Part shown: piece by piece, positions 1 to 64,000 of the stretch
How positions within the stretch are numbered: position 1 is the first letter of the stretch
Layout of the letters: each line of letters starts with the position of its first letter
Assembly (NCBI RefSeq): GCF_020745735.1
Contig: NW_026869102.1
Location: 56,367 to 120,366, forward strand
DNA from: Hemiscyllium ocellatum
Lineage: Eukaryota
Reading direction: 5' to 3'
DNA length: 64,000 nucleotides
Made by a program: the position numbers and the translations under genes
Notes under the pieces: generated by a model
Databases searched by the model: none
What the model was told of the DNA's origin: nothing
The model's input: the letters and a program-made list of their open reading frames with translations, nothing else

Positions 1-149
1 CAGAGTACATCCAAAAGGCACAACTACTTGCAGATACCAACATCTACCCAAAGAGAGAGTCTGACCCCACCCCACAGCTCACCAATAGGATAAACACACT
101 GAGGAATCTACAAAAAAACGGACAGATAACCAGGTCTGACCTACAAAGA

Positions 150-900
150 ATGAAACCGGAAAGGAACACCACCCCCAGATTCTATGGACTACCTAAAGTA
201 CACAAACCAGACATCCCACTCAGACCCATAGTATCACTACCAGGGACACCATCACACAAACTGGCTAAAGAGCTACAGCAGAAACTGAAACACCTGATCA
301 GCAGATCCAAACAATCTATACAATCAACAGGAATTCTTGGACATCAGAAATATACACAGACAAGGAAGAAACCATGGTCTCATTCGATGTAATGGCACTG
401 TTCACCTCTATCGACAAAACCCTAGCCAGAGAAACAATATCCAACCTGCAGGACATACAGAACAGACAACAGGACGTTGAACCTATTAACAAAGACGGCA
501 TACTTAAACTACTGGACCTGTGCCTCACAACACACTTCACATTCAACAACCAGATATACGAACAAATCAACAGAACACCCATGGGCTCACCGATCTCTGG
601 ACTCACAGCAGAAGCAGTAATGCAAAGGTTAGAACAAACAGTCTTACTGCAAATACAACCCAAACTCTGGGTCAGATATGTGGGTGACACCTTTGTAATC
701 ATTAAAAACAGAAATAGAGAACACACACCGGATCATCAACGCCACCCTCACAGGAATCTGATTCACGAGAGAGGAAGAAAAGGACAAACAGCTCCCATTC
801 CTAGACGTGATGGTACAGAGAACACCGAATGGAGAATTCACTACAAAGGTATACAGGAAAGCCACACACACAGACTAAGTCCTGAACTATGAAAGCAACC
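150..900 (+). mobile_element. Penelope-like element (PLE) reverse-transcriptase fragment, degenerate with frameshifts
   Basis: ORFs 150-392 and 374-892 translate to RFYGLPKVHKPDIPLRPIVS, FDVMALFTSI, MGSPISGL and LWVRYVGDTFVI. I recall these as conserved motifs of Penelope-like element reverse transcriptases (GLPKIHK-type motif 1, the YVDD-equivalent box). The reading frame breaks between the two ORFs. Confidence 0.5.
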
Positions 901-1099
901 ACCCCAACCCACACAAACAAAATTGCATCAGGACACTATTCAAAAGGGCCACAACATGCTGCAGCACACCAGAACTACAAAAAGAGGAACACAAGGTATT
1001 CACCAAAAACAGATACTCGCACAATTTCATCAACAGATGCCTAAGGGAGAGACAACGGAACGAGGACATGCCGCAACCCAAGTTGAAAGGGTTCTAAAA

Positions 1100-1340
1100 A
1101 GATTTGAAAGATATAAAGGGACCTAAGGGGCAACTGTTTCACCCAGAGGGTGATGCATGTATGGAATGAGCTGCCAGAGGAAGTGGAGGAGGCTGGTACG
1201 ATTGGAACATTTAAAAGGCATCTGGATGGGTATATGAATAGGAAGGGTTTGAGGCAAATGGGACAAGATTAGGTTAGTCTATTTGGTCAGGATGGACTGA
1301 AGGGTCTGTTTCCGTGCTGTACATCTCTGACTCTAAGTAG
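1100..1340 (+). mobile_element. 3' end of an L2/CR1-like LINE (ORF2 C-terminus plus 3' UTR tail)
   Basis: Translation gives KGPKGQLFHPEGDACMEWAARGSGGGWYDWNI...EGFEANGTRLG, followed by the conserved tail ggtctgtttccgtgctgtacatctctgactctaa. The same tail recurs at 3100-3260, 7360-7445, 11600-11870, 22480-22745 and 32950-33140. Confidence 0.6.
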
Positions 1341-1419
1341 GGATATTACTAGTAATCAAAACCCTGAGGGGCTCTTGTTATAATGTGATGGTGCCTTGGG
1401 TGTGTGGGGGGGGGGGGGA

Positions 1420-2770
1420 AAAACACGTCACAGCTGGAATTCAGTATGTGAATTCAGTGAAACCGATCCTATCCCATGTCCTGAATGGACAGAATGCCAG
1501 TGTCTTTGCCTATGGCCCTACGGGAGCAGGTGGGTGAGTGACTGTCCACTGTCCTGCCTCTTTCCTTAGTGACCAGCCCCCTCAGAGCCTACAGCCTTAA
1601 AACCTGTCCTTTAACATTTAGACTAAAATGTCATGTTGCATTGTCAAACACACTTGCTGCACACCAGAAAATAGACAGGCAGGGAGGTTAAGGTCATGAA
1701 GGACATCAGTGAATCTGTGTCAACAGAACACAGTGATAACATTCACAGCTGTTCCTTTGTGAAATTAATAACTGTTTGATTCTGGCCTTGAAACAAAACT
1801 ATCAATTAACTTCTCTCCCCAATTATTGTCCTTCACTGTTGTCTGTCTAGTTAAGAATGCGCAGGGTTTTTGTAAACCTTCTTGTATAAAGGAAGACAGT
1901 TTGGGACCGTTCAGCACAGTACCCCGTCAGGGTTGTAGAAGAGCTGATCTCCCCACTAGAGACCACGCACCAAGACTTGGTGATTCGAGGGGACCAAGAC
2001 AAGAACATCTCCGTCCCCGACCTGACACAGCAGCACATCACCAGCTTCGTGGAGTTTGAGCAGTTCTTTCTGCCAGCCACACAGACAGACCACAGCCTGC
2101 ACCAAGTTGAATTGTCGGTCCAGTCGCAGCCACTCTGTGCTCCTGATTAAGGTCCAGCTAAGACGGGGCAGCCCATTGCTGTCGGGTCCTGTATTCTGGT
2201 TAGCCCGTTCCCCGGGGTTTCCACCCACGGGTGAATCCATTAACAGCGCCGTTGCCAGGCTTCCTCTCAAACCTGCGCCCGTAGACCCTCGGCTCACCGC
2301 AGGGCTGGAAGTGACCGCTGTTCCTCACCCTGCCATCTCCCGCCTGCAGCCTCCCGGGTGTTGCCTGGTGGTAGTATCCACCCTCAGGGCCTGGGAGCCT
2401 CCCCAGGGGCCGGGAGGAGCTGCCTTCACTTCCCAGAGCCCGGCCCGCGGGCCGATAGTATCCACTGTCCCCTCCGCCTCCACCACCGCCGTCTTAACGC
2501 CGGACAGTAGTTTGTACCAACGCCATTGGCTGAGCCCAGGCTCCTGTGTTCATCCACCTCACGATTGACCGAGTTCTCCATGTCCCTCTTCAGCACCGTA
2601 TCTGTTACACAGCCCCAGACCTACAGGCAGGGAGACAGACAGACAGACAACACCTGGGCATTGACACCAGAGAGACAGGCCACTGAAGGCAGCTACCATC
2701 ATACTTCCCTCCATCAGTCAGAGCATCAATTCTCGGAGGTGGGACATCCTGCTGGTCGGGTATAACAGGC
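1420..2770 (+). pseudogene. Mosaic, internally deleted duplicate of the downstream KIF22/satellite locus. It comprises an exon-2 copy, the 5' part of intron 2, an exon-4 copy, and the left flank of the satellite with one monomer.
   Basis: 1427-1830 is near-identical to 12717-13234 (including the [16 protein letters not shown] exon). 1953-2160 is near-identical to 14082-14290 (LETTHQDL...[17 protein letters not shown]). 2185-2770 matches 36648-37230. Junctions occur at short microhomologies (gatct; tgt). The copy ends with a single 30-bp satellite-type unit, gggacatcctgctggtcgggtataacaggc, at 2741-2770. Confidence 0.7.
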
Positions 2771-3090
2771 AGGGGTGTGGGCTGGGGGGGGGAACGAGGG
2801 GAAGAGCACGGGGGGAGGGGAGTGGGAGGGAAGAGAGAACAGTGCTGGGGCGGGAGGGAAAGAGGGGAGACAGCAGAGGAGTGGAGGGGGGAAAGGGGGG
2901 AGGGTAGGGGAGTGGAGGGGGGAGAAAGGAGGGAGGGGACAGTGCAGGTGGGAGTGAAGGGACAGTGGGGTGCAAACGATTGGGGAGGGGGGGTTTAAGG
3001 GAAAGAGAGGACCGTGGGGGTGGGGGGCGGAAGGGAAGAGAGTTTGTGAGATGTGGTACACTCACTTCCCCCTCCCTCCCTTCTGGAGGG
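2770..3090. repeat. G-rich purine low-complexity tract (GGGGA/GGAG motifs)
   Basis: Runs of gggg interspersed with a/ag over about 320 bp. The Pro-rich minus-strand ORFs and Gly/Glu-rich plus-strand ORFs here are composition artefacts. Confidence 0.7.
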
Positions 3091-3099
3091 AGTGGTGGA

Positions 3100-3600
3100 G
3101 GCTGGGACGACTGCAACATTTAAGGGGCGTTTGGGTGGGTATAGGAATAGGAAGGGTTTGGAGGGATAGAGGCCGGGTGCTGGCAGGTGGGAATGGATTG
3201 GGTTGGGATAACTGGGTCAGCACGGACAGGTTGGACCGAAGGGTCTGTTTCCGTGCTGTACATCTCTATGACTCTAGAGGTACAGGTTCATGGTGGGAAG
3301 GGGAAAGGTTCACAAGGATGTTAGAGGGTCTGAGCTGAAGGGAAGAGGCTGAGGGATGACCCTATAGAGGTTAATAGGGTCATGGATAAGGTGAAGGGTC
3401 AAGGTATTATCCCTCAGGGGGTGGTGAGGGAGGACAAAACTAGAGGGTCACAGGTTAAGGGTGAGAGGGGAAAGGTTCACAAGGATGTTGGAGGGTTTGA
3501 GCTGAAGGGGGGAGGCTGAGGGATAACCTTATAGAGGTTTATAGGGTCATGGGGGGGTCAGTGGGTAAGAACCAGAGGGTCAAAGGTCAAACATTTACAA
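3100..3600 (+). mobile_element. LINE 3'-end fragments (L2/CR1-like), partially tandemly duplicated
   Basis: The tail motif ggtcagcacggacaggttggaccgaagggtctgtttccgtgctgtacatctctatgactcta is present. A repeated roughly 120-bp unit contains aaggttcacaaggatgttrgagggtytgagctgaagggraggctgagggatraccytatagaggtttatagggtcatgg, which corresponds to the RGDLIEVYKIMRGxD region of ORF2. Confidence 0.5.
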
Positions 3601-3649
3601 AGGAACAACTTTTTCACGCGGAGAAGGTGCAAAGAGCTGCCCGAGGAAG

Positions 3650-4335
3650 CGATACAATAAATAACACCAGGAAAAGGCATAGTTTCCGGCCGGTTTTTAA
3701 CCTGTTTGCTGCTATTTTAAACACAACGAGCCTCCTCCCGCCTCCCAACCGCCGCCCGATTTAAATCTGATCAAAGCCCCGCCCTCCTCCCGGCCCGAGC
3801 GCCAGCGCCTCGCCTTCCATTGGCTACCCTCCGGGAGGTGGGCGGGGGTGATTGGTTGCGCGCGCGGGGCATTACCGACGTTGATACGGCAAGAGCAGTG
3901 ACTGGCAACGGGTTTATCCAATCCGATGGGGGAGAAGGGGTAGCCAATGGGAAGCGAGGTTAGGGCCGGGAGTGCGGGTGTTGGGGGGGGGTGAGAGTTG
4001 GAGGCGGCGGGGCCTCAGAGGCCGGACACGCGCGGAGTGCCCAATGGCCGCTGGGCCACGTGATCCGCGGTGAGGCATCCGATTGACGGGCGGCCGGACC
4101 AACCAGAGGCAGGTACTGGGTAAAGGGGCGTTCCTGAGCTGAGCGGCCAATGAGAGCGGTGTGGGGATGCGGCGGAGGACCAATAGGACGAGGCGCTCGC
4201 GCTCGGGGGGGGCGGGGCTTTGGTCAGATTTAAATCGGGCGGCGGTTGGGAGGCGGGAGGAGGCTCGTTGTGTTTAAAATGGCAGCAAACAGGTAAAAAC
4301 CGGCCTCTTACCTGGTGTTATTTATAGTAATCTGA
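3650..4335. promoter_or_regulatory. CpG-island-like core rich in CCAAT boxes, enclosed by about 125-bp inverted repeats. Either a candidate bidirectional NF-Y-type promoter or a TIR-bearing non-autonomous element.
   Basis: Left arm 3650-3775 and right arm 4195-4335 are about 90% reverse-complementary. Each arm carries atttaaat and tttaaa(a). The core 3780-4190 is CpG-dense and has at least 7 CCAAT/ATTGG boxes (3819, 3852, 3918, 3944, 4041, 4147, 4179) and one CACGTG at 4057. The right arm contains ATG (4279) GCAGCAAACAG followed by the donor-like gtaaaa at 4293. Confidence 0.45.
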
Positions 4336-6240
4336 GGTCACTGTACACTACACCCATTATGGTGTCACCATCCAACTATATCCCCTACATTCACATCCAA
4401 ATCATGTATATAAATGACAAATTAGTGGACCCAGCACCGATCCTTGTGGCGCTCCACTGGGCACAGGCCTCCAGTCTGAACAACAACTCTCCACCACCAC
4501 CCTCTGCCTTTCCCTACAGCTCAAACCCTGGCAACATCCATCTTTCCAATAGGAAGGAGATCAGAACTGCATGCAATATTCCAACAGTGGCCTAACCAAT
4601 GTCCTGTCCAGCCACAACATGACCCTCCCAACTCCTATACTTAACACTCTGCCCTACAAAGGAAAGCATACCAAACACCTTCTTCACTATCCTATCCACT
4701 TGGGACCCCACTTTCAGGGAGCTATGAACCTGCACTGTTGTTCTACAACACTCTCGGACCTTACCATTAAGCGTATAGGTCCTGCTAAGATTGGCTTTCC
4801 CCAAAATGCAGCACCTCAAGTTAAACTCCATCTGCCACTCCTCAGCCCACTGGCCCAGCTGATCAAGATCCCATTGTAATCTGAGGTAACCTACTTCACT
4901 GTCCACTACACCTCCAATTATGGTGTCACCATCCAACTATACCTCCTACGTTCACATCCAAATCATTTATATAAATGCCGAAAAGTAGTGGACCCAGCAC
5001 CGATCCTTGTGGTGCTCCACTGGGCACAGGACTCCAGTCTGAACAACAACCCTCCACCGCCACCCTCTGTCTTTCCCTACAGCTCAAACCCTGGCAACAT
5101 CCATCTTTCCAATAGGAAGGAGATCAGAACTGCATGCAATATTCCAACAGTGGCCTAACCAATGTCCTGTCCAGCCACAACATGACCCTCCCAACTCCTA
5201 TACTTAACACTCTGCCCTACAAAGGAAAGCATACCAAACACCTTCTTCACTATCCTATCCACTTGGGACCCCACTTTCAAGGAGCTATGAACCTGCACTG
5301 TTGTTCTACAACACTCTCGGACCCTACCATTAAGCGTATAGGTCCTGCTAAGATTTGCTTTCCCCAAAATGCAGCACCTCACGTTTACCCAAGTTAAACT
5401 CCATCTGCCACTCCTCAGCCCATTGGCCCAGCTGATCAAGATCCCATTGTAATCTGAGGTAACCTACTTCACTGTCCACTACACCTCCAATTATGGTGTC
5501 ACCATCCAACTATACCTCCTACGTTCACATCCAAATCATTGATATAAATGCCGAAAAGTAGTGGACCCAGCACCGATCCTTGTGGCACTCCACTGGGCAC
5601 AGGCCTCCAGTCTGAAAAACATCTCTCCACCGCCACCCTCTGTCTTTCCCTACAGCTCAAACCCTGCCAACATCCATCTTTCCAATAGGAAGGAGATCAG
5701 AACTGCATGCAATATTCCAACAGTGGCCTAACCAATGTCCTGTCCAGCCACAACATGACCCTCCCAACTCCTATACTTAACACTCTGCCCTACAAAGGAA
5801 AGCATACCAAACACCTTCTTCACTATCCTATCCACTTGGGACCCCACTTTCAAGGAGCTATGAACCTGCACTGTTGTTCTACAACACTCTCAGACCTTAC
5901 CATTAAGCGTATAGGTCCTGCTAAGATTGGCTTTCCCCAAAATGCAGCACCTCACGTTTACCCAAGTTAAACTCCATCTGCCACTCCTCAGCCCATTGGC
6001 CCAGCTGATCAAGATCCCATTGTAATCTGAGGTAACCTACTTCACTGTCCACTACACCTCCAATTATGGTGTCACCATCCAACTATACCTCCTACATTCA
6101 CATCCAAATCATTTATATAAATGCCGAAAAGTAGTGGACCCAGCACCGATCCTTGTGACACTCCACTGGGCACAGGCCTCCAGTCTGAAAAACAACTCTC
6201 CACCACCACCCTCTGTCTTCTCCCTTCAAGCCTGTTCTGG
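4320..6240 (-). mobile_element. Tandem array of about 3.3 copies of a 573-bp internal segment of an L2/CR1-like LINE reverse-transcriptase region
   Basis: Minus-strand ORFs 4592-4936 and 5155-5439 translate to DDTIIGGVVDSEVGYLRLQWDLDQLGQWAEEWQMEFN...RIVKKVFGMLSFVGQSVKYRSWEGHVVAGQDIG, which is LINE reverse-transcriptase sequence. Identical plus-strand ORFs start at 4571, 5134 and 5707, giving a period of 563-573 bp. Confidence 0.7.
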
Positions 6241-7030
6241 ATCCAAATGGCTAGTTCTCCCTGTATTCCATGAGATCTAACCTTGCTAACCAGTCTCCCA
6301 TGGGGAACCTTGGGAAACACCTTACTGAAGGCCATATAGATCACGTCCACTGCTCTGCCCTCCTTCGGGACCAACAGGCCTGGGTTCAAATCCCACTTGT
6401 CCCAGAAACTTTTATTAGCGCCTCTGAACAAGCGAATTACCAAACATTGAACCAAATACTAAAATGTACAAGCAAAAGTAAGTAAGAGCATGTTAAGGTC
6501 AAAATGTTAGTGGATGAGCCCCAGCCAGAAGCCAGCTCTTAAATACAACTTACACTCGATCAACTCTGGAGCTATTCCGGCATACCTTTCAAACAAACAT
6601 CACTTCCAGGCCGACACTCTCTGGACGGAGGTGAAGGGAGGAGTATGCTGGCTTGCAACGCAGAGTGATACCAACAGCATGTCCCAATCTCTCTCCACAG
6701 GAACATTTTCCCAAGCCTCCACCACCACCCTCTGTCTTCTACCTTCGAACCAGTTCTGTATCCAAATGGCTAGTTCTCCCTGTATTCCATGAGATCTAAC
6801 CTTGCTAATCAGTCTTCTATGGGGATCCTTGTCGAACGCCTTACTGGAGTCCATATAGATCACATCTACTGCTCTGCCATCATCAGTCTTCTTTGTTGCT
6901 TCTTCAAAAAACTCAATCAAGTTTGTGAGACAGGATTTCCCACGCACAAAGCCATGCTGACTATCCCAAATCAGTCCTTGCCTTTCCAAAGACATGTACA
7001 TCCTGTCCCTCCTCATTCTCTCTAATTTTG
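6240..7030 (-). mobile_element. Two LINE reverse-transcriptase fragments ([17 protein letters not shown]...RRQRVVVE), each interrupted by a roughly 330-bp insert with a tRNA-like segment
   Basis: Minus-strand ORFs 6072-6455 and 6600-7016 contain [40 protein letters not shown]. The insert (antisense 6240-6600) includes ggttcaaatcccacttgtcccag, a tRNA T-arm-like sequence. The inverted counterpart lies at 10230-10860. Confidence 0.65.
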
Positions 7031-7141
7031 TCTTCCCTCACCTTGTCCTGAGGGAAAAGACCTTGACCCTTCACCTTATCAATGACCCTATACTCCTCTC
7101 AAAGGTCAACCCTCAGCTTCTCCCTAAAGCTCAAACCTTCC

Positions 7142-7447
7142 GTGGGTGGCATGGTGGTTAGCACTGCTGCCTCACAGCGCCAGAGACCCGGGTTCAATTC
7201 CCGACTCAGGCGACTGACTGTGTGGAGTTTGCACGTTCTCCCCGTGTCTGCGTGGGTTTCCTCCGGGTGCTCCGGTTTCCTCCCACAGTCCAAAGATGTG
7301 CGGGTCAGGTGAATTGGCCATGCTAAATTGCCCGTAGTGTTAGGTAAGGGGTAAATATAGGGGTATGGGTGGGCTGCACTTCGGTGGGTCGGTGTGGACT
7401 TGTTGGGCCGAAGGGCCTGTTTCCACACTGTAAGTAATCTAACCTAA
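7142..7447 (+). mobile_element. tRNA-derived SINE (shark-type, conserved central domain and LINE-like tail)
   Basis: tRNA-like head gtgggtggcatggtggttagcactgctgcctcacagcgccagagacccgggttcaattcccg. Body ...gtgggtttcctccgggtgctccggtttcctcccacagtccaaagatgtgcgggtcaggtgaattggccatgctaaattgcccgtagtgttaggtaagggg... Tail ggccgaagggcctgtttccacactgtaagtaatctaa. Reverse-orientation copies lie at 22160-22478 and 24750-25052. Confidence 0.75.
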
Positions 7448-8340
7448 TCCTTGTTAATCTTTCCCTTTCTCACCTCAAACCTATACCCCTCTAGTTTTGG
7501 CCTCCCCTGAGCAATAGTGCTTGACTGTACACCTTGTATATGACCCCTGTGACCTTTATGAACCTCTATACGTTGCCACCCCCCAGCCTCTTCCCATACC
7601 TCAAAGCCTGACAGCCTCACTTGTAAGTCTTTCCTGAACCCTTTCCAAGTTTAGCAATATCCTTCCTGGAGCAGGGAGACCAGAATCGAACACCGCATTC
7701 CAAATGCGGCCTGATTGTAAGACGTTGGAGCAGAAATTAGGCCATTCAGCCCATCGAGTCTGCTGTGTCAGTTGATCGTGGCTGATGGGTCTTTCAACCG
7801 CATTTTCCTGCTTTCTCTCTGTAACCTTTGATCCCCTTTGGCAATCAAGAACTTATCTATCACTGATTTAAATGTGCCCAATGACCTGGCCTCCATAGAT
7901 TCCCCACTCTCTGGCTGGAAGAAGTTTCTCCTTCTCTCAGTACTACAGGGTCTTCCCTTTAGTCTAAGGCTGTGCCCTTGGGTCCCAGTCTCTCCTGCCA
8001 ATGGGAACGTCTTCCCAACATCCACTCTGTCCAGTCTGGTCAGTATCCTGTAAGTTTCAATCTGATTCCACTTCCCCCTTCTAAAACCCATGTCCCAGTG
8101 TACAGCTGTGAGGTGACCTCCCACCTTCTATACTCCATATCCTGCCCAATAAAGGCCAAATTCGGCCTTTGCTATCCGATCTTACTGCGACTCCACTTTC
8201 AAGGAACAATGAACCTGTACCCCCAGGGGAACACTCCCAGGACGTCACCATTAAGTACATCAGTCATGCCCTGGTTTGCCTTTCCAAAAATGCAACATCT
8301 TACACTTATCTAGATTAAACTCCATCTGCCAATCTGTTCA
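7447..8340 (-). mobile_element. LINE ORF2 C-terminal region fragments, antisense
   Basis: The reverse complement of 7640-7730 encodes ...RPHLECGVRFWSPCSRKDIAKLGKGSGKTYK, matching the LEYCVQFWSPHYRKDVxxLERVQ(R)RFTR region of L2/CR1 ORF2. Confidence 0.5.
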
Positions 8341-8399
8341 AGGTCCTGTTGGACTCTGAACTTTCTTCATTGTTCACTACCCCACCAATTTTGATGCCA

Positions 8400-8870
8400 T
8401 GACCCCTGGACTAAATGCACTGACTCGTAAAGGCAAGTGTACTTAATGCTGCCTTCACTCCATCCTGTGTACCTGTGACCCTGCTTTCAAGGCACTGCCA
8501 ACCCACACCCCATCAAGGACACGTTTGACCAAGTGTGGCATCAAGGAGCCTGGGTAAAACTGGAATCGATGGGGATGGAGAACTTCCCTGGCACATAGGA
8601 GGCCAGTCCTCTCAATTCCAGGACATGCCTGGAGGACCTCCTGAGGATCATGCCCTGGAGCCAACCAGCTTCAGCTGCTTTATCGCTGACCTTGTCTCTG
8701 CTGTAAGGTCAGAAGTGGGGACGTTGGCCAATGAGTGCACAATGTTCAGCAGCTTTCACAACTTCTTAGATACTGAAGCAGTCCAGAAGCAACAAGACCT
8801 GGATTCTGTTCAGGTTTGGGCTGACAAGTGGCAAGTGATATTCGCATTGCACAAGTGCTAGGCAATGACT
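8400..8870 (+). mobile_element. LINE reverse-transcriptase fragment
   Basis: ORF 8535-8861 reads ...FIADLVSAVRSEVGTLANECTMFSS...QQDLDSVQVWADKWQVIFALHKC. This matches the RT motif (M)F(A)DD..., then Q.DLD.I..WA.KWQM.FN..KC. Confidence 0.55.
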
Positions 8871-9019
8871 CTCCTATTGGAAACAATCTAACCACTGCCT
8901 CGTGACATTCGGTGGTGTTGCTATCATAGAATCCCCCGCTACTAACATCCTGGGGGTTACCTTTTATCAGAAGCTGAACTGGACTCTCCATACAAATAAA
9001 AAATGAGGTCTGCAGATGC

Positions 9020-9201
9020 TGGAGATCACAGCTGCAAATGTGTTGCTGGTCAAAGCACAGCAGGCCAGGCAGCATCTCAGGAATAGAGAATTCGACGTTT
9101 CGAGCAAGGGCTTATGCTCGAAACGTCGAATTCTCTATTCCTGAGATGCTGCCTGGCCTGCTGTGCTTTGACCAGCAACACATTTGCAGCTGTGATCTCC
9201 A
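9020..9201. repeat. Perfect 86-bp-arm palindrome (foldback/hairpin repeat) with a 10-nt loop
   Basis: 9020-9105 is the exact reverse complement of 9116-9201 (tggagatcacagctgcaaatgtgttgctggtcaaagcacagcaggccaggcagcatctcaggaatagagaattcgacgtttcgagc, loop aagggcttat). Degenerate members of the same family lie at 31375-31560 and 16335-16400. Confidence 0.85.
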
Positions 9202-9299
9202 TACAAATACTGCAGTTACTCAAACAGATCAGAAACTGGGAATCCTACAGCCAGTAATTCAGCTCCTGGCTTCCCCAAAGCCTGTCTAATGTTTACCAA

Positions 9300-9800
9300 G
9301 TACAAGGTGGGAGTGTGATAGAATATTCCCCACTTGTCTGGATGGCCACAGCTCCAATACTTGAGGCTTGACCCCTAACCTGAACAAAGTAACTTGACTG
9401 GTACCACATCCACACTCTCCACTACCAGCAGCAGTGTGTATCATCTACAAGGTGTACTGCAGGAGTTTGCCAAAGCTCCTGCACCAACACCTTCCAAACC
9501 TGTGGCCCCTTCCATTGAGAAGGACAAGGGCTGCAGATACATGGGAACTCCACCCCCTGCAAGTTCCCCTCTGTGCCCCTCACCATCGAGATTTGGAATA
9601 CATCGCCATTCCTTCAGTGGTGTTGGATCAAAATCCTGGAAATCCTTCCCTCAGGGCATTGTGGGTTTACCTACAGCACATGGACTGCAGTGGTTCAAAG
9701 AGGGAGCTGACCACCATCTTCTCAAGGGGCAATGAGAGATGGCTGGTAAATGCTGGGTCAGCCAGTGGTACTCACATCCAACAAGCTCTCCCTCAGCAGT
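9300..9800 (+). repeat. Unclassified interspersed repeat (SINE-like family). A second copy lies at 29300-29800.
   Basis: 9470-9790 aligns with 29480-29790: ...caccttccaaacc...agaaggacaagggytgcagayacatgggaacyccacc...caagttcccctctg...tggttcaagaaggcagctcaccaccatcttctcaagggcaa...gctgggycagccagtg... Confidence 0.55.
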
Positions 9801-9862
9801 AATGACCCTATTGTTAACTGTTTTTATCTTTTTCTCTCTTTCTCCATCCAGTGCAGTTGACA

Positions 9863-10065
9863 ATGTCTAACCTACCTCCTGCGGATGTGCAGCCCTTTAG
9901 GAAGATGGCCAGTTCCCATCACCGCCGGGTGAAGGTGGTGGTCCGGCTCCGACCCTACCAGTCCACAGAGGATGAGCAGCAGGAGGGCCCCTGTGTGCGT
10001 GGCCTAGGCACCCGCTCGCTGGAACTTGTGAACTGGAGGAGCCGGACAGAATCCATGCAGTACAA
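9863..10065 (+). CDS. KIF22: KIF22 (chromokinesin Kid) coding exon 1. ATG at 9863. GTGAGT donor at 10066.
   Basis: Translates to MSNLPPADVQPFRKMASSHHRRVKVVVRLRPYQSTEDEQQEGPCVRGLGTRSLELVNWRSRTESMQY(K/N). Human KIF22 has VRVAVRLRPFVDG...[27 protein letters not shown]. Confidence 0.8.
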
Positions 10066-10209
10066 GTGAGTGTCCTACAGGTGCCCCTACACTGACAGAC
10101 CCATGCCCACCATCCCACCACCTCCTGGCTGGGACTGATGTGGCTGTAAGGTCAGAACAGAGCACAATTGCAGAGATCCGAGTTAACACTCAGCAGTGAT
10201 AATACCCTT

Positions 10210-11870
10210 CCTCACCATCCTGAGATGGCCAAAGGATACAGTGGGATAGAGATAAATAGATAGATGGATAGGGTGGAGACTTGGCAGAGAAGTGGCAGAT
10301 GGAATTTAATCCTGAAACATCTGGTCACTCTGGGCTGGGCTGTGGGGGCTTGGGAAAACGTTCCTGTGGAGAGAGATTGGGACATGCTGTTGGTATCGCT
10401 CAGCGTTGCAAGCCAGCAGACTCCTCCCTTCACCTCCATCCAGAGAGTGTTGGCCTGGAAGTGATGTTTGTTTGAAAGGTATGCCGGAATAGCTCCAGAG
10501 TTGATCAAGAGTAAGTTGTATTTAAGAGCTGGCTTCTGGCTGGGGCTCATCAGTTCCCCATCCACTAACATTTTGACCTTAACATGCTCTTACTTACATT
10601 TGCTTGTACATTTTAGTATTTGGTTCAATGTTTGGTAATTTGCTTGCTCAGAGGCGCTAATAAAGGTTTCTGGGACAAGTGGGATTTGAACCCAGGCCTG
10701 TTGGTCCCGAAGGAGGGCAGAGCAGTGGACGTGATCTATATGGACTTCAGTAAGGTGTTTCCCAAGGTTCCCCATGGGAGACTGGTTAGCAAGGTTAGAT
10801 CTCATGGAATACAGGGAGAACTAGCCATTTGGATCCAGAACAGGCTTGAAGGGAGAAGACAGAGGGTGGTGGTGGAGAGATGTTTTTCAGACTGGAGGCC
10901 TGTGCCCAGTGGAGTGCCACAAGGATCGGTGCTGGGTCCACTACTTTTCGGCATTTATATAAATGATTTGGATGTGAACATAGGAGGTATAGTTGGATGG
11001 TGACACCATAATTGGAGGTGTAGTGGACAGTGAAGTAGGTTACCTCAGATTACAATGGGATCTTGATCAGCTGTGCCAATGGGCTGAGGAGTGGCAGATG
11101 GAGTTTAACTTGGGTAAACGTGAGGTGCTGCATTTTGGGGAAAGCAAATCTTAGCAGGACCTATACGCTTAATGGTAAGGTCCAAGAGTGTTGTAGAACA
11201 AAAGTGCAGGTTCATAGCTCCTTGAAAGTGGGGTCCCAAGTGGATAGGATAGTGAAGAAGGTGTTTGGTATGCTTTCCTTTGTAGGGCAGAGTGTTAAGT
11301 ATAGGAGTTGGGAGGGTCATGTTGTGGCTGGACAGGACATTGGTTAGGCCACTGTTGGAATATTGCATGCAGTTCTGATCTCCTTCCTATTGGAAAGATG
11401 GATGTTGGCAGGGTTTGAGCTGTAGGGAAAGGCTGAATAGGTGGGGCTGTTTCCCCTGGAGCGTCGGAGACTGAAGGGGTGACTTTATGGAGGTTTATAA
11501 AATCACGATGGGTGTGGATAGGGGCAGTAGGCCAAGTCTTTTCCCTGGGGTGGGGGAGTCCAGAAGTAGAGGTCAGCGGTTTAGGGTGAGAGGGGAAAGA
11601 TATAAAAGGGATCTAAGGGGCAACTGTTTCAGCCAGAGGATGATGCATGTATGGAATGAGCTGCCAGAGGAAGTGGTGGAGGCTGGTACGATTGGAGCAT
11701 TTTAAAAGGCATCTGGATGGGTATATGAATAGGAAGGGTTTGAGGCAAATGGGCCTAGTGCTGACAAATGGGACGAGATTAGGTTAGGCTATTTGTTCGG
11801 GATGGAGCGAAGGGTCTGTTTCCGTGCTGTCCATCTCTCTGACTCTAAGTAGGGATATTATTAGTCATCA
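10210..11870 (+). mobile_element. L2/CR1-like LINE, 3' two-thirds of ORF2 with frameshifts, ending in the conserved tail
   Basis: ORF 10620-11003 contains [21 protein letters not shown]...[16 protein letters not shown]...[24 protein letters not shown] 11063-11347 has RT downstream motifs. 11487-11705 reads GDRGSRPSLFPGVGESRSRGQRFRVRGERYKRDLRGNCFSQRMMHVWNELPEEVVEAGTIGAF. Tail ggtctgtttccgtgctgtccatctctctgactctaa at about 11810-11850. Confidence 0.75.
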
Positions 11871-12685
11871 GAACCCTGAAGGGCTCTTGTTATAGTGTGA
11901 TGGTGCCTTGGGTGTGGTTGGAGGGGAAGGGTTTCTCAGTTTCATTTTTCTAATATTTGGGGAAAGAAAACACTGTCTTCCTTTTGGAATCTAACTACAT
12001 ATCTGCAGGTTGTGGGAGGGTGCACCCTCTCTTCATATTCTTAAGGAATCACTTCAGCGGCAGATACCTGCTCTTTGAGCATCCGGTGTGGAGGAAGCAA
12101 GGCTTTGTAGGTCTTCCTCATGTAGGTAAGTAGCAAGCTCACCTCTTCACGTTTATGTCTACAGCTGGGTGTCCACGTGATGACAACGGAGGTGTTTGTG
12201 AGCACCAGTCACATTTCACTTGTCTGATTTAACTTGCTGAGCTGGACACTTGTGGCAAATTACATTTGGAAACGGTGATGGCTTTTTGCAAAAGGACGTT
12301 ATAAAAGTGTTCATGATTACTGTCCTGAATTTGTACTGAACCTTTCTGAAGTTCTTCAGACCAGCTGCGCGCTGTTTTCCCCAGCCAACGTTATTTTAAT
12401 TCTATTTCTGTCGTTAGTCTTTGGTTTTGGTTCATGTTGCAATCACCCCAATGGGCAGTTGTTGCTTTTAGTTTGGGTTATTTAAAGAAATGGAGTTTGG
12501 GTTCCTCTGCACTCCTGAGTTTGCCTGTGGACAGGGAAAGGTGGAAATTTGGCATTTGTGCTAAACCCTCGATTTACAATGGTAAATCACACAGACGTTT
12601 ACTGCCTAATTCAACATTAATGTATCAGTCTGTGAAACAGCTGGACCCTTCAGTGTACTAAACCTCACCTCCTCCTGTCTCTCAG

Positions 12686-12815
12686 CTTCGATGCTTTTTA
12701 TGGTGATGACACCTCACAGCTGGAATTCAGTATGTGAATTCAGTGAAACCGATCCTATCCCATGTCCTGAATGGACAGAATGCCAGTGTCTTTGCCTATG
12801 GCCCTACGGGAGCAG
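12686..12815 (+). CDS. KIF22: KIF22 coding exon 2 (FDAFYG...[17 protein letters not shown]-loop N-terminal half). Contains an internal 1-nt frame discontinuity.
   Basis: Acceptor ctctcag at 12679-12685. Frame 1 reads [11 protein letters not shown]. The conserved continuation [32 protein letters not shown] is in frame 3. Donor GTGAGT at 12816. Human has [44 protein letters not shown]. Confidence 0.8.
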
Positions 12816-13483
12816 GTGAGTGAGTGAGTGAGTGACTGTCCACTGTCCTGCCTCTTTCCTTAGTGACCAGCCCCCTCACAGAGCCGACAGCCTTAAAACC
12901 TGTCCTTTAACATTTAGACTAAAATGTCATGTTGCATTGTCAAACACACTTGCTGCACACCAGAAAATAGACAGGCAGGGAGGTTAAGGTCATGAAGGAC
13001 ATCAGTGAATCTGTGTCAACAGGACACAGCGATAGCATTCACGGCTGTTCCTTTGGGAAATTAATAACTGTTTGATTCTGGCCTTGAAACAAAACTCTCT
13101 CAATTAACTTCTCTCCCCAATTATTGTCCTTCACTGTTACCTGTCTAGTTAAGAATGTGCAGGGTTTTTGTGTAAAGGAAGTCAGTTAGTGACCGTTCAG
13201 CACAGTACCCTGTCAGGGCTCTTGAAGAGCTGATCTCCTACTCTCCTGGGTTATTACAACCTAGTTAGTTTAGCTTATAGGTATCAGTGTTATGTTAAAC
13301 TGTTACATCAAGGGGTTAACCTAAACTGTCTGTTTGAGGTATTTTTATTCCAGACTACCAAAGGGTACGATCTCTGGGACAAATCGAGAGGCTTACAGGT
13401 TGAGTCCACGAGGGATTCCCTGGGCCATCTCCGATCTGTCCATATTCCCCTCTCCTGTCTTTATTTGTTTTTCTCATTGATAG

Positions 13484-13644
13484 GTAAGACCCACACCATG
13501 CTGGGCAGTCCCAAACAGCCCGGAGTGGTCCCTCGTTCTCTGCTGGACATATTTCGCATGGTACAGGAGCAGAGTGACCAGCTGTGTGGACCTTCCTGGA
13601 GATTTAATGTGACCATGTCCTACTTGGAGATCTACCAGGAGAAG
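13484..13644 (+). CDS. KIF22: KIF22 coding exon 3
   Basis: Acceptor tgatag. Translates to (G)[53 protein letters not shown]. Donor GTGAGT at 13645. Human has [20 protein letters not shown]...[13 protein letters not shown]. Confidence 0.9.
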
Positions 13645-13936
13645 GTGAGTCTTCTTTGTTGTCCTGGTTAGGTTGGGAAGAGGGACATTAATTCAGAGAT
13701 TCAGGTTCAAATCCTACCTCAGGCACTGGGGGATTCCACTTAAATGAGTCAGACAAATGACAAATCCAAGAAATAAAACAATAATGGTGACCACAAAACT
13801 GGTACCAATTGTCATAAAGAGCCAGCGTCCCTGGGAGCACAGTGTGCCATGCTTTCTCCTGCATCCTGCCCGTGTGGTGAACAGCTCCAGTTTATGGATG
13901 TGTGGTCCTTCTTCTATCTCTGTGGTGCTCAATTCC

Positions 13937-13992
13937 TGCAATACACACACACGCACACACACACGCTCTCAAACACACACACCTTGTGCACC
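13937..13992. repeat. Imperfect (CA)n microsatellite
   Basis: cacacacacgcacacacacacgctctcaaacacacacacc. Confidence 0.7.
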
Positions 13993-14072
13993 CCCACCCC
14001 CTCGTATCCCACAGTTCCCTGCACTCTCCCAGCAGCCTTTTGGAGGATGGTAACATTTCCAACGTCTCTCAG

Positions 14073-14282
14073 GTGTTGGATCTACTGGAGACCACGCACC
14101 AAGACTTGGCGATTCGAGAGGACCAAGACAAGAACATCTTCGTCCCCGACCTGACACAGCAGCGCATCACCAGCTTCGTGGAGTTTGAGCAGTTCTTTCT
14201 GCCAGCCACACAAAGACGGACCACAGCCAGCACCAAGTTGAATTGTCGGTCCAGTCGCAGCCACTCTGTGCTCCTGATTAAG
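14073..14282 (+). CDS. KIF22: KIF22 coding exon 4 (switch I)
   Basis: Translates to [70 protein letters not shown]. Human has [70 protein letters not shown]. Acceptor ctctcag. Donor gtccag at 14283. Confidence 0.9.
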
Positions 14283-14659
14283 GTCCAGCTATGTCGGGTC
14301 CCTTTGTTGCTCTTTCAATTATCTTTCTGGTGCTCACACCCTTGTGGTCTCTCTCTCTCTCGGCACACTTTCTTTCTCTTTCATACTGTAAATGCTGTAT
14401 CAATAAGTGCTACATTAAGGGCTTTAACCACATCGCTCAGGCCTGAGGCTGAAAGATCACACTCACTCTCTCCAGTTGTGCACAGTGTGTAACTCCACTT
14501 CCCAACCACCCTCCACCACCTTGCTGTCTTCCCTCAGTGCTCTGTGTCTCTCTCTGTCTCTCCCCGTGCCCCTGTCCCTCCCTCTGCCAGAATGAATGTT
14601 GCTTGGTTAGGACGCTCAGCCACCACTCTTGCTCTGATCGAATACTGGTTCTGTTGCAG

Positions 14660-14769
14660 GTGGTGAAATTGCAGCAAGAGGCACCATTCCGAGAGCTGAC
14701 AGGGAAACTCTACCTCATTGACCTGGCAGGATCGGAGGATAATCGCAGGACCGGGAATGAAGGTATCCG
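14660..14769 (+). CDS. KIF22: KIF22 coding exon 5 (switch II DLAGSE)
   Basis: Translates to [36 protein letters not shown](R). Human has [31 protein letters not shown]. Acceptor ttgcag. Donor GTACGT at 14770. Confidence 0.9.
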
Positions 14770-15658
14770 GTACGTTCACTGCTGTATTTGCCACTTTGAT
14801 GTCAAGACATGTTCGGGTACCTGCCTAGTAACTTTCAAATAAACAAATTATTATATCCAACTTCAATGATTTTAAAAAACAGCCCCAAGAGTGTTATTCT
14901 GTTCTAACATGGGATAAACAGATTGTACACTTTTAACCATTTGACACTACATGTGTAACATATAGCTAACATCCATGATTAGCATTTAGCAAACAGCTTA
15001 GCTCCAGCTCTTCGCTGACAGCTAGCTTCACCAAGCCAGTACTACCCCTGGACTTTCTCATCTTCGAGCTTGTTTCTTCTGCATTAAACTAATTCTCCTT
15101 TGAGGTTTTCAGTCCTCACTCTCCCAGCTAATCTGAAAACCTGATGCTCTCAGACGTCTTCAGTTTACAGGTAGCATTCTTCCCATGTCCCAGCACCTCG
15201 ACCAACTCCATTCTGAAGCTGCCTACTAATTCCTAAACTTCTCCCTGAATTCTGACAGCATAGAGCCATGTGTGTGTCTGAGACTTCTCCACAGGAACAG
15301 TGTAGTACAGCTGCCTTTCCAGCTGTGCAGTGAACACCTGAGATAGACTCTCCTTCTGTTTTTCTCTTCCATCCTCACTTGCTGCCTGTATCCTTTTGAA
15401 TTCATCTTTGGTGTCTTCCTCCCCCTCAAATGGTCCTGAGTCACCAATCAACACTCTCTCGCGAAAAGCCCTCCCCTTATTTCTGAATGCTTCCTCAAAC
15501 TCGCGTTTGTAACGGTCAGCTACATGTATGTTGGGATCAGATTGCTGCTTTACAATAAAGTGAAGGGTATAAAAGGAGGATTTGCTCAGCTTGTGGATTG
15601 GCTTGGGACATGCTGATGTTGTCACTGTGTCATGATGCTGCTTTACTGTATTCCTCAG

Positions 15659-15779
15659 GCTAAAGGAGAGTGGGGCCATCAACAACTCCCTCTTTGTGTT
15701 GAGTAAAGTGGTGGATGCACTGAACCAGGGCTTGTGCAGGATTCCCTACAGGGACAGCAAGCTAACCCGTCTGCTGCAG
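15659..15779 (+). CDS. KIF22: KIF22 coding exon 6
   Basis: Translates to (R)[40 protein letters not shown]. This is near-identical to human [40 protein letters not shown]. Donor GTAAAC at 15780. Confidence 0.92.
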
Positions 15780-17539
15780 GTAAACCTCACCCCTAAACCG
15801 GTTCCTCTCCTCAGGCAGGATCTCTGTGGGAAGGTTCCTGTAGCAGTAGGAGGCACAGTTCTGGGATAACATTCCTGATTGAAGGTGGAGAGTGATGTCG
15901 TTGATTCAGAGACTAGGCCCCTGAATTGAAATCGAGGAAACAATAATGGCATGAGCTAGCAATGATGTAGATAATGGCAAACATTTTGGAATGTACATGG
16001 GGGAAACGGTCACCCTTGTTCATTGGTCTTGGGCAATGAAATGACCAACGTGAAAGCTAGTCCAACCATGGCTAATCAGGGGAATTACATCCAAGGAGGG
16101 GGCATACACATTGGCTAAAGTAAGTATCAGACCTGAAGGCTGGGACCAGGTTAGATTTCTGCAAAGCAGGGTGAAGGAATCGATTACCAGATGAGATGAA
16201 GCTTGTGGGGAACATGGAAACTGGTTGTAAAAGCTGTGCAAAGAAAGGTTTAGTGACGGCCAGTGTAGGTCCCTTCGAGTCAGACGGCAATTAATGAGGA
16301 AGAAAGATGACAGACCAATTAATACAGAATGCACAAACACACAACTTGCTGGCGAAACTGTGCAGGTCAGGCAGCATCAGTGAGAGTGAACAGGGTTCCA
16401 CTAACCCTTCAGAACTGATAGCAGGGAGGTAAATGATGCCAGGGAGTGGGGCAGGAAGGAGTGAGCAGATAGGGGGGGGACAGAATTTAGAGCAACAAGT
16501 GGGTAGGCAAAGGGATTGTTGGTAAGGTAGGGAAGCGGAGAAGGAGGATGGGTAATAATGAGGACGGAGTGGGTAAAAATGGGGTGACTGTGTGCTGGAG
16601 GGTGGCCATTAGGGTTAGTGGCTGGGTCATAGACATGCTCTGAAATAGTCAACCTCAATGAAGGTTCTCCGGTCACCAGGTAAAAGGGAAGTTGGTGTTC
16701 TTCAACTTGCATCGGGTCTGACTGCAGTGCTGCAGTGTGCTGGAGACTGGAACATTGGCCAGGAGACACTGGGGTGTTGAACTGGCAGGCAACTCCAAGC
16801 GGAGTTGTTTTTATGGACAGAACATGGGTGTTTTACAAGGCAGTCACCAGTCTGTGTTTGGGGACACCAATGTAGAGCAGACTGTGTTGTAAGCAGCAAA
16901 TACAGTAGACCAGATTCAACAAAGTGCAGGGAAATGACTCTGCACCTGGAAGGTATGTCTGAGACTGTGGGTAATGAGGAGGGAGGAAGGTAAAATTGGC
17001 AAGGGTTGTACCTCCTGCAGTAGTATGGGGAGGTGTTGGTCATGGAGGAGGAGTGGACTGGAGGGAACAGTCCCTGTGGAATGCTGACCAGGGAGATGGC
17101 AAGAGGTGGGGGAAATGGCAGCTTTTGTTCCTCTGGGACACAGCCTGGTGGAGTAGAAAGTGAGGGTTTGGGGAGGGAGGGGTGGGGTGTGGACTATATT
17201 GTTATCAGGGGGAAGGGGGAAACATCCAGGGGTAAGGGCAGGTGTCTGGGAAATGGATCAGACATGGCTAAGGGCCCTGTCCTCAATATGGTTGAGGAGA
17301 AAGGTGGACATTTCTGAGCCCCACTGCAGAATGTAGCACCATCGATACGGTGGGAGTTGATGGGTTTGTTCATGGATATCAGACAGTCTGGTTCATTTAG
17401 CCTCAGCTCTGCAGCCAACGTCTGGGTTTGTGTTTCAGATCTTCACCATTCAGTTCTTCATTTCAATCTGCATTTTGGTTCTGCCTTCACAAAGGAAGGC
17501 CTAAATCATGTCCCGAAAATGTTGGGGAGGGCAAGGTCA

Positions 17540-20500
17540 AGTGAGAGGGAGGGACGGACGGATGGATGGAGGGAAATCTGTATTACTACGGCAATGGGTG
17601 TTGGGGAAATTGATGGGATTAAAGGCCAATAAAATGCTCCGGGCCTGATCATCTCCAACCCGGCACTGAGTTGTCAAACCCTTCTGTCCAACTCCTCCAC
17701 ACTGATCGCGTTTACCAATCTGCCTGTACCTTACCCACATCCCTCGGAACCTTTCCCATTCACGTACCTGTGTAAATGTCTCTGAAATATTGTAACTGTG
17801 TCTGCATTTACCACGGCCTCTCGCAGTTCATTCCATATCCACACCGTTCTCTGTGGAGTGGGGGTGAAGTTGTCCCTTTTGGAATCTCTCCATACCCACC
17901 TTAAGCCGATGCCCTCTGGTTTTGTACTCCCCTGCACTATGGGCAAGACTGTTGCTACTCACCTTGTCTGTGTCCCTCATAACCTTAAATACCTCTAAGG
18001 TCAGTCCTCAATCTTTCTGTCTCCCAGTGAAAAAGTCCCAGCCCATCCCATCTCTCCTTATAATTCAAATCCTCCATTCAGGTAACATGCTGGTAAATTT
18101 GTTTCTGTACTTTACACAATCCTTCCTATAACAGCAACCAGAATTGTATGCAGTACTCCAAAAGTAGCTTCACCAATGTCCGGTCCAGCCGCAACGTGCC
18201 AACTTCTGCACTCGGTGCTCTGACCAACAAAGGCAAACATGTCGAACATAGAACATTACCTGGACACAGATCTCTCTGCTCATCGACATGACCAAGAATC
18301 TTACCATTCACCCAGTACTTTGCATTCCGGTTACTCCGACCAAAGTGAATCACCTCATGTTTGTCTGCATTAAACTCCATTTTCCACCTCTCAGACCAGC
18401 TCTGCAGCTTATCTATGCCTCTCTGTAACCTACAACATCCTTCAGCACTATCCACAACTCCACCGACCTTGGTGTCACCTGCACACTTACTAACCCACCC
18501 TTCTATACTGCCAACCAGGTCGTTTATAAAAATGACAAACAGCAGTGGACCCAACACCGACCCTTACGGTACACCACTGGTAACTGAGTTCCAGGATGAA
18601 CATTTCCCATCAACCACCACCCTCTGTCTTCTTTCAGCAAGCCAATTACTGATCCAAACTACTGTATCTCCCACAATCCCATTCCTCCGCAATTTGTACA
18701 ACAGCCGACTGTGGGGAACCTTATCGAATGCCTTGCTGAAATCCATATACACCACATCAACCGGTTTACTCTCATCTACCTGTCTGGTCACCTTCTCAAA
18801 GTACTCAATGAGGTTTGTGAGGCATGACCTACCCTTCACATAACTGTGCTGACTATCCCTAATCAAATTCTTTTCTAGATGATTATAAATCCTATCTCTT
18901 CTAACCTTTTCCAACACTTTACCAACAACTGCAGTGAGGCTCACTGGTCTATAATTACCAGGGTTGTCTCTACTCCCCTTCTTGAACAGGGGAACCACAT
19001 TTGCTCTCCTACAATCTTCTGGCACTATTCCTGTAGACAATGACGATTTAAAGATCAATGCCCAAGGCTCGGCAATCTCCTCCCTGGCTTCCCAGATGAT
19101 CCTAGGATAAAACCCATCCGGCCCAGGGGACTTATCTATTTTCACACACTGCAGGATTTCTAATACCTCTTCCTTGTGAACCTCAATCCCACCTAGTCTA
19201 GTAGCCTGTATCTCAGTATTCTCCTCGACAACATTGTCATTTTCTCGAGTGAATACTGTCGAAAAATATTCATTTAGTGCTTTCCCTATCTCCCCTGACT
19301 CGTCACACAGCTTCTCACTACTCTCCTTGATAGGCCGTAATCTAACACTCGGAATTCTTTTCATTCCTTAAATACCTATAGAAAGCCTTCGGGTTTATCC
19401 TGATCCTATCCACCAACAACTTCTCATGTCTCCTCCTGGCTCTTCTGAGCTCTCTCTTTAGGTCTTTCCTGGCTACCTTGTATCCCTCAAGTGCCCTAAC
19501 TGAGCCTTCACATCTCATCCGAACATAAGCTGCCTTCTTTCTCTTGACCAGAGATTCCACTTCCTTTGTAAACCATGGCTCCTGTGCACTACAGCTTCCT
19601 CCCTGTCTGACAGGTACATACCTATCTCGGACACACAGGAGCATTTCCTTGAATAGCTCCACCTTTCTAACGTGCCTATCCTCTGCAGGTTCCTTCCCCA
19701 TCCTATGCTTCCTAAATCTTGCCTAATCGCATTGTAATTGCCTTTCCCCCAGCTGTAGCTCTTGCCCAGAGGTATACACCTATCCCTTTCTATCACTACA
19801 GGAAACATAACAGAATTGTGATCGCTATCACCAAAGTGCTCACCTACTTCCAAGTCTAACACCTGGCTGGGCTCATTACCCAGTACCAAATCTAATGTGG
19901 CCTCACCCCTTGTTGGCCTGTCTACGTACTGTCAGGAAGCCCTCCTGCACACACTGGACAAAAACTGACTCCTCTATAGTCGCTCTTGCTCTCTCATTGG
20001 CAATATACAGAAAACTCCCAACAGGGTGACCTCTCCTTTCCTGTTTCTAACCTCAGCCCATACTACCTCAGTTGACAAGTCCCTAAACATCATTCCTGCA
20101 ACTGTAATACTGTCTTTGACCAACAATGCCACACCTCCCCCTCTTTTACCATCTTCTCTGTTCTTACTGAAACATCTAAATCCTGGAACCTGCACCAACC
20201 ATTCCTGTCCCAGCCAAATGCTGCCTTCACTCTCTACTTATGATGCCATTTCCAAGACATTATTACCTGGACCCCTAGGTGTCTTTGTTCATCAACACTT
20301 CCTGTTATCTGTGTCAGCCTTGCCCTGATTTACCTTGCAAAAATGCAATAGCTCACATTTATCTAAGATAAACTCTGTCTGCCTCTACTTGGCCTAGCTG
20401 AGAAAGATCCCACTGTACTCCTGGATAACCTTCACTGTCCACTATACCCTCAATCTTGGTGTCACCTGCAAAAATATTAACTGCGTCTCCTGTATTCTCA

Positions 20501-20650
20501 TCCCAATCATTTATGTACATGAGACAGCAGTGGATCCAGAACTGATTCCTGTGTTCACTGGCCTCCAGTCCCCAAAAAAATCCCCTTGGCCACCACTCTG
20601 TCTCCTACCGCCAACCAATTTTGTACCCAGGTGATCCTATCCCAAGATTA
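17540..20650 (-). mobile_element. L2/CR1-like LINE carrying APE-type endonuclease and reverse-transcriptase domains, degenerate, inside KIF22 intron 6. A second RT fragment abuts it at 20330-20620.
   Basis: Minus-strand ORF 19974-20198 reads ...GGGVALLVKDSI... (endonuclease N-terminus). ORF 18564-19364 reads ...GPDGFYPRIIWEAREEIAEPWALIFKSSLSTGIVPEDCRRANVVPLFKKG...YRPVSLTAVVGKVLEKV...PVDVVYMDFSKAFDKVPHSRL (RT). ORF 18126-18557 reads LGPLLFVIFINDL...LQRGIDKLQSWSERWKMEFNADKHEVIHFG. The segment 17731-17946 gives the ORF2 C-terminus (...RTVWIWNELREAVVNADTVTIFQRHLHRYV). Confidence 0.8.
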
Positions 20651-21241
20651 TATTGACTCTGGACTAGTTCCCACAGACTGGAGGGGGAGCTTCTGACCAG
20701 TCAGCCTGATGTCAGTGGTGGGGAAAATTTCTCAGTCCATTGTATAAGACTGAATAGAGTATCAGGAAACAGTGAGAGGACCGGACAGTGTCAGTATGGA
20801 TTTAGAAAAGGGAAATCACTCTTGACAAGTAGAATGTAGACCATGACAGCGCAGTCCACTCCCTCAGCCCTCGATGTTGTGCTGACCCTGTGGAACCAAT
20901 CTGAAGCAGGTTGATCTCACACTCTTCCATTATAATCCATCTGTTTATCCAATGACCATTTAAATGTCCTTGAGGTTGGTGAGTCTCCCACTGAAATCTC
21001 CTCGGATTTGCCAAGGATGTGACTGGTCAGGGAGATATGAGGGGGGAGTGGTGGGGGGGGACAGTGAATGTGGTTCACTAGGGCTTTGAGAAGGCTTTGT
21101 ATAAAAGGGGGAGATGAAGGTGTAAACTGGGTGGTTCAGCCCTGCAGTGTTTGGGTTTAAATGTTGTTGTTCTGTCCCTCCCTGATCTTGCTATGTCACA
21201 CACGTGCTTTGTTTCCAATGCTGTGTTTGGTTTTGTGGTAG

Positions 21242-21395
21242 GATTCTCTGGGAGGCACGGCCCACAGTGTAATGATAACTAACATCGCTCCAGAATACAA
21301 GTACTACTTTAACACGCTCACCGCCCTCAACTTTGCTGCCAAATCCAAGCTGGTGGTCAACCGTCCTTTCACACAGGAAACCATCCAGCCTATCG
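21242..21395 (+). CDS. KIF22: KIF22 coding exon 7 (end of motor domain)
   Basis: Translates to [51 protein letters not shown]. Human has [50 protein letters not shown]. Acceptor gtggtag. Donor GTAAGT at 21396. Confidence 0.92.
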
Positions 21396-21541
21396 GTAAG
21401 TGTGGTTACAACCGTGGGGGAGGGAACCCTACATTCCCTGTGAAGTGACTGTGGTGTCCAGGGGAGCGTCTGCCCGTAGTGTGGTAGTGACACACAGCTT
21501 CTGCCTTTTTTAAAATATTCTTTCATTCGTTCCTCGTTCAG

Positions 21542-21659
21542 GCATTTGCCCTTCAAAGCGTTCCTGTGAAGGTTCATCTTCAAGTTTGCAACATCCAGCC
21601 AAGAGAACAAAATCAGGAGAGTCTGTGAGTCCTGATTCCTCGGAGGAGCTGGTGTTTAG
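21542..21659 (+). CDS. KIF22: KIF22 coding exon 8 (linker after the motor domain)
   Basis: Translates to (G)ICPSKRSCEGSSSSLQHPAKRTKSGESVSPDSSEELVF. The acceptor (cgttcag) and donor (GTAAGG at 21660) phases are compatible with exons 7 and 9. This is a low-complexity region with weak conservation. Confidence 0.6.
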
Positions 21660-21899
21660 GTAAGGGGAGGACACTCTGCCTGACTCAGTGTTACAGACCC
21701 TCCAACAATGGAGGTTCTTGCAAGTTCCCCAGATGAGATGGGGGACCGTAGGGCAGTGAGCAAAACTGGAGTGAGAAGCTTTCAGGTGAGATGAACAAAT
21801 AGGCCTTTCTAATAGCAGCTGGGATGGATAGTGTTCCGTGTAGCCATGAGCACAACCCCTGAAGGGGGGTGTGTGCGTGTGTATCTGGTGCAATGGTTA

Positions 21900-22745
21900 A
21901 TGACATCATCAAGGCTAGTCTAATGGTGCCTCCCTATAGAAAGGTGGCGAGCTTTCTGAAGAGATTTACCAGGACGATGCTGGGTGTGGAAGGGTTTGAG
22001 TTTTACATAGAGGATGGGACTGTTTCATTTTCACCCCCGTGTGGGAGGGTGAGAGGTGACCTGATAGAGGTTTATAAGACAATGAGGAGGTATTGATCGA
22101 GTTAATGGTAGTTGTGTATTCCCTAAGATGGAGGATTTCAAAACTAGGGGCACCTTTTTAAGATTAGATTAGACTTACAGTGTGGAAACAGGCCCTTCGG
22201 CCCAACAAGTCCACACCGACCCGCCGAAGCGCAACCCACCCACACCCCCACATTTACCCCTTACCTAACACTACGGGCAATTTAGCTTGGCCAATTCACC
22301 TGACCCGCACATCTTTGTGACTGTGGGAGGAAACCGGAGCACCCGGAGGAAACCCACGCAGACACGGGGAGAACGTGCAAACTCCACACAGTCAGTCGCC
22401 AGAGTCGGGAATTGAACCCGGGTCTACAGGCGCTGTGAGGCAGCAGTGCTAACCACTGTGCCACCGTGCCGCCCACAAGAGATTTAAGGTGAGAGATTTA
22501 TAGATGATATGAGGGGCAACTATTTGACATAGAGGGTGGTTTGCTTGTGGAATGAACTTGAGGAAATGGTGGGTTGGGTACCGTTACAACGTGTAAAAGA
22601 CACTTGGATAAGTATGTGAATCGGAAAAGTTTGGGATATGGGCCAGGAGCAGGCAGGTGGGACTAGTTTAGTTTGGGGTTAATGTTTGACATGGACTGGC
22701 TGAACCACAGGGTCTGTTTCCCTGCTGTATGACACTGTCTCTATG
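21900..22745 (+). mobile_element. LINE 3' end interrupted by a reverse-orientation SINE insertion (22160-22478)
   Basis: 21962-22096 reads ...FTRTMLGVEGFEFYIEDGTVSFSPPCGRVRGDLIEVYKTMRRY. 22480-22745 reads ...RGNYLT*RVVCLWNELEEMVG...DTWISM... with tail ggtctgtttccctgctgtatgacactgtct. The SINE between them has its tRNA-like head in reverse complement (ccgggttcaattcccgactctggcgactgactgtgtggag). Confidence 0.65.
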
Positions 22746-23413
22746 TAACCATAGAGTGTGATAGAAGCCCATTTGGTTCACTGATCTCCTGTAGAGAAGG
22801 CCATCTGCCTTCCTTACCCAGTCTGGCCTACACGTGACTCTGCACAAATGGCTACTAGGGGATTAATGCTGATCTGGCAAGTGATGCTGATGGTCTGTGT
22901 ACACATTGGAAAATAAGAAGTCTCCAGGCTGGAGCAGAGCTGAGTGAGAGATGGGGGAGTCAGTTGTTAGGATCAACATGGACTGCTCGGAATGGAAAGG
23001 AGGTCCTGCAGAGAGACTGAGCAGTTAGGGGTTATGAGCAGATCAAAGCTGGGATCTCCCATTTTTCAGGGCATGTGACTTATCCCAAAGGGCAAGCAGG
23101 AAGGGTGGTAGGTGGTTTTGTTGGCATGGCATAACGTCAATACCAAGGCAAGAAATGGCCTTAATTCAGACGATGCAGAATCCATGGGGGTATGGGGAAG
23201 CAATATAAAGGGGGAGAAGATCTGGACAGGAGTAGTCCCACAGCATGCAGTGGGACAGAGAATAAAGCAGGAGATAATGAGGGTGGACTGGAAGAGCACA
23301 TCAACTGTTGGGGAGTGAAATCTTCAGATAGATTGGGGAAGGTGGGCACGGGAGTTAGAGTACAGGGGAGGGATGTGAAGGCACCGTCTCACTGGTGACA
23401 CGTTCTGATCCAG

Positions 23414-23597
23414 CCCCTTCCTGAAGCCGGGAGAATATGACCCAGAGGCCTTTGACTCGGACGTGTTGGAACGAATTTCCAATCTGGAAAAGATGCTGCG
23501 GAAACACTGCAAGAATGGTCTTCCAGTACTGGGAACACCCAAAGAGGAACGTCTCCAACTCCTAAAAAAACTGGAGGAGAGTAGGCTTCAGATAGAG
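23414..23597 (+). CDS. KIF22: KIF22 coding exon 9
   Basis: Translates to (S)PFLKPGEYDPEAFDSDVLERISNLEKMLRKHCKNGLPVLGTPKEERLQLLKKLEESRLQIE. Human has [27 protein letters not shown]...[23 protein letters not shown]. Acceptor atccag. Donor GTAAGG at 23598. Confidence 0.8.
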
Positions 23598-23856
23598 GTA
23601 AGGCCCCTTACACTCGGCTCGGTGCACCCAGACCCAGGAGGGTAGGGGATAAACAGCCCAGGGTCATGGGGTAAATGTGTCTCACGATGGAGCCTGGTTT
23701 CAGTACAGGGCCCCTGGAGGATAAGGGACAGGACAGGGTTAGTGTTGTTAAATGTTCAGAGCGCTATTATATTACAGACGGAGGTGAAATGCCAGTGTGT
23801 GCAGGAGAGGGTCTGTCTGTGAAATGTCCATGTCTGCTTTCCTTGTGTTGAAATAG

Positions 23857-24025
23857 AAACTGGAGCAGAGACAGAAGCAGCTGGAGCAAGTGCTCGCTTT
23901 GCAAGGAACGGCAGTGGGACAAACCCCGAGGAAGGAGACCTTGTTGAACAGGAATCATCCTGGAGCTCTGTGCAGAGGCTCAGTGGCCAAGCTGAGACAG
24001 CAGGCGATAGTGACACCGCTACAGC
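23857..24025 (+). CDS. KIF22: KIF22 coding exon 10 (coiled-coil region)
   Basis: Translates to KLEQRQKQLEQVLALQGTAVGQTPRKETLLNRNHPGALCRGSVAKLRQQAIVTPLQ. Human has RLKTKQKELEAKMLAQ...KPLKKAVVMPLQ. Acceptor aaatag. Donor GTAAGT at 24026. Confidence 0.75.
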
Positions 24026-24274
24026 GTAAGTGAGGTGTTCTGTTGGTGGGGACATGTTACCTGGGAGTGTGGACACATACAGACTTTAGTCATGGTGTCA
24101 CAGGTTAGGGGGGAAGTGGGGGGAGAGAGCGAGACGGGGATAGCAGGGTAGCTGGTTCATAGCTCAGCCCCTAACCCTGGCCCCTGGCCAGATCTGACCA
24201 TGTCAATCTCTCCCACTGTATCTCTCTCTCTTTCCCAGCCCCCAGGTCTGACTGTGTTCTCCCTGTTGTTCCAG

Positions 24275-24348
24275 GTCTGGATAACGGTCAGTTACTCAAA
24301 ACCGGCGACACACTGGTGCTGAAGAGGAGAGAGAAACTGGATAACAAG
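24275..24348 (+). CDS. KIF22: KIF22 coding exon 11
   Basis: Translates to (R)LDNGQLLKTGDTLVLKRREKLDNK. The phase is consistent with exons 10 and 12. Acceptor ttccag. Donor GTGTGT at 24349. Human has a basic KNKGRKRKLESLD stretch here. Confidence 0.6.
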
Positions 24349-24749
24349 GTGTGTGTTCCCACCCAGAGCACGGACTGGAGGCTACAGGAATGAGCCCTTG
24401 TCATCCCCGCTATCCAGGCCTTTCAATTCAATCCAATCTCCCCTTGGCCATCTCTGTACAACAATTGGAATGAGGAACTTGGGAACAGAAGGAAGCTGTA
24501 CAAGCCATCGAGCCTGCTGCAGTGCTCATTACAGTTGGTGGATGTATTTATTGTCACATCTACCAGAGTGGGTGTCTATACCTACCCTACACCAACCAGC
24601 GAGCTTACATTGGTGAATAGAGCTCCACCGTGAACTCCCTGCTTGGACAGTCTATGCCCCCACTGATTAAATTCACCCCCCTGCCCCATATGAACCTGTC
24701 TTACTGCCTTCAGGGGCCTTTGGACAAGCACCCCAAGTTCCTCAGGTTC

Positions 24750-25052
24750 TAGATTAGATTAGACTTACAGTGTGGAAACAGGCCCTTCGGCCCAACAAGT
24801 CCACACCGACCCGCCGAAGTGCAACCCACCCATACCCCTACATTTACCCCTTACCTAACCTAACATGGCCAATTCACCTGACCCGCACATCTTTGGACTG
24901 TGGGAGGAAACCGGAGCACCCGGAGGAAATCCACGCAGACACGGGGAGAACGTGCAAACTCCACACAGTCTGTCGCCTGAGTCGGGAACTGAACCCGGGT
25001 CTCAGGCGCTGTGAGGCAGCAGTGCTAACCACTGTGCCACCGTGCCGCCCAC
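24750..25052 (-). mobile_element. tRNA-derived SINE copy (same family as 7142-7447), reverse orientation
   Basis: The reverse complement matches the 7142-7447 SINE end to end (...cgggttcagttcccgactcaggcgacagactgtgtggagtttgcacgttctccccgtgtctgcgtggatttcctccgggtgctccggtttcctcccacagtccaaagatgtgcgggtcaggtgaattggccatg...). Confidence 0.75.
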
Positions 25053-25738
25053 CGTTCCTCTGAGCTTCCTCGTGTCCTGCCATTCAGAGTACTCTCTGGT
25101 CTTGTCCTTTCTTCCAAAGGGCATCATCTCCCATTTCTACACGGTTCCATTCCACCTGACCACTTCTATCCCCCGAATACCTTCCTTCTCGTTATCAGCC
25201 CATCTTCCTGTCCTCCACAAACTAACCATCTTCTCCATTGTTTCTCCGTTATCACAAACAGTAAGAGTCCCAAGCACTGACCCCTGTGGTGTACCACTGG
25301 ACATTGGGGACTGCTCTCTCAAACTGGGTCCTGCTCAGAGTCTGCAAGCAAGTGAAAGGACAAGTAGAACAGCCATAAACCACATTCATGTTAGTGAACG
25401 AGATCACCCTTAACCTCTTTATGACTGCAGTAATGATACTGCGGACAGCATCAAAACTCCAGCATGCTAGAAAGCAGACAAGCCCCTCTCCTGGTGCCTG
25501 GTTAATGAAAAGCATGTGATCAGGGCTGCTCTGAATCCACTGTCAGGAAGGGGAGCTCATACGTACCCTGTCAGATTGTTCATGCAACTCCTTCCTCTCA
25601 GGGACAGTCTGTTGGCCACATTTAATCATTGTCCCAGGTTTAGTCCTGTCATCCCACCTACCCCCAGTGTAGGGGGAACAGGGGGAGAAAGTGGCGATGG
25701 ACATTCTGGTAACGTGTGAGCTGGTCGTTGTTTTTCAG

Positions 25739-25930
25739 GAATGCAGCAGTGACTTGGAGAATGAGTTTGAGCTGACCGTGGATCATGAACTGACTCAGAG
25801 ACACAAGGATTACATCCTGAACATTCTCAACACCGGAGACCTGAAGCAGCTGAAGACCCTGCAAAGGGTGGGGGACAAGACTGCCAGGCTCATCATGAGC
25901 TGGAGGGAACACAATGGACCTTTCAGTCAG
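25739..25930 (+). CDS. KIF22: KIF22 coding exon 12 (C-terminal helix-hairpin-helix-like DNA-binding region)
   Basis: Translates to ECSSDLENEFELTVDHELTQRHKDYILNILNTGDLKQLKTLQRVGDKTARLIMSWREHNGPFSQ. Human has [58 protein letters not shown]. Acceptor ttttcag. Donor GTACCT at 25931. Confidence 0.9.
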
Positions 25931-26164
25931 GTACCTCATCTCCCACAGCCCCTCCTATTCAGGAAGGGAATCCCCACAGCCAGCTCCCTAGGGTTGGAGA
26001 GGTGGGTCATAAACTCCCCCAGAGCTAGTCATTGTTCTACAGTCAGCCTGTGTGAGGGGGGGTCGGGGTGGGGGGGGAAGTGCAGGGAGGGACGTAAATC
26101 CAGAGTCTCTGCTTCTGATCACTATCCACGGGTTAGACTGAGAGAATCAACCAAGGGCAACTAA

Positions 26165-28360
26165 AACAGTCAAACAGGGTGGTACACTGGCTCAGGGGTT
26201 AGCTCTGCGACCTCCCAGCACGAGGGATCCAGGTTCAATTCCAGGGGAATTGGCCCCACTACATGACCCACCGTGTTCGGGGTTGGGGGGAATTGGCCCC
26301 ACTACATGACCCACCGTGTTCGGGGTTGGGGGGAATTGGTCCCACTACATGACCCACCGTGTTTGGGGTTGGGGGGAATTGGCCCCACTACATGACCCAC
26401 CGTGTTCGGGGTTGGGGGGAATTGGCCCCACTACATGACCCACCGTGTTCGGGGTTGGGGGGGATTGGCCCCACTACATGACCCACCGTGTTCGGGGTTG
26501 GGGGGGATTGGCCCCACTACATGACCCACCGTGTTTGGGGTTGGGGGAATTGGTCCCACTACATGACCCACCGTGTTTGGGGTTGGGGGGGATTGGCCCC
26601 ACTACATGACCCACCATGTTCGGGGTTGGGGGGAATTGGCCCCACTACATGACCCACCGTGTTTGGGGTTGGGGGAATTGGTCCCACTACATGACCCACC
26701 GTGTTTGGGGTTGGGGGGAATTGGCCCTGCTACATGACCCACCGTGTTTGGGGTTGGGGGAATTGGCCCCACTACATGACCCACCGTGTTCGGGGTTGGG
26801 GGGAATTGGCCCCACTACATGACCCACCGGGTTGGGGGGAATTGGCCCCGCTACATGACCCACCGTGTTCGGGGTTGGGGGGAATTGGCCCTGCTACATG
26901 ACCCACCGTGTTCGGGGTTGGGGGGGATTGGCCCCACTACATGACCCACCGTGTTCGGGGTTGGGGGGGATTGGCCCCACTACATGACCCACCGTGTTTG
27001 GGGTTGGGGGAATTGGTCCCACTACATGACCCACCGTGTTTGGGGTTGGGGGGGATTGGCCCCACTACATGACCCACCATGTTCGGGGTTGGGGGGAATT
27101 GGCCCCACTACATGACCCACCGTGTTTGGGGTTGGGGGAATTGGTCCCACTACATGACCCACCGTGTTTGGGGTTGGGGGGAATTGGCCCTGCTACATGA
27201 CCCACCGTGTTTGGGGTTGGGGGAATTGGCCCCACTACATGACCCACCGTGTTCGGGGTTGGGGGGAATTGGCCCCACTACATGACCCACCGGGTTGGGG
27301 GGAATTGGCCCCGCTACATGACCCACCGTGTTCGGGGTTGGGGGAATTGGCCCCACTACATGACCCACTGTGTTCGGGGTTGGGGGGAATTGGCCCTGCT
27401 ACATGACCCACTGTGTTTGGGGTTGGGGGGAATTGGCCCCACTACATGACCCACCGTGTTTGGGGTTGGGGGAATTGGCCCTGCTACATGACCCACCGTG
27501 TTCGGGGTTGGGGGGAATTGGCCCCGCTACATGACCCACCATGTTCGGGGTTGGGGGGAATTGGCCCTGCTACATGACCCACCGTGTTTGGGGTTGGGGG
27601 GAATTGGCCCCACTACATGACCCACCGTGTTTGGGGTTGGGGGAATTGGCCCCACTACATGACCCACCGTGTTTGGGGTTGGGGGGAATTGGCCCCACTA
27701 CATGACCCACCGTGTTTGGGGTTGGGGGAATTGGCCCCACTACATGACCCACCGTGTTCGGGGTTGGGGGGGATTGGTCCCGCTACATGACCCACCATGT
27801 TTGGGGTTGGGGGGAATTGGCCCTGCTACATGACCCACCATGTTCGGGGTTGGGGGGAATTGGTCCCACTACATGACCCACCGTGTTTGGGGTTGGGGGG
27901 AATTGGCCCCACTACATGACCCACTGTGTTTGGGATTGGGGGGAATTGGCCCCACTACATGACCCACCGTGTTCGGGGTTGGGGGGAATTGGCCCCACTA
28001 CATGACCCACCGTGTTCGGGGTTGGGGGGAATTGGCCCCGCTACATGACCCACCGTGTTTGGGGTTGGGGGGAATTGGCCCTGCTACATGACCCACCGTG
28101 TTCGGGGTTGGGGGGAATTGGTCCCACTACATGACCCACCGTGTTTGGGGTTGGGGGGAATTGGCCCTGCTACATGACCCACCGTGTTTGGGGTTGGGGG
28201 GAATTGGCCCCGCTACATGACCCACCGTGTTTGGGGTTGGGGGGAATTGGCCCCACTACATGACCCACCGTGTTCGGGGTTGGGGGGAATTGGTCCCACT
28301 ACATGACCCACCGTGTTCGGGGTTGGGGGGATTGGCCCTGCTACATGACCCACAGCATGG
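26165..28360 (+). repeat. 43-bp minisatellite of about 50 copies, seeded by a truncated tRNA-derived SINE head (26165-26250)
   Basis: Unit ccactacatgacccaccgtgttcggggttggggggaattggcc, with variants t/c and g/t, tiles 26250-28355 continuously. It is preceded by the tRNA-like head ggtggtacactggctcaggggttagctctgcgacctcccagcacgagggatccaggttcaattccagg. The unit resembles the SINE internal segment gtgaattggccatgctaaattgcccgtagtgttaggtaagggg. Confidence 0.85.
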
Positions 28361-28379
28361 TTAGGCACTCTTACCCATT

Positions 28380-28900
28380 GAGTCCACTCCAGCATTTGGT
28401 CATGGGTTGATGTTTCTCAATCTCATTCTCCTGCCTTCTCTTTACTGAGACCATGCCCTTGTCCTTCCTGGTTGAGGAACCTTCTCCACATCCACTCTGT
28501 CCATCTCCCAGTATTCTGCCCCATCCTTCTATATGATCCACTGAGTCCCCAACCACTCCTCCTGTGACAAGCTCTTCATCCCTGGGATTGTTCATTCTTA
28601 TAAACCTCCACTGGACCCCTCCATTACCAGCACCGCCATCCTCCGATACAGCTCACAGTATTCCAAATGCAGTCTGACCAGAGCGTTCAACATACTCAGC
28701 AGTGTATCTTGTTGTTGTATTCGAGCTGCCTTGTAATGAAGGTGAACATTGGATTTCCCTTCCTAACTATCAACCTGAAGAGAATCCTGAAGTAGGACTC
28801 CCTTTCCCCAGTTAGAAAACAGTCCACACCTCTTCCTACCAAACTACGCATTTCACCCACACATCTTTGTCCAGGTGGACTCAGCACATCCATGTCCTTT
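28380..28900 (-). mobile_element. LINE ORF2 C-terminal fragment, antisense
   Basis: The reverse complement of about 28640-28690 encodes LLSMLNALVRLHLEYC, the LVRPHLEYC motif. Confidence 0.5.
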
Positions 28901-29920
28901 TGTCCCCGTTCCCCCCCCCAGATACAATGCTGTTTGTTCCTCTGTCAGATGTTAACGTAGAACATCAATAGGTTTGGTCCCAACATGGGCTCTCTGTAGA
29001 GCTCCAGTCAGCACCAGCTGCCATCCTGAAATAGCCCCGTGTGTCTCCAGGTTTTGCCTTCTGCCAGTCAGCCAATCCTCTATCCCCTAACACCATGGGC
29101 TCCTATCTTATGTAGCAGCTGCTTGGGTGGCACCTTGTCCAAGGCTTTCTGGAAGTCCCAAATCCCCACCATTTCTTTGTTCCCTTTACTTCTTCACCAG
29201 CCTCACTTTCCCTCTAACTCCCACACATATCCATATGTTTGGTATACTGTGTGTTTAAGTAGAACACCCTCAGCCCTCTGACCACTGTCCTTCTCCGAGT
29301 TGTCCCCATATCTGCTGTACCTGAAGTTTGACTCTTGATCCTTTTCCATACTCTGACCTATTACTTGTTAATACAAACGTCCCCCTCTGCCGAGCCCTCT
29401 CCCACTTCCCCCTTTCTATAATGCTCCATGTAACTGGACTCTACACTCTGCAGCTACTGAATTCATTATCAATGAGACTCCTTAGGCCACACCTTCCAAA
29501 CCCCCAACCACATCCGTCCAGAAGGACAAGGGTGGCAGACACACAGGAACCCCACCCTGTGCAAGTTCCCCTCTGACCCTCTCACCTTCCTGCCACCATT
29601 TCTTCAGTGTCACTGGGTCAAACTCCTGGCACTGTCTCCCCAAGGACATTGTGGGGCAATCCATGGGGCACAATTGTAGTGGTTCAAGAAGGCAGCTCCC
29701 CACCACTTTCTGAAGGAGCACATTGGAACAGGCAAGAAATGCTGGGCCCAGCCAGTGACCTCCAGATCCCATTTCCTAATAATGAGAGAAGCCCAGGAAT
29801 AGGGAAAAGAGAGGTGGGAATCAGCCAGCTAATGACTGAGTGGGACAAGTGCCAGGTAAAACGTACCGTTTCTGCTCAACACTGAGCACTTTAACCCGAG
29901 TTGATGCTGTGTTCTTTCAG

Positions 29921-29977
29921 ATCGAGGAGCTGGAGAAGATTGGGATGTCATTGAGAACTCTGTCCACTTTCATGAGG
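29921..29977 (+). CDS. KIF22: KIF22 coding exon 13
   Basis: Translates to IEELEKIGMSLRTLSTFMR. Human has [20 protein letters not shown]. Acceptor ctttcag. Donor GTAAGA at 29978. Confidence 0.75.
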
Positions 29978-30279
29978 GTAAGAATCGGAGAGTGTGTGCA
30001 GGGCCTGATGCTGACTTTGTGACCCTTGCTTTGTATAAACACTGACTGGGAACAGATGCAGTGTGATTTGATGTGGATTGGCCAGTGCTGGTGTGGGACT
30101 GGGATGGACCGAATCAGACATCACGTGACACCCGGTTGTAAATCCAACCCGTTTATTTGAAATCACAAGCTTTGGGAGCGGTGCCCCATCATCAGGTGGA
30201 CTGTCTTCAGCTTGAGATTCCAAATGAACCTGTTGGACTGTGGCTTGATATTGTGTGACTTCTGACAGTGTGGTTTCGA

Positions 30280-30960
30280 CACATTGAGTGAGCAGACCAA
30301 TGCATGGCAGATGCAGTATGATGTGGATAAATGTGAGAATTACCTGGACAGCAATAAATTGGGAAGGGGGATTGGGGGGGCACGGGACCTGGGTCTGTAC
30401 ATCACTCACCTGAGAGTAAGCTTGCAGGTCTTCAAAGGGAGAGGAGTCTTCAAATCCAGGAGCACAGATAATGATACTGACTGTACCTGGAATATAGTGT
30501 CTGGGTTTTGGTCTCATTATCTGAGGATAACTATGGAGGGAGTGCAGCAAACGTTTCCTGGACTGATTCCTGATATAGTGGGACTGACATTTGAGAAGAG
30601 ATTAGATTGGTTCAGGATGACATTTGCTGGCATTTATTGGGGGTGTACGGGAAATGTTGTATGATCCTATAAACCTCCAACAGGACCCGACAGGATAGAC
30701 ACAGGACCTTCCCGATCAGGAATCTGAAACCAGAGGTCATTGTGTTACCGATCTGAAATGGGGAGAAGCCTCTTTCCCCAGAAAGTGGTGGAGCCTGTGG
30801 AATCCTGTCCCAGGAAGCTGCTGAGGCTACACTATGGAATGTGTGAACGAGGGGATAGTATTCCAATGGAGCTCTTGGTGCTGAGGGGGGAGGGGGGGTG
30901 GGGAATGTTGTGAGACAGCAGGGACAGAGATGGATGGTCAGACATGTTCATATTGAATGG
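30280..30960 (+). mobile_element. LINE reverse-transcriptase / ORF2 C-terminal fragment
   Basis: ORF 30284-30664 reads ...WQMQYDVDKCENYLDSNKLGRGIGGARDLGLYITHLRVSLQVFKGRGVFKSRSTDNDTDCTWNIVSGFWSHYLR...VQQTFPGLIPDIVGLTFEKRLDWFRM. This corresponds to ORF2 C-terminal motifs of L2/CR1-like LINEs as recalled: WA..WQM.FN.DKC, then Q.DLGV, then LEYC.QFWSP, then ERVQ.RFTRM.PG. Confidence 0.6.
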
Positions 30961-31223
30961 TAGATCAGGCTCAAAGGGCTGAATAGCCTCCTACTATACT
31001 GTTCCTATTGAGGTGACCCACACCCGACTGAACAGACAGTGATGATCAAAACCAAACCTTTTTACTGAATAACTATTCTTATATTGCCCATTCCCTAGGC
31101 CAACGTGATGAGCTGTATGGGGAGGTGAATACCTGGTGTAGATGAAGGATCACCACATCTTTCCAAGCTGTCTTAATTGTATGTGCCGGAGTCTGGTGTG
31201 ACAGTAGAAGCCTTCAGTTCTCT

Positions 31224-31246
31224 GTGTGTGTGTGTGTGTGTGTTTC
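31224..31246. repeat. (TG)n microsatellite
   Basis: tgtgtgtgtgtgtgtgtgtgtg. Confidence 0.8.
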
Positions 31247-31374
31247 CTCTGCCTGTTCCTACAACAAGCTCCAAATTCAAACAGGGAGGTCCTGACTGCT
31301 CATGAAGAAACTGTGATTGATAACTGTCTTCTGGCAAGTGTGTGCAGTCTGGAGAGTGTGGTGTGTCAAGTGTA

Positions 31375-31560
31375 TGGTGCTGGATTAGCACAGCAGTTCA
31401 GGCAGCATCTGAGGAGCAGGAGAGTTCACATTGAAGAGCTGACGAAGGGCGGGCTTATGGCCGAGATGTCAATTCTCCTCCTGCTCTTTGGGTGCTGCCT
31501 GACCTGCGCTTTTCTAGCACCACACTCGACTCTGATCTCCAGTCCTTGTTCTTCCCTCTG
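31375..31560. repeat. Degenerate member of the foldback/hairpin repeat family seen at 9020-9201
   Basis: ggtgctggattagcacagcagttcaggcagcatctgaggagcaggagagttcacattgaagagctgacgaagggcgggcttatggccgagatgtcaattctcctcctgctctttgggtgctgcctgacctgcgcttttctagcaccac. The two arms are imperfectly complementary and share cagcagg(t/c)caggcagcatc with the 9020 element. Confidence 0.6.
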
Positions 31561-31755
31561 CCTGTGCTGTGTCTGCTTTGTACGGGGTCACAAACCTCCC
31601 TCCTGGCCATTAGCAATCAGTGTTTCAGAGCTGGCTTCTCCTGTGTTATTAAAGTAGGAATCTTGTCAGAATGGAATGGAGCTGAGAATGTATATTTCCA
31701 CCTCAGCTCACATGTCACTGCTATTGTATTTTAACCATTTGTTTCTTGTCTTTAG

Positions 31756-31770
31756 CAAATCCTTTATTAA
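31756..31770 (+). CDS. KIF22: Candidate terminal KIF22 coding micro-exon (QILY-stop) followed by the 3' UTR
   Basis: The acceptor tttgtttcttgtctttag (AG at 31754-31755) is followed by caa atc ctt tat taa. ATTAAA lies downstream at about 31784. With this exon the summed exon length is 1898 nt, which becomes 1899 nt (633 codons) if one nucleotide is restored in exon 2. Sequence similarity to the human C-terminus (..FLKANIL..) is weak. Confidence 0.3.
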   Translation, partial: QILY

Positions 31771-32599
31771 AACTTGTTGTACCATTAAATGGCCAGTGAA
31801 ACTTGTCCACAGCGCTGCCAATGCTTGCTGCACACTGATGGGAACATAGTGTGGAGTCATCCACAGAAACACACCTGTCCTCCTGTGTGCCAGTTCCAAC
31901 TTGTGGACAGATTTCCTTGACCCCCCTTCCTCTCTCTCACCCCCACCCCCTTCCAGCACCACTCATCCAGAATCTGGTTTCCAGCATCTGCAGTCCTTGT
32001 TTATACATCATCTAAACCTGCTGTGCTTTTCCAGCAGCAAAGTGACTCTCCTCACTTTGACCTTGGGCTCCTTGATATCAGGGATGGTCACTCTCCACTC
32101 TCCCTGTGTAATCCAGCTGTTTTACCCATGCTCCCCATCAGTTATCTCAGAGGGTGGGTCTCCCCTCACCACCTTGTCCAAACCTTTCTCCTACTCCCAC
32201 CCTGTGACAGCACGAATGATAATGAAGAGTGGACACAATAGGTTTGCAAAAACAGGCCTTTAATCACTTGGCTGCAACACTTCCAAACTTGCTGCTCAAC
32301 TGGTTATCCTGAGTTTTCAGGGTTTGACCCTGTTTCCTGCTTCTGCTGAGGTGCAGTTCAGTGCTGGAGAGCAGGGTGGGGAGTGCAGACCTTGTAACCT
32401 CTGCTCCTCACTGTTTCCTTGTCACACACAATACCACACAGGAGACAGGAGTGTCACTCGATCAGACCAGTGGTGTTCAGTGATCCCTCGTACAGCACGA
32501 CCACAGAGGGCTCTGTAACAGGCAGAGACAGTGTGTTAGGAGCTGTCTCACCCCGGCCACCTCTACCCAGTTTCAGGTTATCTGGTGAACTGAGAGGTC

Positions 32600-33140
32600 C
32601 ACGTTCCTCAACCACAACCTGGTGCATCAGTAACCTTCAGCCTGAACCAGTGCGGGAACAATTCAACTCCTGCCACATCAGGGAACTGAACAGGACCTGG
32701 GTGAGGCCACTTTTGGAACACACTGTTCAACTCTGGTTTCTGCTACAGGAAGGATGTGGTGAAACGTGAAGGAGTTCACCAAGGATTTACAAGGAGTTGG
32801 AGCGACAGGGAGAGACTAAATGGAGGCTGAGTGGTGATGTTAGAGAAGTTGGTAAAATCAGGAAGGGTGTGGATAGGGTAAAGAGCCACTATCTTTTCCC
32901 CAGGAAGGGGGTCCAAAACTAGAGGACACCGGTTTAAGGGGAGGTGGGAGCACAGTTTACAAAGGAGCTGAGGGGCAATGTTTTCACACAGAGGGTGGTG
33001 TGTCTATGGAATGAGCTGCCAGAGGACGTGGTGGAGGTTGGTACAATGACGACATTTAAAAGGCATCTGGCAAATGGGACAAGATTAATATAGGACACCT
33101 GCTCAGCACAGATGTGTTGGACCGATGGGTCTATTTCTGT
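32600..33140 (+). mobile_element. LINE 3' end (ORF2 C-terminus plus tail)
   Basis: Reads ...TWVRPLLEHTVQLWFLLQEGCGET...ELRGNVFTQRVVCLWNELPEDVVEVGTMTTFKRHL... with tail ggtctatttctgtgctgtccctctgtga. Confidence 0.65.
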
Positions 33141-33479
33141 GCTGTCCCTCTGTGATGCTTTGACCCTCAACGTCCTCAAACACGTATCCCCTTCAGAGTC
33201 TGAGTGGCCGAATCAATGTCGTGTCCAACCACAATGTGACCCCTCAACTCCTATTGTCAATGTACTGACCGATACAGGGAAACATCCCAAACCCTACCTC
33301 CAACCTGGGGAATGCCATGCTAAGTGAAGTAGTTAGCTTTAAAAACATTCAAAGGGGAAGCCTCAGATAGATCTTTTGTTTTCAACAGTCAAGGAATTAA
33401 GGTGAGCGCTGAGACCACAAGAGGATCTTACTGAATGGTGGAGTAGTCTCAAAAGGGACAGATGGCTTATTCCTATTCC

Positions 33480-34100
33480 ATAGGCTGTCATGTACATCCC
33501 CCTCGACCTGCCAGTCCACTCTCAGGGAACTGTGAACCTGCCGTCCAAGGTCTCTTTGTTCAGCAACACTCCGTGGGACCTTAGCATTAAGTTACAAGTC
33601 CTGCCCTGATCTGCCTTTCCCAAAATGCAGCACCTCGCATTTATCTAAATGAAATTCCATCTGCCATTCCTTGGCCCATCTGATCAAGGTCCTGTTGTAA
33701 TCGGAGCTAACCTTCTTCACTGTCCACGACACCTCCAATTTTGGTGTCATCTGCAAGCTCAGTAACTATATCCCTTATACTCCCATCCAAACCATTGATA
33801 TAAATCGGGACCCAGCACCGATCCTTGTGGCACTCCACTGGTCACAGGCCTCCTCCACCACCACCCTCTGTCTCCTACCTTCAAGCCAATTTTGCATCCA
33901 AATGGCTACTTCCCCATCTATTCCCCGTGATCTAACCTTGCTAACCAGTCTACCGTGAGGATCCTTATCGAACACCTTCCTGAAATCCACACCGATCACG
34001 TCCACCACTCTGTCCTCAGTCCTCTTTGTTACTTCTTCAAAAAAACTCAATCAAGTTCACGAGACATCATTTCCCTGGTGTGGGCAAGGACACCGTTGAA
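33480..34100 (-). mobile_element. LINE reverse-transcriptase fragment, antisense
   Basis: Minus-strand ORF 33775-34050 reads ...[52 protein letters not shown]. Upstream antisense sequence matches the 573-bp unit of the 4320-6240 array. Confidence 0.65.
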
Positions 34101-34399
34101 GGGAGAGTTGAGCCACAGAAAAGCAACTCCACACCCTAAACCCATCTTTGTTCAAAACTGATTATAACCCTCACCTCGTTTGTGTCTCTCCCAAATGCGA
34201 TCCCATTCTAGAAAAACAAACAAGATGGAAATTAACAAGGTGGGGTAAATAAATATCGTTCCTGAACTCCTCCTGTCCTCAAAGCAGTTGGCTTCTGACC
34301 TAGTCACGTCCCTGTATTTCCAAACTCCATGTTCCACCCCTCCCTCTATAGCCAGGGCCACCCTTGACCCTCAGTCCCTTCAACCCTGCCTCTCAGCCC

Positions 34400-36060
34400 C
34401 TGTCCTCACGAGGTCAGGGAGCAGGGACAGTGTCTGGGGGAAGAGCCCCCTCCCTCAGACAGGGAGCAGGGACAGTGTCCGGGGTGGGGTTAACCCCCTC
34501 CCTCAGACAGGGAGCAGGGACAGTGTCCGGGGTGGGGTTAACGCCCTCCCTCAGACAGGGAGCAGGGACAGTGTCCGGGGGAAGAGCCCCCTCCCTCAGA
34601 CAGGGAGCAGGGACAGTGTCCGGGGTGGGGTTAACCCCCTCCCTCAGACGGGGAGCAGGGACAGTGTCTGGGGGGGAAGAGCCCCCTCCCTCAGACAGGG
34701 AGCAGGGACAGTGTCCGGGGTGGGGTTAACCCCCTCCCTCAGACAGGGAGCAGGGACAGTGTCTGGGGGGGGGAAGAACCCCTTCCCTCAGACAGGGAGC
34801 AGGGACAGTGTCTGGGGGGGGGGAAGAACCCCTTCCCTCAGACAGGGAGCAGGGACAGTGTCTGGGGGGGGAAGAACCCCTTCCCTCAGACAGGGAGCAG
34901 GGACAGTGTCCGGGGTGGGGTTAACCCCCTCCCTCAGACAGGGAGCAGGGAATGTGTCCAGGGTGGGGTTAACCCCCTCCCTCAGACAGGGAGCAGGGAA
35001 TGTGTCCAGGGTGGGGTTAACCCCCTCCCTCAGACAGGGAGCAGGGACAGTGTCCGGGGTGGGGTTAACCCCCTCCCTCAGACAGGGAGCAGGGACAGTG
35101 TCCGGGGGAAGAGCCCCCTCCCTCAGACAGGGAGCAGGGACTGTGTCCGGGGTGGGGTTAACCCCCTCCTTCAGACAGGGAGCAGGGACTGTGTCCGGGG
35201 TGGGGTTAAAGCCCTCCCTCAGACAGGGAGCAGGGACAGTGTCCGGGGGAAGAGCCCCCTCCCTCAGACAGGGAGCAGGGACAGTGTCCGGGGTGGGGTT
35301 AACCCCCTCCCTCAGACAGGGAGCAGGGACTGTGTCCGGGGGAAGAGCCCCCTCCCTCAGACAGGGAGCAGGGACTGTGTCCGGGGTGGGGTTAACCCCC
35401 TCCCTCAGACAGGGAGCAGGGACGGTGTCTGGGGGAGGAGCCCCCTCCCTCAGACAGGGAGCAGGGAATGTGTCCGGGGTGGGGTTAACCCCCTCCCTCA
35501 GACAGGGAGCAGGGACAGTGTCCGGGGTGGTGTTAACCCCCTCCCTCAGACAGGGAGCAGGGAATGTGTCCGGGGTGGGGTTAACCCCCTCCCTCAGACA
35601 GGGAGCAGGGAATGTGTCCGGGGTGGGGTTAACCCCCTCCCTCAGACAGGGAGCAGGGAATGTGTCCGGGGTGGGGTTAACCCCCTCCCTCAGACAGGGA
35701 GCAGGGAATGTGTCCGGGGTGGGGTTAACCCCCTCCCTCAGACAGGGAGCAGGGAATGTGTCCAGGGTGGGGTTAACCCCCTCCCTCAGACAGGGAGCAG
35801 GGACTGTGTCCGGGGTGGGGTTAACCTCCTCCCTCAGACAGGGAGCAAGGACAGTGTCCGGGGGAGGAGCCCCCTCCCTCAGACAGGGAGCAGGGACTGT
35901 GTCCGGGGTGGGGTTAACCCCCTCCCTCAGACAGGGAGCAAGGACTGTGTCCGGGGTGGGGTTAGCCCCCTCCCTCAGACAGGGAGCAAGGACAGTGTCC
36001 GGGGGAGGAGCCCCCTCCCTCAGACAGGGAGCAGGGACAGTGTCTGGGGTGGGGTGGGGT
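34400..36060. repeat. Minisatellite of about 35 copies with 45- and 48-bp units
   Basis: Units acagggagcagggacagtgtccgggggaagagccccctccctcag (45 bp) and acagggagcaggga(c/a)(a/t)gtgtccggggtggggttaaccccctccctcag (48 bp). The 48-bp type contains the perfect palindrome GGGGTTAACCCC. The ORFs 34288-36087 (+) and 34788-36116 (-) are artefacts of the 3n period. Confidence 0.9.
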
Positions 36061-37190
36061 AAACCCCTTCCCGCTCTCTCTCTGTAACCGACCTGTAGAG
36101 AAATAACGTACGACATCCTGCAGCTCTGGGGGGTCAGTGTCTGTGTACTGCTGCCAGTCAGTGTTCAGTCTGTGTACGGGCGGAGGTGGGGGTGGTGGGG
36201 AGGTTGAGGAGGTGGAGGTGGGGTCTGGACTGGGTGCTCCCAGTCGCCCTGGATCTGCCATCTCCTGCCCACAGTTCAGTCCAGAACGTTGTTCCCCTCG
36301 CGCCCCATCTCCGGCGCCCATTCCCGGCTCAGTGATGAAAGACAGGCCCCACTGGTTGTGGAAGATGGCACCCAGTCCCTGGCCCAGCCTGGGGCCTGAT
36401 TCGTGGTCATCGCTGGCTCCTCTGGTCCCGGTGGGCTCTGCGCTGAGATTCTCCTTCACCTTACTGGCGTAACTGATCCGGGGCAGGATTCGGGCGGTGC
36501 TGCTCCCCACTGGGAATGTGGCTGGGGGTTTGAACAACATCCAGCCGTGGGGCTGCTCTCCCTCTTCCTCCTCCTCCCCAGCGCCCCCGCTCCCCTCTGC
36601 CTCTTCTAGGGACTCAGCCCCTTCGCCACCGTCTCGTGTTCTGGTTAGCCGGTTCCCTGGGGGCCGGGGTTTCCACCTGCGGGTGAATCCATTAACGGCG
36701 CCGTCGCCAGGCTTCCTCTCGAACCTGCGCCCGTAGACCCTCGGCTCACCGCGGGGCTGGAAGTGACCACTGTTCCTCACCCTACCGTCTCCCGCCTGCA
36801 GCCTCCCGGGCGTCGCCTGGCGGTAGTATCCACCCTCAGGACCTGGGAGCCTCCCCAGGGACCGGAAGGAGCTGCCTTCACTTCCCAGAGCCCGGCCCAC
36901 GGGCCGATAGTATCCACTGCCTCCTCCTCCTCCTCCTCCTCCACCACCGCCGTCTAACGCCCGACGGTACTTTGTACCAACGCCATTGGCTGAGCCCAGG
37001 CTCCTGTGTTCATCCACCTCGCGATTGACCGAGTTCTCCATGTCCCTCTTCAGCACCGTATCTGTGACACAGCCCCAGACCTACAGGCAGGGAGACAGAC
37101 AGACAGACAACACCTGGGCATTGACACCAGAGAGACAGGCCACTGAAGGCAGCTACCATCATACTTCCCTTCATCAGGCAGAGCATGGGG
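36060..37190. other. GC-rich, CpG-island-like unique segment bordering the satellite. It includes (GGTGG)n/(CCT)n low-complexity stretches and a CCAAT box. A second copy is present at 2185-2740.
   Basis: High CpG density (cgcg, ccgg, gcgc throughout). ccattggct at about 36983. The 364-aa minus-strand ORF (35962-37056) is not frame-conserved relative to the second copy: indels of 7 and 1 bp. Confidence 0.5.
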
Positions 37191-40100
37191 GAGAGGGGGT
37201 GGGACGTCCTGCTGGTCGGGAATGGGAGGTGCGACGCCCTGCTGGTTGGGTATAGGAGATGGGACTTCCTGCTGGTCGATTATAGGAGATGGGACTTCCT
37301 GCTGGTCGATTATAGGAGATGGGACTTCCTGCTGGTCTATTATAGGAGATGGGACGTCCCGCTGGTCGGGTATAGCAGATGGGACGTCCCGCTGGTCCGG
37401 TATAGCAGATGGGACGTCCCACTGGTCCGGTATAGGAGATGGGGTGTCCCACTGGTCCGGTATAGGAGATGGGACGCCCCGCTGGTCCGGTATAGCAGAT
37501 GGACGTCCCACTGGTCTATTATAGGAGATGGGACGTCCCGGTGGTCAGGTATAGGAGATTGGACGTCCTGCTGGTCGGGTATAGGGGATGGGACGCCCTG
37601 CTGGTCGGGTATAGGAGATGGGACGTCCCGCTGGTCGGGTATAGGGGATGGGACGTCCCGCTGGTCGGGTATAGGGGATGGGACGTCCCGCTGGTCGGGT
37701 ATAGGGGATGGGACGTCCCGCTGGTCTATTATAGGAGATGGGAAGTCCCGCTGGTCGGGTATAGGAGATGGGACGTCCCGCTGGTCGGGTATAGGAGATG
37801 GGACGTCCCGCTGGTCGGGTATAGCAGAAGGGACGTCCCGCTGGTCCGGTATAGCAGAAGGGACGTCCCGCTGGTCCGGTATAGCAGAAGGGACGTCCTG
37901 CTGGTCGGGTATAACAGGCGGGACATCCCGGTGGTCGGGTATAGCAGATGGGACGTCCCGGTGGTCAGGTATAGCAGATGGGACGTCCCGCTGGTCTATT
38001 ATAGAAGATGGGACGTCCTGCTGGTCGGGTATAGCAGGCGGGACGTCCCGCTGGTCGGGTATAGGAGATGGGACGTCCCGGTGGTCGGGTATAGCAGATG
38101 GGACGTCCCGCTGGTCGGGTATAGGAGATGGGACGTCCCGCTGGTCCGGTATAGGAGATGGGACGTCCCGCTGGTCCGGTATAGCAGGAGGGACGTCCCG
38201 CTGGTCGGGTATAGGAGATGGGACGTCCCGCTGGTCGGGTATAGGAGGCGGGACGTCCCGCTGGTCGAGTATAGGAGATGGGACGTCCCACTGGTCGAGT
38301 ATAGGAAATGGGACGTCCCACTGGTCTATTATAGCAGATGGGACGCCCCGCTGGTCTATTATAGGAGGTGGGAACCCCTGCTGGTCGGGTATAGCAGGCG
38401 GGACGTCCCGCCGGTGCAGTATAGAAGATGGGACGCCCCGCTGGTCGGGTATAGGAGATGGGACGTCCCGCTGGTCGGGTATAGGGGATGGGACGTCCCG
38501 CTGGTCCGGTATAGGAGATGGGACGTCCCGCTGGTCCGGTATAGGGGATGGGACGTCCCGCTGGTCGGGTATAGGGGATGGGACGCCCCACTGGTCGGGT
38601 ATAGGAGATGGGACGTCCTGCTGGTCGGGTATAGCAGGCGGGACGTCCCGCTGGTCGGGTATAGGGGATGGGACGCCCCGCTGGTCCGGTATAGGGGATG
38701 GGACGTCCCGCTGGTCGGGTATAGGGGATGGGACGTCCCGCTGGTCCGGTATAGGGGATGGGACGTCCCGCTGGTCGGGTATAGGAGATGGGACGTCCTG
38801 CTGGTCCGGTATAGGGGATGGGACGTCCTGCTGGTCGGGTATAGCCGATGGGACGTCGTGCTGGTCCGGTATAGGAGATGGGACGTCCCGCTGGTCGGGT
38901 ATAGCCGATGGGACGTCGTGCTGGTCCGGTATAGGAGATGGGACGTCCCGCTGGTCGGGTATAGGAGATGGGACGTCCTGCTGGTCCGGTATAGCAGGCG
39001 GGACGCCCCGCTGGTCCGGTATAGGGGATGGGACGTCCCGCTGGTCCGGTATAGGGGATGGGATGTCCTGCTGGTCTATTATAGCAGATGGGACGTCCCG
39101 CTGGTCGGGTATAGCAGGCGGGACGTCCCGCTGGTCGGGTATAGGGGATGGGACGTCCCGCTGGTCGGGTATAGGGGATGGGACGTCCCGCTGGGCCGGT
39201 GTAGGGGATGGGACGTCCCGCTGGTCTATTATAGGAGATTGGACGTCCCGCTGGTCGGGTATAGGGGATGGGACGTCCTGCTGGTCTATTATAGGAGATT
39301 GGACGCTCCGCTGGTCGGGAATAGGAGATGGGACGTCCCACTGGTCTATTATAGGAGATGGGACGTCCCGCTGGTCGGGTATAGCAGATGGGACGTCCCG
39401 CTGGTTGGGTATAAGAGATGGGACGTCCCGCTGGTCTATTATAGGGGATGGGACGTCCTGCTGGTCCGGTATAGGAGATGGGACGTCCTGCTGGTCGGGT
39501 ATAGGGGATGGGACGTCCCGCTGGTCGGGTATAGGGGATGGGACGTCCCGCTGGTCGGGTATAGGGGATGGGATGCCCCGCTGGTCGGGTATAGGGGATG
39601 GGACGTCCTGCTGGTCGGGTATAGGGGATGGGACGTCCCGCTGGTCCGGTATAGGAGATGGGACGTCCTGCTGGTCGGGTATAGGGGATGGGACGTCCCG
39701 CTGGTCCGGTATAGGGGATGGGACGCCCCGCTGGTCCGGTATAGGGGATGGGACGTCCCGCTGGTCGGGTATAGGGGATGGGACGTCCCGCTGGTCGGGT
39801 ATAGGGGATGGGACGCCCCGCTGGTCGGGTATAGGAGATGGGCCGTCCTGCTGGTCGGGTATAGCAGGCGGGACGTCCCGCTGGTCGGGTATAGGAGATG
39901 GGCCGTCCTGCTGGTCGGGTATAGCAGGCGGGACGTCCCGCTGGTCGGGTATAGGGGATGGGACGCCCCGCTGGTCCGGTATAGGGGATGGGACGTCCTG
40001 CTGGTCTATTATAGCAGATGGGACGCCGCGCTGGTCGGGTATAGCAGGCGGGACGCCCCGCTGGTCGGGTATAGCAGGCGGGACGCCCCGCTGGTCGGGT

Positions 40101-43100
40101 ATAGGGGATGGGACGTCCTGCTGGTCTATTATAGCAGATGGGACGTCCCGCTGGTCCGGTATAGGGGATGGGACGTCCCGCTGGTCTATTATAGCAGATG
40201 GGACGCCCCGCTGGTCGGGTATAGGGGATGGGACGTCCCGCTGGTCGGGTATAGGGGATGGGACGTCCTGCTGGTCTATTATAGGAGATGGGACGTCCCG
40301 CTGGTCGGGTATAGGAGATGGGACGTCCCGCTGGTCGGGTATAGGGGATGGGACGTCCTACTGGTCTATTATAGGAGATGGGACGTCCCGCTGGTCCGGT
40401 ATAGGAGATGGGACGTCCTGCTGGTCCGGTATAGGAGATGGGACGTCCTGCTGGTCCGGTATAGGGGATGGGACGTGCCGCTGGTCGGGTATAGGGGATG
40501 GGACGTCCTGCTGGTCGGGTATAGGAGATGGGACGTCCTGCTGGTCTATTATAGGAGATGGGACGTCCCGCTGGTCGGGTATAGGGGATGGGACGTCCCG
40601 CTGGTCCGGTATAGGGGATGGGACGTCCTGCTGGTCTATTATAGGAGATGGGACGTCCCGCTGGTCGGGTATAGGAGATGGGACGTCCCGCTGGTCGGGT
40701 ATAGGAGATGGGACGTCCCGCTGGTCGGGTATAGGGGATGGGACGTCCTGCTGGTCTATTATAGGAGATGGGACGTCCCGCTGGTCGGGTATAAGAGATG
40801 GGATGTCCTGCTGGTCTATTATAGGAGATGGGACGTCCCGCTGGTCCGGTATAGGAGATGGGACGTCCTGCTGGTCCGATATAGGAGATGGGACGTCCCG
40901 CTGGTCGGGTATAAGAGATGGGACGTCCCGCTGGTCTATTATAGGAGATGGGACGTCCCGCTGGTCCGGTATAGGAGATGGGACGTCCCGCTGGTCGGGT
41001 ATAGGGGATGGGACGTCTCGCTGGTCAGGTATAGGGGATGGGATGTCCCGCTGGTCAGGTATAGCAGGCGGGACGTCCCGCTGGTCGGGTATAAGAGATG
41101 GGACGTCCCGCTGGTCCAGTATAGGAGATGGGACGTCCTGCTGGTCCGGTATAGGGGATGGGACGTCCCGCTGGTCCGGTATAGGAGACGGGACGTCCCG
41201 CTGGTCCGGTATAGGGGATGGGACGTCCCGCTGGTCCGGTATAGGGGATGGGACGTCCTGCTGGTCGGGTATAGCAGGCGGGACGTCCCGCTGGTCGGGT
41301 ATAGCAGGCGGGACGTCCCGCTGGTCGGGTATAGGGGATGGGACGTCCCGCTGGTCGGGTATAGGAGATGGGACGTCCTGCTGGTCCGGTATAGCAGGCG
41401 GGACGCCCCGCTGGTCCGGTATAGGGGATGGGACGTCCCGCTGGTCCGGTATAGGGGATGGGATGTCCTGCTGGTCTATTATAGCAGATGGGACGTCCCG
41501 CTGGTCGGGTATAGCAGGCGGGACGTCCCGCTGGTCGGGTATAGGGGATGGGACGTCCCGCTGGTCGGGTATAGGAGATGGGACGTCCCGCTGGTCGGGT
41601 ATAGGGGATGGGACGTCCCGCTGGGCCGGTGTAGGGGATGGGACGTCCTGCTGGTCTATTATAGGAGATTGGACGTCCCGCTGGTCGGGTATAGGGGATG
41701 GGACGTCCTGCTGGTCTATTATAGGAGATTGGACGCTCCGCTGGTCGGGTATAGGAGATGGGACGTCCCACTGGTCTATTATAGGAGATGGGACGTCCCG
41801 CTGGTCGGGTATAGCAGATGGGACGTCCCGCTGGTTGGGTATAAGAGATGGGACGTCCCGCTGGTCTATTATAGGGGATGGGACGTCCGGCTGGTCCGGT
41901 ATAGGAGATGGGACGTCCTGCTGGTCGGGTATAGGGGATGGGACGTCCCGCTGGTCGGGTATAGGGGATGGGACGTCCCGCTGGTCGGGTATAGGGGATG
42001 GGATGCCCCGCTGGTCGGGTATAGGGGATGGGACGTCCTGCTGGTCGGGTATAGGGGATGGGACGTCCCGCTGGTCCGGTATAGGAGATGGGACGTCCTG
42101 CTGGTCGGGTATAGGGGATGGGACGTCCCGCTGGTCCGGTATAGGGGATGGGACGCCCCGCTGGTCCGGTATAGGGGATGGGACGTCCCGCTGGTCGGGT
42201 ATAGGGGATGGGACGTCCCGCTGGTCGGGTATAGGGGATGGGACGCCCCGCTGGTCGGGTATAGGAGATGGGCCGTCCTGCTGGTCGGGTATAGCAGGCG
42301 GGACGTCCCGCTGGTCGGGTATAGGAGATGGGCCGTCCTGCTGGTCGGGTATAGGGGATGGGACGCCCCGCTGGTCCGGTATAGGGGATGGGACGTCCTG
42401 CTGGTCTATTATAGCAGATGGGACGCCGCGCTGGTCGGGTATAGCAGGCGGGACGCCCCGCTGGTCGGGTATAGCAGGCGGGACGCCCCGCTGGTCGGGT
42501 ATAGGGGATGGGACGTCCTGCTGGTCTATTATAGCAGATGGGACGTCCCGCTGGTCCGGTATAGGGGATGGGACGTCCCGCTGGTCTATTATAGCAGATG
42601 GGACGTCCCGCTGGTCGGGTATAGGGGATGGGACGTCCCGCTGGTCGGGTATAGGGGATGGGACGTCCTGCTGGTCTATTATAGGAGATGGGACGTCCCG
42701 CTGGTCGGGTATAGGAGATGGGACGTCCCGCTGGTCGGGTATAGGGGATGGGACGTCCTACTGGTCTATTATAGGAGATGGGACGTCCCGCTGGTCCGGT
42801 ATAGGAGATGGGACGTCCTGCTGGTCCGGTATAGGAGATGGGACGTCCTGCTGGTCCGGTATAGGGGATGGGACGTGCCGCTGGTCGGGTATAGGGGATG
42901 GGACGTCCTGCTGGTCGGGTAAAGGAGATGGGACGTCCTGCTGGTCTATTATAGGAGATGGGACGTCCCGCTGGTCGGGTATAGGGGATGGGACGTCCCG
43001 CTGGTCCGGTATAGGGGATGGGACGTCCTGCTGGTCTATTATAGGAGATGGGACGTCCCGCTGGTCGGGTATAGGAGATGGGACGTCCCGCTGGTCGGGT

Positions 43101-46100
43101 ATAGGGGATGGGACGTCCTGCTGGTCTATTATAGGAGATGGGACGTCCCGCTGGTCGGGTATAAGAGATGGGACGTCCTGCTGGTCTATTATAGGAGATG
43201 GGACGTCCCGCTGGTCCGGTATAGGAGATGGGACGTCCTGCTGGTCCGATATAGGAGATGGGACGTCCCGCTGGTCGGGTATAAGAGATGGGACGTCCTG
43301 CTGGTCTATTATAGGAGATGGGACGTCCCGCTGGTCCGGTATAGGAGATGGGACGTCCTGCTGGTCCGGTATAGGGGATGGGACGCCCCGCTGGTCGGGT
43401 ATAGGAGATGGGACGTCCTGCTGGTCCGGTATAGGAGATGGGACGTCCCGCTGGTCGGGTATAGGGGATGGGACGTCTCGCTGGTCAGGTATAGGGGATG
43501 GGATGTCCCGCTGGTCAGGTATAGCAGGCGGGACGTCCCGCTGGTCGGGTATAAGAGATGGGACGTCCCGCTGGTCCAGTATAGGAGATGGGACGTCCTG
43601 CTGGTCCGGTATAGGGGATGGGACGTCCCGCTGGTCCGGTATAGGAGACGGAACGTCCCGCTGGTCCGGTATAGGGGATGGGACGTCCCGCTGGTCCGGT
43701 ATAGGGGATGGGACGTCCTGCTGGTCGGGTATAGGAGATGGGACGTCCCGCTGGTCGGGTATAGCAGGCGGGACGTCCCGCTGGTCGGGTATAGGGGATG
43801 GGACGTCCCGCTGGTCGGGTATAGGGGATGGGAACCCCTACTGGTCGGGTATAGGGGATGGGACGTCCCGCTGGTCAGGTATAGGGGATGGGACGTCCCG
43901 CTAGTCAGGTATAGCAGGCGGGACGTCCCGCTGGTCGGGTATAGCAGGCGGGACGTCCCGCTGGTCGGGTATAGCAGGCGGGACGTCCCGCTGGTCGGGT
44001 ATAGGAGATGGGACGTCCTGCTGGTCGGTTATAGGAGATGGGACGTCCCGCTGGTCCGGTATAGGGGATGGGACGTCTCGCTGGTCGGGTATAGCAGGCG
44101 GGACGTCCCGCTGGTCGGGTATAGGAGATGGGACGTCCCGCTGGTCCGGTATAGGGGATGGGACGCCTGCTGGTCCGGTATAGGAGATGGGACGTCCCGC
44201 TGGTCCGGTATAGCAGGCGGGACGTCCCGCTGGTCGGGTATAGGGGATGGGACGTCCTGCTGGTCGGGTATAGGAGATGGGAACCCCTACTGGTCGGGTA
44301 TAGCGGATGGGACGTCCCGCTGGTCGGGTATAGGGGATGGGACGTCCCGCTGGTCGGGTATAGCAGGCGGGACGTCCCGCTGGTCGGGTATAAGAGATGG
44401 GACGTCCTGCTGGTCGGGTATAGGAGATGGGACGTCCTGCTGGTCCGGTATAGGAGATGGGACGTCCCGCTGGTCGGGTATAGCAGGCGGGACGTCCCGC
44501 TGGTCGGGTATAGCAGGCGGGACGTCCCGCTGGTCGGGTATAGCAGGCGGGACGTCCCGCTGGTCGGGTATAGGAGATGGAACGCCCCGCTGGTCGGGTA
44601 TAGGAGATGGAACGCCCCGCTGGTCGGGTATAGAAAGATGGGACGCCCCGCTGGTCGGGTATAGGAGATGGGACGTCCGGCTGGTCGGGTATAGCAGATG
44701 GGACGCCCCGCTGGTCCGGTATAGCAGATGGGACGTCCCGCTGGTCTATTATAGCAGATGGGACGTCCCGCTGGTCCGGTATAAGAGATGGGACGTCCCG
44801 CTGGTCTATTATAGGAGATGGGACATCCCGCTGGTCTATTATAGGAGATGGGACGTCCCGCTGGTCGGGTATAGGGGATGGGACGTCCTGCTGGTCTATT
44901 ATAGCAGATGGGAGGCCCCGCTGGTCGGGTATAGGGGATGGGACGCCCCGCTGGTCCGGTATAGGGGATGGGACGTCCCGCTGGTCCGGTATAGGGGATG
45001 GGACGTCCTGCTGGTCTATTATAGGAGATGGGACGTCCCGCTGGTCGGGTATAGGAGATGGGACGTCCCGCTGGTCCGGTATAGGGGATGGGACGTCCTG
45101 CTGGTCTATTATAGAAGATGGGACGTCCCGCTGGTCGGGTATAAGAGATGGGACGTCCTGCTGGTCTATTATAGGAGATGGGACGTCCCGCTGGTCCGGT
45201 ATAGGAGATGGGACGTCCTGCTGGTCCGGTATAGGAGATGGGACGTCCCGCTGGTCGGGTATAGGAGATGGGATGTCCCGCTGGTCGGGTATAGGGGATG
45301 GGACGTCCCGCTGGTCCGGTATAGGGGATGGGACGTCCCGCTGGTCCAGTATAGGGGATGGGATGTCCCGCTGGTCGGGTATAGCAGGCGGGACGTCCCG
45401 CTGGTCGGGTATAGGAGATGGGACGTCCCGCTGGTCGGGTATAGGGGATGGGACGTCCTACTGGTCTATCATAGGAGATGGGACGTCCCGCTGGTCCGGT
45501 ATAGGAGATGGGACGTCCCGCTGGTCCGGTATAGGAGATGGGACGTCCTGCTGGTCCGGTATAGGGGATGGGACGTCCCGCTGGTCGGGTATAGGGGATG
45601 GGATGCCCCGCTGGTCGGGTATAGGGGATGGGACGTCCTGCTGGTCGGGTAAAGGAGATGGGACGTCCTGCTGGTCTATTATAGGAGATGGGACGTCCCG
45701 CTGGTCGGGTATAGGGGATGGGACGTCCCGCTGGTCCGGTATAGGGGATGGGACGTCCTGCTGGTCTATTATAGGAGATGGGACGTCCCGCTGGTCGGGT
45801 ATAGGAGATGGGACGTCCCGCTGGTCGGGTATAGGGGATGGGACGTCCTGCTGGTCTATTATAGGAGATGGGACGTCCCGCTGGTCGGGTATAAGAGATG
45901 GGACGTCCTGCTGGTCTATTATAGGAGATGGGACGTCCCGCTGGTCCGGTATAGGAGATGGGACGTCCTGCTGGTCCGATATAGGAGATGGGACGTCCCG
46001 CTGGTCGGGTATAAGAGATGGGACGTCCTGCTGGTCTATTATAGGAGATGGGACGTCCCGCTGGTCCGGTATAGGAGATGGGACGTCCCGCTGGTCCGGT

Positions 46101-49100
46101 ATAGGGGATGGGACGCCCCGCTGGTCGGGTATAGGAGATGGGACGTCCTGCTGGTCCGGTATAGGAGATGGGACGTCCCGCTGGTCGGGTATAGGGGATG
46201 GGACGTCTCGCTGGTCAGGTATAGGGGATGGGATGTCCCGCTGGTCAGGTATAGCAGGCGGGACGTCCCGCTGGTCGGGTATAAGAGATGGGACGTCCCG
46301 CTGGTCGGGTATAAGAGATGGGACGTCCTGCTGGTCCAGTATAGGAGATGGGACGTCCTGCTGGTCCGGTATAGGGGATGGGACGTCCCGCTGGTCCGGT
46401 ATAGGAGACGGAACGTCCCGCTGGTCCGGTATAGGGGATGGGACGTCCCGCTGGTCCGGTATAGGGGATGGGACGTCCCGCTGGTCGGGTATAGGGGATG
46501 GGAACCCCTACTGGTCGGGTATAGGGGATGGGACGTCCCGCTGGTCAGGTATAGGGGATGGGACGTCCCGCTAGTCAGGTATAGCAGGCGGGACGTCCCG
46601 CTGGTCGGGTATAGCAGGCGGGACGTCCCGCTGGTCCGGTATAGGGGATGGGACGTCCCGCTGGTCCGGTATAGGGGATGGGAACCCCTACTGGTCGGGT
46701 ATAGGGGATGGGACGTCCCGCTGGTCAGGTATAGGGGATGGGACGTCCCGCTGGTCGGGTATAGGGGATGGGAACCCCTACTGGTCGGGTATAGGGGATG
46801 GGACGTCCCGCTGGTCAGGTATAGGGGATGGGACGTCCCGCTAGTCAGGTATAGCAGGCGGGACGTCCCGCTGGTCGGGTATAGCAGGCGGGACGTCCCG
46901 CTGGTCCGGTATAGGGGATGGGACGTCCCGCTGGTCGGGTATAGGGGATGGGACGTCCCGCTGGTCGGGTATAGGGGATGGGACGCCCCGCTGGTCCGGT
47001 ATAGGGGATGGGACGTCCCGCTGGTCCGGTATAGGGGATGGGACGTCCTGCTGGTCTATTATAGGAGATGGGACGTCCCGCTGGTCGGGTATAGGAGATG
47101 GGACGTCCCGCTGGTCCGGTATAGGGGATGGGACGTCCTGCTGGTCTATTATAGAAGATGGGACGTCCCGCTGGTCGGGTATAAGAGATGGGACGTCCTG
47201 CTGGTCTATTATAGGAGATGGGACGTCCCGCTGGTCCGGTATAGGAGATGGGACGTCCTGCTGGTCCGGTATAGGAGATGGGACGTCCCGCTGGTCGGGT
47301 ATAGGAGATGGGATGTCCCGCTGGTCGGGTATAGGGGATGGGACGTCCCGCTGGTCCGGTATAGGGGATGGGACGTCCCGCTGGTCCAGTATAGGGGATG
47401 GGATGTCCCGCTGGTCGGGTATAGCAGGCGGGACGTCCCGCTGGTCGGGTATAGGAGATGGGACGTCCCGCTGGTCGGGTATAGGGGATGGGACGTCCTA
47501 CTGGTCTATCATAGGAGATGGGACGTCCCGCTGGTCCGGTATAGGAGATGGGACGTCCCGCTGGTCCGGTATAGGAGATGGGACGTCCTGCTGGTCCGGT
47601 ATAGGGGATGGGACGTCCCGCTGGTCGGGTATAGGGGATGGGATGCCCCGCTGGTCGGGTATAGGGGATGGGACGTCCTGCTGGTCGGGTAAAGGAGATG
47701 GGACGTCCTGCTGGTCTATTATAGGAGATGGGACGTCCCGCTGGTCGGGTATAGGGGATGGGACGTCCCGCTGGTCCGGTATAGGGGATGGGACGTCCTG
47801 CTGGTCTATTATAGGAGATGGGACGTCCCGCTGGTCGGGTATAGGAGATGGGACGTCCCGCTGGTCGGGTATAGGGGATGGGACGTCCTGCTGGTCTATT
47901 ATAGGAGATGGGACGTCCCGCTGGTCGGGTATAAGAGATGGGACGTCCTGCTGGTCTATTATAGGAGATGGGACGTCCCGCTGGTCCGGTATAGGAGATG
48001 GGACGTCCTGCTGGTCCGATATAGGAGATGGGACGTCCCGCTGGTCGGGTATAAGAGATGGGACGTCCTGCTGGTCTATTATAGGAGATGGGACGTCCCG
48101 CTGGTCCGGTATAGGAGATGGGACGTCCCGCTGGTCCGGTATAGGGGATGGGACGCCCCGCTGGTCGGGTATAGGAGATGGGACGTCCTGCTGGTCCGGT
48201 ATAGGAGATGGGACGTCCCGCTGGTCGGGTATAGGGGATGGGACGTCTCGCTGGTCAGGTATAGGGGATGGGATGTCCCGCTGGTCAGGTATAGCAGGCG
48301 GGACGTCCCGCTGGTCGGGTATAAGAGATGGGACGTCCCGCTGGTCGGGTATAAGAGATGGGACGTCCTGCTGGTCCAGTATAGGAGATGGGACGTCCTG
48401 CTGGTCCGGTATAGGGGATGGGACGTCCCGCTGGTCCGGTATAGGAGACGGAACGTCCCGCTGGTCCGGTATAGGGGATGGGACGTCCCGCTGGTCCGGT
48501 ATAGGGGATGGGACGTCCCGCTGGTCGGGTATAGGGGATGGGAACCCCTACTGGTCGGGTATAGGGGATGGGACGTCCCGCTGGTCAGGTATAGGGGATG
48601 GGACGTCCCGCTAGTCAGGTATAGCAGGCGGGACGTCCCGCTGGTCGGGTATAGCAGGCGGGACGTCCCGCTGGTCGGGTATAGGGGATGGGAACCCCTA
48701 CTGGTCGGGTATAGGGGATGGGACGTCCCGCTGGTCAGGTATAGGGGATGGGACGTCCCGCTGGTCGGGTATAGGGGATGGGAACCCCTACTGGTCGGGT
48801 ATAGGGGATGGGACGTCCCGCTGGTCAGGTATAGGGGATGGGACGTCCCGCTAGTCAGGTATAGCAGGCGGGACGTCCCGCTGGTCGGGTATAGCAGGCG
48901 GGACGTCCCGCTGGTCCGGTATAGGGGATGGGACGTCCCGCTGGTCGGGTATAGGGGATGGGAACCCCTACTGGTCGGGTATAGGGGATGGGACGTCCCG
49001 CTGGTCAGGTATAGGGGATGGGACGTCCCGCTAGTCAGGTATAGCAGGCGGGACGTCCCGCTGGTCGGGTATAGCAGGCGGGACGTCCCGCTGGTCGGGT

Positions 49101-52100
49101 ATAGCAGGCGGGACGTCCCGCTGGTCGGGTATAGCAGGCGGGACGTCCCGCTGGTCGGGTATAGCAGGCGGGACGTCCCGCTGGTCGGGTATAGGAGATG
49201 GGACGTCCTGCTGGTCGGGTATAGGAGATGGGACGTCTCGCTGGTCGGGTATAGCAGGCGGGACGTCCCGCTGGTCGGGTATAGGAGATGGGACGTCCCG
49301 CTGGTCCGGTATAGGGGATGGGACGTCCTGCTGGTCGGGTATAGGAGATGGGACGTCCTGCTGGTCCGGTATAGGAGATGGGACGTCCCGCTGGTCGGGT
49401 ATAGCAGGCGGGACGTCCCGCTGGTCGGGTATAGCAGGCGGGACGTCCCGCTGGTCGGGTATAGGAGATGGAACGCCCCGCTGGTCGGGTATAGAAAGAT
49501 GGGACGCCCCGCTGGTCGGGTATAGGAGATGGGACGTCCGGCTGGTCGGGTATAGCAGATGGGACGCCCCGCTGGTCCGGTATAGCAGATGGGACGTCCC
49601 GCTGGTCTATTATAGCAGATGGGACGTCCCGCTGGTCCGGTATAAGAGATGGGACGTCCCGCTGGTCTATTATAGGAGATGGGACATCCCGCTGGTCGGG
49701 TATAGGAGATGGGACGTCCCGCTGGTCCGGTATAGGGGATGGGACGTCCTGCTGGTCTATTATAGCAGATGGGAGGCCCCGCTGGTCGGGTATAGGGGAT
49801 GGGACGCCCCGCTGGTCCGGTATAGGGGATGGGACGTCCCGCTGGTCCGGTATAGGGGATGGGACGTCCTGCTGGTCTATTATAGGAGATGGGACGTCCC
49901 GCTGGTCGGGTATAGGAGATGGGACGTCCCGCTGGTCCGGTATAGGGGATGGGACGTCCTGCTGGTCTATTATCGAAGATGGGACGTCCCGCTGGTCCGG
50001 TATAGGAGATGGGACGTCCTGCTGGTCCGGTATAGGAGATGGGACGTCCCGCTGGTCGAGTATAGGGGATGGGACGTCCCGCTGGTCCGGTATAGGGGAT
50101 GGGACGTCCCGCTGGTCCGGTATAGGGGATGGGACGTCCCGCTGGTCCGGTATAGGGGATGGGATGTCCCGCTGGTCCGGTATAGCAGGCGGGACGTCCC
50201 GCTGGTCGGGTATAGGGGATGGGACGTCCCGCTGGTCGGGTATAGCAGGCGGGACGTCCCGCTGGTCGGGTATAGCAGGCGGGACGTCCCGCTGGTCGGG
50301 TATAGGAGATGGAACGTCCCGCTGGTCTATTATAGTAGATGGGATGTCCTGCTGGTCGGGAAAAGGGGATGGGACGTCCCGCTGGTCGGGTATAGGGGAT
50401 GGGACGTCCCGCTGGTCGGGTACAGGAGATGGGTCGTCCCGCTGGTCTATTATAGCAGATGGGACGTCCCGCTGGTCTGGTATAGGGGATGGGACGTCCT
50501 GCTGGTCTATTATAGCAGATGGGACGCCCCGCTGGTCGGGTATAGGGGATGGGACGTCCCGCTGGTCGGGTATAGGGGATGGGACGTCCCGCTGGTCTAT
50601 TATAGCAGATGGGACGTCCCGCTGGTCCGGTATAGGGGATGGGACGTCCTGCTGGTCTATTATAGCGGATGGGACGCCCCGCTGGTCGGGTATAGGGAAT
50701 GGGACGTCCCGCTGGTCCGGTATAGGGGATGGGACGTCCCGCTGGTCGGGTATAGCAGATGGGACGTCCCGCTGGTCGGGTATAAGAGATGGGACGTCCT
50801 GCTGGTCTATTATAGGAGATGGGACGTCCCGCTGGTCGGGTATAGGGGATGGGACGTCCCGCTGGTCGGGTATAGCAGGCGGGACGTCCCGCTGGATGGG
50901 TATAGCAGGCGGGACGTCCCGCTGGTCGGGTATAGCAGGCGGGACGTCCCGCTGGTCGGGTATAGGGGATGGGACGTCCCGGTGGTCGGGTATAGCAGAT
51001 GGGACGTCCTGCTGGTCGGGTGTAGGAGATGGGACGTCCCGCTGGTCTGGTATAGGAGATGGGACATCCCGCTGGTCGGGTATAGCAGGCGGGACGTCCC
51101 GCTGGTCCGGTATAGGGGATGGGACGCCCCGGTGGTCGGGTATAGGAGATGGGAACCCCTACTGGTCGGGTATAGCAGATGGGACGTCCCGCTGGTCGGG
51201 TATAGCAGACGGGACGTCCCGCTGGTCGGGTATAGGAGATGGAACGCCCCGCTGGTCGGGTATAGCAGGCGGGACGTCCCGCTGGTCGGGTATAGGAGAT
51301 GGAACGCCCCGCTGGTCGGGTATAGCGGATGGGACGTCCCGCTGGTCGGGTATAGGGGATGGGACGTCCCGCTGGTCGGGTATAGGGGATGGGACGTCCC
51401 GCTGGTCTATTATAGGAGATGGGACATCCCGCTGGTCTATTATAGGAGATGGGACGTCCCGCTGGTCGGGTATAGGAGATGGGACGTCCCGCTGGTCCGG
51501 TATAGGGGATGGGACGTCCTGCTGGTCGGGTATAAGAGATGGGACGTCCTGCTGGTCTATTATAGGAGATGGGACGTCCCGCTGGTCCGGTATAGGAGAT
51601 GGGAAGTCCTGCTGGTCCGGTATAGGAGATAGAACGTCCCGCTGGTCGGGTATAGGAGATGGGATGCCCCGCTGGTCGGGTATAGCGGATGGGACGTCCC
51701 GCTGGTCGGGTATAGGGGATGGGACGTCCCGCTGGTCTATTATAGGAGATGGGACATCCCGCTGGTCGGGTATAGGAGATGGGACGTCCCGCTGGTCGGG
51801 TATAGGAGATGGGACGTCCCGCTGGTCCGGTATAGGGGATGGGACGTCCCGCTGGTCTATTATAGCAGATGGGACGTCCCGCTGGTCCGGTATAGGGGAT
51901 GGGACGTCCTGCTGGTCTATTATAGCAGATGGGACGCCCCGCTGGTCGGGTATAGGAGATGGGACGTCCTGCTGGTCCGGTATAGGAGATGGAACGTCCC
52001 GCTGGTCGGGTATAGGAGATGGGACGCCCCGCTGGTCGGGTATAGGAGATGGGACGTCCCGCTGGTCGGGTATAGGAGATGGGACGTCCCGCTGGTCCGG

Positions 52101-55100
52101 TATAGGGGATGGGACGTCCCGCTGGTCTATTATAGCAGATGGGAGGCCCCGCTGGTCGGGTATAGGGGATGGGACGCCCCGCTGGTCCGGTATAGGGGAT
52201 GGGACGTCCCGCTGGTCCGGTATAGGGGATGGGACGTCCTGCTGGTCTATTATAGGAGATGGGACGTCCCTCTGGTCCGGTATAGGGGATGGGACGTCCT
52301 GCTGGTCCATTATAGGAGATGGGACGTCCCGCTGGTCGGGTATAAGAGATGGGACGTCCTGCTGGTCTATTATAGGAGATGGGACGTCCCGCTGGTCCGG
52401 TATAGGAGATGGGACGTCCTGCTGGTCCGGTATAGGAGATGGGACGTCCCGCTGGTCCGGTATAGGAGATGGGATGCCCCGCTGGTCGGGTATAGGAGAT
52501 GGGACGTCCCGCTGGTCCGGTATAGGGGATGGGACGTCCCGCTGGTCGGGTATAGGGGATGGGACGTCCCGCTGGTCCGGTATAGCAGGCGGGACGTCCC
52601 GCTGGTCGGGTATAGGGGATGGGACGTCCCGCTGGTCGGGTATAGGAGATGGGAACCCCTACTGGTCGGGTATAGCAGATGGGACGTCCCGCTGGTCGGG
52701 TAGAGGGGATGGGACGTCCCGCTGGTCGGGTATAGCAGGCGGGACGTCCCGCTGGTCGGGTATAGCAGGCGGGACGTCCCGCTGGTCGGGTATAAGAGAT
52801 GGGACGTCCTGCTGGTCCGGTATAGGAGATGGGACGTCCTGCTGGTCCGGTATAGGGGATGGGACGTCCCGCTGGTCGGGTATAGCAGGCGGGACGTCCC
52901 GCTGGTCGGGTATAGGAGATGGAACGCCCCGCTGGTCGGGTATAGCAGATGGGACGTCCCGCTGGTCGGGTATAGGAGATGGGACGTCCCGCTGGTCTAT
53001 TATAGTAGATGGGACGTCCTGCTGGTCGGGAAAAGGGGATGGGACGTCCCGCTGGCCGGGTATAGGGGATGGGACGTCCCGCTGGTCCAGTATAGGAGAT
53101 GGGACGTACCGCTGGTCCGGTATAGGGGATGGGACGTCCCGCTGGTCCGGTATAGGGGATGGGACGTCCCGCTGGTCCGGTATAGGGGATGGGACGTCCC
53201 GCTGGTCTATTATAGCAGATGGGACGTCCCGCTGGTCCGGTATAGGGGATGGGACGTCCCGCTGGTCTATTATAGCAGATGGGACGCCCCGCTGGTCGGG
53301 TATAGGGGATGGGACGTCCCGCTGGTCCGGTATAGGGGATGGGACGTCCCGCTGGTCTATTATAGCAGATGGGACGTCCCGCTGGTCCGGTATAGGGGAT
53401 GGGACGTCCTGCTGGTCTATTATAGCGGATGGGACGCCCCGCTGGTCGGGTATCGGGGATGGAACGTCCCGCTGGTCCGGTATAGGGGATGGGACGTCCC
53501 GCTGGTCGGGTATAGCAGATGGGACGTCCCGCTGGTCGGGTATAGGAGATGGGACATCCCACTGGTCGGGTATAGCAGGCGGGACGTCCCGCTGGTCCGG
53601 TATAGGGGATGGGACGCCCCGGTGGTCGGGTATAGCAGATGGGACGTCCTGCTGGTCGGGTGTAGGAGATGGGACGTCCCGCTGGTCTGGTATAGGAGAT
53701 GGGACGTCCCGCTGGTCGGGTATAGCAGGCGGGACGTCCCGCTGGTCCGGTATAGGGGATGGGACGCCCTGGTGGTCGGGTATAGGAGATGGGAACCCCT
53801 ACTGGTCGGGTATAGCAGATGGGACGTCCCGCTGATCGGGTATAGCAGGCGGGACGTCCCGCTGGTCGGGTATAGGAGATGGAACGCCCCGCTGGTCGGG
53901 TATAGCAGGCGGGACGTCCCGCTGGTCGGGTATAGGAGATGGAACGCCCCGCTGGTCGGGTATAGGGGATGGGACGTCCCGCTGGTCGGGTATAGGGGAT
54001 GGGACGTCCCGCTGGTCTATTATAGGAGATGGGACGTCCCGCTGGTCGGGTATAGGAGATGGGACGTCCCGCTGGTCGGGTATAGGAGATGGGACGTCCT
54101 GCTGGTCCGGTATAGGAGATGGAACGTCCCGCTGGTCGGGTATAGGAGATGGGATGCCCCGCTGGTCGGGTATAGGAGATGGGACGTCCTGCTGGTCCGG
54201 TATAGGGGGCGGGACGTCCCGCTGGTCGGGTATAGCAGGCGGGACGTCCCGCTGGTCGGGTATAGCAGGCGGGACGTCCCGCTGGTCGGGTATAGGGGAT
54301 GGGACGTCCCGCTGGTCGGGTATAGGAGATGGGACATCCCGCTGGTCGGGTATAGCAGGCGGGACGTCCCGCTGGTCCGGTATAGGGGATGGGACGCCCC
54401 GGTGGTCGGGTATAGGGGATGGGAACCCCTACTGGTCGGGTATAGCAGATGGGACGTCCCGCTGGTCGGGTATAGCAGGCGGGACGTCCCGCTGGTCGGG
54501 TATAGCAGGCGGGACGTCCCGCTGGTCGGGTATAGGAGATGGAACGCCCCGCTGGTCGGGTATAGCAGATGGGACGTCCCGCTGGTCGGGTATTGGGGAT
54601 GGGACGTCCTGCTGGTCGGGTATAGGGGATGGGACGTCCTGCTGGTCGGGTATAAGAGATGGGACGTCCTGCTGGTCTATTATAGGAGATGGGACGTCCT
54701 GCTGGTCCGGTATAGGGGATGGGACGTCCTGCTGGTCGGGTATAAGAGATGGGACGTCCTGCTGGTCTATTATAGGAGATGGGACGTCCCGCTGGTCCGG
54801 TATAGGAGATGGGACGTCCTGCTGGTCCGGTATAGGAGATGGAACGTCCCGCTGGTCGGGTATAGGAGATGGGATGCCCCGCTGGTCGGGTATAGCAGAT
54901 GGGACGTCCCGCTGGTCGGGTACAGGGGATGGGACGTCCCGCTGGTCGGGTATAGGGGATGGGACGTCCCGCTGGTCTATTATAGGAGATGGGACATCCC
55001 GCTGGTCGGGTATAGGAGATGGGACGTCCCGCTGGTCGGGTATAGGAGATGGGACGTCCCGCTGGTCCGGTATAGGGGATGGGACGTCCCGCTGGTCTAT

Positions 55101-58100
55101 TATAGCAGATGGGACGTCCCGCTGGTCCGGTATAGGGGATGGGACGTCCTGCTGGTCTATTATAGCAGATGGGACGCCCCGCTGGTCGGGTATAGGGGAT
55201 GGGACGTCCCGCTGGTCCGGTATAGGGGATGGGACTTCCTGCTGGTCGGGTATAAGAGATGGGACGTCCTGCTGGTCTATTATAGGAGATGGGACGTCCC
55301 GCTGGTCCGGTATAGGAGATGGGACGTCCTGCTGGTCCGGTATAGGAGATGGAACGTCCCGCTGGTCGGGTATAGGAGATGGGATGCCCCGCTGGTCGGG
55401 TATAGGAGATGGGACGTCCCGCTGGTCGGGTATAGGAGATGGGACGTCCCGCTGGTCCGGTATAGGGGATGGGACGTCCCGCTGGTCTATTATAGCAGAT
55501 GGGAGGCCCCGCTGGTCGGGTATAGGGGATGGGACGCCCCGCTGGTCCGGTATAGGGGATGGGACGTCCCGCTGGTCCGGTATAGGGGATGGGACGTCCT
55601 GCTGGTCTATTATAGGAGATGGGACGTCCCTCTGGTCCGGTATAGGGGATGGGACGTCCTGCTGGTCCATTATAGGAGATGGGACGTCCCGCTGGTCGGG
55701 TATAAGAGATGGGACGCCCTGCTGGTCTATTATAGGAGATGGGACGTCCCGCTGGTCCGGTATAGGAGATGGGACGTCCTGCTGGTCCGGTATAGGAGAT
55801 GGGACGTCCCGCTGGTCCGGTATAGGAGATGGGATGCCCCGCTGGTCGGGTATAGGAGATGGGACGTCCCGCTGGTCCGGTATAGGGGATGGGACGTCCC
55901 GCTGGTCGGGTATAGGGGATGGGACGTCCCGCTGGTCCGGTATAGCAGGCGGGACGTCCCGCTGGTCGGGTATAGGGGATGGGACGTCCCGCTGGTCGGG
56001 TATAGGAGATGGGAACCCCTACTGGTCGGGTATAGCAGATGGGACGTCCCGCTGGTCGGGTAGAGGGGATGGGACGTCCCGCTGGTCGGGTATAGCAGGC
56101 GGGACGTCCCGCTGGTCGGGTATAGCAGGCGGGACGTCCCGCTGGTCGGGTATAAGAGATGGGACGTCCTGCTGGTCCGGTATAGGAGATGGGACGTCCT
56201 GCTGGTCCGGTATAGGGGATGGGACGTCCCGCTGGTCGGGTATAGCAGGCGGGACGTCCCGCTGGTCGGGTATAGGAGATGGAACGCCCCGCTGGTCGGG
56301 TATAGGAGATGGGACGTCCCGCTGGTCGGGTATAGGAGATGGGACGTCCCGCTGGTCTATTATAAGAGATGGGACGTCCTGCTGGTCGGGAAAAGGGGAT
56401 GGGACGTCCCGCTGGTCGGGTATAGGGGATGGGACGTCCCGCTGGTCCGGTATAGGAGATGGGACGTACCGCTGGTCCGGTATAGGGGATGGGACGTCCC
56501 GCTGGTCCGGTATAGGGGATGGGACGTCCCGCTGGTCTATTATAGCAGATGGGACGTCCCGCTGGTCCGGTATAGGGGATGGGACGTCCCGCTGGTCTAT
56601 TATAGCAGATGGGACGCCCCGCTGGTCGGGTATAGGGGATGGGACGTCCCGCTGGTCCGGTATAGGGGATGGGACGTCCCGCTGGTCTATTATAGCAGAT
56701 GGGACGTCCCGCTGGTCCGGTATAGGGGATGGGACGTCCTGCTGGTCTATTATAGCGGATGGGACGCCCCGCTGGTCGGGTATAGGGGATGGAACGTCCC
56801 GCTGGTCCGGTATAGGGGATGGGACGTCCCGCTGGTCCGGTATAGCAGATGGGACGTCCTGCTGGTCGGGTATAGGAGATGGGACGTCCCGCTGGTCTGG
56901 TATAGGAGATGGGACATCCCGCTGGTCGGGTATAGCAGGCGGGACGTCCCGCTGGTCCGGTATAGGGGATGGGACGCCCCGGTGGTCGGGTATAGCAGAT
57001 GGGACGTCCTGCTGGTCGGGTGTAGGAGATGGGACGTCCCGCTGGTCTGGTATAGGAGATGGGACATCCCGCTGGTCGGGTATAGCAGGCGGGACGTCCC
57101 GCTGGTCCGGTATAGGGGATGGGACGCCCTGGTGGTCGGGTATAGGAGATGGGAACCCATACTGGTCGGGTATAGCAGATGGGACGTCCCGCTGGTCGGG
57201 TATAGCAGGCGGGACGTCCCGCTGGTCGGGTATAGGAGATGGAACGCCCCGCTGGTCGGGTATAGCAGGCGGGACGTCCCGCTGGTCGGGTATAGGAGAT
57301 GGAACGCCCCGCTGGTCGGGTATAGGGGATGGGACGTCCCGCTGGTCGGGTATAGGGGATGGGACGTCCCGCTGGTCTATTATAGGAGATGGGACGTCCC
57401 GCTGGTCGGGTATAGGAGATGGGACGTCCCGCTGGTCGGGTATAGGAGATGGGACGTCCTGCTGGTCCGGTATAGGAGATGGAACGTCCTGCTGGTCGGG
57501 TATAGGAGATGGGATGCCCCGCTGGTCGGGTATAGGAGATGGGACGTCCTGCTGGTCGGGTATAGGAGATGGGACGTCCTGCTGGTCCGGTATAGGGGGC
57601 GGGACGTCCCGCTGGTCGGGTATAGCAGGCGGGACGTCCCGCTGGTCGGGTATAGCAGGCGGGACGTCCCGCTGGTCGGGTATAGGGGATGGGACGTCCC
57701 GCTGGTCGGGTATAGGAGATGGGACATCCCGCTGGTCGGGTATAGCAGGCGGGACGTCCCGCTGGTCCGGTATAGGGGATGGGACGCCCCGGTGGTCGGG
57801 TATAGGAGATGGGAACCCCTACTGGTCGGGTATAGCAGATGGGACGTCCCGCTGGTCGGGTATAGCAGGCGGGACGTCCCGCTGGTCGGGTATAGGAGAT
57901 GGAACGCCCCGCTGGTCGGGTATAGCAGATGGGACGTCCCGCTGGTCGGGTATAGGGGATGGGACGTCCTGCTGGTCGGGTATAGGGGATGGGACGTCCC
58001 GCTGGTCTATTATAGGAGATGGGACATCCCGCTGGTCGGGTATAGGGGATGGGACGTCCCGCTGGTCCGGTATAGGGGATGGGACGTCCTGCTGGTCGGG

Positions 58101-61100
58101 TATAAGAGATGGGACGTCCTGCTGGTCTATTATAGGAGATGGGACGTCCTGCTGGTCCGGTATAGGGGATGGGACGTCCTGCTGGTCGGGTATAAGAGAT
58201 GGGACGTCCTGCTGGTCTATTATAGGAGATGGGACGTCCCGCTGGTCCGGTATAGGAGATGGGACGTCCTGCTGGTCCGGTATCGGAGATGGAACGTCCC
58301 GCTGGTCGGGTATAGGAGATGGGATGCCCCGCTGGTCGGGTATAGGAGATGGGACGTCCCGCTGGTCGGGTACAGGGGATGGGACGTCCCGCTGGTCGGG
58401 TATAGGGGATGGGACGTCCCGCTGGTCTATTATAGGAGATGGGACATCCCGCTGGTCGGGTATAGGAGATGGGACGTCCCGCTGGTCGGGTATAGGAGAT
58501 GGGACGTCCCGCTGGTCCGGTATAGGGGATGGGACGTCCCGCTGGTCTATTATAGCAGATGGGACGTCCCGCTGGTCCGGTATAGGGGATGGGACGTCCT
58601 GCTGGTCTATTATAGCAGATGGGACGCCCCGCTGGTCGGGTATAGGGGATGGGACGTCCCGCTGGTCCGGTATAGGGGATGGGACTTCCTGCTGGTCGGG
58701 TATAAGAGATGGGACGTCCTGCTGGTCTATTATAGGAGATGGGACGTCCCGCTGGTCCGGTATAGGAGATGGGACGTCCTGCTGGTCCGGTATAGGAGAT
58801 GGAACGTCCCGCTGGTCGGGTATAGGAGATGGGACGTCCCGCTGGTCGGGTATAGGAGATGGGACGTCCCGCTGGTCCGGTATAGGGGATGGGACGTCCC
58901 GCTGGTCTATTATAGCAGATGGGAGGCCCCGCTGGTCGGGTATAGGGGATGGGACGCCCCGCTGGTCCGGTATAGGGGATGGGACGTCCCGCTGGTCCGG
59001 TATAGGGGATGGGACGTCCTGCTGGTCTATTATAGGAGATGGGACGTCCCTCTGGTCCGGTATAGGGGATGGGACGTCCTGCTGGTCCATTATAGGAGAT
59101 GGGACGTCCCGCTGGTCGGGTATAAGAGATGGGACGTCCTGCTGGTCTATTATAGGAGATGGGACGTCCCGCTGGTCCGGTATAGGAGATGGGACGTCCC
59201 GCTGGTCCGGTATAGGAGATGGGATGCCCCGCTGGTCGGGTATAGGAGATGGGACGTCCCGCTGGTCCGGTATAGGGGATGGGACGTCCCGCTGGTCGGG
59301 TATAGGGGATGGGACGTCCCGCTGGTCCGGTATAGCAGGCGGGACGTCCCGCTGGTCGGGTATAGGGGATGGGACGTCCCGCTGGTCGGGTATAGGAGAT
59401 GGGAACCCCTACTGGTCGGGTATAGCAGATGGGACGTCCCGCTGGTCGGGTAGAGGGGATGGGACGTCCCGCTGGTCGGGTATAGCAGGCGGGACGTCCC
59501 GCTGGTCGGGTATAGCAGGCGGGACGTCCCGCTGGTCGGGTATAAGAGATGGGACGTCCTGCTGGTCCGGTATAGGAGATGGGACGTCCTGCTGGTCCGG
59601 TATAGGGGATGGGACGTCCCGCTGGTCGGGTATAGCAGGCGGGACGTCCCGCTGGTCGGGTATAGCAGGCGGGACGTCCCGCTGGTCGGGTATAGGAGAT
59701 GGAACGCCCCGCTGGTCGGGTATAGCAGATGGGACGTCCCGCTGGTCGGGTATAGGAGATGGGACGTCCCGCTGGTCTATTATAGTAGATGGGACGTCCC
59801 GCTGGTCTGGTATAGGAGATGGGACATCCCGCTGGTCGGGTATAGCAGGCGGGACGTCCCGCTGGTCCGGTATAGGGGATGGGACGCCCCGCTGGTCGGG
59901 TATAGGGGATGGGACGTCCCGCTGGTCCGGTATAGGGGATGGGACTTCCTGCTGGTCGGGTATAAGAGATGGGACGTCCTGCTGGTCTATTATAGGAGAT
60001 GGGACGTCCCGCTGGTCCGGTATAGGAGATGGGACGTCCTGCTGGTCCGGTATAGGAGATGGAACGTCCCGCTGGTCGGGTATAGGAGATGGGACGTCCC
60101 GCTGGTCGGGTATAGGAGATGGGACGTCCCGCTGGTCCGGTATAGGGGATGGGACGTCCCGCTGGTCTATTATAGCAGATGGGAGGCCCCGCTGGTCGGG
60201 TATAGGGGATGGGACGCCCCGCTGGTCCGGTATAGGGGATGGGACGTCCCGCTGGTCCGGTATAGGTGATGGGACGTCCTGCTGGTCTATTATAGGAGAT
60301 GGGACGTCCCTCTGGTCCGGTATAGGGGATGGGACGTCCTGCTGGTCCATTATAGGAGATGGGACGTCCCGCTGGTCGGGTATAAGAGATGGGACGTCCT
60401 GCTGGTCTATTATAGGAGATGGGACGTCCCGCTGGTCCGGTATAGGAGATGGGACGTCCCGCTGGTCCGGTATAGGAGATGGGATGCCCCGCTGGTCGGG
60501 TATAGGAGATGGGACGTCCCGCTGGTCCGGTATAGGGGATGGGACGTCCCGCTGGTCGGGTATAGGGGATGGGACGTCCCGCTGGTCCGGTATAGCAGGC
60601 GGGACGTCCCGCTGGTCGGGTATAGGGGATGGGACGTCCCGCTGGTCGGGTATAGGAGATGGGAACCCCTACTGGTCGGGTATAGCAGATGGGACGTCCC
60701 GCTGGTCGGGTAGAGGGGATGGGACGTCCCGCTGGTCGGGTATAGCAGGCGGGACGTCCCGCTGGTCGGGTATAGCAGGCGGGACGTCCCGCTGGTCGGG
60801 TATAGGAGATGGAACGCCCCGCTGGTCGGGTATAGCAGATGGGACGTCCCGCTGGTCGGGTATAGGAGATGGGACGTCCTGCTGGTCGGGAAAAGGGGAT
60901 GGGACGTCCCGCTGGTCGGGTATAGCAGGCGGGACGTCCCGCTGGTCGGGTATAGCAGGCGGGACGTCCCGCTGGTCCGGTATAGGGGATGGGACGTCCC
61001 GCTGGTCCGGTATAGGAGATGGGACGTACCGCTGGTCCGGTATAGGGGATGGGACGTCCCGCTGGTCCGGTATAGGGGATGGGACGTCCCGCTGGTCTAT

Positions 61101-64000
61101 TATAGCAGATGGGACGTCCCGCTGGTCCGGTATAGTGGATGGGACGTCCTGCTGGTCTATTATAGCAGATGGGACGCCCCGCTGGTCCGGTATAGGGGAT
61201 GGGACGTCCTGCTGGTCTATTATAGCGGATGGGACGCCCCGCTGGTCGGGTATAGGGGATGGAACGTCCCGCTGGTCCGGTATAGGGGATGGGACGTCCC
61301 GCTGGTCGGGTATAGCAGATGGGACGTCCTGCTGGTCGGGTATAGGAGATGGGACGTCCCGCTGGTCTGGTATAGGAGATGGGACATCCCGCTGGTCGGG
61401 TATAGCAGGCGGGACGTCCCGCTGGTCCGGTATAGGGGATGGGACGCCCCGGTGGTCGGGTATAGCAGATGGGACGTCCTGCTGGTCGGGTGTAGGAGAT
61501 GGGACGTCCCGCTGGTCTGGTATAGGAGATGGGACATCCCGCTGGTCGGGTATAGCAGGCGGGACGTCCCGCTGGTCCGGTATAGGGGATGGGACGCCCT
61601 GGTGGTCGGGTATAGGAGATGGGAACCCCTACTGGTCGGGTATAGCAGATGGGACGTCCCGCTGGTCGGGTATAGCAGGCGGGACGTCCCGCTGGTCGGG
61701 TATAGGAGATGGAACGCCCCGCTGGTCGGGTATAGCAGGCGGGACGTCCCGCTGGTCGGGTATAGGGGATGGGACGTCCCGCTGGTCGGGTATAGGAGAT
61801 GGGACATCCCGCTGGTCGGGTATAGCAGGCGGGACGTCCCGCTGGTCCGGTATAGGGGATGGGACGCCCCGGTGGTCGGGTATAGGAGATGGGAACCCCT
61901 ACTGGTCGGGTATAGCAGATGGGACGTCCCGCTGGTCGGGTATAGCAGGCGGGACGTCCCGCTGGTCGGGTATAGCAGGCGGGACGTCCCGCTGGTCGGG
62001 TATAGGAGGTGGAACGCCCCGCTGGTCGGGTATAGCAGATGGGACGTCCCGCTGGTCGGGTATAGGGATGGGACGTCCTGCTGGTCGGGTATAGGGGATG
62101 GGACGTCCCGCTGGTCTATTATAGGAGATGGGACATCCCGCTGGTCGGGTATAGGGGATGGGACGTCCCGCTGGTCCGGTATAGGGGATGGGACGTCCTG
62201 CTGGTCGGGTATAAGAGATGGGACGTCCTGCTGGTCTATTATAGGAGATGGGACGTCCTGCTGGTCCGGTATAGGAGATGGAACGTCCCGCTGGTCGGGT
62301 ATAGGAGATGGGATGCCCCGCTGGTCGGGTATAGGAGATGGGACGTCCCGCTGGTCGGGTATAGGAGATGGGACGTCCCGCTGGTCCGGTATAGGGGATG
62401 GGACGTTCTGCTGGTCTATTATAGCAGATGGGAGGCCCCGCTGGTCGGGTATAGGGGATGGGACGCCCCGCTGGTCCGGTATAGGGGATGGGACGTCCCG
62501 CTGGTCCGGTATAGGGGATGGGACGTCCTGCTGGTCTATTATAGGAGATGGGACGTCCCGCTGGTCCGGTATAGGGGATGGGACGTCCTGCTGGTCTATT
62601 ATAGGAGATGGGACGTCCCGCTGGTCGGGTATAAGAGATGGGACGTCCTGCTGGTCTATTATAGGAGATGGGACGTCCCGCTGGTCCGGTATAGGAGATG
62701 GGACGTCCTGCTGGTCCGGTATAGGAGATGGGACGTCCCGCTGGTCCGGTATAGGAGATGGGATGCCCCGCTGGTCCGGTATAGGAGATGGGACGTCCCG
62801 CTGGTCCGGTATAGGGGATGGGACGTCCCGCTGGTCCGGTATAGGGGATGGGACGTCCCGCTGGTCCGGTATAGCAGGCGGGACGTCCCGCTGGTCCGGT
62901 ATAGCAGGCAGGACGTCCCGCTGGTCGGGTATAGGGGATGGGACGTCCCGCTGGTCGGGTATAGCAGATGGGACGTCCCGCTGGTCGGGTATAGCAGACG
63001 GGACGTCCCGCTGGTCGGGTATAAGAGATGGGACGTCCTGCTGGTCCGGTATAGGAGATGGGACGTCCTGCTGGTCCGGTATAGGGGATGGGACGTCCCG
63101 CTGGTCGGGTATAGTAGGCGGGACGTCCCGCTGGTCGGGTATAGCAGATGGGACGTCCCGCTGGTCGGGTATAGGAGATGGAACGCCCCGCTGGTCGGGT
63201 ATAGCAGATGGGACGTCCCGCTGGTCGGGTATAGCAGATGGGACGTCCCGCTGGTCTATTATAGTAGATGGGACGTCCTGCTGGTCGGGAAAAGGGGATG
63301 GGACGTCCCGCTGGTCGGGTATAGGGGATGGGACGTCCCGCTGGTCCGGTATAGGAGATGGGACGTACCGCTGGTCCGGTATAGGAGATGGGACGTCCCG
63401 CTGGTCTATTATAGCAGATGGGACGTCCCGCTGGTCCGGTATAGGGGATGGGACGTCCTGCTGGTCTATTATAGCAGATGGGACGTCCCGCTGGTCCGGT
63501 ATAGGGGATGGGACGTCCTGCTGGTCTATTATAGGGGATGGGACGTCCCGCTGGTCCGGTATAGGGGATGGGACGTCCCGCTGGTCGGGTATAGCAGACG
63601 GGACGTCCTGCTGGTCGGGTATAGCAGATGGGACGTCCCGCTGGTCTGGTATAGGAGATGGGACATCCCGCTGGTCGGGTATAGCAGGCGGGACGTCCCG
63701 CTGGTCCGGTATAGGGGATGGGACGCCCCGGTGGTCGGGTATAGGAGATGGGAACCCCTACTGGTCGGGTATAGCAGATGGGACGTCCCGCTGGTCGGGT
63801 ATAGCAGGCGGGACGTCCCGCTGGTCGGGTATAGGAGATGGAACGCCCCGCTGGTCGGGTATAGGGGATGGGACGTCCCGCTGGTCTATTATAGGAGATG
63901 GGACATCCCGCTGGTCGGGTATAGGAGATGGGACGTCCCGCTGGTCGGGTATAGGAGATGGGACGTCCTGCTGGTCCGGTATAGGAGATGGAACGTCCCG
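37190..64000. repeat. 30-bp tandem satellite, at least 26.8 kb and about 890 monomers, truncated by the window end. Consensus GGGACGTCCCGCTGGTCSGGTATAGGRGAT. Organised in multi-kb higher-order repeats.
   Basis: There is continuous 30-bp periodicity. Variants recur (…ctggtctattataggagat, …gggtatagcaggcg, …gggtataagagat, gggaacccctactgg…, …cgggaaaaggggat). Exact 1302-nt matches 45273-46574 and 47313-48614 define a 2040-bp (68-mer) higher-order repeat. Occasional 1-bp indels shift phase (about 37500, 44160, 44640, 49490, 62060). Confidence 0.97.

Follow-up and report, generated by a model that had tools for sequence, protein, structure and literature searches.

Several known systems lie close to the locus studied here. 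Segmental duplications contain non-processed pseudogene fragments, in which a source gene has been copied at the DNA level. Deletions by microhomology-mediated end joining (MMEJ) or replication slippage, as well as rearrangements of the FoSTeS/MMBIR kind, leave short motifs shared between the two sides of a breakpoint. Microhomology combined with extra bases is typical of template-switch junctions (MMBIR/FoSTeS), and template switching often inverts or reorders the segments involved. A pseudogene can also pass sequence to a gene, and the human pairs CYP21A1P/CYP21A2 and GBAP1/GBA are known cases of such pseudogene-to-gene ectopic conversion. Satellite arrays, finally, have been proposed to grow from single-copy "seed" loci, progenitors of unique sequence.

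We analyzed 64,000 nucleotides of eukaryotic DNA (hereafter, the window) from the epaulette shark, Hemiscyllium ocellatum, and found a 1.66-kb mosaic at positions 1106–2770 that can be compared with each of these systems. The mosaic is most probably a dead, non-processed duplicate of a segment of at least 25.6 kb, taken from a locus with the KIF22 gene, a NUFIP2-like gene and the edge of a satellite array, and has been reduced by three gaps. A scan of positions 1–38000 against Rfam returned no RNA family.

Using blastn self-alignment, we resolved the mosaic into four collinear pieces, all on the same strand, of a locus lying 10–35 kb downstream (hereafter, the main locus). Block 0 (1106–1412) aligned with 11595–11926 at 87% identity including indels, with 18 substitutions in 307 ungapped columns; block 1 (1423–1952) aligned with 12709–13238 (+/+, 91.9%, E = 0), block 2 (1955–2167) with 14084–14298 (+/+, 94.9%, E = 6e-94) and block 3 (2191–2763) with 36636–37223 (+/+, 90.8%, E = 0). 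The same search found no further copies of these blocks in the 64-kb window. A preliminary description of this DNA had proposed a copy made of three collinear parts, derived from a duplication of ~24.5 kb that had lost two internal stretches. Our alignments match those three parts to within ~12 bp and retain their collinearity, while extending the copy to four blocks and its source to at least 25.6 kb, counted from 11595; the large internal gaps are likewise real and number three (~0.77, ~0.84 and ~22.3 kb) rather than two. Substitution-only divergence was similar across the four blocks (18/307, 20/518, 9/213 and 37/572; chi-square ~4.2, 3 degrees of freedom), consistent with a single origin.

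The main locus carries two genes placed tail to tail, an arrangement also found in Stegostoma. The plus-strand KIF22 gene has a full exon set, with exon 1 at ~9863–10065, exon 2 at 12686–12815, exon 3 at ~13483–13647 and exon 4 at 14073–14282, and its last motor-domain and tail exons extend to ~30 kb. The first coding exon of the minus-strand NUFIP2-like gene occupies 36090–37041, with its ATG at 37041–37039; it has a Pfam NUFIP2 match, and the open reading frame is 100% identical to the H. ocellatum "FMR1-interacting protein NUFIP2-like." All exons of the window's KIF22 (kinesin-10) are thus present, with the open frame broken by a +2 frameshift in exon 2, an "AG" at 12729–12730. This paralogue, here called KIF22-B, corresponds to XP_060679273.1, annotated as "LOW QUALITY PROTEIN: kinesin-like protein KIF22," and the 430,011-bp scaffold also carries an intact paralogue, KIF22-A (XP_060679271/2). 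Protein identity between the two is 98.6%, and the derived differences number five in the frameshifted and two in the intact copy. The homology of the mosaic to the main locus, previously named as its source, holds, with the qualification that the KIF22 of that locus is a frameshifted paralogue and that an intact copy exists on the scaffold. The presence of a second near-full-length KIF22 on the 430-kb scaffold indicates that the region duplicates repeatedly.

For comparison with related sharks, we used NUFIP2-like contigs of Chiloscyllium plagiosum (L001) and C. punctatum (L002), the KIF22 locus of C. plagiosum (L004) and two loci of Stegostoma (L003 and L005). Block 0 copies plus-strand sequence in intron 1 of KIF22-B (source 11595–11931) and consists of the 3' end of a LINE and ~80 bp of unique sequence. 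As this unique part is also found in C. plagiosum at the orthologous place (L004 11575–11915), block 0 is more than a shared transposon, and the visible copy begins at 1106. Block 1 (plus-strand source 12705–13242, starting from the 20th nucleotide of exon 2) comprises a 5'-truncated fragment of KIF22 coding exon 2 at 1423–1529 (source exon 12686–12815) and ~420 bp from the start of intron 2 at 1530–1950 (source 12816–13236), both on the plus strand.

Block 2 (plus-strand source 14079–14302) holds a plus-strand fragment of coding exon 4 at 1955–2151, without the first 6–11 nt of the source exon (14073–14282) and with a 2-bp deletion near 2084 and six to seven copy-specific substitutions. The fragment is followed at 2152–2189 by the first 38 nt of intron 4, delimited in an alignment guided by C. 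plagiosum; with this guide, the piece ends at 2189, beyond the end of the self-alignment at 2167. Within it, positions 2162–2180 are 19 nt of ancestral intron 4 that are kept in C. plagiosum (L004) and deleted from the main locus of the window. Block 3 (source 36631–37230, given on the plus strand) had been described as the left flank of the satellite (36648–37230). That stretch is indeed duplicated, and its identity is the first coding exon of the NUFIP2-like gene, on the minus strand, together with its 5' flank: the 5' ~130 codons lie at 2190–2581 (minus strand, ATG at 2581–2579) and contain a 1-nt insertion near 2495 that shifts the frame, the 5' flank of the ATG extends over 2582–2740 (minus strand) to a satellite boundary of the Chiloscyllium (ancestral) type, and the block ends with one satellite unit, where the source segment has the first unit of the array.

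The coding capacity of the mosaic is nil. It has no open KIF22 (kinesin-10) frame with the kinesin motor and C-terminal HhH domains and contains only two exon fragments of that gene, both truncated, and all three coding pieces are frameshifted (+2 in exon 2, –2 in exon 4 and +1 in the NUFIP2-like piece). Polarized with Stegostoma, the coding parts show 21 autapomorphies in the copy versus 7 in the main locus; together with the 2-bp deletion and the 1-nt insertion, this identifies the mosaic as a pseudogene.

The three junctions, all read on the plus strand, differ in their detail. At junction 1 (1405–1423), a T-G13-A5 run stands in place of ~773 bp of source (11932–12704). The run may be partly derived from the source sequence TTGGAGGGGAAGGG, and this junction shows no clear microhomology. 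At junction 2 (1946–1954), which reads GATCT followed by CCCC, ~0.84 kb is missing, including exon 3 (13483–13647). The source edges are GATCTCCTACT at 13232–13242 and GATCTACT at 14079–14086; GATCT is found on both sides (13232–13236 and 14079–14083), and CTACT is also common to both. The copy, GATCT-CCCC-ACTAGAG, contains two to four extra C, and the join is not clean. At junction 3 (2186–2190), the copy has GTCCT, and the source has GTCCC at 14298–14302 and GTCTC at 36631–36635, the latter being GTCCC in Chiloscyllium. The corresponding gap of ~22.3 kb spans every KIF22 exon from the fifth onward, together with the 3' part of the NUFIP2-like gene. Microhomology of at least 5 bp is thus present at two of the three junctions, for which we calculated a chance of ~0.4% at a random join. 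Of the two microhomologies proposed earlier, GATCT is found at junction 2, if at an imperfect join, and "tgt" at junction 3 is replaced by GTCC(C).

The joins are placed 23 nt inside exon 2, 6–11 nt inside exon 4, ~420 nt into intron 2 and 20 nt into intron 4. As they fall within exons and introns and none coincides with a splice site, the event took place at the level of DNA, and the alignments agree with the preliminary reading of a DNA-level duplicate lacking large internal stretches and carrying short homologies at two breakpoints. The skipping of exon 3 and of most downstream sequence is superficially like splicing and could recall a retrocopy of a mis-spliced or read-through transcript of the KIF22 locus. 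Such an origin is contradicted by the absence of GT...AG at the gap edges, by the internal truncation of exons 2 and 4 and by the retention of 420 nt of intron 2 and 38 nt of intron 4. Moreover, the last block represents the antisense strand of another gene and its 5' flank, the copy begins in intron 1 within a LINE, and it is followed by a G-rich tract with no poly(A). Given the joins away from splice sites, the antisense block and the lack of poly(A), an RNA intermediate is excluded, and we assign the retrocopy a negligible probability. A processed pseudogene was rejected on the same grounds: the mosaic has no exact exon–exon joins and no poly(A) or target-site duplications, and its flanks are a truncated retroelement and unrelated sequence. 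The retention of pieces of introns 1, 2 and 4 and of the NUFIP2-like 5' flank is that of a non-processed duplicate.

The retroelement on the left is degenerate and occupies positions 1–1105 on the plus strand, with a reverse transcriptase match (Pfam RVT_1, E = 1.9e-8) and a translation containing stop codons and frame changes. It is cut internally where it adjoins the left edge of the mosaic (1105/1106) and was matched nowhere else in the window by self-alignment. As it runs off the start of the window, position 1106 is the visible left limit of the duplicate. The other side of the mosaic is bordered by purine-rich, unique sequence with 54% G on the plus strand (2771–3085). In local alignment against three variants of the satellite unit, this tract scored at the level of shuffled sequences (z from –1.2 to +0.4), as expected from the earlier account of a monomer followed by unrelated G-rich sequence, and it shows no 30-bp periodicity; z scores near zero and the lack of periodicity exclude it as decayed satellite. 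We noted a candidate half of a second unit, GCAGGGGTGTGGGCTGG, without statistical support. Comparison of the tract with a poly-pyrimidine tract beyond NUFIP2 in Stegostoma gave low-complexity, opposite-strand matches only.

To place the duplication in time, we counted substitutions among the copy, the main locus and C. plagiosum. In blocks 0–2, the substitutions unique to one of the three sequences numbered 24 in the copy, 20 in the main locus and 40 in C. plagiosum. Among coding sites polarized with Stegostoma, nine derived states were shared by the copy and the main locus versus one by the main locus and Chiloscyllium, numbers that are small and could have been raised by gene conversion. 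Outside the low-divergence tracts, the copy differs from the main locus by 7–8%, versus ~7% between the main locus and C. plagiosum. These near-equal distances imply that the duplication is little younger than the genus split and that its placement after the split rests on the polarized sites. By those sites, the duplication is assigned to the Hemiscyllium lineage after the Hemiscyllium/Chiloscyllium split, with the copy and the main locus as sister lineages.

The mosaic is absent from the 10 kb upstream of KIF22 in Stegostoma and from the corresponding sequence in C. plagiosum, the latter including one gap of 500 N. A search for the empty site in C. plagiosum with window positions 1–4338 matched transposable elements only. 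The pedigree mutation rate is 7e-10 per generation (PMC10587355). Absolute dating with this rate gave implausibly old ages and was rejected, and all dates given here are relative.

The ancestral states retained by the copy also bear on the quality of the assembly. A mosaic could in principle stem from chimeric assembly of an unplaced scaffold rich in repeats, and the region is rich in satellites and minisatellites. The assembly was built from PacBio CLR data with Canu, and the scaffold is one of its ~1,900 minor scaffolds (PMC10587355). The copy, however, differs from the main locus by 5–8% and by indels, and it keeps two features that are lost from the main locus, the 19 nt of intron 4 and the satellite boundary of the Chiloscyllium type; these ancestral states mark it as an independent lineage that reads of the main locus could not have built. 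For a chimera, several further diverged full copies would be needed, each the source of one short piece, with all pieces joined in the right order. We consider an artefact very improbable.

Under the preferred reading of a reduced duplicate, a segment of at least 25.6 kb would have been duplicated in Hemiscyllium after the split from Chiloscyllium, at a time when the satellite already had multiple units. The visible source would begin inside the LINE of KIF22 intron 1 and end after about one unit of the 30-bp array. Three internal stretches (~0.77, 0.84 and 22.3 kb) would then have been lost, leaving 1.66 kb, and the microhomologies of at least 5 bp at two or more of the three joins are what microhomology-mediated end joining or replication slippage would leave. 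The fragment would afterwards have exchanged sequence with the neighboring full-length copy, leaving two putative conversion tracts of ~200–300 bp.

The same product could have been made in one step. A break or stalled fork at 1105/2771 would have been repaired by copying the downstream locus of the same chromosome with three forward template switches, whether by serial replication slippage, FoSTeS/MMBIR or multi-invasion synthesis-dependent strand annealing, and the fragment would never have been longer than ~1.7 kb. With its three internal joins and both outer ends, the mosaic has five breakpoints within 1.66 kb; besides the microhomology of at least 5 bp at two joins, a few additional or ambiguous bases are found at each of the three, and neither flank is homologous to the flanks of the source. 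The loss of 94% of the source by three large deletions, with the kept parts 92–99% identical, would also be unusual for slow decay. Strict collinearity and a single orientation are, on the other hand, what deletion from a contiguous copy predicts. Kilobase-scale indels between C. plagiosum and the window are common in this region, and the two full-length KIF22 genes demonstrate that large duplications occur here. Collinearity, single orientation, the regional indels and the other large duplicate together favor deletion from a contiguous copy, and we regard the one-step origin as unlikely, if far from negligible. A single copying event with forward template jumps would nevertheless yield an identical product, and one sequence dates no junction. 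The earlier account of deletions occurring later than the duplication is accordingly upheld for the gaps and for two microhomologies and not for their timing, as the losses may date from the copying itself; we lean slightly towards deletions after the duplication.

The right end of the mosaic is a single 30-bp satellite unit, GGGACATCCTGCTGGTCGGGTATAACAGGC, at 2741–2770 on the plus strand. The preliminary description had recognized it as a satellite-type unit, and it is a true monomer, identical at 29 of 30 positions to unit 24 of the array (37890) and two mismatches away from 13 of the ~104 units that make up the ...GCAGGC variant type. The ~15 nt preceding the monomer (2726–2740) resemble the tail of a unit. 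Within the window, the array occupies 37185–64000 on the plus strand and counts 893 units, continuing past the window end; it begins ~150 bp 5' of the NUFIP2-like ATG, and its first unit is at 37201–37230. Orthology of the lone monomer to unit 24, which would imply a collapse of the array, gains no support from this match, as chance alone would give ~1.2 matches of this kind within the 104 units of the variant type. A search for higher-order repeats in the array gave weak peaks only, at lags of 112 and 80 units.

We asked whether the lone unit could be the relic of a proto-satellite, as had been suggested, with the copy made before the unit was amplified and the ancestral single-unit state kept. 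The copy holds only about one unit, and its older variants, the unit tail TATAACAGGC and the boundary, are nearer to the Chiloscyllium form than is the first unit of the main locus, whose satellite boundary (~37176–37200) has diverged from the Chiloscyllium type. No 30-bp array is found beside the NUFIP2-like gene in Stegostoma (~10 kb in L003 and ~4.7 kb in L005), as would suit a relatively young satellite specific to Hemiscylliidae. At the same flank and the same distance from the NUFIP2-like ATG, however, the 30-bp unit forms tandem arrays in both Chiloscyllium species, with counts of at least 7.7 for C. plagiosum and ~4 for C. punctatum, and both contigs end inside the array.

With arrays at the orthologous flank in both Chiloscyllium species and the duplication placed after the split by nine derived sites against one, the array predates the copy. 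The proto-satellite reading is contradicted, and we consider it highly improbable, slightly more so than an assembly artefact. As the array is older than the copy, the lone monomer is best read from these comparisons as a truncated array edge and not an ancestral single-copy state; the alternative named in the preliminary description, a breakpoint inside the first monomer, is left standing in the form of a break at the array edge. The presence of the 30-bp satellite in Chiloscyllium and its absence at the same place in Stegostoma date it to the stem of Hemiscylliidae.

Divergence between the mosaic and the main locus is heterogeneous within blocks. A first low-divergence tract, from 1423 to ~1723 on the plus strand, differs from its source (12709–~13010) by 1.6%, versus 7% in the remainder of the block (5/315 versus 15/215; max-chi-square permutation p = 0.006). 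A second, at 2511–2714 (plus strand), differs from its source (~36964–37175) by 1.9%, versus 8.4% in the remainder (4/208 versus 27/320; permutation p = 0.017), and a Fisher test with the C. plagiosum rate as control gave p = 0.004. The tracts are 98–99% identical between fragment and source, and changes specific to C. plagiosum are evenly spread across them.

The first tract contains the frameshift of the main locus: exon 2 of the mosaic carries exactly the same +2 change, GAATTCAGT at 1437–1445. The frameshift is a clustered change from GAGATC--T to GAATTCAGT, identical to a motif 13 nt downstream, which suggests that it arose as one templated mutation. Its presence at two loci makes random sequencing error unlikely and accounts for the "LOW QUALITY" KIF22 model. 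The change is shared by the mosaic and KIF22-B and absent from KIF22-A; judged from protein identity, the A and B paralogues look younger than the mosaic. The simplest reading of the low-divergence tracts and the shared frameshift would be ectopic conversion between the mosaic and the neighboring KIF22, in either direction, with cross-talk during assembly polishing as an alternative. A more specific scenario, which we put forward tentatively and think less probable than not, has the fragment not as inert but as the donor: the +2 frameshift in exon 2 of the neighboring full-length KIF22 paralogue, at a distance of 11 kb, would have been copied from it and would have inactivated that paralogue. 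If true, the remnant of a pseudogene, 1.7 kb long, determined which one of the two young KIF22 genes was kept.

Taken with the duplicated KIF22 genes, these patterns portray the unplaced epaulette-shark scaffold as a hotspot of duplication, microhomology deletion and sequence exchange around KIF22. Its likeness to the known systems varies. A lone unit beside a homologue of the array flank is what satellite seed loci show, but the mosaic fails the test of timing, the array being older than the copy. The putative conversion resembles CYP21A1P/CYP21A2 and GBAP1/GBA in the short, near-identical tracts within more diverged paralogous sequence and in a disabling frameshift common to a pseudogene fragment and the neighboring full-length copy; it differs in that the gene partner is a redundant paralogue, with an intact KIF22 on the scaffold.

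At the junctions, the motifs flanking two of the gaps (GATCT/CTACT and GTCCC), of which one copy is kept, and the few extra bases at the joins are features of MMEJ or replication slippage and of FoSTeS/MMBIR. Compared with FoSTeS/MMBIR, the mosaic lacks inverted or reordered segments and templated insertions from elsewhere. As a whole, the mosaic is the ordinary remnant of a pseudogene, without evident function, and another instance of a well-known kind. Like other non-processed pseudogene fragments in segmental duplications, it retains intron and intergenic sequence, has its source nearby and in the same orientation, is truncated and frameshifted and has coding parts that evolve about three times faster than those of its source. 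It differs from them in fusing parts of two tail-to-tail genes, KIF22 in sense and the NUFIP2-like gene in antisense orientation, with a satellite unit, and in having lost 94% of its source through only three gaps.

In places, the decayed mosaic copy at 1106-2770 keeps an older state that has been altered in its source, the main locus of KIF22, the NUFIP2-like gene and the satellite edge. Nineteen nucleotides of KIF22 intron 4 (AGACGGGGCAGCCCATTGC) are missing from the main locus at 14291/14292 and are still present in the mosaic (2162-2180) and in Chiloscyllium plagiosum. Where the flank meets the first satellite unit (37176-37230), the main-locus sequence is strongly diverged, with 7 changes specific to it across 24 columns, and the mosaic retains a Chiloscyllium-like form (cctccgagaattgatgctctgac).

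The main-locus KIF22 carries a +2 frameshift in exon 2 (12723-12744), shared by the copy at 1437-1458, where GAGATC--T of Chiloscyllium and Stegostoma has become GAATTCAGT. Because the new sequence is identical to a motif 13 nt further downstream, the frameshift looks, from the sequence, like a single templated mutation. NCBI labels this gene a 'LOW QUALITY PROTEIN' KIF22 (XP_060679273.1), and an intact KIF22 (XP_060679271/2) is found on the same 430-kb scaffold.

The mosaic is not equally similar to the main locus throughout. Two tracts, mosaic 1423-1723 against 12709-13010 (permutation p=0.006) and 2511-2714 against 36964-37175 (p=0.017), are 98-99% identical, while the remainder of the collinear blocks around them shows 92-93% identity. 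The pattern suggests later ectopic gene conversion or, alternatively, polishing cross-talk. The retroelement to the left of the mosaic (1-1105) is A-rich and degenerate, contains a reverse-transcriptase domain (Pfam RVT_1), and is cut off abruptly at an internal point, precisely where the mosaic starts.

KIF22 exon 1 is flanked by large inverted repeats, since about four tandem copies of a unit of ~565 bp lie on its 5' side (4338-6722) and an inverted copy, 96-98% identical, on its 3' side (10342-11436). At the C. plagiosum KIF22 locus (L004), we found one upstream unit (7262-7848) and a partial inverted copy (10958-11322). A near-perfect palindrome of 182 bp (9020-9201; 96.7% self-complementary) is located ~660 bp 5' of the KIF22 start codon (9863). 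G-rich minisatellites occupy the KIF22 3' region (26244-28353; 43-bp unit, about 50 copies) and a NUFIP2-like intron (34415-36055; 48-bp unit, about 35 copies), the latter adjoining the first coding exon of the gene; in C. plagiosum, a related 44-bp unit occurs 2.5 times next to an assembly gap (L004 39913-40022).

The 30-bp satellite (37185-64000) comprises 893 units in the window, representing 159 distinct monomers, and shows no strong higher-order period over these units. One reading frame is open over 2,239 codons (37185-43904), a purely mechanical consequence of the unit length being a multiple of three. The variant closest to the Chiloscyllium unit is the ...GCAGGC type (about 104 units). 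The Stegostoma assembly contains two KIF22-NUFIP2-like loci, one chromosomal and the other on an unplaced contig. On the side of the NUFIP2-like gene where the satellite would be expected, the Stegostoma sequence covered (about 10 kb in locus L003 and about 4.7 kb in locus L005) contains no 30-bp satellite; its place is taken by a 55-bp minisatellite in 11 copies and an extended poly-pyrimidine/poly-purine tract (L005 44716-45339 and 47154-48718; L003 7-5777).

Follow-up and report, generated by a model that had tools for sequence, protein, structure and literature searches.

The KIF22 locus and its surroundings

The stretch of Hemiscyllium ocellatum DNA analysed (64,000 nucleotides; hereafter the window) contains a KIF22 gene whose exons, located by tblastn, extend from 9863 to about 30 kb. 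The best protein match was the KIF22 of Chiloscyllium punctatum (90% over the motor domain). The first coding exon lies at 9852–10065 on the + strand, with the ATG at 9863–9865, and is numbered exon 2 here. The KIF22 exon at 12687–12820, which also carries the label exon 2, showed a 2-nt insertion relative to C. punctatum at about 12722–12730 (GGAATTCAGTATG versus GGAGATCTATG) that shifts the frame into a TGA stop. A partial upstream copy of this exon (1423–1531) has the same insertion state. The remaining KIF22 coding sequence looks intact (dN/dS 0.41, dS 0.16 versus C. punctatum); an apparent C-terminal frameshift turned out to be an ordinary exon boundary. KIF22 may be pseudogenised here, or be present as a haplotype-specific allele, or the insertion may be an assembly error. 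A disabled KIF22 would not change the identity of the upstream island described below, but it bears on whether that island is still under selection.

Segment 1106–2763 was found to be a mosaic of copied KIF22 and NUFIP2-like pieces, lying in order and in + orientation. Its sources were those labelled KIF22 intron 1 (11595–11926, 87%), exon 2/intron 2 (12709–13238, 92%) and exon 4 (14084–14298, 95%), together with the 5′ end of the NUFIP2-like gene downstream (36636–37223, 91%). The mosaic was absent 5′ of KIF22 in C. punctatum, and looks like a decayed local duplication or the product of template switching. A tandem array of a ∼570-bp unit (4338–6228, about 3.3 copies) directly adjoins the right arm of the inverted repeat described below, and an inverted copy of this array (10342–11436, 95–98% identity) lies beyond the first coding exon, which is thus located between large inverted repeats. 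KIF22 intron 1 also contains a perfect-type palindrome of 182 bp (9020–9201; 96.7% identity to its own reverse complement). The neighbourhood upstream of KIF22 has clearly been rearranged. At the other end of the gene, the minus strand of 35962–37056 carries a 364-aa ORF of the NUFIP2 family (PF15293, E 2e-21), placed tail-to-tail with KIF22 as in Heterodontus francisci. The last 27 kb of the window (37200–64000) hold about 893 copies of a 30-bp satellite (TGGGACGTCCCGCTGGTCGGGTATAGGAGA) that yields a spurious 2239-aa ORF; a separate 48-bp satellite is found at 34415–36055.

An inverted repeat within a CCAAT-rich CpG island

A first-pass annotation of the window had drawn attention to region 3650–4335 for its CpG richness, its seven or more CCAAT/ATTGG boxes, a CACGTG and the presence of TTTAAA in both flanking arms, and all these elements are indeed in the sequence. 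Within this region, CCAAT occurs at 3918, 3944, 4041, 4147 and 4180, ATTGG at 3819 and 3851, TTTAAA at 3716, 3760, 4229 and 4273, and the E-box CACGTG once, at 4057–4062. The seven CCAAT/ATTGG boxes compare with 1.8 ± 1.3 expected (P about 0.003; 5000 first-order Markov simulations preserving the composition of region 3650–4335), although the boxes in the arms are copies of each other and therefore not independent, the duplication supplying part of the excess. TTTAAA was observed four times, against 0.2 expected in the same simulations. The window has a second CCAAT-dense zone, which arises because a 43-bp satellite in a KIF22 intron (26244–28353) contains ATTGG; the same satellite is present at the C. 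punctatum locus (L003 29448–30536).

Segment 3720–4270 qualifies as a CpG island (thresholds: more than 200 bp long, GC above 0.5 and CpG o/e above 0.6), with a GC content of 0.67 and a CpG o/e of 0.93. The CpG o/e was about 1.15 in each arm, as opposed to 0.32 and 0.16 in the immediate flanks. It is the sole true CpG island across 1–14000, where the remaining sequence mostly shows an o/e of 0.1–0.5, and no second island was found between 4335 and the KIF22 ATG. An Rfam scan of 1–12000 gave no matches.

The island is enclosed by an inverted repeat. Arms of 125 bp had initially been proposed; the repeat is real, but this length is too short, the arms spanning 3653–3833 and 4173–4329. The core of the repeat (3695–3787/4207–4299) comprises 93 nt with 96% identity (BLAST E 1.7e-44). 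Identity between the arms was 97% across the GC box, the TTTAAA at 4229 (a cell-cycle CHR element, as argued below) and exon 1, and 81% over all shared alignment columns, the arms differing by substitutions and several indels. The right arm (4173–4329, + strand) is oriented towards KIF22 and aligns with the promoters of four other elasmobranchs. It contains a proximal CCAAT box (4180) located 49 nt 5′ of the CHR (4229–4234), a GC box at about 4209–4218, the sequence GGCGGCGGTTGGG at 4238–4250, the predicted exon 1 and 37 nt from the start of intron 1. Its homology stops at 4329, where the array of the ∼570-bp unit begins.

The left arm (3653–3833, minus strand) repeats the KIF22 core promoter, exon 1 and its donor in inverted form. 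In + strand coordinates, its motifs are the ATTGG boxes at 3819 and 3851 (CCAAT boxes spaced by 32 bp), CCGCCC at 3779, a CHR TTTAAA at 3760–3765, at a distance of 469 bp from its mirrored counterpart, and an outer TTTAAA at 3716. It has ATA in place of an ATG of the right arm, and GTTAAA at the donor. Contiguous with this arm, an inverted copy of the start of the ancestral KIF22 intron 1 (X; 3141–3652, minus strand) was recognised by its reversed collinearity with the sequence directly 3′ of exon 1 in C. punctatum (L003 6420–6814; 82–88% identity). The island centre (3834–4172, + strand) includes the CCAAT boxes at 3918, 3944, 4041 and 4147 and the CACGTG. From about 4045 on, its orthologue is the 5′ half of the promoter in C. 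punctatum; 3935–3985 is a third, partial copy, in + orientation, of the CCAAT module of left-arm type (repeat I4). Positions 3860–4040 matched nowhere else (a BLAST search of 3826–4150 against the window and the four loci compared returned only itself).

A predicted cell-cycle promoter with a short leader exon

The region was compared with the KIF22 loci of Scyliorhinus canicula (L001), H. francisci (L002), C. punctatum (L003) and the ray Hemitrygon akajei (L004). All four shared one layout. The CpG island, rich in CCAAT boxes, has a TTYRAA hexamer towards its end; a short exon 1, non-coding and bounded by a GT donor, comes next, and an intron filled with repeats (1.4–8.5 kb) leads to a polypyrimidine-AG acceptor 6–11 nt 5′ of the ATG. 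The sequences at the CHR were gcgcggcagaTTCGAAtacggtGGCGGTTGGG in S. canicula, gcgcggtaaaTTTGAAtctg...GGCGGTTGG in H. francisci, gatcaggTTTAAAtcgggcGGCGGTTGGG in C. punctatum, tggcggcagaTTCAAAcgtcccatcGGTTG in the ray and ggtcagaTTTAAAtcgggcGGCGGTTGGG in the right arm of the window. The corresponding donors were cacg/gtaaat, ggcg/gtaatt, aacag/gtgaaa, atag/gtaata and aacag/gtaaaa, respectively. In a MAFFT alignment, one column brought together TTTAAA (window and C. punctatum), TTCGAA (S. canicula), TTTGAA (H. francisci) and TTCAAA (ray). The five species thus display all four variants of TTYRAA, with the outer TT and AA invariant and changes only at positions 3 (Y) and 4 (R). The GGCGGTTGG downstream of the hexamer, the donor and the acceptor of the window aligned with the four other loci as well. 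The TTTAAA motifs had been regarded as CHR-like in both arms; this holds for the inner one at 4229 (mirrored at 3760), which is a conserved CHR, while the outer TTTAAA is not. In the window and the four loci, a CHR at most 14 nt from GGCGGTTGG or its complement was found nowhere but in the KIF22 promoter islands or on their edges. In H. francisci and the ray, the strict match falls in a second module, on the 5′ border of the island, and the KIF22-proximal CHRs match more loosely.

CCAAT boxes lie 5′ of the CHR in the window, and equivalents were found in the other four loci (in the ray, ATTGG boxes read directly). The two boxes of the right copy (4147 and 4180) are spaced by 33 bp, a spacing that is conserved in cyclin B2 (PMC3287175); in C. 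punctatum the distance is 40 bp, and the 33-bp spacing was therefore given no weight. S. canicula, H. francisci and the ray have a CDE-like G/C-rich hexamer exactly 4 nt 5′ of the CHR, in keeping with the classical rule of a four-base CDE/CHR spacing (PMC3287175). The window and C. punctatum have lost this hexamer, which makes both of them CHR-only. Between these two species, the identity of the core (85–88%) was not above that of neutral intron (about 87%), and constraint across the core is visible only in the motifs. The KIF22 promoters of S. canicula and H. francisci contain repeated TGATTGAC(AG) decamers (L001 7947, 8001 and 8381; L002 5292–5480), arranged in H. francisci in tandem modules of about 47 bp. 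These decamers resemble the PBX-MEIS/PREP composite site. A 33-bp satellite (cagtactgaccctctgacagtgcggcactccct) fills KIF22 intron 1 in the same two species (L001 8620–9940; L002 5600–9930), which represent different shark orders.

The predicted non-coding exon 1 of KIF22 (4235–4292, + strand) ends at a donor, cag/gtaaaa, whose GT is at 4293–4294. The donor-like gtaaaa reported earlier at this position is therefore present; it lies 58 nt 3′ of the CHR at 4229, and orthologous donors were found in the four other species. The predicted 5′ end of the exon was placed near 4235 on the ground that CHRs coincide with the TSS or closely adjoin it (PMC4176359). The predicted intron 1 (4293–9851, 5559 nt, + strand) contains the tandem array of the ∼570-bp unit and LINE fragments; from about 4596 on, it is collinear with C. 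punctatum intron 1. The LINE content that had been attributed to it is borne out by ORFs resembling reverse transcriptase (RVT_1, E about 1e-6, slightly below the Pfam cut-off). The acceptor expected before the first coding exon was also found, although its AG occupies 9850–9851, so that exon 2 starts at 9852 rather than at 9851. This acceptor and the 11-nt leader preceding the ATG are identical in C. punctatum.

Joining exon 1 to 9852 would place an upstream ATG (4279–4281) at the head of a 10-codon uORF, MAANSAVDNV*, out of frame with the main ATG and overlapping it. This ATG lies within ATGGCAGCAAACAG, a sequence highlighted in the first-pass annotation, and it is not conserved as a start: the equivalent sequence is AAAAAGCAGCAAACAG in C. 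punctatum and ATAGCAGC in the left arm, and the sequence at this position is wholly different in S. canicula, H. francisci and the ray. Since the upstream ATG is neither conserved nor in frame, exon 1 is best regarded as a 5′-UTR exon, with a short uORF in this species. A protein search with the 81-aa N-terminus of KIF22, seeking transcript fragments that include the 5′-UTR, yielded no candidates.

In the literature, KIF22 is listed among the late cell-cycle genes with a conserved CHR (PMC4176359; also PMC4705690). TTTGAA, TTTAAA and TTCGAA account for 80% of CHRs (PMC4176359), and the LIN54 consensus is TTYRAA (PMC4974476). The layout shared by the four loci and the orthologous CHR at 4229 therefore support, by conservation, the reading of the island as a promoter with a spliced leader. 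A KIF22 promoter followed by a short exon spliced over about 5.5 kb, as suggested from the sequence of the window, agrees with the four-locus conservation of CHR, donor and acceptor. Likewise, the suggested NF-Y-plus-CHR architecture of G2/M type fits both the conserved layout and the presence of KIF22 among the conserved-CHR genes (PMC4176359). The island is thus considered a probable cell-cycle promoter containing the short untranslated exon 1 of KIF22 (probability roughly 0.8). The position of the TSS and the 4292-to-9852 junction are predicted from sequence, and so is the binding of NF-Y, LIN54/MuvB and other factors at their putative sites.

In such a promoter, NF-Y bound to the CCAAT boxes, together with factors recognising the GC box and the E-box, would provide basal activity. 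The CHR at 4229 would recruit MuvB via LIN54, with DREAM repressing the gene in G0/G1 and MMB-FOXM1 activating it in G2/M. Transcription would start at or just 3′ of the CHR, and an exon 1 of about 40–60 nt, ending at 4292, would be spliced over 5.56 kb to 9852, 11 nt 5′ of the ATG. This would assign the promoter, in an orectolobiform-type shark, to the late cell-cycle (G2/M) class. Similarly to known CHR/NF-Y promoters such as those of CCNB1 (with TTTAAA), CCNB2, CDC25C and mammalian KIF22, the region in the window is a TATA-less CpG island with CCAAT boxes 5′ of TTYRAA; its CHR is phylogenetically conserved, and the gene has its orthologue among the listed CHR genes. The 33-bp CCAAT spacing of CCNB2 is the same as that of the right-copy pair. 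As regards CDE/CHR promoters, the likeness extends to S. canicula, H. francisci and the ray, which share the CDE-like hexamer, but not to the window and C. punctatum. Unlike in the known DREAM/MMB-FOXM1 promoters, the core of the one in the window is present twice, in mirror orientation.

Origin and possible activity of the mirrored copy

C. punctatum, which is collinear with the window at about 87% identity, has a single promoter (L003, about 6195–6410). No inverted repeat was found at the loci of S. canicula, H. francisci or C. punctatum, and none was visible in the ray promoter sequence, which was read directly. In a three-way alignment of right copy, left copy and C. punctatum, the relationship changed from segment to segment. 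The upstream part (U), with the E-box and the distal CCAAT, was 88% identical between right copy and C. punctatum, compared with 54% for left copy versus C. punctatum and 54% for right versus left copy. Across the GC box, CHR and exon 1, the corresponding values were 85, 88 and 97%, and over the first ∼50 nt of the intron they were 73, 92 and 80%. Compared with C. punctatum, both copies in the window lack the same 17 nt and share 16 substitutions. The left copy runs on, in inverted orientation, for about 500 bases collinear with C. punctatum intron 1. The ancestral flanks are therefore split between the copies, and an ancestral order U-core-X now reads rc(X)-rc(core)-centre-U-core.

The first-pass annotation had considered that the arms might delimit a MITE-like insertion. 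Segment 3653–4329 would then be a transposon with terminal inverted repeats whose GC-rich interior merely resembles a promoter. As in MITEs and other TIR transposons, inverted repeats (here of about 150–180 nt) surround a short interior (about 340 bp), and a TA dinucleotide occurs at both ends. However, both arms consist of host promoter sequence, whose orthologues occupy this locus in other species: the right arm and the part upstream of it correspond to the non-palindromic, single-copy promoter of C. punctatum, and they align with three more species. On its outer side the left arm has no true terminus, as homology to C. punctatum extends about 500 bp further. Nor is there a target-site duplication, since the flanks (...gaagcga/TACAAT... 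and ...ATAGTA/atctgag...) show no direct repeat. The additional genomic copies by which a mobile element might have been recognised did not appear either: BLAST detected no further copy of the arm unit within the 64-kb window, and searches of 3000–4700 against S. canicula and H. francisci, and of 1–30000 against C. punctatum, found the arms only at KIF22 promoters. A transposon origin is hence scarcely credible.

A second possibility is that the palindrome was created during assembly, by a fold-back chimeric read or a misoriented segment. Long-read assemblies are known to produce false palindromes and inverted duplications, and rearranged fragments and tandem arrays abound in the neighbourhood. 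A fold-back would nevertheless generate identical arms, while those observed are 81% identical over shared columns and attain 97% in the core alone; each of them also adjoins a different ancestral flank. The substitutions and indels between the arms, and their distinct flanks, make an assembly artefact very improbable, if slightly less so than a transposon.

The palindrome is most likely a lineage-specific inverted duplication of the core plus X, and not a transposon. The duplication would postdate the split from the Chiloscyllium lineage, unless the copies have been homogenised since. The order of the steps can be proposed as follows. After that split, a segment of about 0.7 kb, running from the proximal CCAAT through GC box, CHR and exon 1 with its donor to the beginning of intron 1, would have been copied, inverted, to a place about 0.3 kb upstream. 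The KIF22-facing copy would have kept the upstream E-box/CCAAT part and then lost the intron start (X) beside the array of the ∼570-bp unit; the left copy would have become a relic, or a secondary divergent core promoter. Inverted segmental duplications arising by fold-back or template-switch repair likewise have diverged head-to-head arms, a unique spacer and a lineage-specific distribution, and the window is similarly a region with other copied fragments (1106–2763). The present case differs in being very small, with arms of about 0.2–0.7 kb, and a fold-back or template-switch origin is putative here.

Whether the left copy is a relic or a working promoter bears on a further reading, in which the left arm acts as a divergent core promoter and both arms together form a new bidirectional G2/M promoter. 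A divergent bidirectional promoter had been offered in the first-pass annotation as an alternative; it is conceivable for the duplicated left copy only. The left arm retains a CHR, a GC box and a pair of CCAAT boxes spaced by 32 bp, is 97% identical to the right core, and lies within a CpG island that is not depleted (o/e 1.15). CCAAT boxes located 5′ of the CHR are thought to set the direction of CHR promoters (PMC4176359, discussion). Moreover, a second CHR-like module, read on the minus strand and followed by a GGTGAG donor, marks the 5′ border of the KIF22 island in the ray (L004 1066–1092) and in H. francisci (L002 4925–4950). It consists of GGCGGTTGG/GGCCGTTGG, TTTGAA/TTCGAA, CGGAAGTGG and the GGTGAG donor, in that order, and includes an ETS-like motif. 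These second modules make an ancestral divergent TSS conceivable, and they may correspond to it.

A leftward transcript from the window would cross 3652 to about 2200, including the sense-oriented partial 5′ end of the NUFIP2-like gene. Against this reading, the donor of the left copy is weakened to GTTAAA, T at +3 being rare in vertebrate donors. The 3.6 kb to the left contain pseudogene fragments only, with no intact gene; taking two head-to-head genes that start less than 1 kb apart as the mark of a bidirectional promoter, no partner gene was found in 1–3650, and none was called 5′ of the island in S. canicula, H. francisci or C. punctatum (in the ray, the island is ∼1 kb from the edge of L004). 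The sequences 5′ of the islands showed no conservation between species in blastn searches, which returned short repeat matches only and no conserved exons, and C. punctatum does without any left copy. An active left promoter is accordingly regarded as possible but doubtful. A little more doubtful still is the specific proposal that the inverted duplicate is a newborn CHR-controlled divergent promoter driving a lineage-specific leftward transcript, perhaps in replacement of the ancestral divergent start.

With the island read as the KIF22 promoter, the element is of an ordinary, well-understood kind, with a small structural oddity specific to this lineage. For annotation, this places the KIF22 promoter and a 5′ untranslated exon in a gene that otherwise seems to begin at a promoterless acceptor. 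The palindrome is a small example of promoter sequence duplicated in mirror orientation, and would matter more only if the extra copy were active; an active left copy would be, if true, a natural cell-cycle promoter made bidirectional by a small palindromic duplication. More generally, the NF-Y/CHR design of this mitotic kinesin promoter appears to be common to sharks and a ray, with the CHR varying only at the two positions where the LIN54 consensus is degenerate.

Follow-up and report, generated by a model that had tools for sequence, protein, structure and literature searches.

Insertions of Penelope-like elements (PLEs) are strongly 5′-truncated and often carry an inverted, likewise 5′-truncated copy placed head-to-head, which gives rise to inverted repeats; a tail of 30-40 bp is found at the 3′ end of just one of the inverted copies, and duplications of 8-10 bp (in rotifers) or microhomology at the 5′ junction have been described (PMC3846280, PMC8557442). 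Minimal hammerhead motifs (min-HHRs) occur in the terminal repeats (pLTRs) of PLEs and are widespread in the genomes of fish, coelacanth and frog (Cervera & De la Pena 2014, PMC4209133). Many of their genomic copies are single motifs in truncated PLEs, and pairs are found 100-700 bp apart on opposite strands (PMC4209133). The locus described here, a palindrome at positions 9020-9201 of the 64,000-nucleotide stretch of DNA that we analyzed (the window), resembles PLE insertions with inverted pseudo-LTRs (Evgen'ev & Arkhipova; Arkhipova et al. 2013; Craig et al. 2021) in its 5′ truncation and head-to-head inverted copy, and also in its one-sided 3′ extension, short duplication and junction microhomology, and it may share with them a hammerhead motif in the terminal repeat. 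It differs from them in that no ORF or direct pLTR lies between the fragments, so that the whole insert is a 182-bp near-complete palindrome.

Twin priming of 5′-inverted L1 insertions was reportedly described by Ostertag and Kazazian in 2001. In L1 twin priming two 3′ ends of the target serve as primers, one at the 3′ end of the RNA and one internally, with microhomologies at the junctions, a duplication flanking the insert, and inverted and direct segments lying 5′ end to 5′ end (Kojima 2010, PMC2912911), and the history that we propose for the palindrome is alike in all these respects. However, in L1 one segment follows the other along the RNA and they hardly overlap, whereas those of the palindrome represent nearly the same 87-116 nt, and the palindrome has a T-rich terminus and no poly(A), unlike L1. 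A further comparison is with MADE1 and the mir-548 family, in which palindromic MITEs gave rise to miRNA genes (Piriyapongsa & Jordan 2007, PMC1784062). As here, the repeat copies are short near-complete palindromes that can form a long hairpin if transcribed, but MADE1 is a Tc1/mariner-type DNA element, whereas our insert has unequal ends, a 14-bp duplication and homology to a retroelement.

We propose, with a probability of about 60%, that the palindrome is a recent insertion of a PLE tail, consisting of two head-to-head copies and generated by target-primed reverse transcription into an old LINE. Read in this way, it is a young example of an already known type of retroelement insertion.

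Anatomy and age of the insertion

An insertion of 211 bp (8999-9209) has the palindrome at its core; its parts and surroundings are as follows.

8300-9850, plus strand: host of the insertion, the 3′ part of a decayed LINE ORF2 and its tail, recognized from the translation of the joined flanks, homologues and reverse transcriptase (RT)-family context
8985-8998: left copy of the target-site duplication TCTCCATACAAATA, a 14-bp exact direct repeat
8999-9019, minus strand: one-sided extension AAAAATGAGGTCTGCAGATGC of 21 nt, which reads GCATCTGCAGACCTCATTTTT on the minus strand
9020-9106, minus strand: left arm of 87 nt, a copy of the repeat module in minus-strand sense whose 5′ end lies at the center
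9107-9114, plus strand: spacer AGGGCTTA of 8 nt
9107-9127, plus strand: 3′ two-thirds of a minimal hammerhead motif, A-GGGC-UUAU-GCUC-GAAA-CG-U-C, read directly
9115-9201, plus strand: right arm of 87 nt, the second module copy in plus-strand sense, ending ...GATCTCCA
9196-9209: right copy of the target-site duplication TCTCCATACAAATA, a 14-bp exact direct repeat

The two arms were found to be 100% complementary by both a repeat search and a script, with 0 mismatches in 2 x 87 nt. The perfect 182-bp palindrome reported in the initial annotation is therefore real as to its sequence, and the 86-bp arms and 10-nt loop given there are the same structure without the closing A-T pair being counted. 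It is by far the longest inverted repeat of the window, the runners-up being 37-38 nt long at 71-73% and located within a minisatellite. Folding of the single strand yielded -121 kcal/mol as DNA and -183 kcal/mol as RNA. The z score was approximately -29 against 200 dinucleotide shuffles, and as none of the shuffles folded as well, chance is excluded. The RNA of a single module copy showed no unusual stability on its own (z = -0.1). Alignment of the copies revealed that the 8-nt spacer is not a separate loop sequence but the extra 5′ end of the right-hand copy, which is 8 nt longer than the left one at the center. It aligns with GGGCTTATGG in an older inverted pair of the window and with GGGTCTCGAA in Mobula, and it comprises a bulged A together with the 5′ strand and the loop of hammerhead helix II.

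Deletion of 8999-9209 restored the sequence ...QKLNWTLHTNTAVTQTDQKLGIL... and the joined-flank peptide ...GVTFYQKLNWTLHTNTAVTQTDQKLGIL... When this peptide was compared with 1.8 billion representative proteins, LINE fragments were matched, and homologues of the LINE ORF2 C terminus (QKLNWTxHINTVATRAGQRLGIL) aligned across the rejoined junction without a gap. This colinearity indicates that the target held the 14 bp once and that 197 bp of new DNA were added. The empty site before insertion would read ...CTCTCCATACAAATACTGCAG...

The ends of the insertion are unlike each other. By script, the 21 nt at 8999-9019 have no complementary partner on the right side; their homologues are the ...TCCAGCATCTGCAGT... 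ends seen in further module copies, both from the window and from Mobula. The left copy has a complete 3′ terminus, including this extension, that adjoins the duplication, and the right copy stops at an internal position 21 nt short of the 3′ terminus. The right arm ends in 6 nt (9196-9201, TCTCCA) with which the right duplication copy begins and which represent a microhomology; a match of this length between the end of the right copy and the target is expected by chance about once in 4096. The two termini of the insertion, AAAAATGAGG... on the left and ...GATCTCCA on the right, are not complementary. Neither the flanking direct repeat nor the unpartnered 21 nt had been mentioned in the initial annotation. 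Several features typical of PLE insertions are thus present. The 5′-truncated inverted copies lie head-to-head with an offset of 8 nt, an arrangement also seen at 31336-31553, and a 3′ tail is found on the left side only, although at 21 nt it is shorter than the published 30-40 bp. The exact duplication is short, with 6 nt shared with the end of the right arm as microhomology, and its 14 bp (or 8 bp plus 6 of microhomology) compare with the 8-10 bp reported in rotifers.

All six CpGs of the palindrome are intact, in flanks whose CpG observed/expected ratio is 0.05-0.35. Together with the mismatch-free arms and the exact duplication, this argues for a young insertion, and statistically its divergence from the source should be below roughly 1-2%. 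The youth suggested for this copy is therefore supported.

No match at gathering level to any Rfam family was obtained anywhere in the window. The palindrome itself gave sub-threshold scores with generic hairpins, namely mir-4861 (40.3 bits, gathering score 100) and mir-1252 (39.8 bits, gathering score 70). Thus, it matches no curated microRNA or other structured-RNA family at gathering score, and there is no sign that it is a functional hairpin gene. Cruciform formation, behavior as a deletion hotspot and the production of small RNAs, all raised in the initial annotation, are purely putative here, and a role as a small-RNA precursor or fragile site is conceivable in principle. In the same putative sense, replication slippage or deletion could occur at an 87-bp perfect inverted repeat near KIF22, which could also yield double-stranded RNA if transcribed.

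The repeat module and its possible hammerhead remnant

The two arms represent the final ~110 nt (~95-116 nt) of a dispersed repeat module (116 nt on the minus strand, 9114-8999). The module, read on the strand ending ...TCCAGCATCTGCAGACCTCATTTTT, also occurs in single orientation, both in the window and outside it, where we found two copies in a Mobula locus (L030) and one in a Hypanus locus (L031). The membership of the palindrome in a dispersed repeat family, assumed in the initial annotation, is supported by these copies. The related features of the window are listed below.

16296-17040, minus strand: 3′ end of a longer related element, with the module at 16296-16420 and a GIY-YIG-like frame at ~16626-17040
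31336-31553: older head-to-head inverted pair with ~69% arm identity, a 34-nt spacer and decayed CpGs
31439-31445: CTGACGA hammerhead box within the older pair
31950-32003 (31950 approximate) and 32017-32059, plus strand: short single-orientation 3′ fragments of the module

Two of these regions had been named before as degenerate members of the palindrome family. That around 31336-31553 is indeed an older, decayed inverted pair, whereas 16296-16420 is related but present in a single orientation and does not form a palindrome. The module copies have the blocks GATGCTGCCTGACCTGCTG, CCAGCA and TCCAGCATCTGCAG in common. The comparison within this genome rests on five copies, all of them in the 64-kb window; they end ..CCAG(CATCTGCAG)TCCTYRYTT-like and start at differing positions of the module, with the exact 3′ end fixed for the palindrome alone. 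The older copies have no recognizable duplication. Of the 82 columns that can be compared between the palindrome and the older pair, 12 differ, symmetrically in both arms, and the centers of the two (spacers of 8 and 34 nt) lie at different module coordinates; independent construction of each pair from a source in single orientation would lead to this pattern. Since single-orientation copies are found in rays and in the longer element at 16296-17040, the single orientation of the module appears to be ancestral.

We searched for the module and for the palindromic form more widely. An nhmmer search with an arm profile detected no further copies in the window, and the palindromic form was absent from ~80 kb of DNA of Scyliorhinus torazame, Mobula, Hypanus and one further ENA assembly. 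Pattern scans of metagenome, prokaryotic-genome and viral collections with the arm core GCACAGCAGNNCAGGCAGCATC returned nothing, or chance matches of 22-26 nt in bacterial contigs, and literature searches with strings of the arm sequence returned nothing or unrelated primers. No tRNA-like head was found for the module, and among the LINE copies of the window, checked as potential partners, none ends in it. The best named matches of a 266-aa RT ORF of the window came from Scyliorhinus torazame, Mobula and Hypanus, none exceeding 78% identity, which marks the window as elasmobranch DNA. The minus-strand segment 16296-17600 is a 5′-truncated copy of the longer element and adjoins the 3′ end of a CR1-like LINE (RT ORF 18564-19364). 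In the Mobula locus (OY992610.1), a truncated U4 snRNA-like sequence is present on the minus strand at 17989-18070 (58.7 bits against a gathering score of 46) and is probably a U4 pseudogene or retrocopy.

The center of the palindrome carries a partial, hammerhead-like motif. In the segment 9107-9127, helix II is preceded by a bulged nucleotide, and both the G10.1-C11.1 pair and the palindromic 15.2-16.2 pair can be recognized. The palindrome lacks the CUGANGA box; the homologous place is occupied by CTGACGA-A in the older pair (31439-31446) and by CTGATGA-A in the Mobula locus. When the copies are combined, they provide, in order, C3-A9, one unpaired nucleotide, helix II, G12A13A14 with A15.1, the 15.2-16.2 pair, U16.1 and C17, and the full motif reconstructed across copies reads CUGAUGA-A-GGGCUUAUGCCC-GAAACGUC. 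This is a composite drawn from homologous copies, those other than the palindrome having decayed GAAAC/GUC. A descriptor scan of the window detected such motifs at the palindrome only, with ~0.3 occurrences of the 3′-half motif per 37 kb expected by chance. Neither the 64-kb window nor the ~80 kb of DNA from other elasmobranchs yielded an intact full hammerhead, and the Rfam hammerhead models gave no match. The order of elements is that of the min-HHRs of PLEs, i.e., CUGANGA, an unpaired nucleotide, helix II closed by G10.1-C11.1, GAAA, the palindromic 15.2-16.2 pair, U and H17 (PMC4209133). Helix II is 4 bp long in the palindrome, compared with the 6-8 bp typical of min-HHRs (PMC4209133). Ribozyme activity is excluded for either arm, since the 5′ catalytic box is missing from both copies in the palindrome.

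The longer element provides a second possible link with PLEs. Between 200 and 330 nt upstream of the module at 16296-16420, on the same strand, lies a decayed frame, ..NLVYCICCLQHSLLYIG.., with GIY-X11-YIG spacing (LVY-X11-YIG). The GIY-YIG-like peptide had no match in Pfam or PDB sequence searches, and no PLE RT was identified. The assignment to PLEs is thus based on motifs, and mobilization by a PLE enzyme would be in keeping with them.

Proposed origin and alternative explanations

The insertion may have been formed as follows. A staggered cut of the target, 14 nt apart, would expose two 3′ ends. The plus-strand nick after ...TACAAATA would prime cDNA synthesis at the T/U-rich 3′ end of the RNA, yielding the left arm with its 21-nt terminus, and the other target strand, ending ...TGGAGA-3′, would anneal to an internal UCUCCA and prime a second cDNA, yielding the right arm. 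The two cDNAs, unequal by 8 nt at their far ends, would then be joined by a template jump or by fill-in, the difference becoming the apparent loop. We infer this order of priming events from the structure of the two ends. Both arms would have been copied from one template in a single event and so be identical at birth, and for arms born identical in a young insertion, perfect identity calls for no homogenizing process. The event would represent a PLE counterpart of L1 twin priming in which both cDNAs cover nearly the same short template.

A snap-back mechanism, in which the second arm is generated by self-priming, was considered and rejected. The strand end ...GAGCATAAGCCCT has no terminal complementarity with which to prime on itself, and such an origin cannot supply 21 nt that are found on one side only.

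It may be that the symmetry was inherited rather than generated at this site, the insertion being a 5′-truncated retro-copy of a source that was already a hairpin, in a non-autonomous foldback family with a palindromic master. The duplication, the microhomology and the one-sided 21 nt are explained equally well by simple 5′ truncation, both long module copies of the window (9020-9201 and 31336-31553) are inverted pairs, the arms of the older pair both seem to reach the 3′ terminus, and the short single-orientation fragments could be heavily 5′-truncated copies of a hairpin RNA. Nevertheless, the arms of such a master would have to have stayed identical throughout a divergence of more than 15%, by a mechanism of which we saw no trace, the old pair having decayed freely, and two recent events would be needed where one suffices. 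The symmetric differences between the two pairs (12/82 columns), their unlike centers (8- and 34-nt spacers) and the single-orientation copies, both in rays and in the longer element at 16296-17040, favor pairs that are built anew over a copied palindromic master, which we consider unlikely, although with five copies compared in this genome a high-copy family of ready-made hairpins is conceivable.

Another explanation retains the anatomy of the proposed PLE insertion but attributes it to the machinery of a CR1/L2-type LINE, acting by twin priming either on the LINE's 3′ tail or on that of a partner SINE, with the hammerhead-like motif being coincidental. Twin priming of LINEs does place one end at the 3′ terminus of the RNA and the other internally, frequently with microhomology, and L1 duplications peak at 14-16 bp (PMC2912911). 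Moreover, the window is rich in CR1-like LINEs, and the Pfam search did not confirm a GIY-YIG domain. In the classical form, however, the two segments are adjacent, non-overlapping parts of the RNA, and here, although internal priming with microhomology and a duplication are in evidence, they overlap by 87 nt. No LINE 3′ end in the window carries the module, which for its part has, across its copies, all the conserved positions of the hammerhead core in order and, in one copy, a GIY-X11-YIG frame upstream. LINE machinery thus seems an improbable agent.

The near-complete palindrome also resembles MITEs such as MADE1, and a recent cut-and-paste insertion of a palindromic DNA transposon (a MITE or foldback element, for instance a hAT-like one) could be read: with the overlapping 6 nt counted as part of the element, a duplication of 8 bp, TACAAATA, is left. 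This is very improbable, as the insert has no terminal inverted repeats at its ends, with the left 21 nt being unpartnered, and the exact repeat is 14 bp long. In addition, a reading with a TA duplication adds two codons to the frame of the host LINE, against the alignment, and the arms match single-orientation copies that are apparently 5′-truncated and have similar 3′ ends.

An artefact of assembly or polishing, either a fold-back chimeric read or homogenization of the arms by mis-mapped reads, has in its favor that the tandem and inverted structures of PLEs are known to trouble assembly (PMC3846280, PMC8557442) and that a collapsed consensus would yield perfect identity. Yet the insert is bounded by an exact duplication and a colinear LINE reading frame results when its flanks are joined, the arms differ in extent at the center and at the outer ends in a manner that makes biological sense, and both match a real repeat, whereas a chimeric join would duplicate unique flank and not a module of a repeat family. 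We regard an artefact as highly improbable. The same holds for an old insertion with arms kept identical by intra-element gene conversion or hairpin mismatch repair, which perfect arm identity alone supports: the homogenization envisaged in the initial annotation finds no echo in the other inverted pair, 22 kb away, which has decayed to ~69% arm identity with no ongoing arm-to-arm correction evident, and arm-to-arm conversion would not have protected the six intact CpGs or the 14-bp duplication.

Perfect short palindromes in shark and ray genomes can be footprints of PLEs and do not necessarily represent DNA transposons, hairpin RNA genes or errors of assembly, from which they are distinguished by the combination of a target duplication, a one-sided tail and a hammerhead remnant. 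The mismatch-free copy with intact CpGs suggests that the element family was recently active in this genome. A bolder idea, which we find decidedly doubtful, is that in this lineage very short head-to-head pairs of pLTR fragments are not dead-end by-products but make up a self-propagating, non-autonomous 'retro-MITE' family mobilized by PLE enzymes, symmetric since each copy is rebuilt from one strand. If true, long perfect hairpins would be spread through the genome by this family, that in the 5′ region of KIF22 among them, and these would be sources of endo-siRNA or miRNA precursors as well as fragile sites. The general interest of the palindrome is low, with some value for the annotation of shark and ray genomes.

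The KIF22 locus and its neighborhood

The palindrome had been placed about 660 bp upstream of the KIF22 start codon, and we found the ATG at 9864, 663 bp downstream of it. The ATG exon (9864-10067) encodes MSNLPP...RVKVVVRLRPY... and is followed by a GT donor after 10067. The identity of the gene is supported by downstream motor-domain exons with kinesin motifs, whose best database matches are KIF22 proteins at 60-68% identity. Among the matches listed for the motor-domain query, KIF22 came from tetrapods, teleosts and invertebrates only, with none longer than about 520 aa, and a search for shark KIF22 orthologues with the exon-1 peptide gave no match.

A polypyrimidine tract and a CAG (9849-9851) precede the ATG exon. 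The sole CpG island in the first 12 kb of the window is at 3600-4200 (CpG observed/expected 0.9-1.05, GC 58-67%); situated ~5 kb upstream of the palindrome, it is a candidate promoter or non-coding first exon of KIF22. Given these two features, we infer that the palindrome probably sits in a 5′ intron of KIF22, not in the core promoter.

The segment 1106-2540 is a mosaic partial duplicate of downstream sequence. In it, 1106-1412 matches 11595-11926 (87%), 1423-1952 matches 12709-13238 (92%), 1955-2167 matches 14084-14298 (95%), including the SSRSH kinesin exon, and 2191-2540 matches 36636-37000 (89%), the 5′ part of a minus-strand ORF (35962-37056). From these matches, it looks like a collapsed copy of KIF22 and its neighbor. 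Exon 2 of KIF22 (12687-12820) has a frame change at 12729-12730, with two extra bases compared with coelacanth KIF22, and runs into a stop when read straight through; the upstream duplicate (1423-1545) carries the same bases. The exon portion shows essentially no difference between the two copies, against ~92% identity in their flanks. The frame change could be explained by a pseudogene, by gene conversion or by a consensus error common to both copies.

Three tandem partial LINE copies (4503-5081, 5071-5654 and 5644-6722) are 95-98% identical, in inverted orientation, to a LINE segment at 10342-11431, which closely follows the KIF22 ATG exon. Together they form a large young inverted repeat that encloses both this exon and the palindrome and could mediate inversion.

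A 30-bp minisatellite with the consensus TGGGACGTCCCGCTGGTCGGGTATAGGAGA (~893 copies, 87% match) extends from 37200 to the window end at 64000; the very long ORFs that it produces on the two strands are spurious. Within the region of the KIF22 gene, an array at 26244-28353 consists of 50 copies of a 43-bp unit, and another at 34415-36055 consists of 35 copies of a 48-bp unit with an internally palindromic core, GGGGTTAACCCC.

Follow-up and report, generated by a model that had tools for sequence, protein, structure and literature searches.

The window analysed here is a stretch of 64,000 nt of Hemiscyllium ocellatum DNA (contig NW_026869102.1, positions 56,367 to 120,366, forward strand). The assembly, sHemOce1.pat.X.cur, is haplotype-resolved and represents the paternal haplotype (PMC11979771). 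The window carries a full-length KIF22 gene, called copy B below, which was delineated by tblastn of KIF22 orthologues, and, 8 kb upstream of it, a fragment of the same gene, called copy A. Their layout is as follows.

9863-31128, plus strand: KIF22 copy B, 14 exons, full length, ending in TGA
9863-10065, 12686-12815, 13484-13644, 14073-14282 and 14660-14769, plus strand: exons 1-5 of copy B
15659-15779, 21242-21395, 21542-21659, 23414-23597 and 23857-24025, plus strand: exons 6-10 of copy B
24275-24348, 25739-25930, 29921-29977 and 31099-31128, plus strand: exons 11-14 of copy B
1423-2167, plus strand: copy A, a decayed KIF22 fragment, with the same lesion as copy B at 1437-1458

All 13 introns of copy B are of the GT-AG type. 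Kinesin motifs are found at 12800, 13484, 14250 and 14723, and the P-loop (GPTGAGKT), switch I (SSRSH) and switch II (DLAGSE) are all present. The best 120 matches listed for the copy B protein are all KIF22, and the protein carries the Pfam domains PF00225 and PF16796. Exons 12-14 align with the HHH_3 (PF12836) region of orthologues, which provides the C-terminal helix-hairpin-helix. Once its frame is corrected, the protein is 99% identical to H. ocellatum KIF22, followed by KIF22 of Chiloscyllium (90-91%) and Stegostoma (83%). The loci of these two sharks have the same 14-exon structure and the same exon boundaries as copy B, and the Chiloscyllium CDS rebuilt from its locus reproduces the annotated protein exactly; the family relationship of Hemiscyllium and Chiloscyllium was confirmed by taxonomy. 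Exon structure, motor motifs and the C-terminal helix-hairpin-helix region are likewise common to copy B, these orthologues and an intact H. ocellatum paralogue described below. What copy B lacks of a KIF22/Kid (kinesin-10) gene is an uninterrupted frame, which ends at codon 85 if the 2 extra nt are left in place.

The surroundings of the two copies are rich in repeats. A 30-bp satellite (consensus TGGGACGTCCCGCTGGTCGGGTATAGGAGA, ~893 copies, 87% match, GC about 0.62, GC skew about +0.3) occupies 37200-64000 and runs to the window end, so that the KIF22 duplication adjoins a large satellite block. Between this satellite and the 3′ end of copy B lies a 48-bp tandem array (34415-36055, ~35 copies, 90% match). 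Intron 12 of copy B holds a 43-bp minisatellite (26244-28353, ~50 copies, with a 128-bp higher-order period), which is open in all three plus-strand frames (PTVFGVGGNWPHYMTHRV...) and could mislead ORF-based gene calling. LINE reverse-transcriptase-like ORFs are present at 10617-11700 (plus strand, intron 1 of copy B) and at 4338-6881 (minus strand). Between copies A and B, a piece of ~590 bp (10847-11433) recurs in inverse orientation as about four head-to-tail repeats with 90-98% identity, and an interspersed repeat of ~300 bp is found at 7145-7446, upstream of B, and inverted at 22161-22465 (intron 8) and 24750-25041 (intron 11), with 92-95% identity. In the zebra shark, KIF22 lies on the chromosome-level record CM060558.1, only 1.69 Mb long, and the epaulette shark region lies on a 430-kb contig; the KIF22 region may be hard to assemble in these sharks, or may be located on a very small chromosome.

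With 9863 as the annotated start, the exons of copy B add up to 1913 nt including the stop codon, which is 2 mod 3, and removal of 2 nt leaves 1911 nt, that is, 636 codons plus stop. A preliminary description of this DNA had given 1898 nt and 633 codons, figures that were not reproduced. Its observation that the coding length is not a multiple of three and can be put right at exon 2 only did hold, as a repair in exon 2 (+1 or −2 nt) opens the whole copy B ORF. No further stop or frameshift was found in the 14-exon ORF, and the exon-2 lesion is its sole ORF-breaking defect. The relevant features of exon 2 are listed here.

12686-12815, plus strand: exon 2 of copy B, 130 nt where orthologues have 128 nt, bearing the frameshift
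12704-12709, plus strand: TGA TGA in the P-loop frame, closing that frame upstream
12723-12731 and 12736-12744, plus strand: perfect 9-nt direct repeat GAATTCAGT, with a 13-nt period
12725-12730, plus strand: the lesion, ancestral GAGATC changed to GAATTCAG (G>A at 12725, A>T at 12726, AG inserted at 12729-12730), as defined by four-way nucleotide alignment
12735-12737, plus strand: early TGA stop of the FDAFYG frame, at codon 85 (of 637) and within the second of the 14 exons

Exon 2 is a clean internal exon, flanked by ...tctcag before 12686 and gtgagt after 12815. Two hallmark kinesin segments lie within it, one base out of register: the FDAFYG segment is obtained by translation from 12687 and the P-loop segment by translation from 12686, in the −1 frame relative to the former. 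Translation thus bore out the earlier claim that the two motifs occupy different frames of an uninterrupted exon. The stop in the FDAFYG frame was also present, although at 12735-12737 and not at ‘about 12730’. Because of the TGA TGA at 12704-12709 in the P-loop frame, any change of frame must be confined to 12710-12734. As assembled, copy B encodes an 84-residue product that ends ahead of the P-loop, so that no motor can be produced from it, and its transcript is a predicted substrate of nonsense-mediated decay, the stop being in the second of 14 exons. The sequence gaattcagtatgtgaattcag, found at 12723-12743, occurs again at 1437-1457 in partial copy A, in agreement with what had been reported for the pseudo-copy.

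Three RefSeq proteins forming one 90% protein cluster are annotated on a single H. ocellatum contig of 430,011 bp: XP_060679271.1, XP_060679272.1 and XP_060679273.1. The first two are isoforms X1 and X2 of one intact KIF22 gene, whereas the third is entitled ‘LOW QUALITY PROTEIN: kinesin-like protein KIF22’. After removal of 2 nt, the translation from the window is identical to XP_060679273.1 over 636/636 residues, including F82 (...QLEFYVNSV...) and a 14-residue N-terminal extension encoded at 9863-9904. The window is therefore the locus of the flagged model, and the annotation pipeline had compensated for the 2-base surplus. The entry flags only the corrected frame; it is silent on the type of lesion, on its sharing with a neighbouring fragment and on its templated look. 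The intact paralogue reads ...QLEIYVNSV... and differs from copy B at 9 of 636 residues. Its presence on the same contig argues against copy B being an essential single-copy gene.

The nature of the lesion was defined by the four-way nucleotide alignment, with Chiloscyllium plagiosum (bamboo shark) and Stegostoma tigrinum (zebra shark) as outgroups. In both outgroups exon 2 is open, 128 nt long and reads GAG ATC TAT, whereas the 130-nt exon of the window, with its stop at codon 85, reads GAATTCAGTAT; in a longer context, GAG ATC TAT GTG in both outgroups corresponds to GAATTCAGTATGTG in copies B and A. The comparison of 128 nt with 130 nt implies 2 surplus bases in exon 2. At the protein level, two alignments (15 KIF22 proteins from coral to mammal, and 11 from sharks and rays) displayed no length variation from FDAFYG to SV.P, and no indel was observed at the lesion site in any of these 26 aligned orthologues. 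The preliminary description had held that one nucleotide is missing from exon 2 and had proposed a comparison with KIF22 of related species. That comparison argues against its claim: the relatives are in a single frame with an exon 2 two bases shorter. A +1-nt repair (..LEIQYVN..) would introduce an extra residue that is absent from 26/26 orthologues and would not match the RefSeq model, and the removal of 2 nt was preferred.

The three changes of the lesion also have a common feature. Within the window, GAATTCAGT is found solely at 1437, 1450, 12723 and 12736. The downstream unit of the copy B repeat is ancestral (Chiloscyllium has GTGAATTCAGTG), while the upstream unit was made by mutation, and each of the three changes brings the site into agreement with the downstream 9-mer. 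For independent events, such complete agreement would have a probability of ~0.007. A perfect repeat created by three matching changes points to a single templated slippage event and not to a consensus error. The end product suggests one event of templated slippage or of quasi-repeat correction, with the downstream unit as the presumed template. In such an event the nascent strand would have slipped onto the near-repeat 13 nt downstream and copied from it, yielding GAATTCAGTAT; the extra 2 nt would then shift translation, and the ribosome would halt at the TGA at 12735-12737 after 84 residues, before reaching the P-loop. Streisinger slippage and Ripley-type quasi-repeat correction are known forms of templated frameshift mutagenesis at imperfect repeats. 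The likeness is that a cluster of substitutions together with an indel perfects an imperfect nearby repeat in one step; the difference is that the mechanism here is read from the end product alone. On this reading, the lesion would clearly illustrate how, in nature, a templated frameshift of several bases arises at an imperfect direct repeat.

Two overlapping frames that need a −1 join are also what is seen in programmed −1 ribosomal frameshifting, of which viral gag-pol and mammalian PEG10 are examples. A copy B protein might be obtained by −1 frameshifting or transcriptional slippage within 12710-12734, by splicing of a tiny intron, or by reinitiation at the Met of THTM, with a tail protein lacking a working motor as the product. 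The exons of B have seemingly been conserved after the A/B split, as such a bypass would lead one to expect, and three internal GT..AG pairs (14, 17 and 41 nt) would formally restore the frame. However, no slippery heptamer X XXY YYZ, nor any run of three identical bases, was found in the 12710-12734 overlap, which is just 25 nt long, and the two-frame arrangement is not conserved, orthologues and paralogue being in a single frame. On these grounds −1 ribosomal frameshifting was rejected, and copy B is not a member of this class. The tiny introns of 14 nt (GTATGTGAATTCAG), 17 nt and 41 nt were rejected as well, since they would delete 4-13 conserved motor residues and, at 14-41 nt, are far shorter than the introns that vertebrate spliceosomes can process. 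Exon 1 ends in phase 2, and none of the alternative acceptors in exon 2 (cacag/ and, twice, ttcag/) gives the P-loop frame. The possibility raised earlier, of a different acceptor placing both motifs in frame, was thus checked on the sequence and none was found to fit. Reinitiation downstream, for its part, loses the P-loop. Taken with these points, a bypass of the frameshift appears extremely unlikely. An unusual exon structure, another cause that had been put forward, is not supported, given exon boundaries identical in two other sharks and the lack of any plausible in-frame GT..AG pair or acceptor.

Copy A permits the lesion to be followed in a second, separately diverged sequence. Its segment 1423-1952 matches 12709-13238 at 92% identity and its segment 1955-2167 matches 14084-14298 at 95% identity. 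It begins in the middle of exon 2 and is without exon 3, and its exon 4 has lost 2 bp and shows several replacements. Ahead of it, 1106-1413 is 87% identical to, and collinear with, intron 1 of copy B (11595-11926), and a G13 A5 run is located at the junction. Instead of being a fragment that starts in exon 2, copy A may be a longer duplicate with several deletions, in which the counterparts of 11927-12708 and 13239-14083 are missing.

A random consensus error would be expected as a simple indel, in a homopolymer context and private to one copy. What was found is a set of two substitutions and a 2-nt insertion in a non-repetitive context, present also in A. A multi-base change of this kind, outside any homopolymer and identical in a separately diverged copy, makes a random consensus error unlikely, against the ‘consensus or assembly error’ that had been offered as one explanation. 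From the aligned sequences, the lesion looks like a genuine mutation.

The divergence between A and B, ~4% substitutions and seven indels, is not evenly distributed. The two copies are identical over 12714-12815 and nearly so up to ~13020. B is told from A by a C at 12713, which lies 10 nt before the repeat, and, beyond the exon, by a longer (GTGA)n run after 12815, an A at 12827 and a G at 12886. In a three-way comparison of A, B and Chiloscyllium, 21 substitutions were A-private, 12 B-private and 36 shared or on the outgroup branch. The region of near-identity is the following.

12709-13020, plus strand: A/B near-identity tract, containing the lesion, with 3 private versus 11 shared-derived substitutions

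In the 205 bp past this tract, by contrast, 16 substitutions are private and 9 shared (Fisher p=0.019). Identity that rises between more diverged flanks, with the shared lesion inside, is the pattern left by gene conversion, and on this statistical basis 12709-13020 is probably a conversion tract between A and B. The density of shared-derived sites is alike inside and outside the tract and does not discriminate between transfer from A to B and from B to A.

The same near-identity could have been produced during assembly. The lesion would then be real in A, and A reads assigned to the wrong copy would have overwritten ~100-300 bp of B, a kind of gene conversion in silico, the real B being an intact second KIF22. 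B-specific reads should in that case show GAGATCTAT at 12723-12731, against GAATTCAGTAT if the lesion is genuine. Several observations go in this direction: the ‘LOW QUALITY PROTEIN’ label of RefSeq denotes a suspected genome error, the identity over 12714-12815 and near-identity to ~13020 stand within an alignment otherwise 4-8% diverged, copy B is otherwise perfectly intact, and the region, on its 430-kb contig, is rich in duplications and satellite. Yet the differences between A and B at 12713, in (GTGA)n and at 12827 would require the mis-assigned tract to be very short, and the sHemOce1.pat.X.cur build is haplotype-resolved. Polishing normally alters a base only if most reads disagree with the draft, and one diverged fragment should not outvote B's own reads. 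We consider an artefact restricted to B unlikely.

Coding and non-coding positions of A and B were also found to differ in their history. In exon 4, 9 changes are A-private (plus the 2-bp deletion of A) and 0 are B-private, whereas in non-coding sequence the counts are 9 for A and 11 for B (p=0.005). This contrast indicates that the exons of B did not drift as those of A did. Had B drifted neutrally since A split off, further disabling hits would be expected, and the probability of finding none is roughly 1e-4 to 4e-3. A lesion that predates the A/B split and is followed by no further hits is thus improbable, and reading copy B as a pseudogene needs either gene conversion or a very recent origin of the lesion. 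One further site next to exon 4 distinguishes both copies from the outgroups.

14283-14288, plus strand: exon-4 donor site, AAG/GTCCAG in copies A and B versus GTACAG in both outgroups (+3 A>C)

The +3 change may represent a further lesion, a weaker one, and might reduce the strength of the splice site. Just past this donor, at 14292-14301, four changes private to copy B fall within 10 nt, where copy A is still outgroup-like; another small mutation, templated or clustered, could account for them.

The relation between B and the intact paralogue was examined on replacements and synonymous changes polarised with Stegostoma. Synonymous changes number 12 on the Hemiscyllium lineage and 16 on the Chiloscyllium lineage, and replacements 18 and 14, respectively, with no rate difference. 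As 14 of the 18 Hemiscyllium-lineage replacements are common to B and the intact copy, the two appear to have separated, or to have last been homogenised, late on this lineage. Only B carries D49G, which affects a nearly invariant position of the motor, I82F, A393P, K538R and probably P509L; only the intact copy carries R21P, L455V, N496I and perhaps H566R. These tallies of private replacements, about 5 for B and 3-4 for the intact copy, do not clearly point to relaxed constraint on B. The coding sequence of B would seem to have been under selection until recently, or to have been repeatedly overwritten by the intact paralogue, a conversion that is suggested by the protein comparison only.

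Such a small distance raises the question of whether B and the intact copy are two genes at all. They might be two haplotypes of one locus, falsely duplicated in the assembly, or B might work in most animals, with the frameshift heterozygous or polymorphic. The difference at just 9/636 residues, the freedom of copy B from any other ORF-breaking lesion and the lack of private changes in its exon 4 would all fit this possibility. Against it, the two genes share a contig in an assembly of the paternal haplotype, and a protein divergence of 1.4% is high for alleles. In addition, a third, decayed copy bears the lesion too, 8 kb ahead of B, which indicates a real local duplication and an allele that is not brand new. 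False duplication or a segregating allele is therefore an improbable account of the locus. It is very unlikely, too, that copy B is still used, be it for an 84-residue N-terminal peptide, for a motorless tail protein competing with KIF22 on chromosomes, or through an unrecognised restoration of the frame; a milder form of this idea, in which B was a working second KIF22 until a ~100-300 bp conversion tract from the dead fragment A brought the templated frameshift into it, is given the same low weight.

Taken together, copy B is probably a recently disabled, redundant duplicate, either a young unprocessed pseudogene in a conversion-active duplicated region or a duplicate presumed to be without function, whose lesion may not yet have reached fixation. 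An intact paralogue is present in the genome, and copy B retains the introns and the exon structure of its parent. KIF22 would have been segmentally duplicated on the 430-kb contig, and the intact KIF22 on the same contig would supply the function, so that copy B could have just become, or be becoming, a pseudogene. Copy A would be an older, decayed fragment of the copy B lineage. The lesion would have passed between A and B by a short and more recent gene conversion, and the remainder of B would have stayed open through conversion from the intact paralogue, or through selection on B until recently. Among the three causes first proposed, a recent inactivating mutation comes closest to this scenario; the lesion is, however, a complex gain of 2 nt and not the loss of one, the animal has a second, intact KIF22, and the defect was already flagged in RefSeq.

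Textbook unprocessed pseudogenes that exchange lesions with their neighbours by gene conversion are known from human, namely CYP21A1P/CYP21A2 and SBDSP1/SBDS. As in these pairs, introns are retained in copy B, and a small disabling lesion is common to copies within a short tract of raised identity. Unlike in these pairs, a third, intact copy covers the function here, there is no disease or phenotype involved, and conversion is suggested on statistical grounds (p about 0.02).

RefSeq already marks this locus as a low-quality KIF22 model with a corrected frame, and the finding is an ordinary one. With an intact KIF22 adjacent, its significance is limited mostly to annotation hygiene: the XP_060679273.1 model is probably better treated as a pseudogene or non-functional duplicate than as a genome error to be corrected silently. 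Beyond this, the three KIF22 copies present a mosaic of divergence that is typical of gene conversion in segmental duplications, and this mosaic calls for caution in phylogeny or selection tests that use shark KIF22 sequences.

What the first reader, a model, noticed from the sequence alone, without database searches (positions are those of the whole stretch)
26165..28360. Minisatellite born from an internal SINE segment inside a KIF22 intron
A truncated tRNA-derived SINE head (26165-26250) runs directly into about 50 tandem copies of a 43-bp unit. The unit's sequence, gaattggccccactacatgacccaccgtgttcggggttgggg, is homologous to the SINE's own central segment, gaattggccatgctaaattgcccgtagtgttaggtaagggg, seen in the intact copy at 7142-7447. 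This shows a SINE body segment being converted into a 2.1-kb tandem array.
Basis: seen in the sequence. Interest (0 to 1): 0.6.

Follow-up and report, generated by a model that had tools for sequence, protein, structure and literature searches.

The report
SINE-derived minisatellite in KIF22 intron
About 50 tandem copies of a 43-base unit inside an intron of the kinesin gene KIF22 most likely grew from a short piece of an old mobile element (a SINE) whose front end still sits beside the array; this is a clean example of a known route to tandem repeats, not a new kind of element.

Summary
TRF finds a 43-bp array at 26244-28353 (49.7 copies, 92% matches). Directly upstream, 26177-26242 is the 5'-complete head of a SINE related to three intact copies in the window (E about 1e-5, 76% identity) and keeps Pol III boxes A and B. 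The array lies in the KIF22 intron 25931-29921, in sense orientation.

The claimed unit-to-SINE homology is real but modest. It is not significant under strict scoring. Under softer scoring z = 4.6 and p = 1.3e-3 (60,000 shuffles), on the forward strand only. In an unbiased profile search of the array-masked window, the two best hits are the same internal segment of two SINE copies (E = 0.01). Head plus first unit align colinearly to a SINE lacking 106 nt of core (74% identity).

The simple story has gaps. The core and the whole SINE tail are missing, no target-site duplication was found, and birth at this locus could not be tested because no other genome was reachable.

A perfect 451-bp internal duplication shows recent multi-unit exchange.

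The closest known kind is the SINE-derived satellites of squamate reptiles, so this is a new member of a known kind. Interest is low to moderate.

The parts
26177..26242 (+). 5'-complete head of an old SINE, related to the Pol III/tRNA-type head of the resident SINE family. Box A TGGCTCAGGGG is at 26188 and box B GGTTCAATTCC at 26232.
   Evidence: Local alignment to the SINE 5' end gives z = 13.7. nhmmer gives E = 1.2e-5 to 4.9e-5 against the three resident heads, about 76% identity. Boxes A and B each have one mismatch and lie 44 nt apart, as in the intact copies. ARAGORN and Rfam do not call it a tRNA.
26244..28353 (+). Minisatellite of 49.7 copies of a 43-bp unit, GGGGAATTGGCCCCACTACATGACCCACCGTGTTCGGGGTTGG. 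GC is 61% and the sense strand is G-rich.
   Evidence: TRF. Unit list. Composition. Variable sites are dominated by CpG to TpG/CpA changes.
26243..26291 (+). Head-to-array junction and first unit. CAATTCC|AGGGGAATTGGCC reads through like a SINE lacking its 106-nt core (CAATTCC + AGGTGAATTGGCC), with one mismatch at the junction.
   Evidence: Global alignment of head plus first unit to a core-deleted SINE copy gives 84/114 identical positions, 74%.
26431..26881 (+). First copy of a perfect 451-bp (about 10.5-unit) internal duplication.
   Evidence: The longest exact run at offset 463 is 451 bp. The next best at any other offset is 104 bp. The unit-variant string shows the block CDEFDBGAH twice.
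26894..27344 (+). Second copy of the perfect 451-bp internal duplication.
28331..28353 (+). Terminal truncated unit, ATTGGCCCTGCTACATGACCCAC. The array ends here. The flank beyond it has no significant SINE similarity.
   Evidence: Flank against SINE on both strands gives z < 0. Flank-only test against the SINE tail gives p = 0.71.
25931..29921 (+). KIF22 intron that hosts the head and the array, both in the sense orientation of the gene.
   Evidence: tblastn exon hits and splice signals.
7142..7447 (+). Intact reference SINE copy. The segment homologous to the array unit is about 7304-7344.
   Evidence: blastn. Alignment A1. nhmmer hit of the unit profile, E = 0.0098.
22161..22474 (-). Intact reference SINE copy. 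The segment homologous to the array unit is 22301-22264.
   Evidence: nhmmer hit of the unit profile, E = 0.015.
24750..25050 (-). Third SINE copy. It carries a 12-bp deletion inside the very segment that matches the array unit.

Best explanation
This is a SINE-derived minisatellite.

Proposed history:
1. An old SINE with a Pol III/tRNA-type head inserted in sense orientation into a KIF22 intron. It is related to, but older than or of a different subfamily from, the three intact copies in the window. From memory the family looks like the SacSINE1/Deu type of cartilaginous fishes.
2. A segment of about 42 nt lying 3' of the conserved core (AGGTGAATTGGCC..GCTAAATTGCCCGTAGTGTTAGG in the intact copies) was duplicated in tandem.
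3. It then expanded by replication slippage and unequal exchange to about 50 units, which were kept similar by concerted evolution.
4. The 106-nt core between box B and the amplified segment, and the whole SINE tail, are gone. Either the parent already lacked the core, or they were lost during the rearrangements that built the array.

The array is still turning over in multi-unit blocks and carries methylation-type CpG decay. It most likely has no function and is tolerated in the intron.

Shown: the array, the head, the colinear same-strand homology, the intron location and the block duplication. Inferred: the order of events, the birth at this locus, and neutrality.
For: Array. Head with 5'-complete SINE homology and both Pol III boxes. 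Unit against SINE: z = 4.56, 75 of 60,000 shuffles, forward strand only, negative controls clean; z rises to 5.5-7.3 for the CpG-restored and TG-variant units. Unbiased profile search of the masked window ranks the same SINE segment first and second. Head plus first unit are colinear with a core-deleted SINE at 74% identity, and the junction reads straight through. A perfect 451-bp internal duplication shows recent unequal exchange. Three of the five variable sites are CpG to TpG/CpA. The sense strand of the array has no AG dinucleotide and no GT[AG]AG donor, so it offers no cryptic splice sites. The architecture, an array plus a terminal extension reaching a SINE terminus, is the one reported for most SINE-derived satellites in squamates (PMC10702118).
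Against: The homology is weak in absolute terms: about 67% identity, not significant under strict scoring, and a profile E-value of only about 0.01. The 106-nt core and the entire tail are missing, so simple expansion in place is not enough. There is no convincing target-site duplication; a single 9-mer match has a chance expectation of about 0.2. The head is only about 76% identical to the resident family. No second locus, orthologous intron or second individual could be examined. I looked for a short direct repeat in the SINE that could have seeded the duplication, and shuffled sequences did as well.
Confidence: 0.68

Rival explanations
1. The array is SINE-derived but was not born at this locus. 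It would be one copy of a dispersed family: either an sSat-type satellite present at many loci, or a core-deleted SINE subfamily or head-plus-repeat composite element that brought a short tandem duplication with it, which then expanded.
For: In squamates, SINE-derived satellites with this architecture occur at tens to thousands of loci per genome (PMC10702118). Related Deu-type SINE lineages with a large body deletion exist (LmeSINE1a/d; PMC5499810). The head is only 76% identical to the resident copies, and the head-unit junction is clean. The neighbourhood is rich in satellites, and sSats are reported to favour such regions.
Against: There is no other copy of the unit or of this head type in the roughly 35 kb of the window that lies outside the tandem arrays. 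No tail, A-rich end or target-site duplication marks a retroposed composite. The external scans found nothing, but those collections hold almost no vertebrate non-coding DNA, so this counts for little.
Confidence: 0.2
2. Chance adjacency. An unrelated G-rich minisatellite arose from non-SINE intron sequence next to a 3'-truncated SINE, and the resemblance of the unit to the SINE body is coincidental.
For: Under strict scoring the match is not significant. The profile E-value is only about 0.01. The core and tail of the SINE are absent, and the 3' flank shows no SINE relic.
Against: Shuffle p = 1.3e-3, forward strand only, with clean negative controls. The top-ranked hits in the whole masked window are the SINE segment. 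The match is colinear with and downstream of the head. The SINE truncation point coincides exactly with the start of the array, and the junction reads like SINE sequence.
Confidence: 0.09
3. The copy number and internal structure are partly an assembly artefact. The array is real, but its length and the perfect 451-bp duplication come from mis-assembly of repeat reads.
For: A 451-bp exact repeat sits inside an array whose units otherwise average 94% identity. That pattern is also what a duplicated assembly path would produce.
Against: The array has ordered, diverse unit variants and sharp unique flanks. Recent unequal exchange gives the same pattern and is normal for minisatellites. I could not test this further.
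Confidence: 0.03

Closest known systems
SINE-derived satellites (sSats) of squamate reptiles (Vassetzky, Kosushkin and Ryskov 2023, Mob DNA; PMC10702118)
   Same: Both are tandem arrays whose unit matches part of a tRNA-type SINE. Both have a terminal extension that reaches one SINE terminus, here the 5' head. Units are more alike than dispersed SINE copies are, unit subvariants occur in blocks, and the arrays sit in satellite-rich regions.
   Different: The unit here is shorter: 43 nt against 67 to about 215 nt. The head and the unit are not contiguous in the reference SINE, with 106 nt missing. The SINE family and the host lineage differ; this is not a squamate and probably a cartilaginous fish. 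Only one locus is known here, whereas sSats were defined genome-wide. The authors state that it is uncertain whether sSats occur outside squamates.
Classical GC-rich intronic minisatellites (VNTRs)
   Same: The unit falls in the 10-100 bp range and the array is about 2 kb. It is GC-rich with strand asymmetry (G-rich sense strand, GC skew +0.155), and it shows block-wise unequal exchange. The class definition and typical properties are from established knowledge.
   Different: Most minisatellites have no identifiable source sequence. Here a source can be named. Length polymorphism, the hallmark of VNTRs, could not be tested.
SVA elements of hominoids (SINE-VNTR-Alu composite retrotransposons)
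   Same: A SINE-related piece is joined to a GC-rich VNTR of 30-50-bp units. This comparison is from established knowledge.
   Different: SVA is a mobile, multi-copy, LINE-1-mobilised composite with a poly(A) tail and target-site duplications. None of those features was found here, and copy number could not be tested.
tRNA-related tandem families of amphibians (PolIII/TAN of newt, OAX of Xenopus, Rana/PolIII), as reviewed in PMC10702118 and PMC12054243
   Same: Pol III/tRNA-like sequence is associated with tandem arrays.
   Different: In those families the tRNA-like part lies inside a 200-360-nt repeating unit, and the link to a SINE is unconfirmed. Here the head is outside the unit, present once, and the unit matches the SINE body.

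Membership tests
SINE-derived satellite (sSat, sensu PMC10702118) | The tandem repeat unit is homologous to a portion of a SINE present in the same genome. | tested here: met
   Shuffle test z = 4.56, p = 1.3e-3, forward strand only. The unit profile's best two hits in the masked window are the same SINE segment. The support is modest, at about 67% identity.
SINE-derived satellite (sSat, sensu PMC10702118) | A longer terminal unit shares similarity with the SINE up to one of its termini. | tested here: inconclusive
   A 5'-complete SINE head abuts the first unit. Head and unit are separated by 106 nt in the intact SINE, so the extension is not contiguous.
SINE-derived satellite (sSat, sensu PMC10702118) | At least four tandem monomers. 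| tested here: met
   49.7 copies.
SINE-derived satellite (sSat, sensu PMC10702118) | Several loci in the genome, showing satellite-like family behaviour. | not testable with these tools
   No eukaryotic genome could be searched. Scans of metagenome and viral contigs, and a protein search with array ORFs, found nothing, and these are uninformative.
Minisatellite / VNTR | Unit of about 10-100 bp in a head-to-tail array of hundreds to thousands of bp. | tested here: met
   43 bp x 49.7 = 2110 bp.
Minisatellite / VNTR | Length polymorphism among individuals. | not testable with these tools
   Exact-ORF look-ups for a second assembly found nothing. A perfect 451-bp block duplication suggests recent instability.
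tRNA-type SINE of the Deu superfamily (SacSINE1-like), as parent element | Pol III box A and box B with tRNA-like spacing. | tested here: met
   Box A at 26188 and box B at 26232, one mismatch each, 44 nt apart. The intact copies have the same layout.
tRNA-type SINE of the Deu superfamily (SacSINE1-like), as parent element | The head is recognisable as tRNA-derived. | tested here: not met
   ARAGORN finds no tRNA in the window. Rfam gives no tRNA hit for the head or for an intact copy's head, only a weak mascRNA-like and T-arm-like signal in the intact copy. The description as tRNA-related rests on the boxes and the literature (PMC5499810).
tRNA-type SINE of the Deu superfamily (SacSINE1-like), as parent element | Presence of the Deu-domain, matched to a published consensus. 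| not testable with these tools
The assignment of the resident copies rests on my memory of the core motif. At the array locus the core is absent anyway.
tRNA-type SINE of the Deu superfamily (SacSINE1-like), as parent element | LINE-derived 3' tail and target-site duplications at the insertion. | tested here: not met
   There is no SINE tail after the array (p = 0.71). There is no convincing TSD; the only candidate is a 9-mer with chance expectation of about 0.2.
SVA-like mobile SINE-VNTR composite | Dispersed copies with a poly(A) end and target-site duplications. | tested here: not met
   There is no A-rich end and no TSD at this locus. Copy number is not testable.

The most novel reading that the evidence does not exclude
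This locus could be one member of a genome-wide family of SINE-derived satellites in a cartilaginous fish. That would be the first documented outside squamates, where the discoverers left the question open. A stronger version is a Pol III-headed head-plus-VNTR composite that spreads. The head keeps both Pol III boxes, and no TTTT terminator occurs for about 2.7 kb downstream, so the whole array could in principle be transcribed from the SINE promoter as a long repeat RNA.
Probability: 0.15. Interest if true: 0.55.

Novelty: new member of a known kind. Interest (0 to 1): 0.3.

Why it matters
Few cases directly link dispersed elements to tandem repeats. The one systematic study covers only squamate reptiles and says it is unknown whether the phenomenon occurs elsewhere (PMC10702118). 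A 2025 paper still treats squamates as the only confirmed case (PMC12054243). This locus still carries the donor's head and a traceable unit in a different vertebrate lineage. It would extend the taxonomic range and give a concrete locus for studying how a minisatellite starts. It would also be a likely length-polymorphic marker inside KIF22. It does not change any concept: tandem arrays derived from transposable elements, and unequal-exchange dynamics, are well established.

Tried and rejected
(1) SEEDING REPEAT: I looked for a short direct repeat in the SINE body, about 41-42 nt apart, that could have seeded the first duplication. It does not stand out from shuffled sequence, so I dropped it.

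(2) 3' RELIC: The 3' flank (AGCATGGTTAGG against SINE GTAGTGTTAGG) looks like a SINE relic by eye. The flank-only test gives p = 0.71, so it is not supported.

(3) TARGET-SITE DUPLICATION: The only candidate is a 9-mer, AAAACAGTC, at 26163 and 28816. Its chance expectation is about 0.2 and it lies 460 bp beyond the array.

(4) THIRD PROFILE HIT: The third-ranked profile hit (29118-29071, minus strand, E = 0.24) is a LINE reverse-transcriptase fragment (DF.KAFDKVPH..LL.KI.AHG). It is not a SINE, and the resemblance is chance.

(5) ORTHOLOGOUS INTRONS: The protein search returned no cartilaginous-fish KIF22; the best hits are 69% identical, from assorted vertebrates. No comparative locus could be fetched.

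(6) SAME MINISATELLITE ELSEWHERE: Pattern scans of metagenome and viral contigs gave 0 hits. A protein search with array ORFs from both strands gave 0 hits. Exact look-ups of the ORFs flanking the array were not on record. All of these are uninformative negatives.

(7) tRNA DETECTION: ARAGORN and Rfam were both negative for the head.

(8) G-QUADRUPLEX: The array has no canonical short-loop G4 motifs, only long-loop patterns. I make no claim from this.

(9) HIGHER-ORDER REPEAT: TRF's period-128 row scores barely higher than period 43. The unit string shows no regular 3-unit periodicity.

(10) SINE CONSENSUS FROM THE LITERATURE: No supplements are held, and a motif search of paper texts returned only primer strings.
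Full report
WHAT IS THERE

Tandem Repeats Finder reports one array at 26244-28353: period 43, 49.7 copies, 92% matches, 2% indels, consensus GGGGAATTGGCCCCACTACATGACCCACCGTGTTCGGGGTTGG (sequence read). Splitting it on the ATTGG[CT]CC anchor gives 50 units. Thirty-six are exactly 43 nt, eleven are 42 nt, two are 36 nt, and the last is a 30-nt piece made of 23 nt of truncated unit plus 7 nt of flank. Mean pairwise identity among the 43-mers is 94.4%. The array is 61% G+C, and the + strand is G-rich with a GC skew of +0.155.

GENE CONTEXT

A tblastn probe with KIF22 (the human sequence written from memory, used only as a probe) and with the C-terminal parts of database KIF22 proteins places exons on the + strand from 9944 to 25930. 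The exon ending at 25930 reads ...WREHNGPFSQ and is followed by gt. The next exon, 29922-29977, has a polypyrimidine tract and cag before it and gtaaga after it. It reads IEELEKIGMSLRTLSTFMR, which matches the conserved ...EDLEKVEG..K....F.KAN.. end of KIF22. The array therefore lies in intron 25931-29921, in the sense orientation, and fills about half of it.

THE HEAD

The window holds three full copies of one SINE family: 7142-7447 (+), 22161-22474 (-) and 24750-25050 (-). They are 91-95% identical to each other. The stretch 26177-26242, immediately left of the array, aligns to the first 67 or so nt of this SINE, starting at the SINE's own 5' terminus and ending at box B. The local alignment gives z = 13.7, and nhmmer gives E = 1.2e-5 to 4.9e-5 against each of the three copies at about 76% identity. 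Box A (TGGCTCAGGGG, 26188) and box B (GGTTCAATTCC, 26232) each differ from the Pol III consensus by one base and lie 44 nt apart, as in the intact copies.

ARAGORN and Rfam do not recognise this head, or an intact copy's head, as a tRNA. Calling it tRNA-derived therefore rests on the promoter boxes and on the literature for SacSINE1-type elements (PMC5499810).

Nothing in the window matches this head better than the resident family does.

IS THE UNIT HOMOLOGOUS TO THE SINE BODY?

This is the crux of the finding, and the answer depends on how the alignment is scored.
- With +2/-3 scoring, only the 12-nt core GGTGAATTGGCC aligns, and that is no better than shuffles.
- With +1/-1 scoring, the unbiased TRF consensus aligns over about 50 nt to the SINE segment TGTGCGGGTCAGGTGAATTGGCCATGCTAAATTGCCCGTAGTGTTAGG. 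This gives z = 4.56, and only 75 of 60,000 dinucleotide-preserving shuffles reach the score (p = 1.3e-3).
- The reverse strand gives nothing, and the units of the two other arrays in the window give nothing.
- A CpG-restored unit and the CCCTGCTACA unit variant score higher still, z = 5.5 to 7.3.

As a test free of target choice, I built a profile from 45 real unit pairs and searched the whole window, both strands, with the array masked. The two best hits are the same internal segment of two SINE copies: 7304-7344 (E = 0.0098) and 22301-22264 (E = 0.015). The third SINE copy has a 12-bp deletion exactly there and does not hit. The third-ranked hit (29118-29071, E = 0.24) is a LINE reverse-transcriptase fragment, so that resemblance is chance.

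The similarity is therefore real but modest, at about 67% identity. What makes it persuasive is that it is colinear with, downstream of, and on the same strand as the adjacent head.

JUNCTIONS, AND WHAT IS MISSING

Head plus first unit align end to end with a SINE copy from which the 106 nt between box B and AGGTGAATTGG have been removed. Identity is 84/114 (74%). The junction CAATTCC|AGGGGAATTGGCC differs by one base from CAATTCC+AGGTGAATTGGCC. The missing 106 nt are the conserved core of the element.

On the right, the array ends in a truncated unit (…CATGACCCAC). The flank has no significant similarity to the SINE on either strand (flank-only p = 0.71). The whole SINE tail is therefore absent. 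I found no convincing target-site duplication.

A simple expansion of an internal segment in place is therefore not sufficient. Either the core and the tail were deleted, or the parent was a core-deleted variant. Body-deleted lineages are known among related Deu-type SINEs (LmeSINE1a/d; PMC5499810).

ARRAY DYNAMICS

Written as variant letters, the units read AABACCDEFDBGAHIJCDEFDBGAHKLM... The block CDEFDBGAH occurs twice. At the base level, 26431-26881 and 26894-27344 are a perfect 451-bp duplicate at an offset of 463 bp, while the next longest exact run at any other offset is 104 bp. This is the signature of a very recent unequal exchange or slippage event of about 11 units. The alternative is an assembly artefact.

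Three of the five variable sites are CpG sites that show all the decay products:
- CCC[CG/TG/CA]CTACA: 6, 10 and 34 units.
- CCCAC[CG/CA/TG]TGTT: 39, 5 and 3 units.
- TGTT[CG/TG]GG: 23 and 24 units.

This fits germline methylation acting on an array that started with CpG at these sites.

The sense strand of the array contains no AG dinucleotide and no GT[AG]AG donor, so it offers no cryptic splice sites to KIF22. That is consistent with the array being tolerated in the intron.

MOST LIKELY MECHANISM

1. An old SINE related to the resident family retroposed into the intron in sense orientation. This is inferred from the 5'-complete head.
2. A segment of about 42 nt, 3' of the core, was duplicated. 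This is inferred.
3. The duplicate expanded by slippage and unequal sister-chromatid or allelic exchange and was homogenised. The block duplication and the high unit identity show this process directly.
4. The core and the tail were lost, or the core was never present. This is unresolved.
5. CpG decay and continued block exchange produce the present variant pattern. This is shown.

I assign about 0.68 to this account. I assign 0.20 to the variant in which the array is SINE-derived but arrived as part of a dispersed family, 0.09 to chance adjacency, and 0.03 to a substantial assembly artefact.

COMPARISON WITH WHAT IS KNOWN

The closest described kind is the SINE-derived satellites (sSats) of squamate reptiles. 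These are arrays whose units match parts of the Squam1/2/3 SINEs, mostly with a longer terminal unit reaching one SINE terminus. Their units are more homogeneous than the dispersed SINE copies, they show alternating subvariants, and they favour subtelomeric, satellite-rich regions. They occur at tens to thousands of loci (PMC10702118).

The present locus shares that architecture and sits 9 kb upstream of a satellite of at least 26.8 kb. It differs in four ways:
- The unit is shorter: 43 nt against 67-215 nt.
- Head and unit are not contiguous in the reference SINE.
- The SINE family and the host lineage are different.
- Only one locus is known.

The sSat authors state that it is uncertain whether such satellites exist outside squamates. 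A 2025 paper still lists the amphibian tRNA-like tandem families as unconfirmed (PMC12054243). My literature searches found no report from cartilaginous fishes.

HOST TAXON AND SINE FAMILY

That the host is a cartilaginous fish is an inference. It rests on my recollection of this SINE's sequence as typical of sharks, on the literature placing SacSINE1-type elements in Chondrichthyes, and on KIF22 being roughly equidistant, at about 69% identity, from tetrapod, teleost and coelacanth proteins.

The vertebrate Deu-domain is described as about 330 bp with a core of about 120 bp (PMC4824008). If the resident SINE is a DeuSINE, the amplified segment lies inside that extended domain, 3' of the core. 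I could not test this membership against a consensus sequence.

VERDICT

This is a new member of a known kind. A repeat specialist would find it a neat example rather than a surprise, so I score interest at 0.3. If a genome-wide search showed a whole family of such arrays, or a mobile head-plus-VNTR composite, interest would rise to about 0.55. I put that probability at about 0.15.

LIMITS

No eukaryotic genome collection or repeat library could be searched. All external look-ups were negative and are uninformative. Copy number and the perfect duplication depend on the quality of the assembly.

Noticed in passing
window 37200-64000: A 30-bp satellite of about 893 copies (87% matches) runs off the end of the window. 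GC is 62% and GC skew about +0.31. The unit is exactly 10 codons. The + strand carries an uninterrupted 2,239-aa open frame (37185-43904, GIGDGTSRWS-type decapeptides), and the - strand frames read PSPIPDQRDV-type repeats. A Pfam Spt5-CTD hit (E = 4.5e-18) is probably a repeat artefact. Whether this is a pure satellite or a giant coding repeat is open.
   Followed up: partly
window 34415-36055: A third tandem array has a 48-bp unit (16 codons), 34.6 copies and 90% matches. It carries a 442-aa open frame on the - strand (34788-36116, PTPDTVPAPCLREGVN repeats). It has no similarity to the SINE and no Pfam hit.
   Followed up: partly
window 35962-37056 (- strand): A 364-aa non-repetitive ORF matches the NUFIP2 family (PF15293, E = 2.4e-21). 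It is sandwiched between the 48-bp array and the 30-bp satellite, and both of those have periods that are multiples of three with open frames on the same strand.
   Followed up: partly
window 1106-2167: A partial duplicate of KIF22 lies upstream of the gene. It is 87-95% identical to 11595-11926, 12709-13238 and 14084-14298 and includes copies of three exon segments. It lacks 13239-14083, which holds the GKTHTM P-loop exon, so it looks like a pseudogene fragment from a segmental duplication.
   Followed up: partly
window about 29050-29210 (- strand): A LINE reverse-transcriptase fragment (…DF.KAFDKVPH..LL.KI.AHG…) lies in the same KIF22 intron, downstream of the array. It produced a weak chance hit to the unit profile.
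   Followed up: yes
window 24750-25050 (- strand): The third intact SINE copy has a 12-bp deletion inside exactly the segment that is homologous to the array unit. This hints that the stretch is prone to indels (alignment A1).
   Followed up: no
window 26177-28898: The first TTTT on the + strand after the SINE head's Pol III boxes is at 28898. A transcript started from the head would therefore meet no canonical Pol III terminator within the array. This is speculative and was not pursued.
   Followed up: no
window 29489-29757 and 9487-9767: These two stretches are 69% identical copies of an unidentified dispersed repeat on the + strand, one in the array-bearing intron and one upstream of the first detected KIF22 exon.
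   Followed up: no

Follow-up and report, generated by a model that had tools for sequence, protein, structure and literature searches.

A 30-bp CpG-rich tandem array beside a NUFIP2-like gene in hemiscylliid sharks

The end of the window, which is the whole 64,000-nucleotide stretch of DNA from the epaulette shark, Hemiscyllium ocellatum, analysed here, is occupied by a tandem array of 30-bp units rich in GC and CpG. It is probably best explained as non-coding satellite DNA, or a giant minisatellite, that is confined to the family Hemiscylliidae and lies just 5′ of a NUFIP2-like gene's main coding exon; this explanation would call for no particular role in the cell. TRF reports a single array on the forward strand at 37200–64000 (score 38450), with a period of 30, the consensus unit TGGGACGTCCCGCTGGTCGGGTATAGGAGA, 87% matches and 0% indels, which is truncated by the window end. 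Its 893.4 copies over more than 26.8 kb confirm the preliminary description of about 890 copies spanning more than 26 kb and running beyond the window. One unit is repeated head-to-tail beyond chance, as a 25-nt core of the monomer, with three mismatches allowed, has 772 matches in the array where shuffles predict none. The array is therefore genuine as well as large, CpG-dense and of satellite type.

The array and its neighbourhood

A census of the monomers distinguishes 166 types, which differ from the consensus at a mean of 2.43 positions. Positions 1, 8, 11, 19–21, 27, 28 and 30 are variable, while many others, among them GGGA, CTGGTC and TATAG, are more than 98% invariant. The forward strand of the array is G-rich (GC 0.62, GC skew +0.31), and five phase shifts occur along its length. 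Canonical G-quadruplex motifs with loops of up to 7 nt are absent from the array, 244 appearing only once 15-nt loops are permitted, and Rfam has no matches anywhere in the window. A search of the literature for the core of the monomer as an exact string returned no paper. A 17-mer scan of metagenomes gave at least 120 loci with a single match each, none of them tandem; these were set aside as uninformative chance hits because a 17-mer is too short for a collection so huge and GC-rich.

The observed to expected CpG ratio is 0.98 in the array compared with 0.31 in the flank and, together with a GC content of 0.62 over 26.8 kb, lies above the CpG island thresholds (ratio above 0.6, GC above 50%, length above 200 bp). 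The three to four CpGs attributed to each monomer hold for the consensus, which has three, and not for the monomers as observed, which have a mean of 2.59. Since rare variants (seen up to three times) amount to only 37 events in all, too few for a methylation test, per-position transition counts were used instead of the rare-variant spectrum. CpG transitions have a median of 27 per position versus 4.5 for other transitions, a mild signature of CpG decay that argues for some methylation of the array. High CpG retention would then reflect a CpG-rich founder monomer and homogenisation faster than decay.

Five of the six frames of the array are largely open, with ORFs of 2646 aa (54154–62094) and 2239 aa (37185–43904) that translate to GDGTSRWSGI- and RPAGRPIPYT-type decapeptides. 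ORFs of more than 2,000 aa had been anticipated as by-products of a period divisible by three, and this interpretation holds. A real decapeptide-repeat protein, for instance one encoded by the 2646-aa ORF, would account for the open frames and their length, but it merits almost no credence. The variable monomer positions have no third-codon-position periodicity, the five phase shifts interrupt every frame, and both strands are open simultaneously, as is usual in repeats with few stops. A 550-aa chimeric query covering five frames matched no protein at E < 1e-5 among 5.8 billion clusters, NCBI shark annotations included; the mis-calling of these ORFs as proteins, which had been predicted, was accordingly not seen among the entries searched.

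The nearest gene to the array is NUFIP2-like. Its main coding exon (36112–37041, minus strand; Pfam PF15293, E 2e-21) encodes, at 100% identity, residues 1–310 of the NCBI record ‘FMR1-interacting protein NUFIP2-like isoform X2 [Hemiscyllium ocellatum]’, and its ATG at 37041 lies 158 bp from the array. The unique spacer between them (37042–37199, minus strand) was delimited from sequences and alignment and holds a splice-acceptor-like ctgcctgtag/gt ending at 37081. This motif is conserved in the bamboo sharks Chiloscyllium plagiosum and C. punctatum, with analogous acceptor-like sequences in Stegostoma and Scyliorhinus torazame, which suggests that the array may sit in a 5′-UTR intron. The array probably lies in such an intron or just upstream of the NUFIP2-like gene. 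KIF22, which had been described as immediately adjacent to the array, is indeed in the window. Its coding exons, from at least residue ~49 to the end, were mapped by tblastn to 9944–26164 on the plus strand, and their translation matches PDB 6nje_A (KIF22) at E 1e-69 versus 4e-31 for the next kinesin. However, its last coding ORF (25691–26164, HHH_3 match) ends 11 kb from the array. The two genes are arranged tail-to-tail. Between KIF22 and the array lie a 43-bp minisatellite (26244–28353, forward strand, 49.7 copies by TRF), which begins 80 bp past the KIF22 stop codon, debris of transposons and the NUFIP2-like gene itself, with a 48-bp minisatellite (34415–36055, forward strand, 34.6 copies by TRF) either within that gene or 3′ of it. 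The 48-bp unit, about 1 kb from the 30-bp array, includes GGGGTTAACCCC, a perfect palindrome of 12 bp that is found in 17 copies.

KIF22 had also been called single-copy, whereas blastn (92–95%), tblastn and alignment show that the whole locus has a second, degenerate copy with internal deletions at 1423–2765. It runs from KIF22 pseudo-exons on the plus strand (1423–2167), a degenerate partial copy of that gene, to a NUFIP2-like pseudo-exon on the minus strand (2212–2581), and ends with the same junction and one monomer (2741–2765), beyond which it is no longer homologous to the main copy. At 2770–4100 there is a purine-rich tract and then a CpG island with a CCAAT box.

Orthologous arrays and growth by block duplication

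At the corresponding junction, the contigs of C. plagiosum and C. punctatum both end within the repeat of the array, with a unit of 30/31 bp and monomer alignment scores of 73 and 68, respectively, against a null maximum of 30. On direct reading, 26 of the 30 positions in the C. plagiosum unit ACCAGCAGGACGTCCCACCTGCTGTACCCG agree with the gene-sense unit of Hemiscyllium, and all three hemiscylliid species have the core GACCAGC.GG.CGTCCCA in common. Minority states in Hemiscyllium at positions 8, 11, 27 and 30 are the states found in Chiloscyllium. At the edge of the array (37200–37350, forward strand), the three-species junction alignment reveals diverged monomers with CAGGA(C/A)GTCC on the gene-sense strand, which is the Chiloscyllium state and not the perfect palindrome of the Hemiscyllium consensus. 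A shared repeat at a shared junction implies that the array is orthologous within the Hemiscylliidae and has undergone concerted evolution. As judged from these alignments, the array is shown to be older than the split between Hemiscyllium and Chiloscyllium, with one junction in all three species, and to evolve in concert, the majority monomer differing from species to species.

Beyond the family, Stegostoma, S. torazame, Heterodontus and Cetorhinus have different tandem arrays just upstream of the NUFIP2-like gene, and in every examined shark with upstream sequence a large array lies within 0.1–4 kb of the main coding exon. Against the Stegostoma and S. torazame arrays the monomer shows no homology above shuffles, for which reason a GGGACG similarity in Stegostoma was dropped, and the score against the Heterodontus array is marginal (28 versus a null maximum of 25). 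Judged by these comparisons, array units are unrelated between shark orders, and the site 5′ of the NUFIP2-like main coding exon appears to be tandem-repeat-prone in sharks generally.

Within Hemiscyllium the array has been enlarged through repeated kilobase-scale block duplications, consistent with unequal exchange. Internal comparison identifies one duplication at 44759–48868, in which 69 monomers recur 68 monomers (2040 bp) further on with 97.3% identity, including 56 consecutive identical monomers (44939 and 46979), and a series at 51660–61019 whose lags are 112–115 and 42 monomers (about 3.4 kb and 1.26 kb, respectively) at 95–96% versus the 87% background (both on the forward strand). 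The array contains 141 repeated strings of six monomers, and shuffles contain none. When duplicate blocks are picked at a mean identity of at least 96.5% in 30-monomer windows, about 65% of the array consists of kilobase-scale internal duplicates, the merged blocks averaging 95–97% identity versus 87% for the background. No regular higher-order repeat is present at lags of 1–60 monomers, where identity is 0.870–0.879 compared with 0.874 for random pairs, and the analysis of block duplications yields irregular blocks only, at lags of 42–159 monomers. A first impression that the array had no structure was overturned by these duplicates at longer lags.

The same features bear on whether assembly errors, through over-expansion or through mis-joined reads from a shorter array, account for how long the array is or how its monomers are ordered. 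Long arrays are error-prone in assembly, this one reaches the window end, and perfect repetition within it extends over blocks of up to 1.68 kb. Against this, 166 distinct monomers follow one another in non-periodic order with block duplicates at several lags, and so resemble real sequence rather than a collapsed or looped consensus, and in two independent Chiloscyllium assemblies the sequence passes into this repeat at the corresponding junction. An artefact of this kind is therefore regarded as highly improbable.

The palindrome and candidate functions

The preliminary description placed a perfect 10-bp palindrome and a second dyad in every monomer. The palindrome GGGACGTCCC occurs in 503 of the 893 monomers (56%) and is missing from the other 44%, with 692 occurrences of GACGTC and 717 of ACGT in the array; the second dyad, CCCGCTGGTCGGG, is restricted to 357 (40%). 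GGGACGCCCC and GGGACGTCCT are variants of GGGACGTCCC. At palindrome pairs 2/11 and 5/8, one-sided breaks are present in 220 and 128 monomers, respectively, and double changes in none; compensatory change was sought in both dyads of the array and not seen. The perfect 10-mer is absent from both Chiloscyllium orthologous units, C. punctatum carrying AGGCCGTCCC in its place, such that, by this comparison, the perfect palindrome is the majority variant in Hemiscyllium only. Shuffling gives a chance probability of about 0.02 for the palindrome, which is mildly improbable.

Folding as single-stranded DNA provides a further view of the palindrome. Taken singly, a monomer is no more structured than its shuffles on either strand (z −0.5 and −1.3). 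Its hairpin potential is not significant, which makes a spacer-less 10-mer an implausible source of cruciforms. In adjacent monomers the palindromes pair between units (z −1.8 to −4.1). The most plausible mechanical effect in single-stranded DNA would be such pairing between neighbouring monomers, with a 10-bp stem and a 20-nt loop. On the folding predictions, this might favour in-register slippage and misalignment by whole monomers, which would aid expansion and preserve the 30-bp phase. Covariation, orthologues and folding thus give no indication of a dyad symmetry maintained by selection, and the palindrome cannot be upheld as the defining, regularly spaced binding or cruciform feature that was originally envisaged. 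We infer that it is a property of the now-dominant Hemiscyllium variant and not a selected protein-binding or cruciform element.

The alternative is that the array acts as a platform for a dimeric DNA-binding protein and would influence KIF22 and the NUFIP2-like gene through enhancer, insulator or chromatin-boundary activity. Candidate ligands would be bZIP proteins on the GACGTC/ACGT core or proteins of the Rel/NF-kB type, as GGGACGTCCC fits GGGRNNYYCC, and a precedent is offered by the human HRAS1 28-bp minisatellite, which binds rel/NF-kB proteins (Trepicchio & Krontiris 1992, as cited in PMC3464111). The 503 perfect palindromes at 30-bp spacing, their shuffle probability, the many strongly invariant monomer positions, the start of the array 158 bp from a start codon and the presence of arrays at the same position in all examined sharks with upstream sequence are each in keeping with such a role. 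It is nevertheless judged unlikely, as 44% of monomers lack the palindrome, one-sided substitutions break it with no compensatory change, the orthologous Chiloscyllium arrays are without the perfect 10-mer and the units in more distant sharks are unrelated. The similarity to the HRAS1 unit is also marginal (P 0.03–0.06 before multiple-test correction).

Some observations sit less easily with the favoured explanation of the array. The invariant positions and the three-species core could mean constraint rather than recency, and the persistence of an array 5′ of the gene across deeply diverged sharks could mean that the array itself is useful. Alongside these may be noted the probability of about 0.02 for the palindrome and the perfect palindrome in the second minisatellite 1 kb away. 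Taken further, a tandem array, whatever its sequence, might be a conserved functional feature of the shark NUFIP2-like/KIF22 locus, the dominant Hemiscyllium unit having gained its perfect, CpG-centred palindrome, with the CpG-dense, possibly hypomethylated, palindrome-studded array acting as a chromatin boundary or a sink for dimeric factors in a first intron or promoter. We consider this very unlikely.

Chromosomal position, classification and significance

It had been suggested that the array may be a centromeric, pericentromeric or subtelomeric satellite; it would then be one copy of a genome-wide family marking a chromosome landmark. Several features are compatible with this. The array exceeds 26.8 kb and is unbounded in the window, the record for the NUFIP2-like gene is a 430-kb sequence only, and the orthologous genes of Stegostoma, Cetorhinus, Heterodontus and Heptranchias lie on sequences of 25–199 kb, several ending near the gene, as is expected of regions embedded in repeats. 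By analogy with the stingray centromere, the high CpG content could also match a hypomethylated centromere-like domain. However, the array has active-looking genes at distances of 158 bp and 11 kb, the orthologous locus of S. torazame is 8.86 Mb into a 147-Mb chromosome, the regular higher-order repeat that is common though not universal in centromeric satellites was not found, and what fixes the position of the array is a particular orthologous junction, not a chromosome landmark. Telomere repeats, sought as TTAGGG dimers, are absent from the window, the far end of the array lying beyond it. The evidence of position does not appear to favour the suggestion, which we regard as decidedly unlikely.

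The 30-bp array looks like a newly found, family-specific, GC-rich satellite or minisatellite of an already known kind, ordinary though large. It resembles GC-rich minisatellites or VNTRs of the Jeffreys type in its unit of tens of base pairs, its G-rich strand bias, its location beside or inside genes, its limited set of interspersed variant repeats and a turnover by unequal exchange or conversion to which the internal block duplications point. Unlike typical minisatellites of 0.1–20 kb, it exceeds 26.8 kb and 890 copies. The unit of the human HRAS1 VNTR, GGCGTCCCCTGGAGAGAAGGGGGAGTGT (PMC3464111), has GGCGTCCC-CTGG in common with the shark monomer, a likeness that is not significant at the P values given above. 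Using motifs from PMC9069542, neither the minisatellite core GGAGGTGGGCAGGARG (P 0.15–0.72 for two Hemiscyllium units, 0.09 for C. plagiosum) nor chi GCTGGTGG (P 0.04–0.06) was found in the units significantly better than in shuffles. The array is equally reminiscent of classical satellite DNA under the ‘library’ model, being long and homogeneous with a species-specific consensus, orthologous in related genera and more diverged in its edge monomers, with minority variants of one species forming the majority variant of another. It differs from classical satellite DNA in being anchored at a unique gene-proximal junction and in having no detected regular higher-order repeat. The epaulette shark genome contains many GC-rich regions composed of 50–100% simple tandem repeats (bioRxiv 10.1101/2025.06.08.657570), and GC-rich tandem-repeat regions are enriched on shorter shark chromosomes (PMC10620051). 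The present locus matches these descriptions in species and region type, with two further minisatellites within 11 kb, and in contrast to those aggregate descriptions a single monomer is characterised here.

The array opens no new kind of system. For annotation, the NUFIP2-like gene is its real neighbour, and the multi-thousand-residue ORFs are not to be called as genes. It constitutes a clean, alignable, orthologous, gene-anchored array in three hemiscylliid species, in which concerted evolution and common variant states can be followed. For this lineage a very low point-mutation rate has been reported (PMC10587355), and unrelated arrays at one site across sharks make this locus useful for studies of satellite turnover in a low-mutation lineage.

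The 30-bp array and neighbouring genes

The array is a real, large, non-coding and CpG-dense tract built from a 30-bp unit. Tandem Repeats Finder places it at 37200-64000, up to the end of the window, as a single array of period 30 with 893.4 copies, 87% matches, 0% indels and the consensus TGGGACGTCCCGCTGGTCGGGTATAGGAGA, which bears out the large satellite proposed in the preliminary description. A 25-nt monomer core occurs 772 times when up to 3 mismatches are allowed, compared with 0 in shuffles, and only five phase shifts interrupt the 30-bp register over 26.8 kb. GC content is 0.62 and the constant GC skew of +0.31 means that the plus strand of the array is G-rich.

KIF22, mapped by its exons on the plus strand from 9944 to the end of its terminal ORF at 26164, had been described as immediately adjacent to the array. 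The gene is indeed present (motor-exon translation against PDB 6nje_A, KIF22, E 1e-69; next kinesin 4e-31), but 11 kb containing transposon debris separates the two. The immediate neighbour is instead a NUFIP2-like ORF on the minus strand (37056-35962; Pfam NUFIP2, E 2e-21). Its product agrees at 100% identity with the NCBI protein 'FMR1-interacting protein NUFIP2-like isoform X2 [Hemiscyllium ocellatum]', which identifies the window as epaulette shark; residues 1-310 are encoded by 37041-36112. The array starts 158 bp upstream of the start codon of this ORF. A sequence resembling a splice acceptor, ctgcctgtag|gt, ends 39 nt ahead of the ATG, at 37081. It is kept in both Chiloscyllium species, and Stegostoma and Scyliorhinus torazame have analogous acceptor-like sequences ahead of their ATG. 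The conservation of this motif suggests that the array may occupy the 3' end of an intron in the 5' UTR of the NUFIP2-like gene. At 332 aa the protein falls well short of human NUFIP2 in length (the Pfam NUFIP2 profile has 592 positions). Two conserved motifs remain, FKPP..FPV...ISYASKVKENL and IFHNQWGLSFI, and a (GGA/GGT)n microsatellite at 36925-36951 encodes a poly-Gly tract on the minus strand. The protein is apparently a separate, short paralogue that teleosts, frogs and hagfish have too.

Two further minisatellites occupy the locus. The first, a 43-bp unit at 26244-28353 (49.7 copies, 92% matches, higher-order period of 128 bp or three units), probably lies within the KIF22 3' UTR because it begins 80 bp past the stop codon. 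The second has a 48-bp unit (34415-36055, Tandem Repeats Finder) that carries a GGACAgTGTCC dyad and, in 17 of about 35 copies, the perfect 12-bp palindrome GGGGTTAACCCC (shuffle P ~0.02). G-run/C-run dyads recur in several of the shark minisatellite units from this locus, with P <0.025 in 4 of 20 tests on a post hoc set of 10 units, a hint that short dyads may promote array growth. LINE reverse-transcriptase fragments lie on the minus strand between KIF22 and the NUFIP2-like gene at 33775-34050, a stretch that is short and gave no Pfam score; similar LINE elements are inserted between array and gene in Stegostoma (L001, 7200-9400).

The long open reading frames anticipated from the sequence were found, at 2646 and 2239 aa and with the decapeptides attributed to them. 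A coding repeat was nevertheless rejected: variable sites have no codon periodicity, phase shifts disrupt the reading frames, and the open frames, five of the six, are explained by a stop-poor unit. The protein search likewise gave no match for a 550-aa query representing all five frames among 5.8 billion protein clusters, and the predicted mis-annotation of these frames as proteins left no sign there.

The palindrome and CpG content of the unit

The perfect 10-bp palindrome GGGACGTCCC, said to be in every monomer, was counted in 503 of 893 (56%), with GACGTC occurring 692 times and ACGT 717 times within the array. The second dyad, CCCGCTGGTCGGG, does exist, although only 357 monomers carry a copy. 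A perfect 10-bp palindrome in a 30-mer has P ~0.02 under composition-preserving shuffles, rising to 0.18 once any inverted repeat with a spacer of up to 8 nt counts. Breaks in the palindrome are one-sided (pair 2/11 in 220 monomers, pair 5/8 in 128), with no compensatory double change among the 893 monomers, and the second dyad likewise shows one-sided breaks and no compensatory double changes. The palindrome is a species-specific majority variant without evidence of selection. Its match to the NF-kB consensus GGGRNNYYCC and that of GACGTC to a CRE core are leads only, and a possible role of the array as a protein-binding platform is not favoured by the available evidence.

Because an isolated monomer does not exceed shuffles in folding stability (z -0.5 and -1.3 on the two strands), cruciform extrusion by the spacer-less 10-mer is implausible. 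In five-monomer single strands (z from -1.8 to -4.1), the minimum-energy fold pairs the palindromes of adjacent monomers as a 10-bp stem with a 20-nt loop, and such inter-monomer hairpins could plausibly lead to slippage kept in register. The array contains no canonical G-quadruplex motifs; only a search that tolerates loops as long as 15 nt brings up candidates, 244 in number.

CpG density is slightly below the 3-4 per monomer first reported, with a mean of 2.59 and three in the consensus, of which 86% are retained. CpG observed/expected is 0.98 in the array compared with 0.31 in the KIF22 flank and 0.16 and 0.36 in the two neighbouring minisatellites. The median transition count is 27 at CpG positions versus 4.5 for other transitions (P 0.06), and the CpG transitions occur on more distinct monomer backgrounds (9.5 versus 2, P 0.02), an excess that represents a mild signature of methyl-CpG decay. 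A CpG-rich founder monomer combined with fast homogenisation is a more likely source of the high CpG content than hypomethylation.

Amplification and turnover of the array

Splitting the array into 893 monomers yields 166 distinct sequences that differ from the consensus by 2.43 on average. Variation falls mainly at positions 1, 8, 11, 19-21, 27, 28 and 30, and most of the remaining positions are more than 98% invariant. Monomer identity at lags of 1-60 (0.870-0.879) equals that of random pairs (0.874) and variant frequencies are flat along the array. Neither a regular higher-order repeat nor a gradient is seen, the one exception being diverged monomers at the edge (37200-37350). Order is present as block duplication: 141 different strings of 6 consecutive monomers recur, compared with 0 in shuffles, and a run of 56 monomers recurs, identical, 2040 bp away. 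Approximately 65% of the array consists of blocks duplicated 42-159 monomers (1.3-4.8 kb) apart, selected at a mean identity of at least 96.5% in 30-monomer windows and averaging 95-97% when merged, against a background of 87%. The observed order matches the trace expected of repeated unequal exchange. Some variants also travel as multi-base haplotypes, such as GGG to TAT at positions 19-21 (Cramer's V 0.89-0.95) or G at position 30 linked to C at position 1 of the following monomer, which reflects propagation through amplification rather than recurrent mutation.

In both Chiloscyllium plagiosum and C. punctatum the short gene contigs end upstream inside a 30- or 31-bp repeat whose junction with unique sequence is that of the window. 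At 26 of 30 positions the C. plagiosum unit ACCAGCAGGACGTCCCACCTGCTGTACCCG agrees with the Hemiscyllium unit read along the NUFIP2-like strand, ACCAGCGGGACGTCCCATCTCCTATACCCG, and the two Chiloscyllium monomers align with scores of 73 and 68 (null maximum 30). This common junction and related unit show that the array predates the Hemiscyllium/Chiloscyllium split. The perfect 10-mer is not in the Chiloscyllium units (AGGACGTCCC or GGGCGTCCC in C. plagiosum, AGGCCGTCCC in C. punctatum) and does not predate that split. Hemiscyllium edge monomers have a Chiloscyllium-like CAGGA state, and its minority states at positions 8, 11, 27 and 30 are those of Chiloscyllium. These common states show that variant frequencies shift inside one pool, which is concerted evolution, the array behaving like a satellite in this respect.

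The window also contains, at 1423-2765, a degenerate duplicate of the KIF22/NUFIP2-like locus that has undergone internal deletion. It comprises KIF22 pseudo-exons at 1423-1952 and 1955-2167 (corresponding to 12709-13238 and 14084-14298, 92-95% identity) followed directly by an inverted NUFIP2-like pseudo-exon at 2212-2760 (36664-37220, 92%), and homology ends after exactly one monomer, 2741-2765. Junction identity is 97% between the two copies and 91-92% between either copy and C. plagiosum, which places the duplicate at about the age of the genus split or later. Given that age, the single monomer is most probably the trace of a duplication breakpoint or of a collapse rather than a state before expansion. 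A purine/G-rich tract lies downstream of the copy. Approximately 1 kb from its NUFIP2-like pseudo-exon, head-to-head, a CpG-rich region with several CCAAT/ATTGG boxes (~3700-4100) precedes the first mapped KIF22 exon and probably represents the promoter and first exon of the gene.

The tail-to-tail gene pair is kept in Stegostoma, S. torazame, Heterodontus and Cetorhinus, and large tandem arrays occupy the same place: an irregular (GA)n-AAGGGACGA array in Stegostoma, where transposon insertions now part it from the gene, G/GT-rich units of 22-29 bp directly at the exon in S. torazame, C-rich units and (AGAC)n in Heterodontus, and 27 copies of an 83-bp unit abutting the gene in Cetorhinus. Alignment against shuffles detected no relatedness of the Hemiscyllium unit to these arrays. 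GT-rich/GAGGGAGTC motifs are common to S. torazame GTGTGTGTGTGAGGGAGTCGGT (L002, 6-9908), the Cetorhinus 83-bp unit, which has GAGGGAGTCTGTGTTGTGTG (L126, 2951-5257), and an 81-bp Heterodontus intron repeat (L003, 12245-14660). In sharks outside the Hemiscylliidae, an older orthologous array may exist upstream of the NUFIP2-like exon. The pair is found on short, apparently unplaced sequences in Stegostoma (77.6 kb), Heterodontus (199 kb), Cetorhinus (82 kb) and Heptranchias (25 kb). Two of these sequences stop within 1.4-5.4 kb of the NUFIP2-like gene on its upstream side, a pattern that regions embedded in repeats would be expected to show, and the locus seems systematically hard to assemble.

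Relation to known repeats

Like GC-rich vertebrate minisatellites, the array has interspersed variant repeats, but it is satellite-sized. Comparison of its unit with the HRAS1 28-bp VNTR (PMC3464111), the human minisatellite core and chi (both PMC9069542) was not significant (P 0.03-0.16). It fits the many GC-rich regions of the epaulette shark genome in which simple tandem repeats make up 50-100% (bioRxiv 10.1101/2025.06.08.657570). Such regions are enriched on small shark chromosomes and at chromosome ends (PMC10620051); the S. torazame locus lies 8.86 Mb into a 147-Mb chromosome, and a centromeric or subtelomeric satellite, as previously proposed, is not favoured by the available evidence. 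The array is newly described at the sequence level, although its kind is already known. The chief value of the result is the right annotation, together with a neat illustration of an orthologous array that is anchored to a gene and whose units turn over rapidly across sharks.
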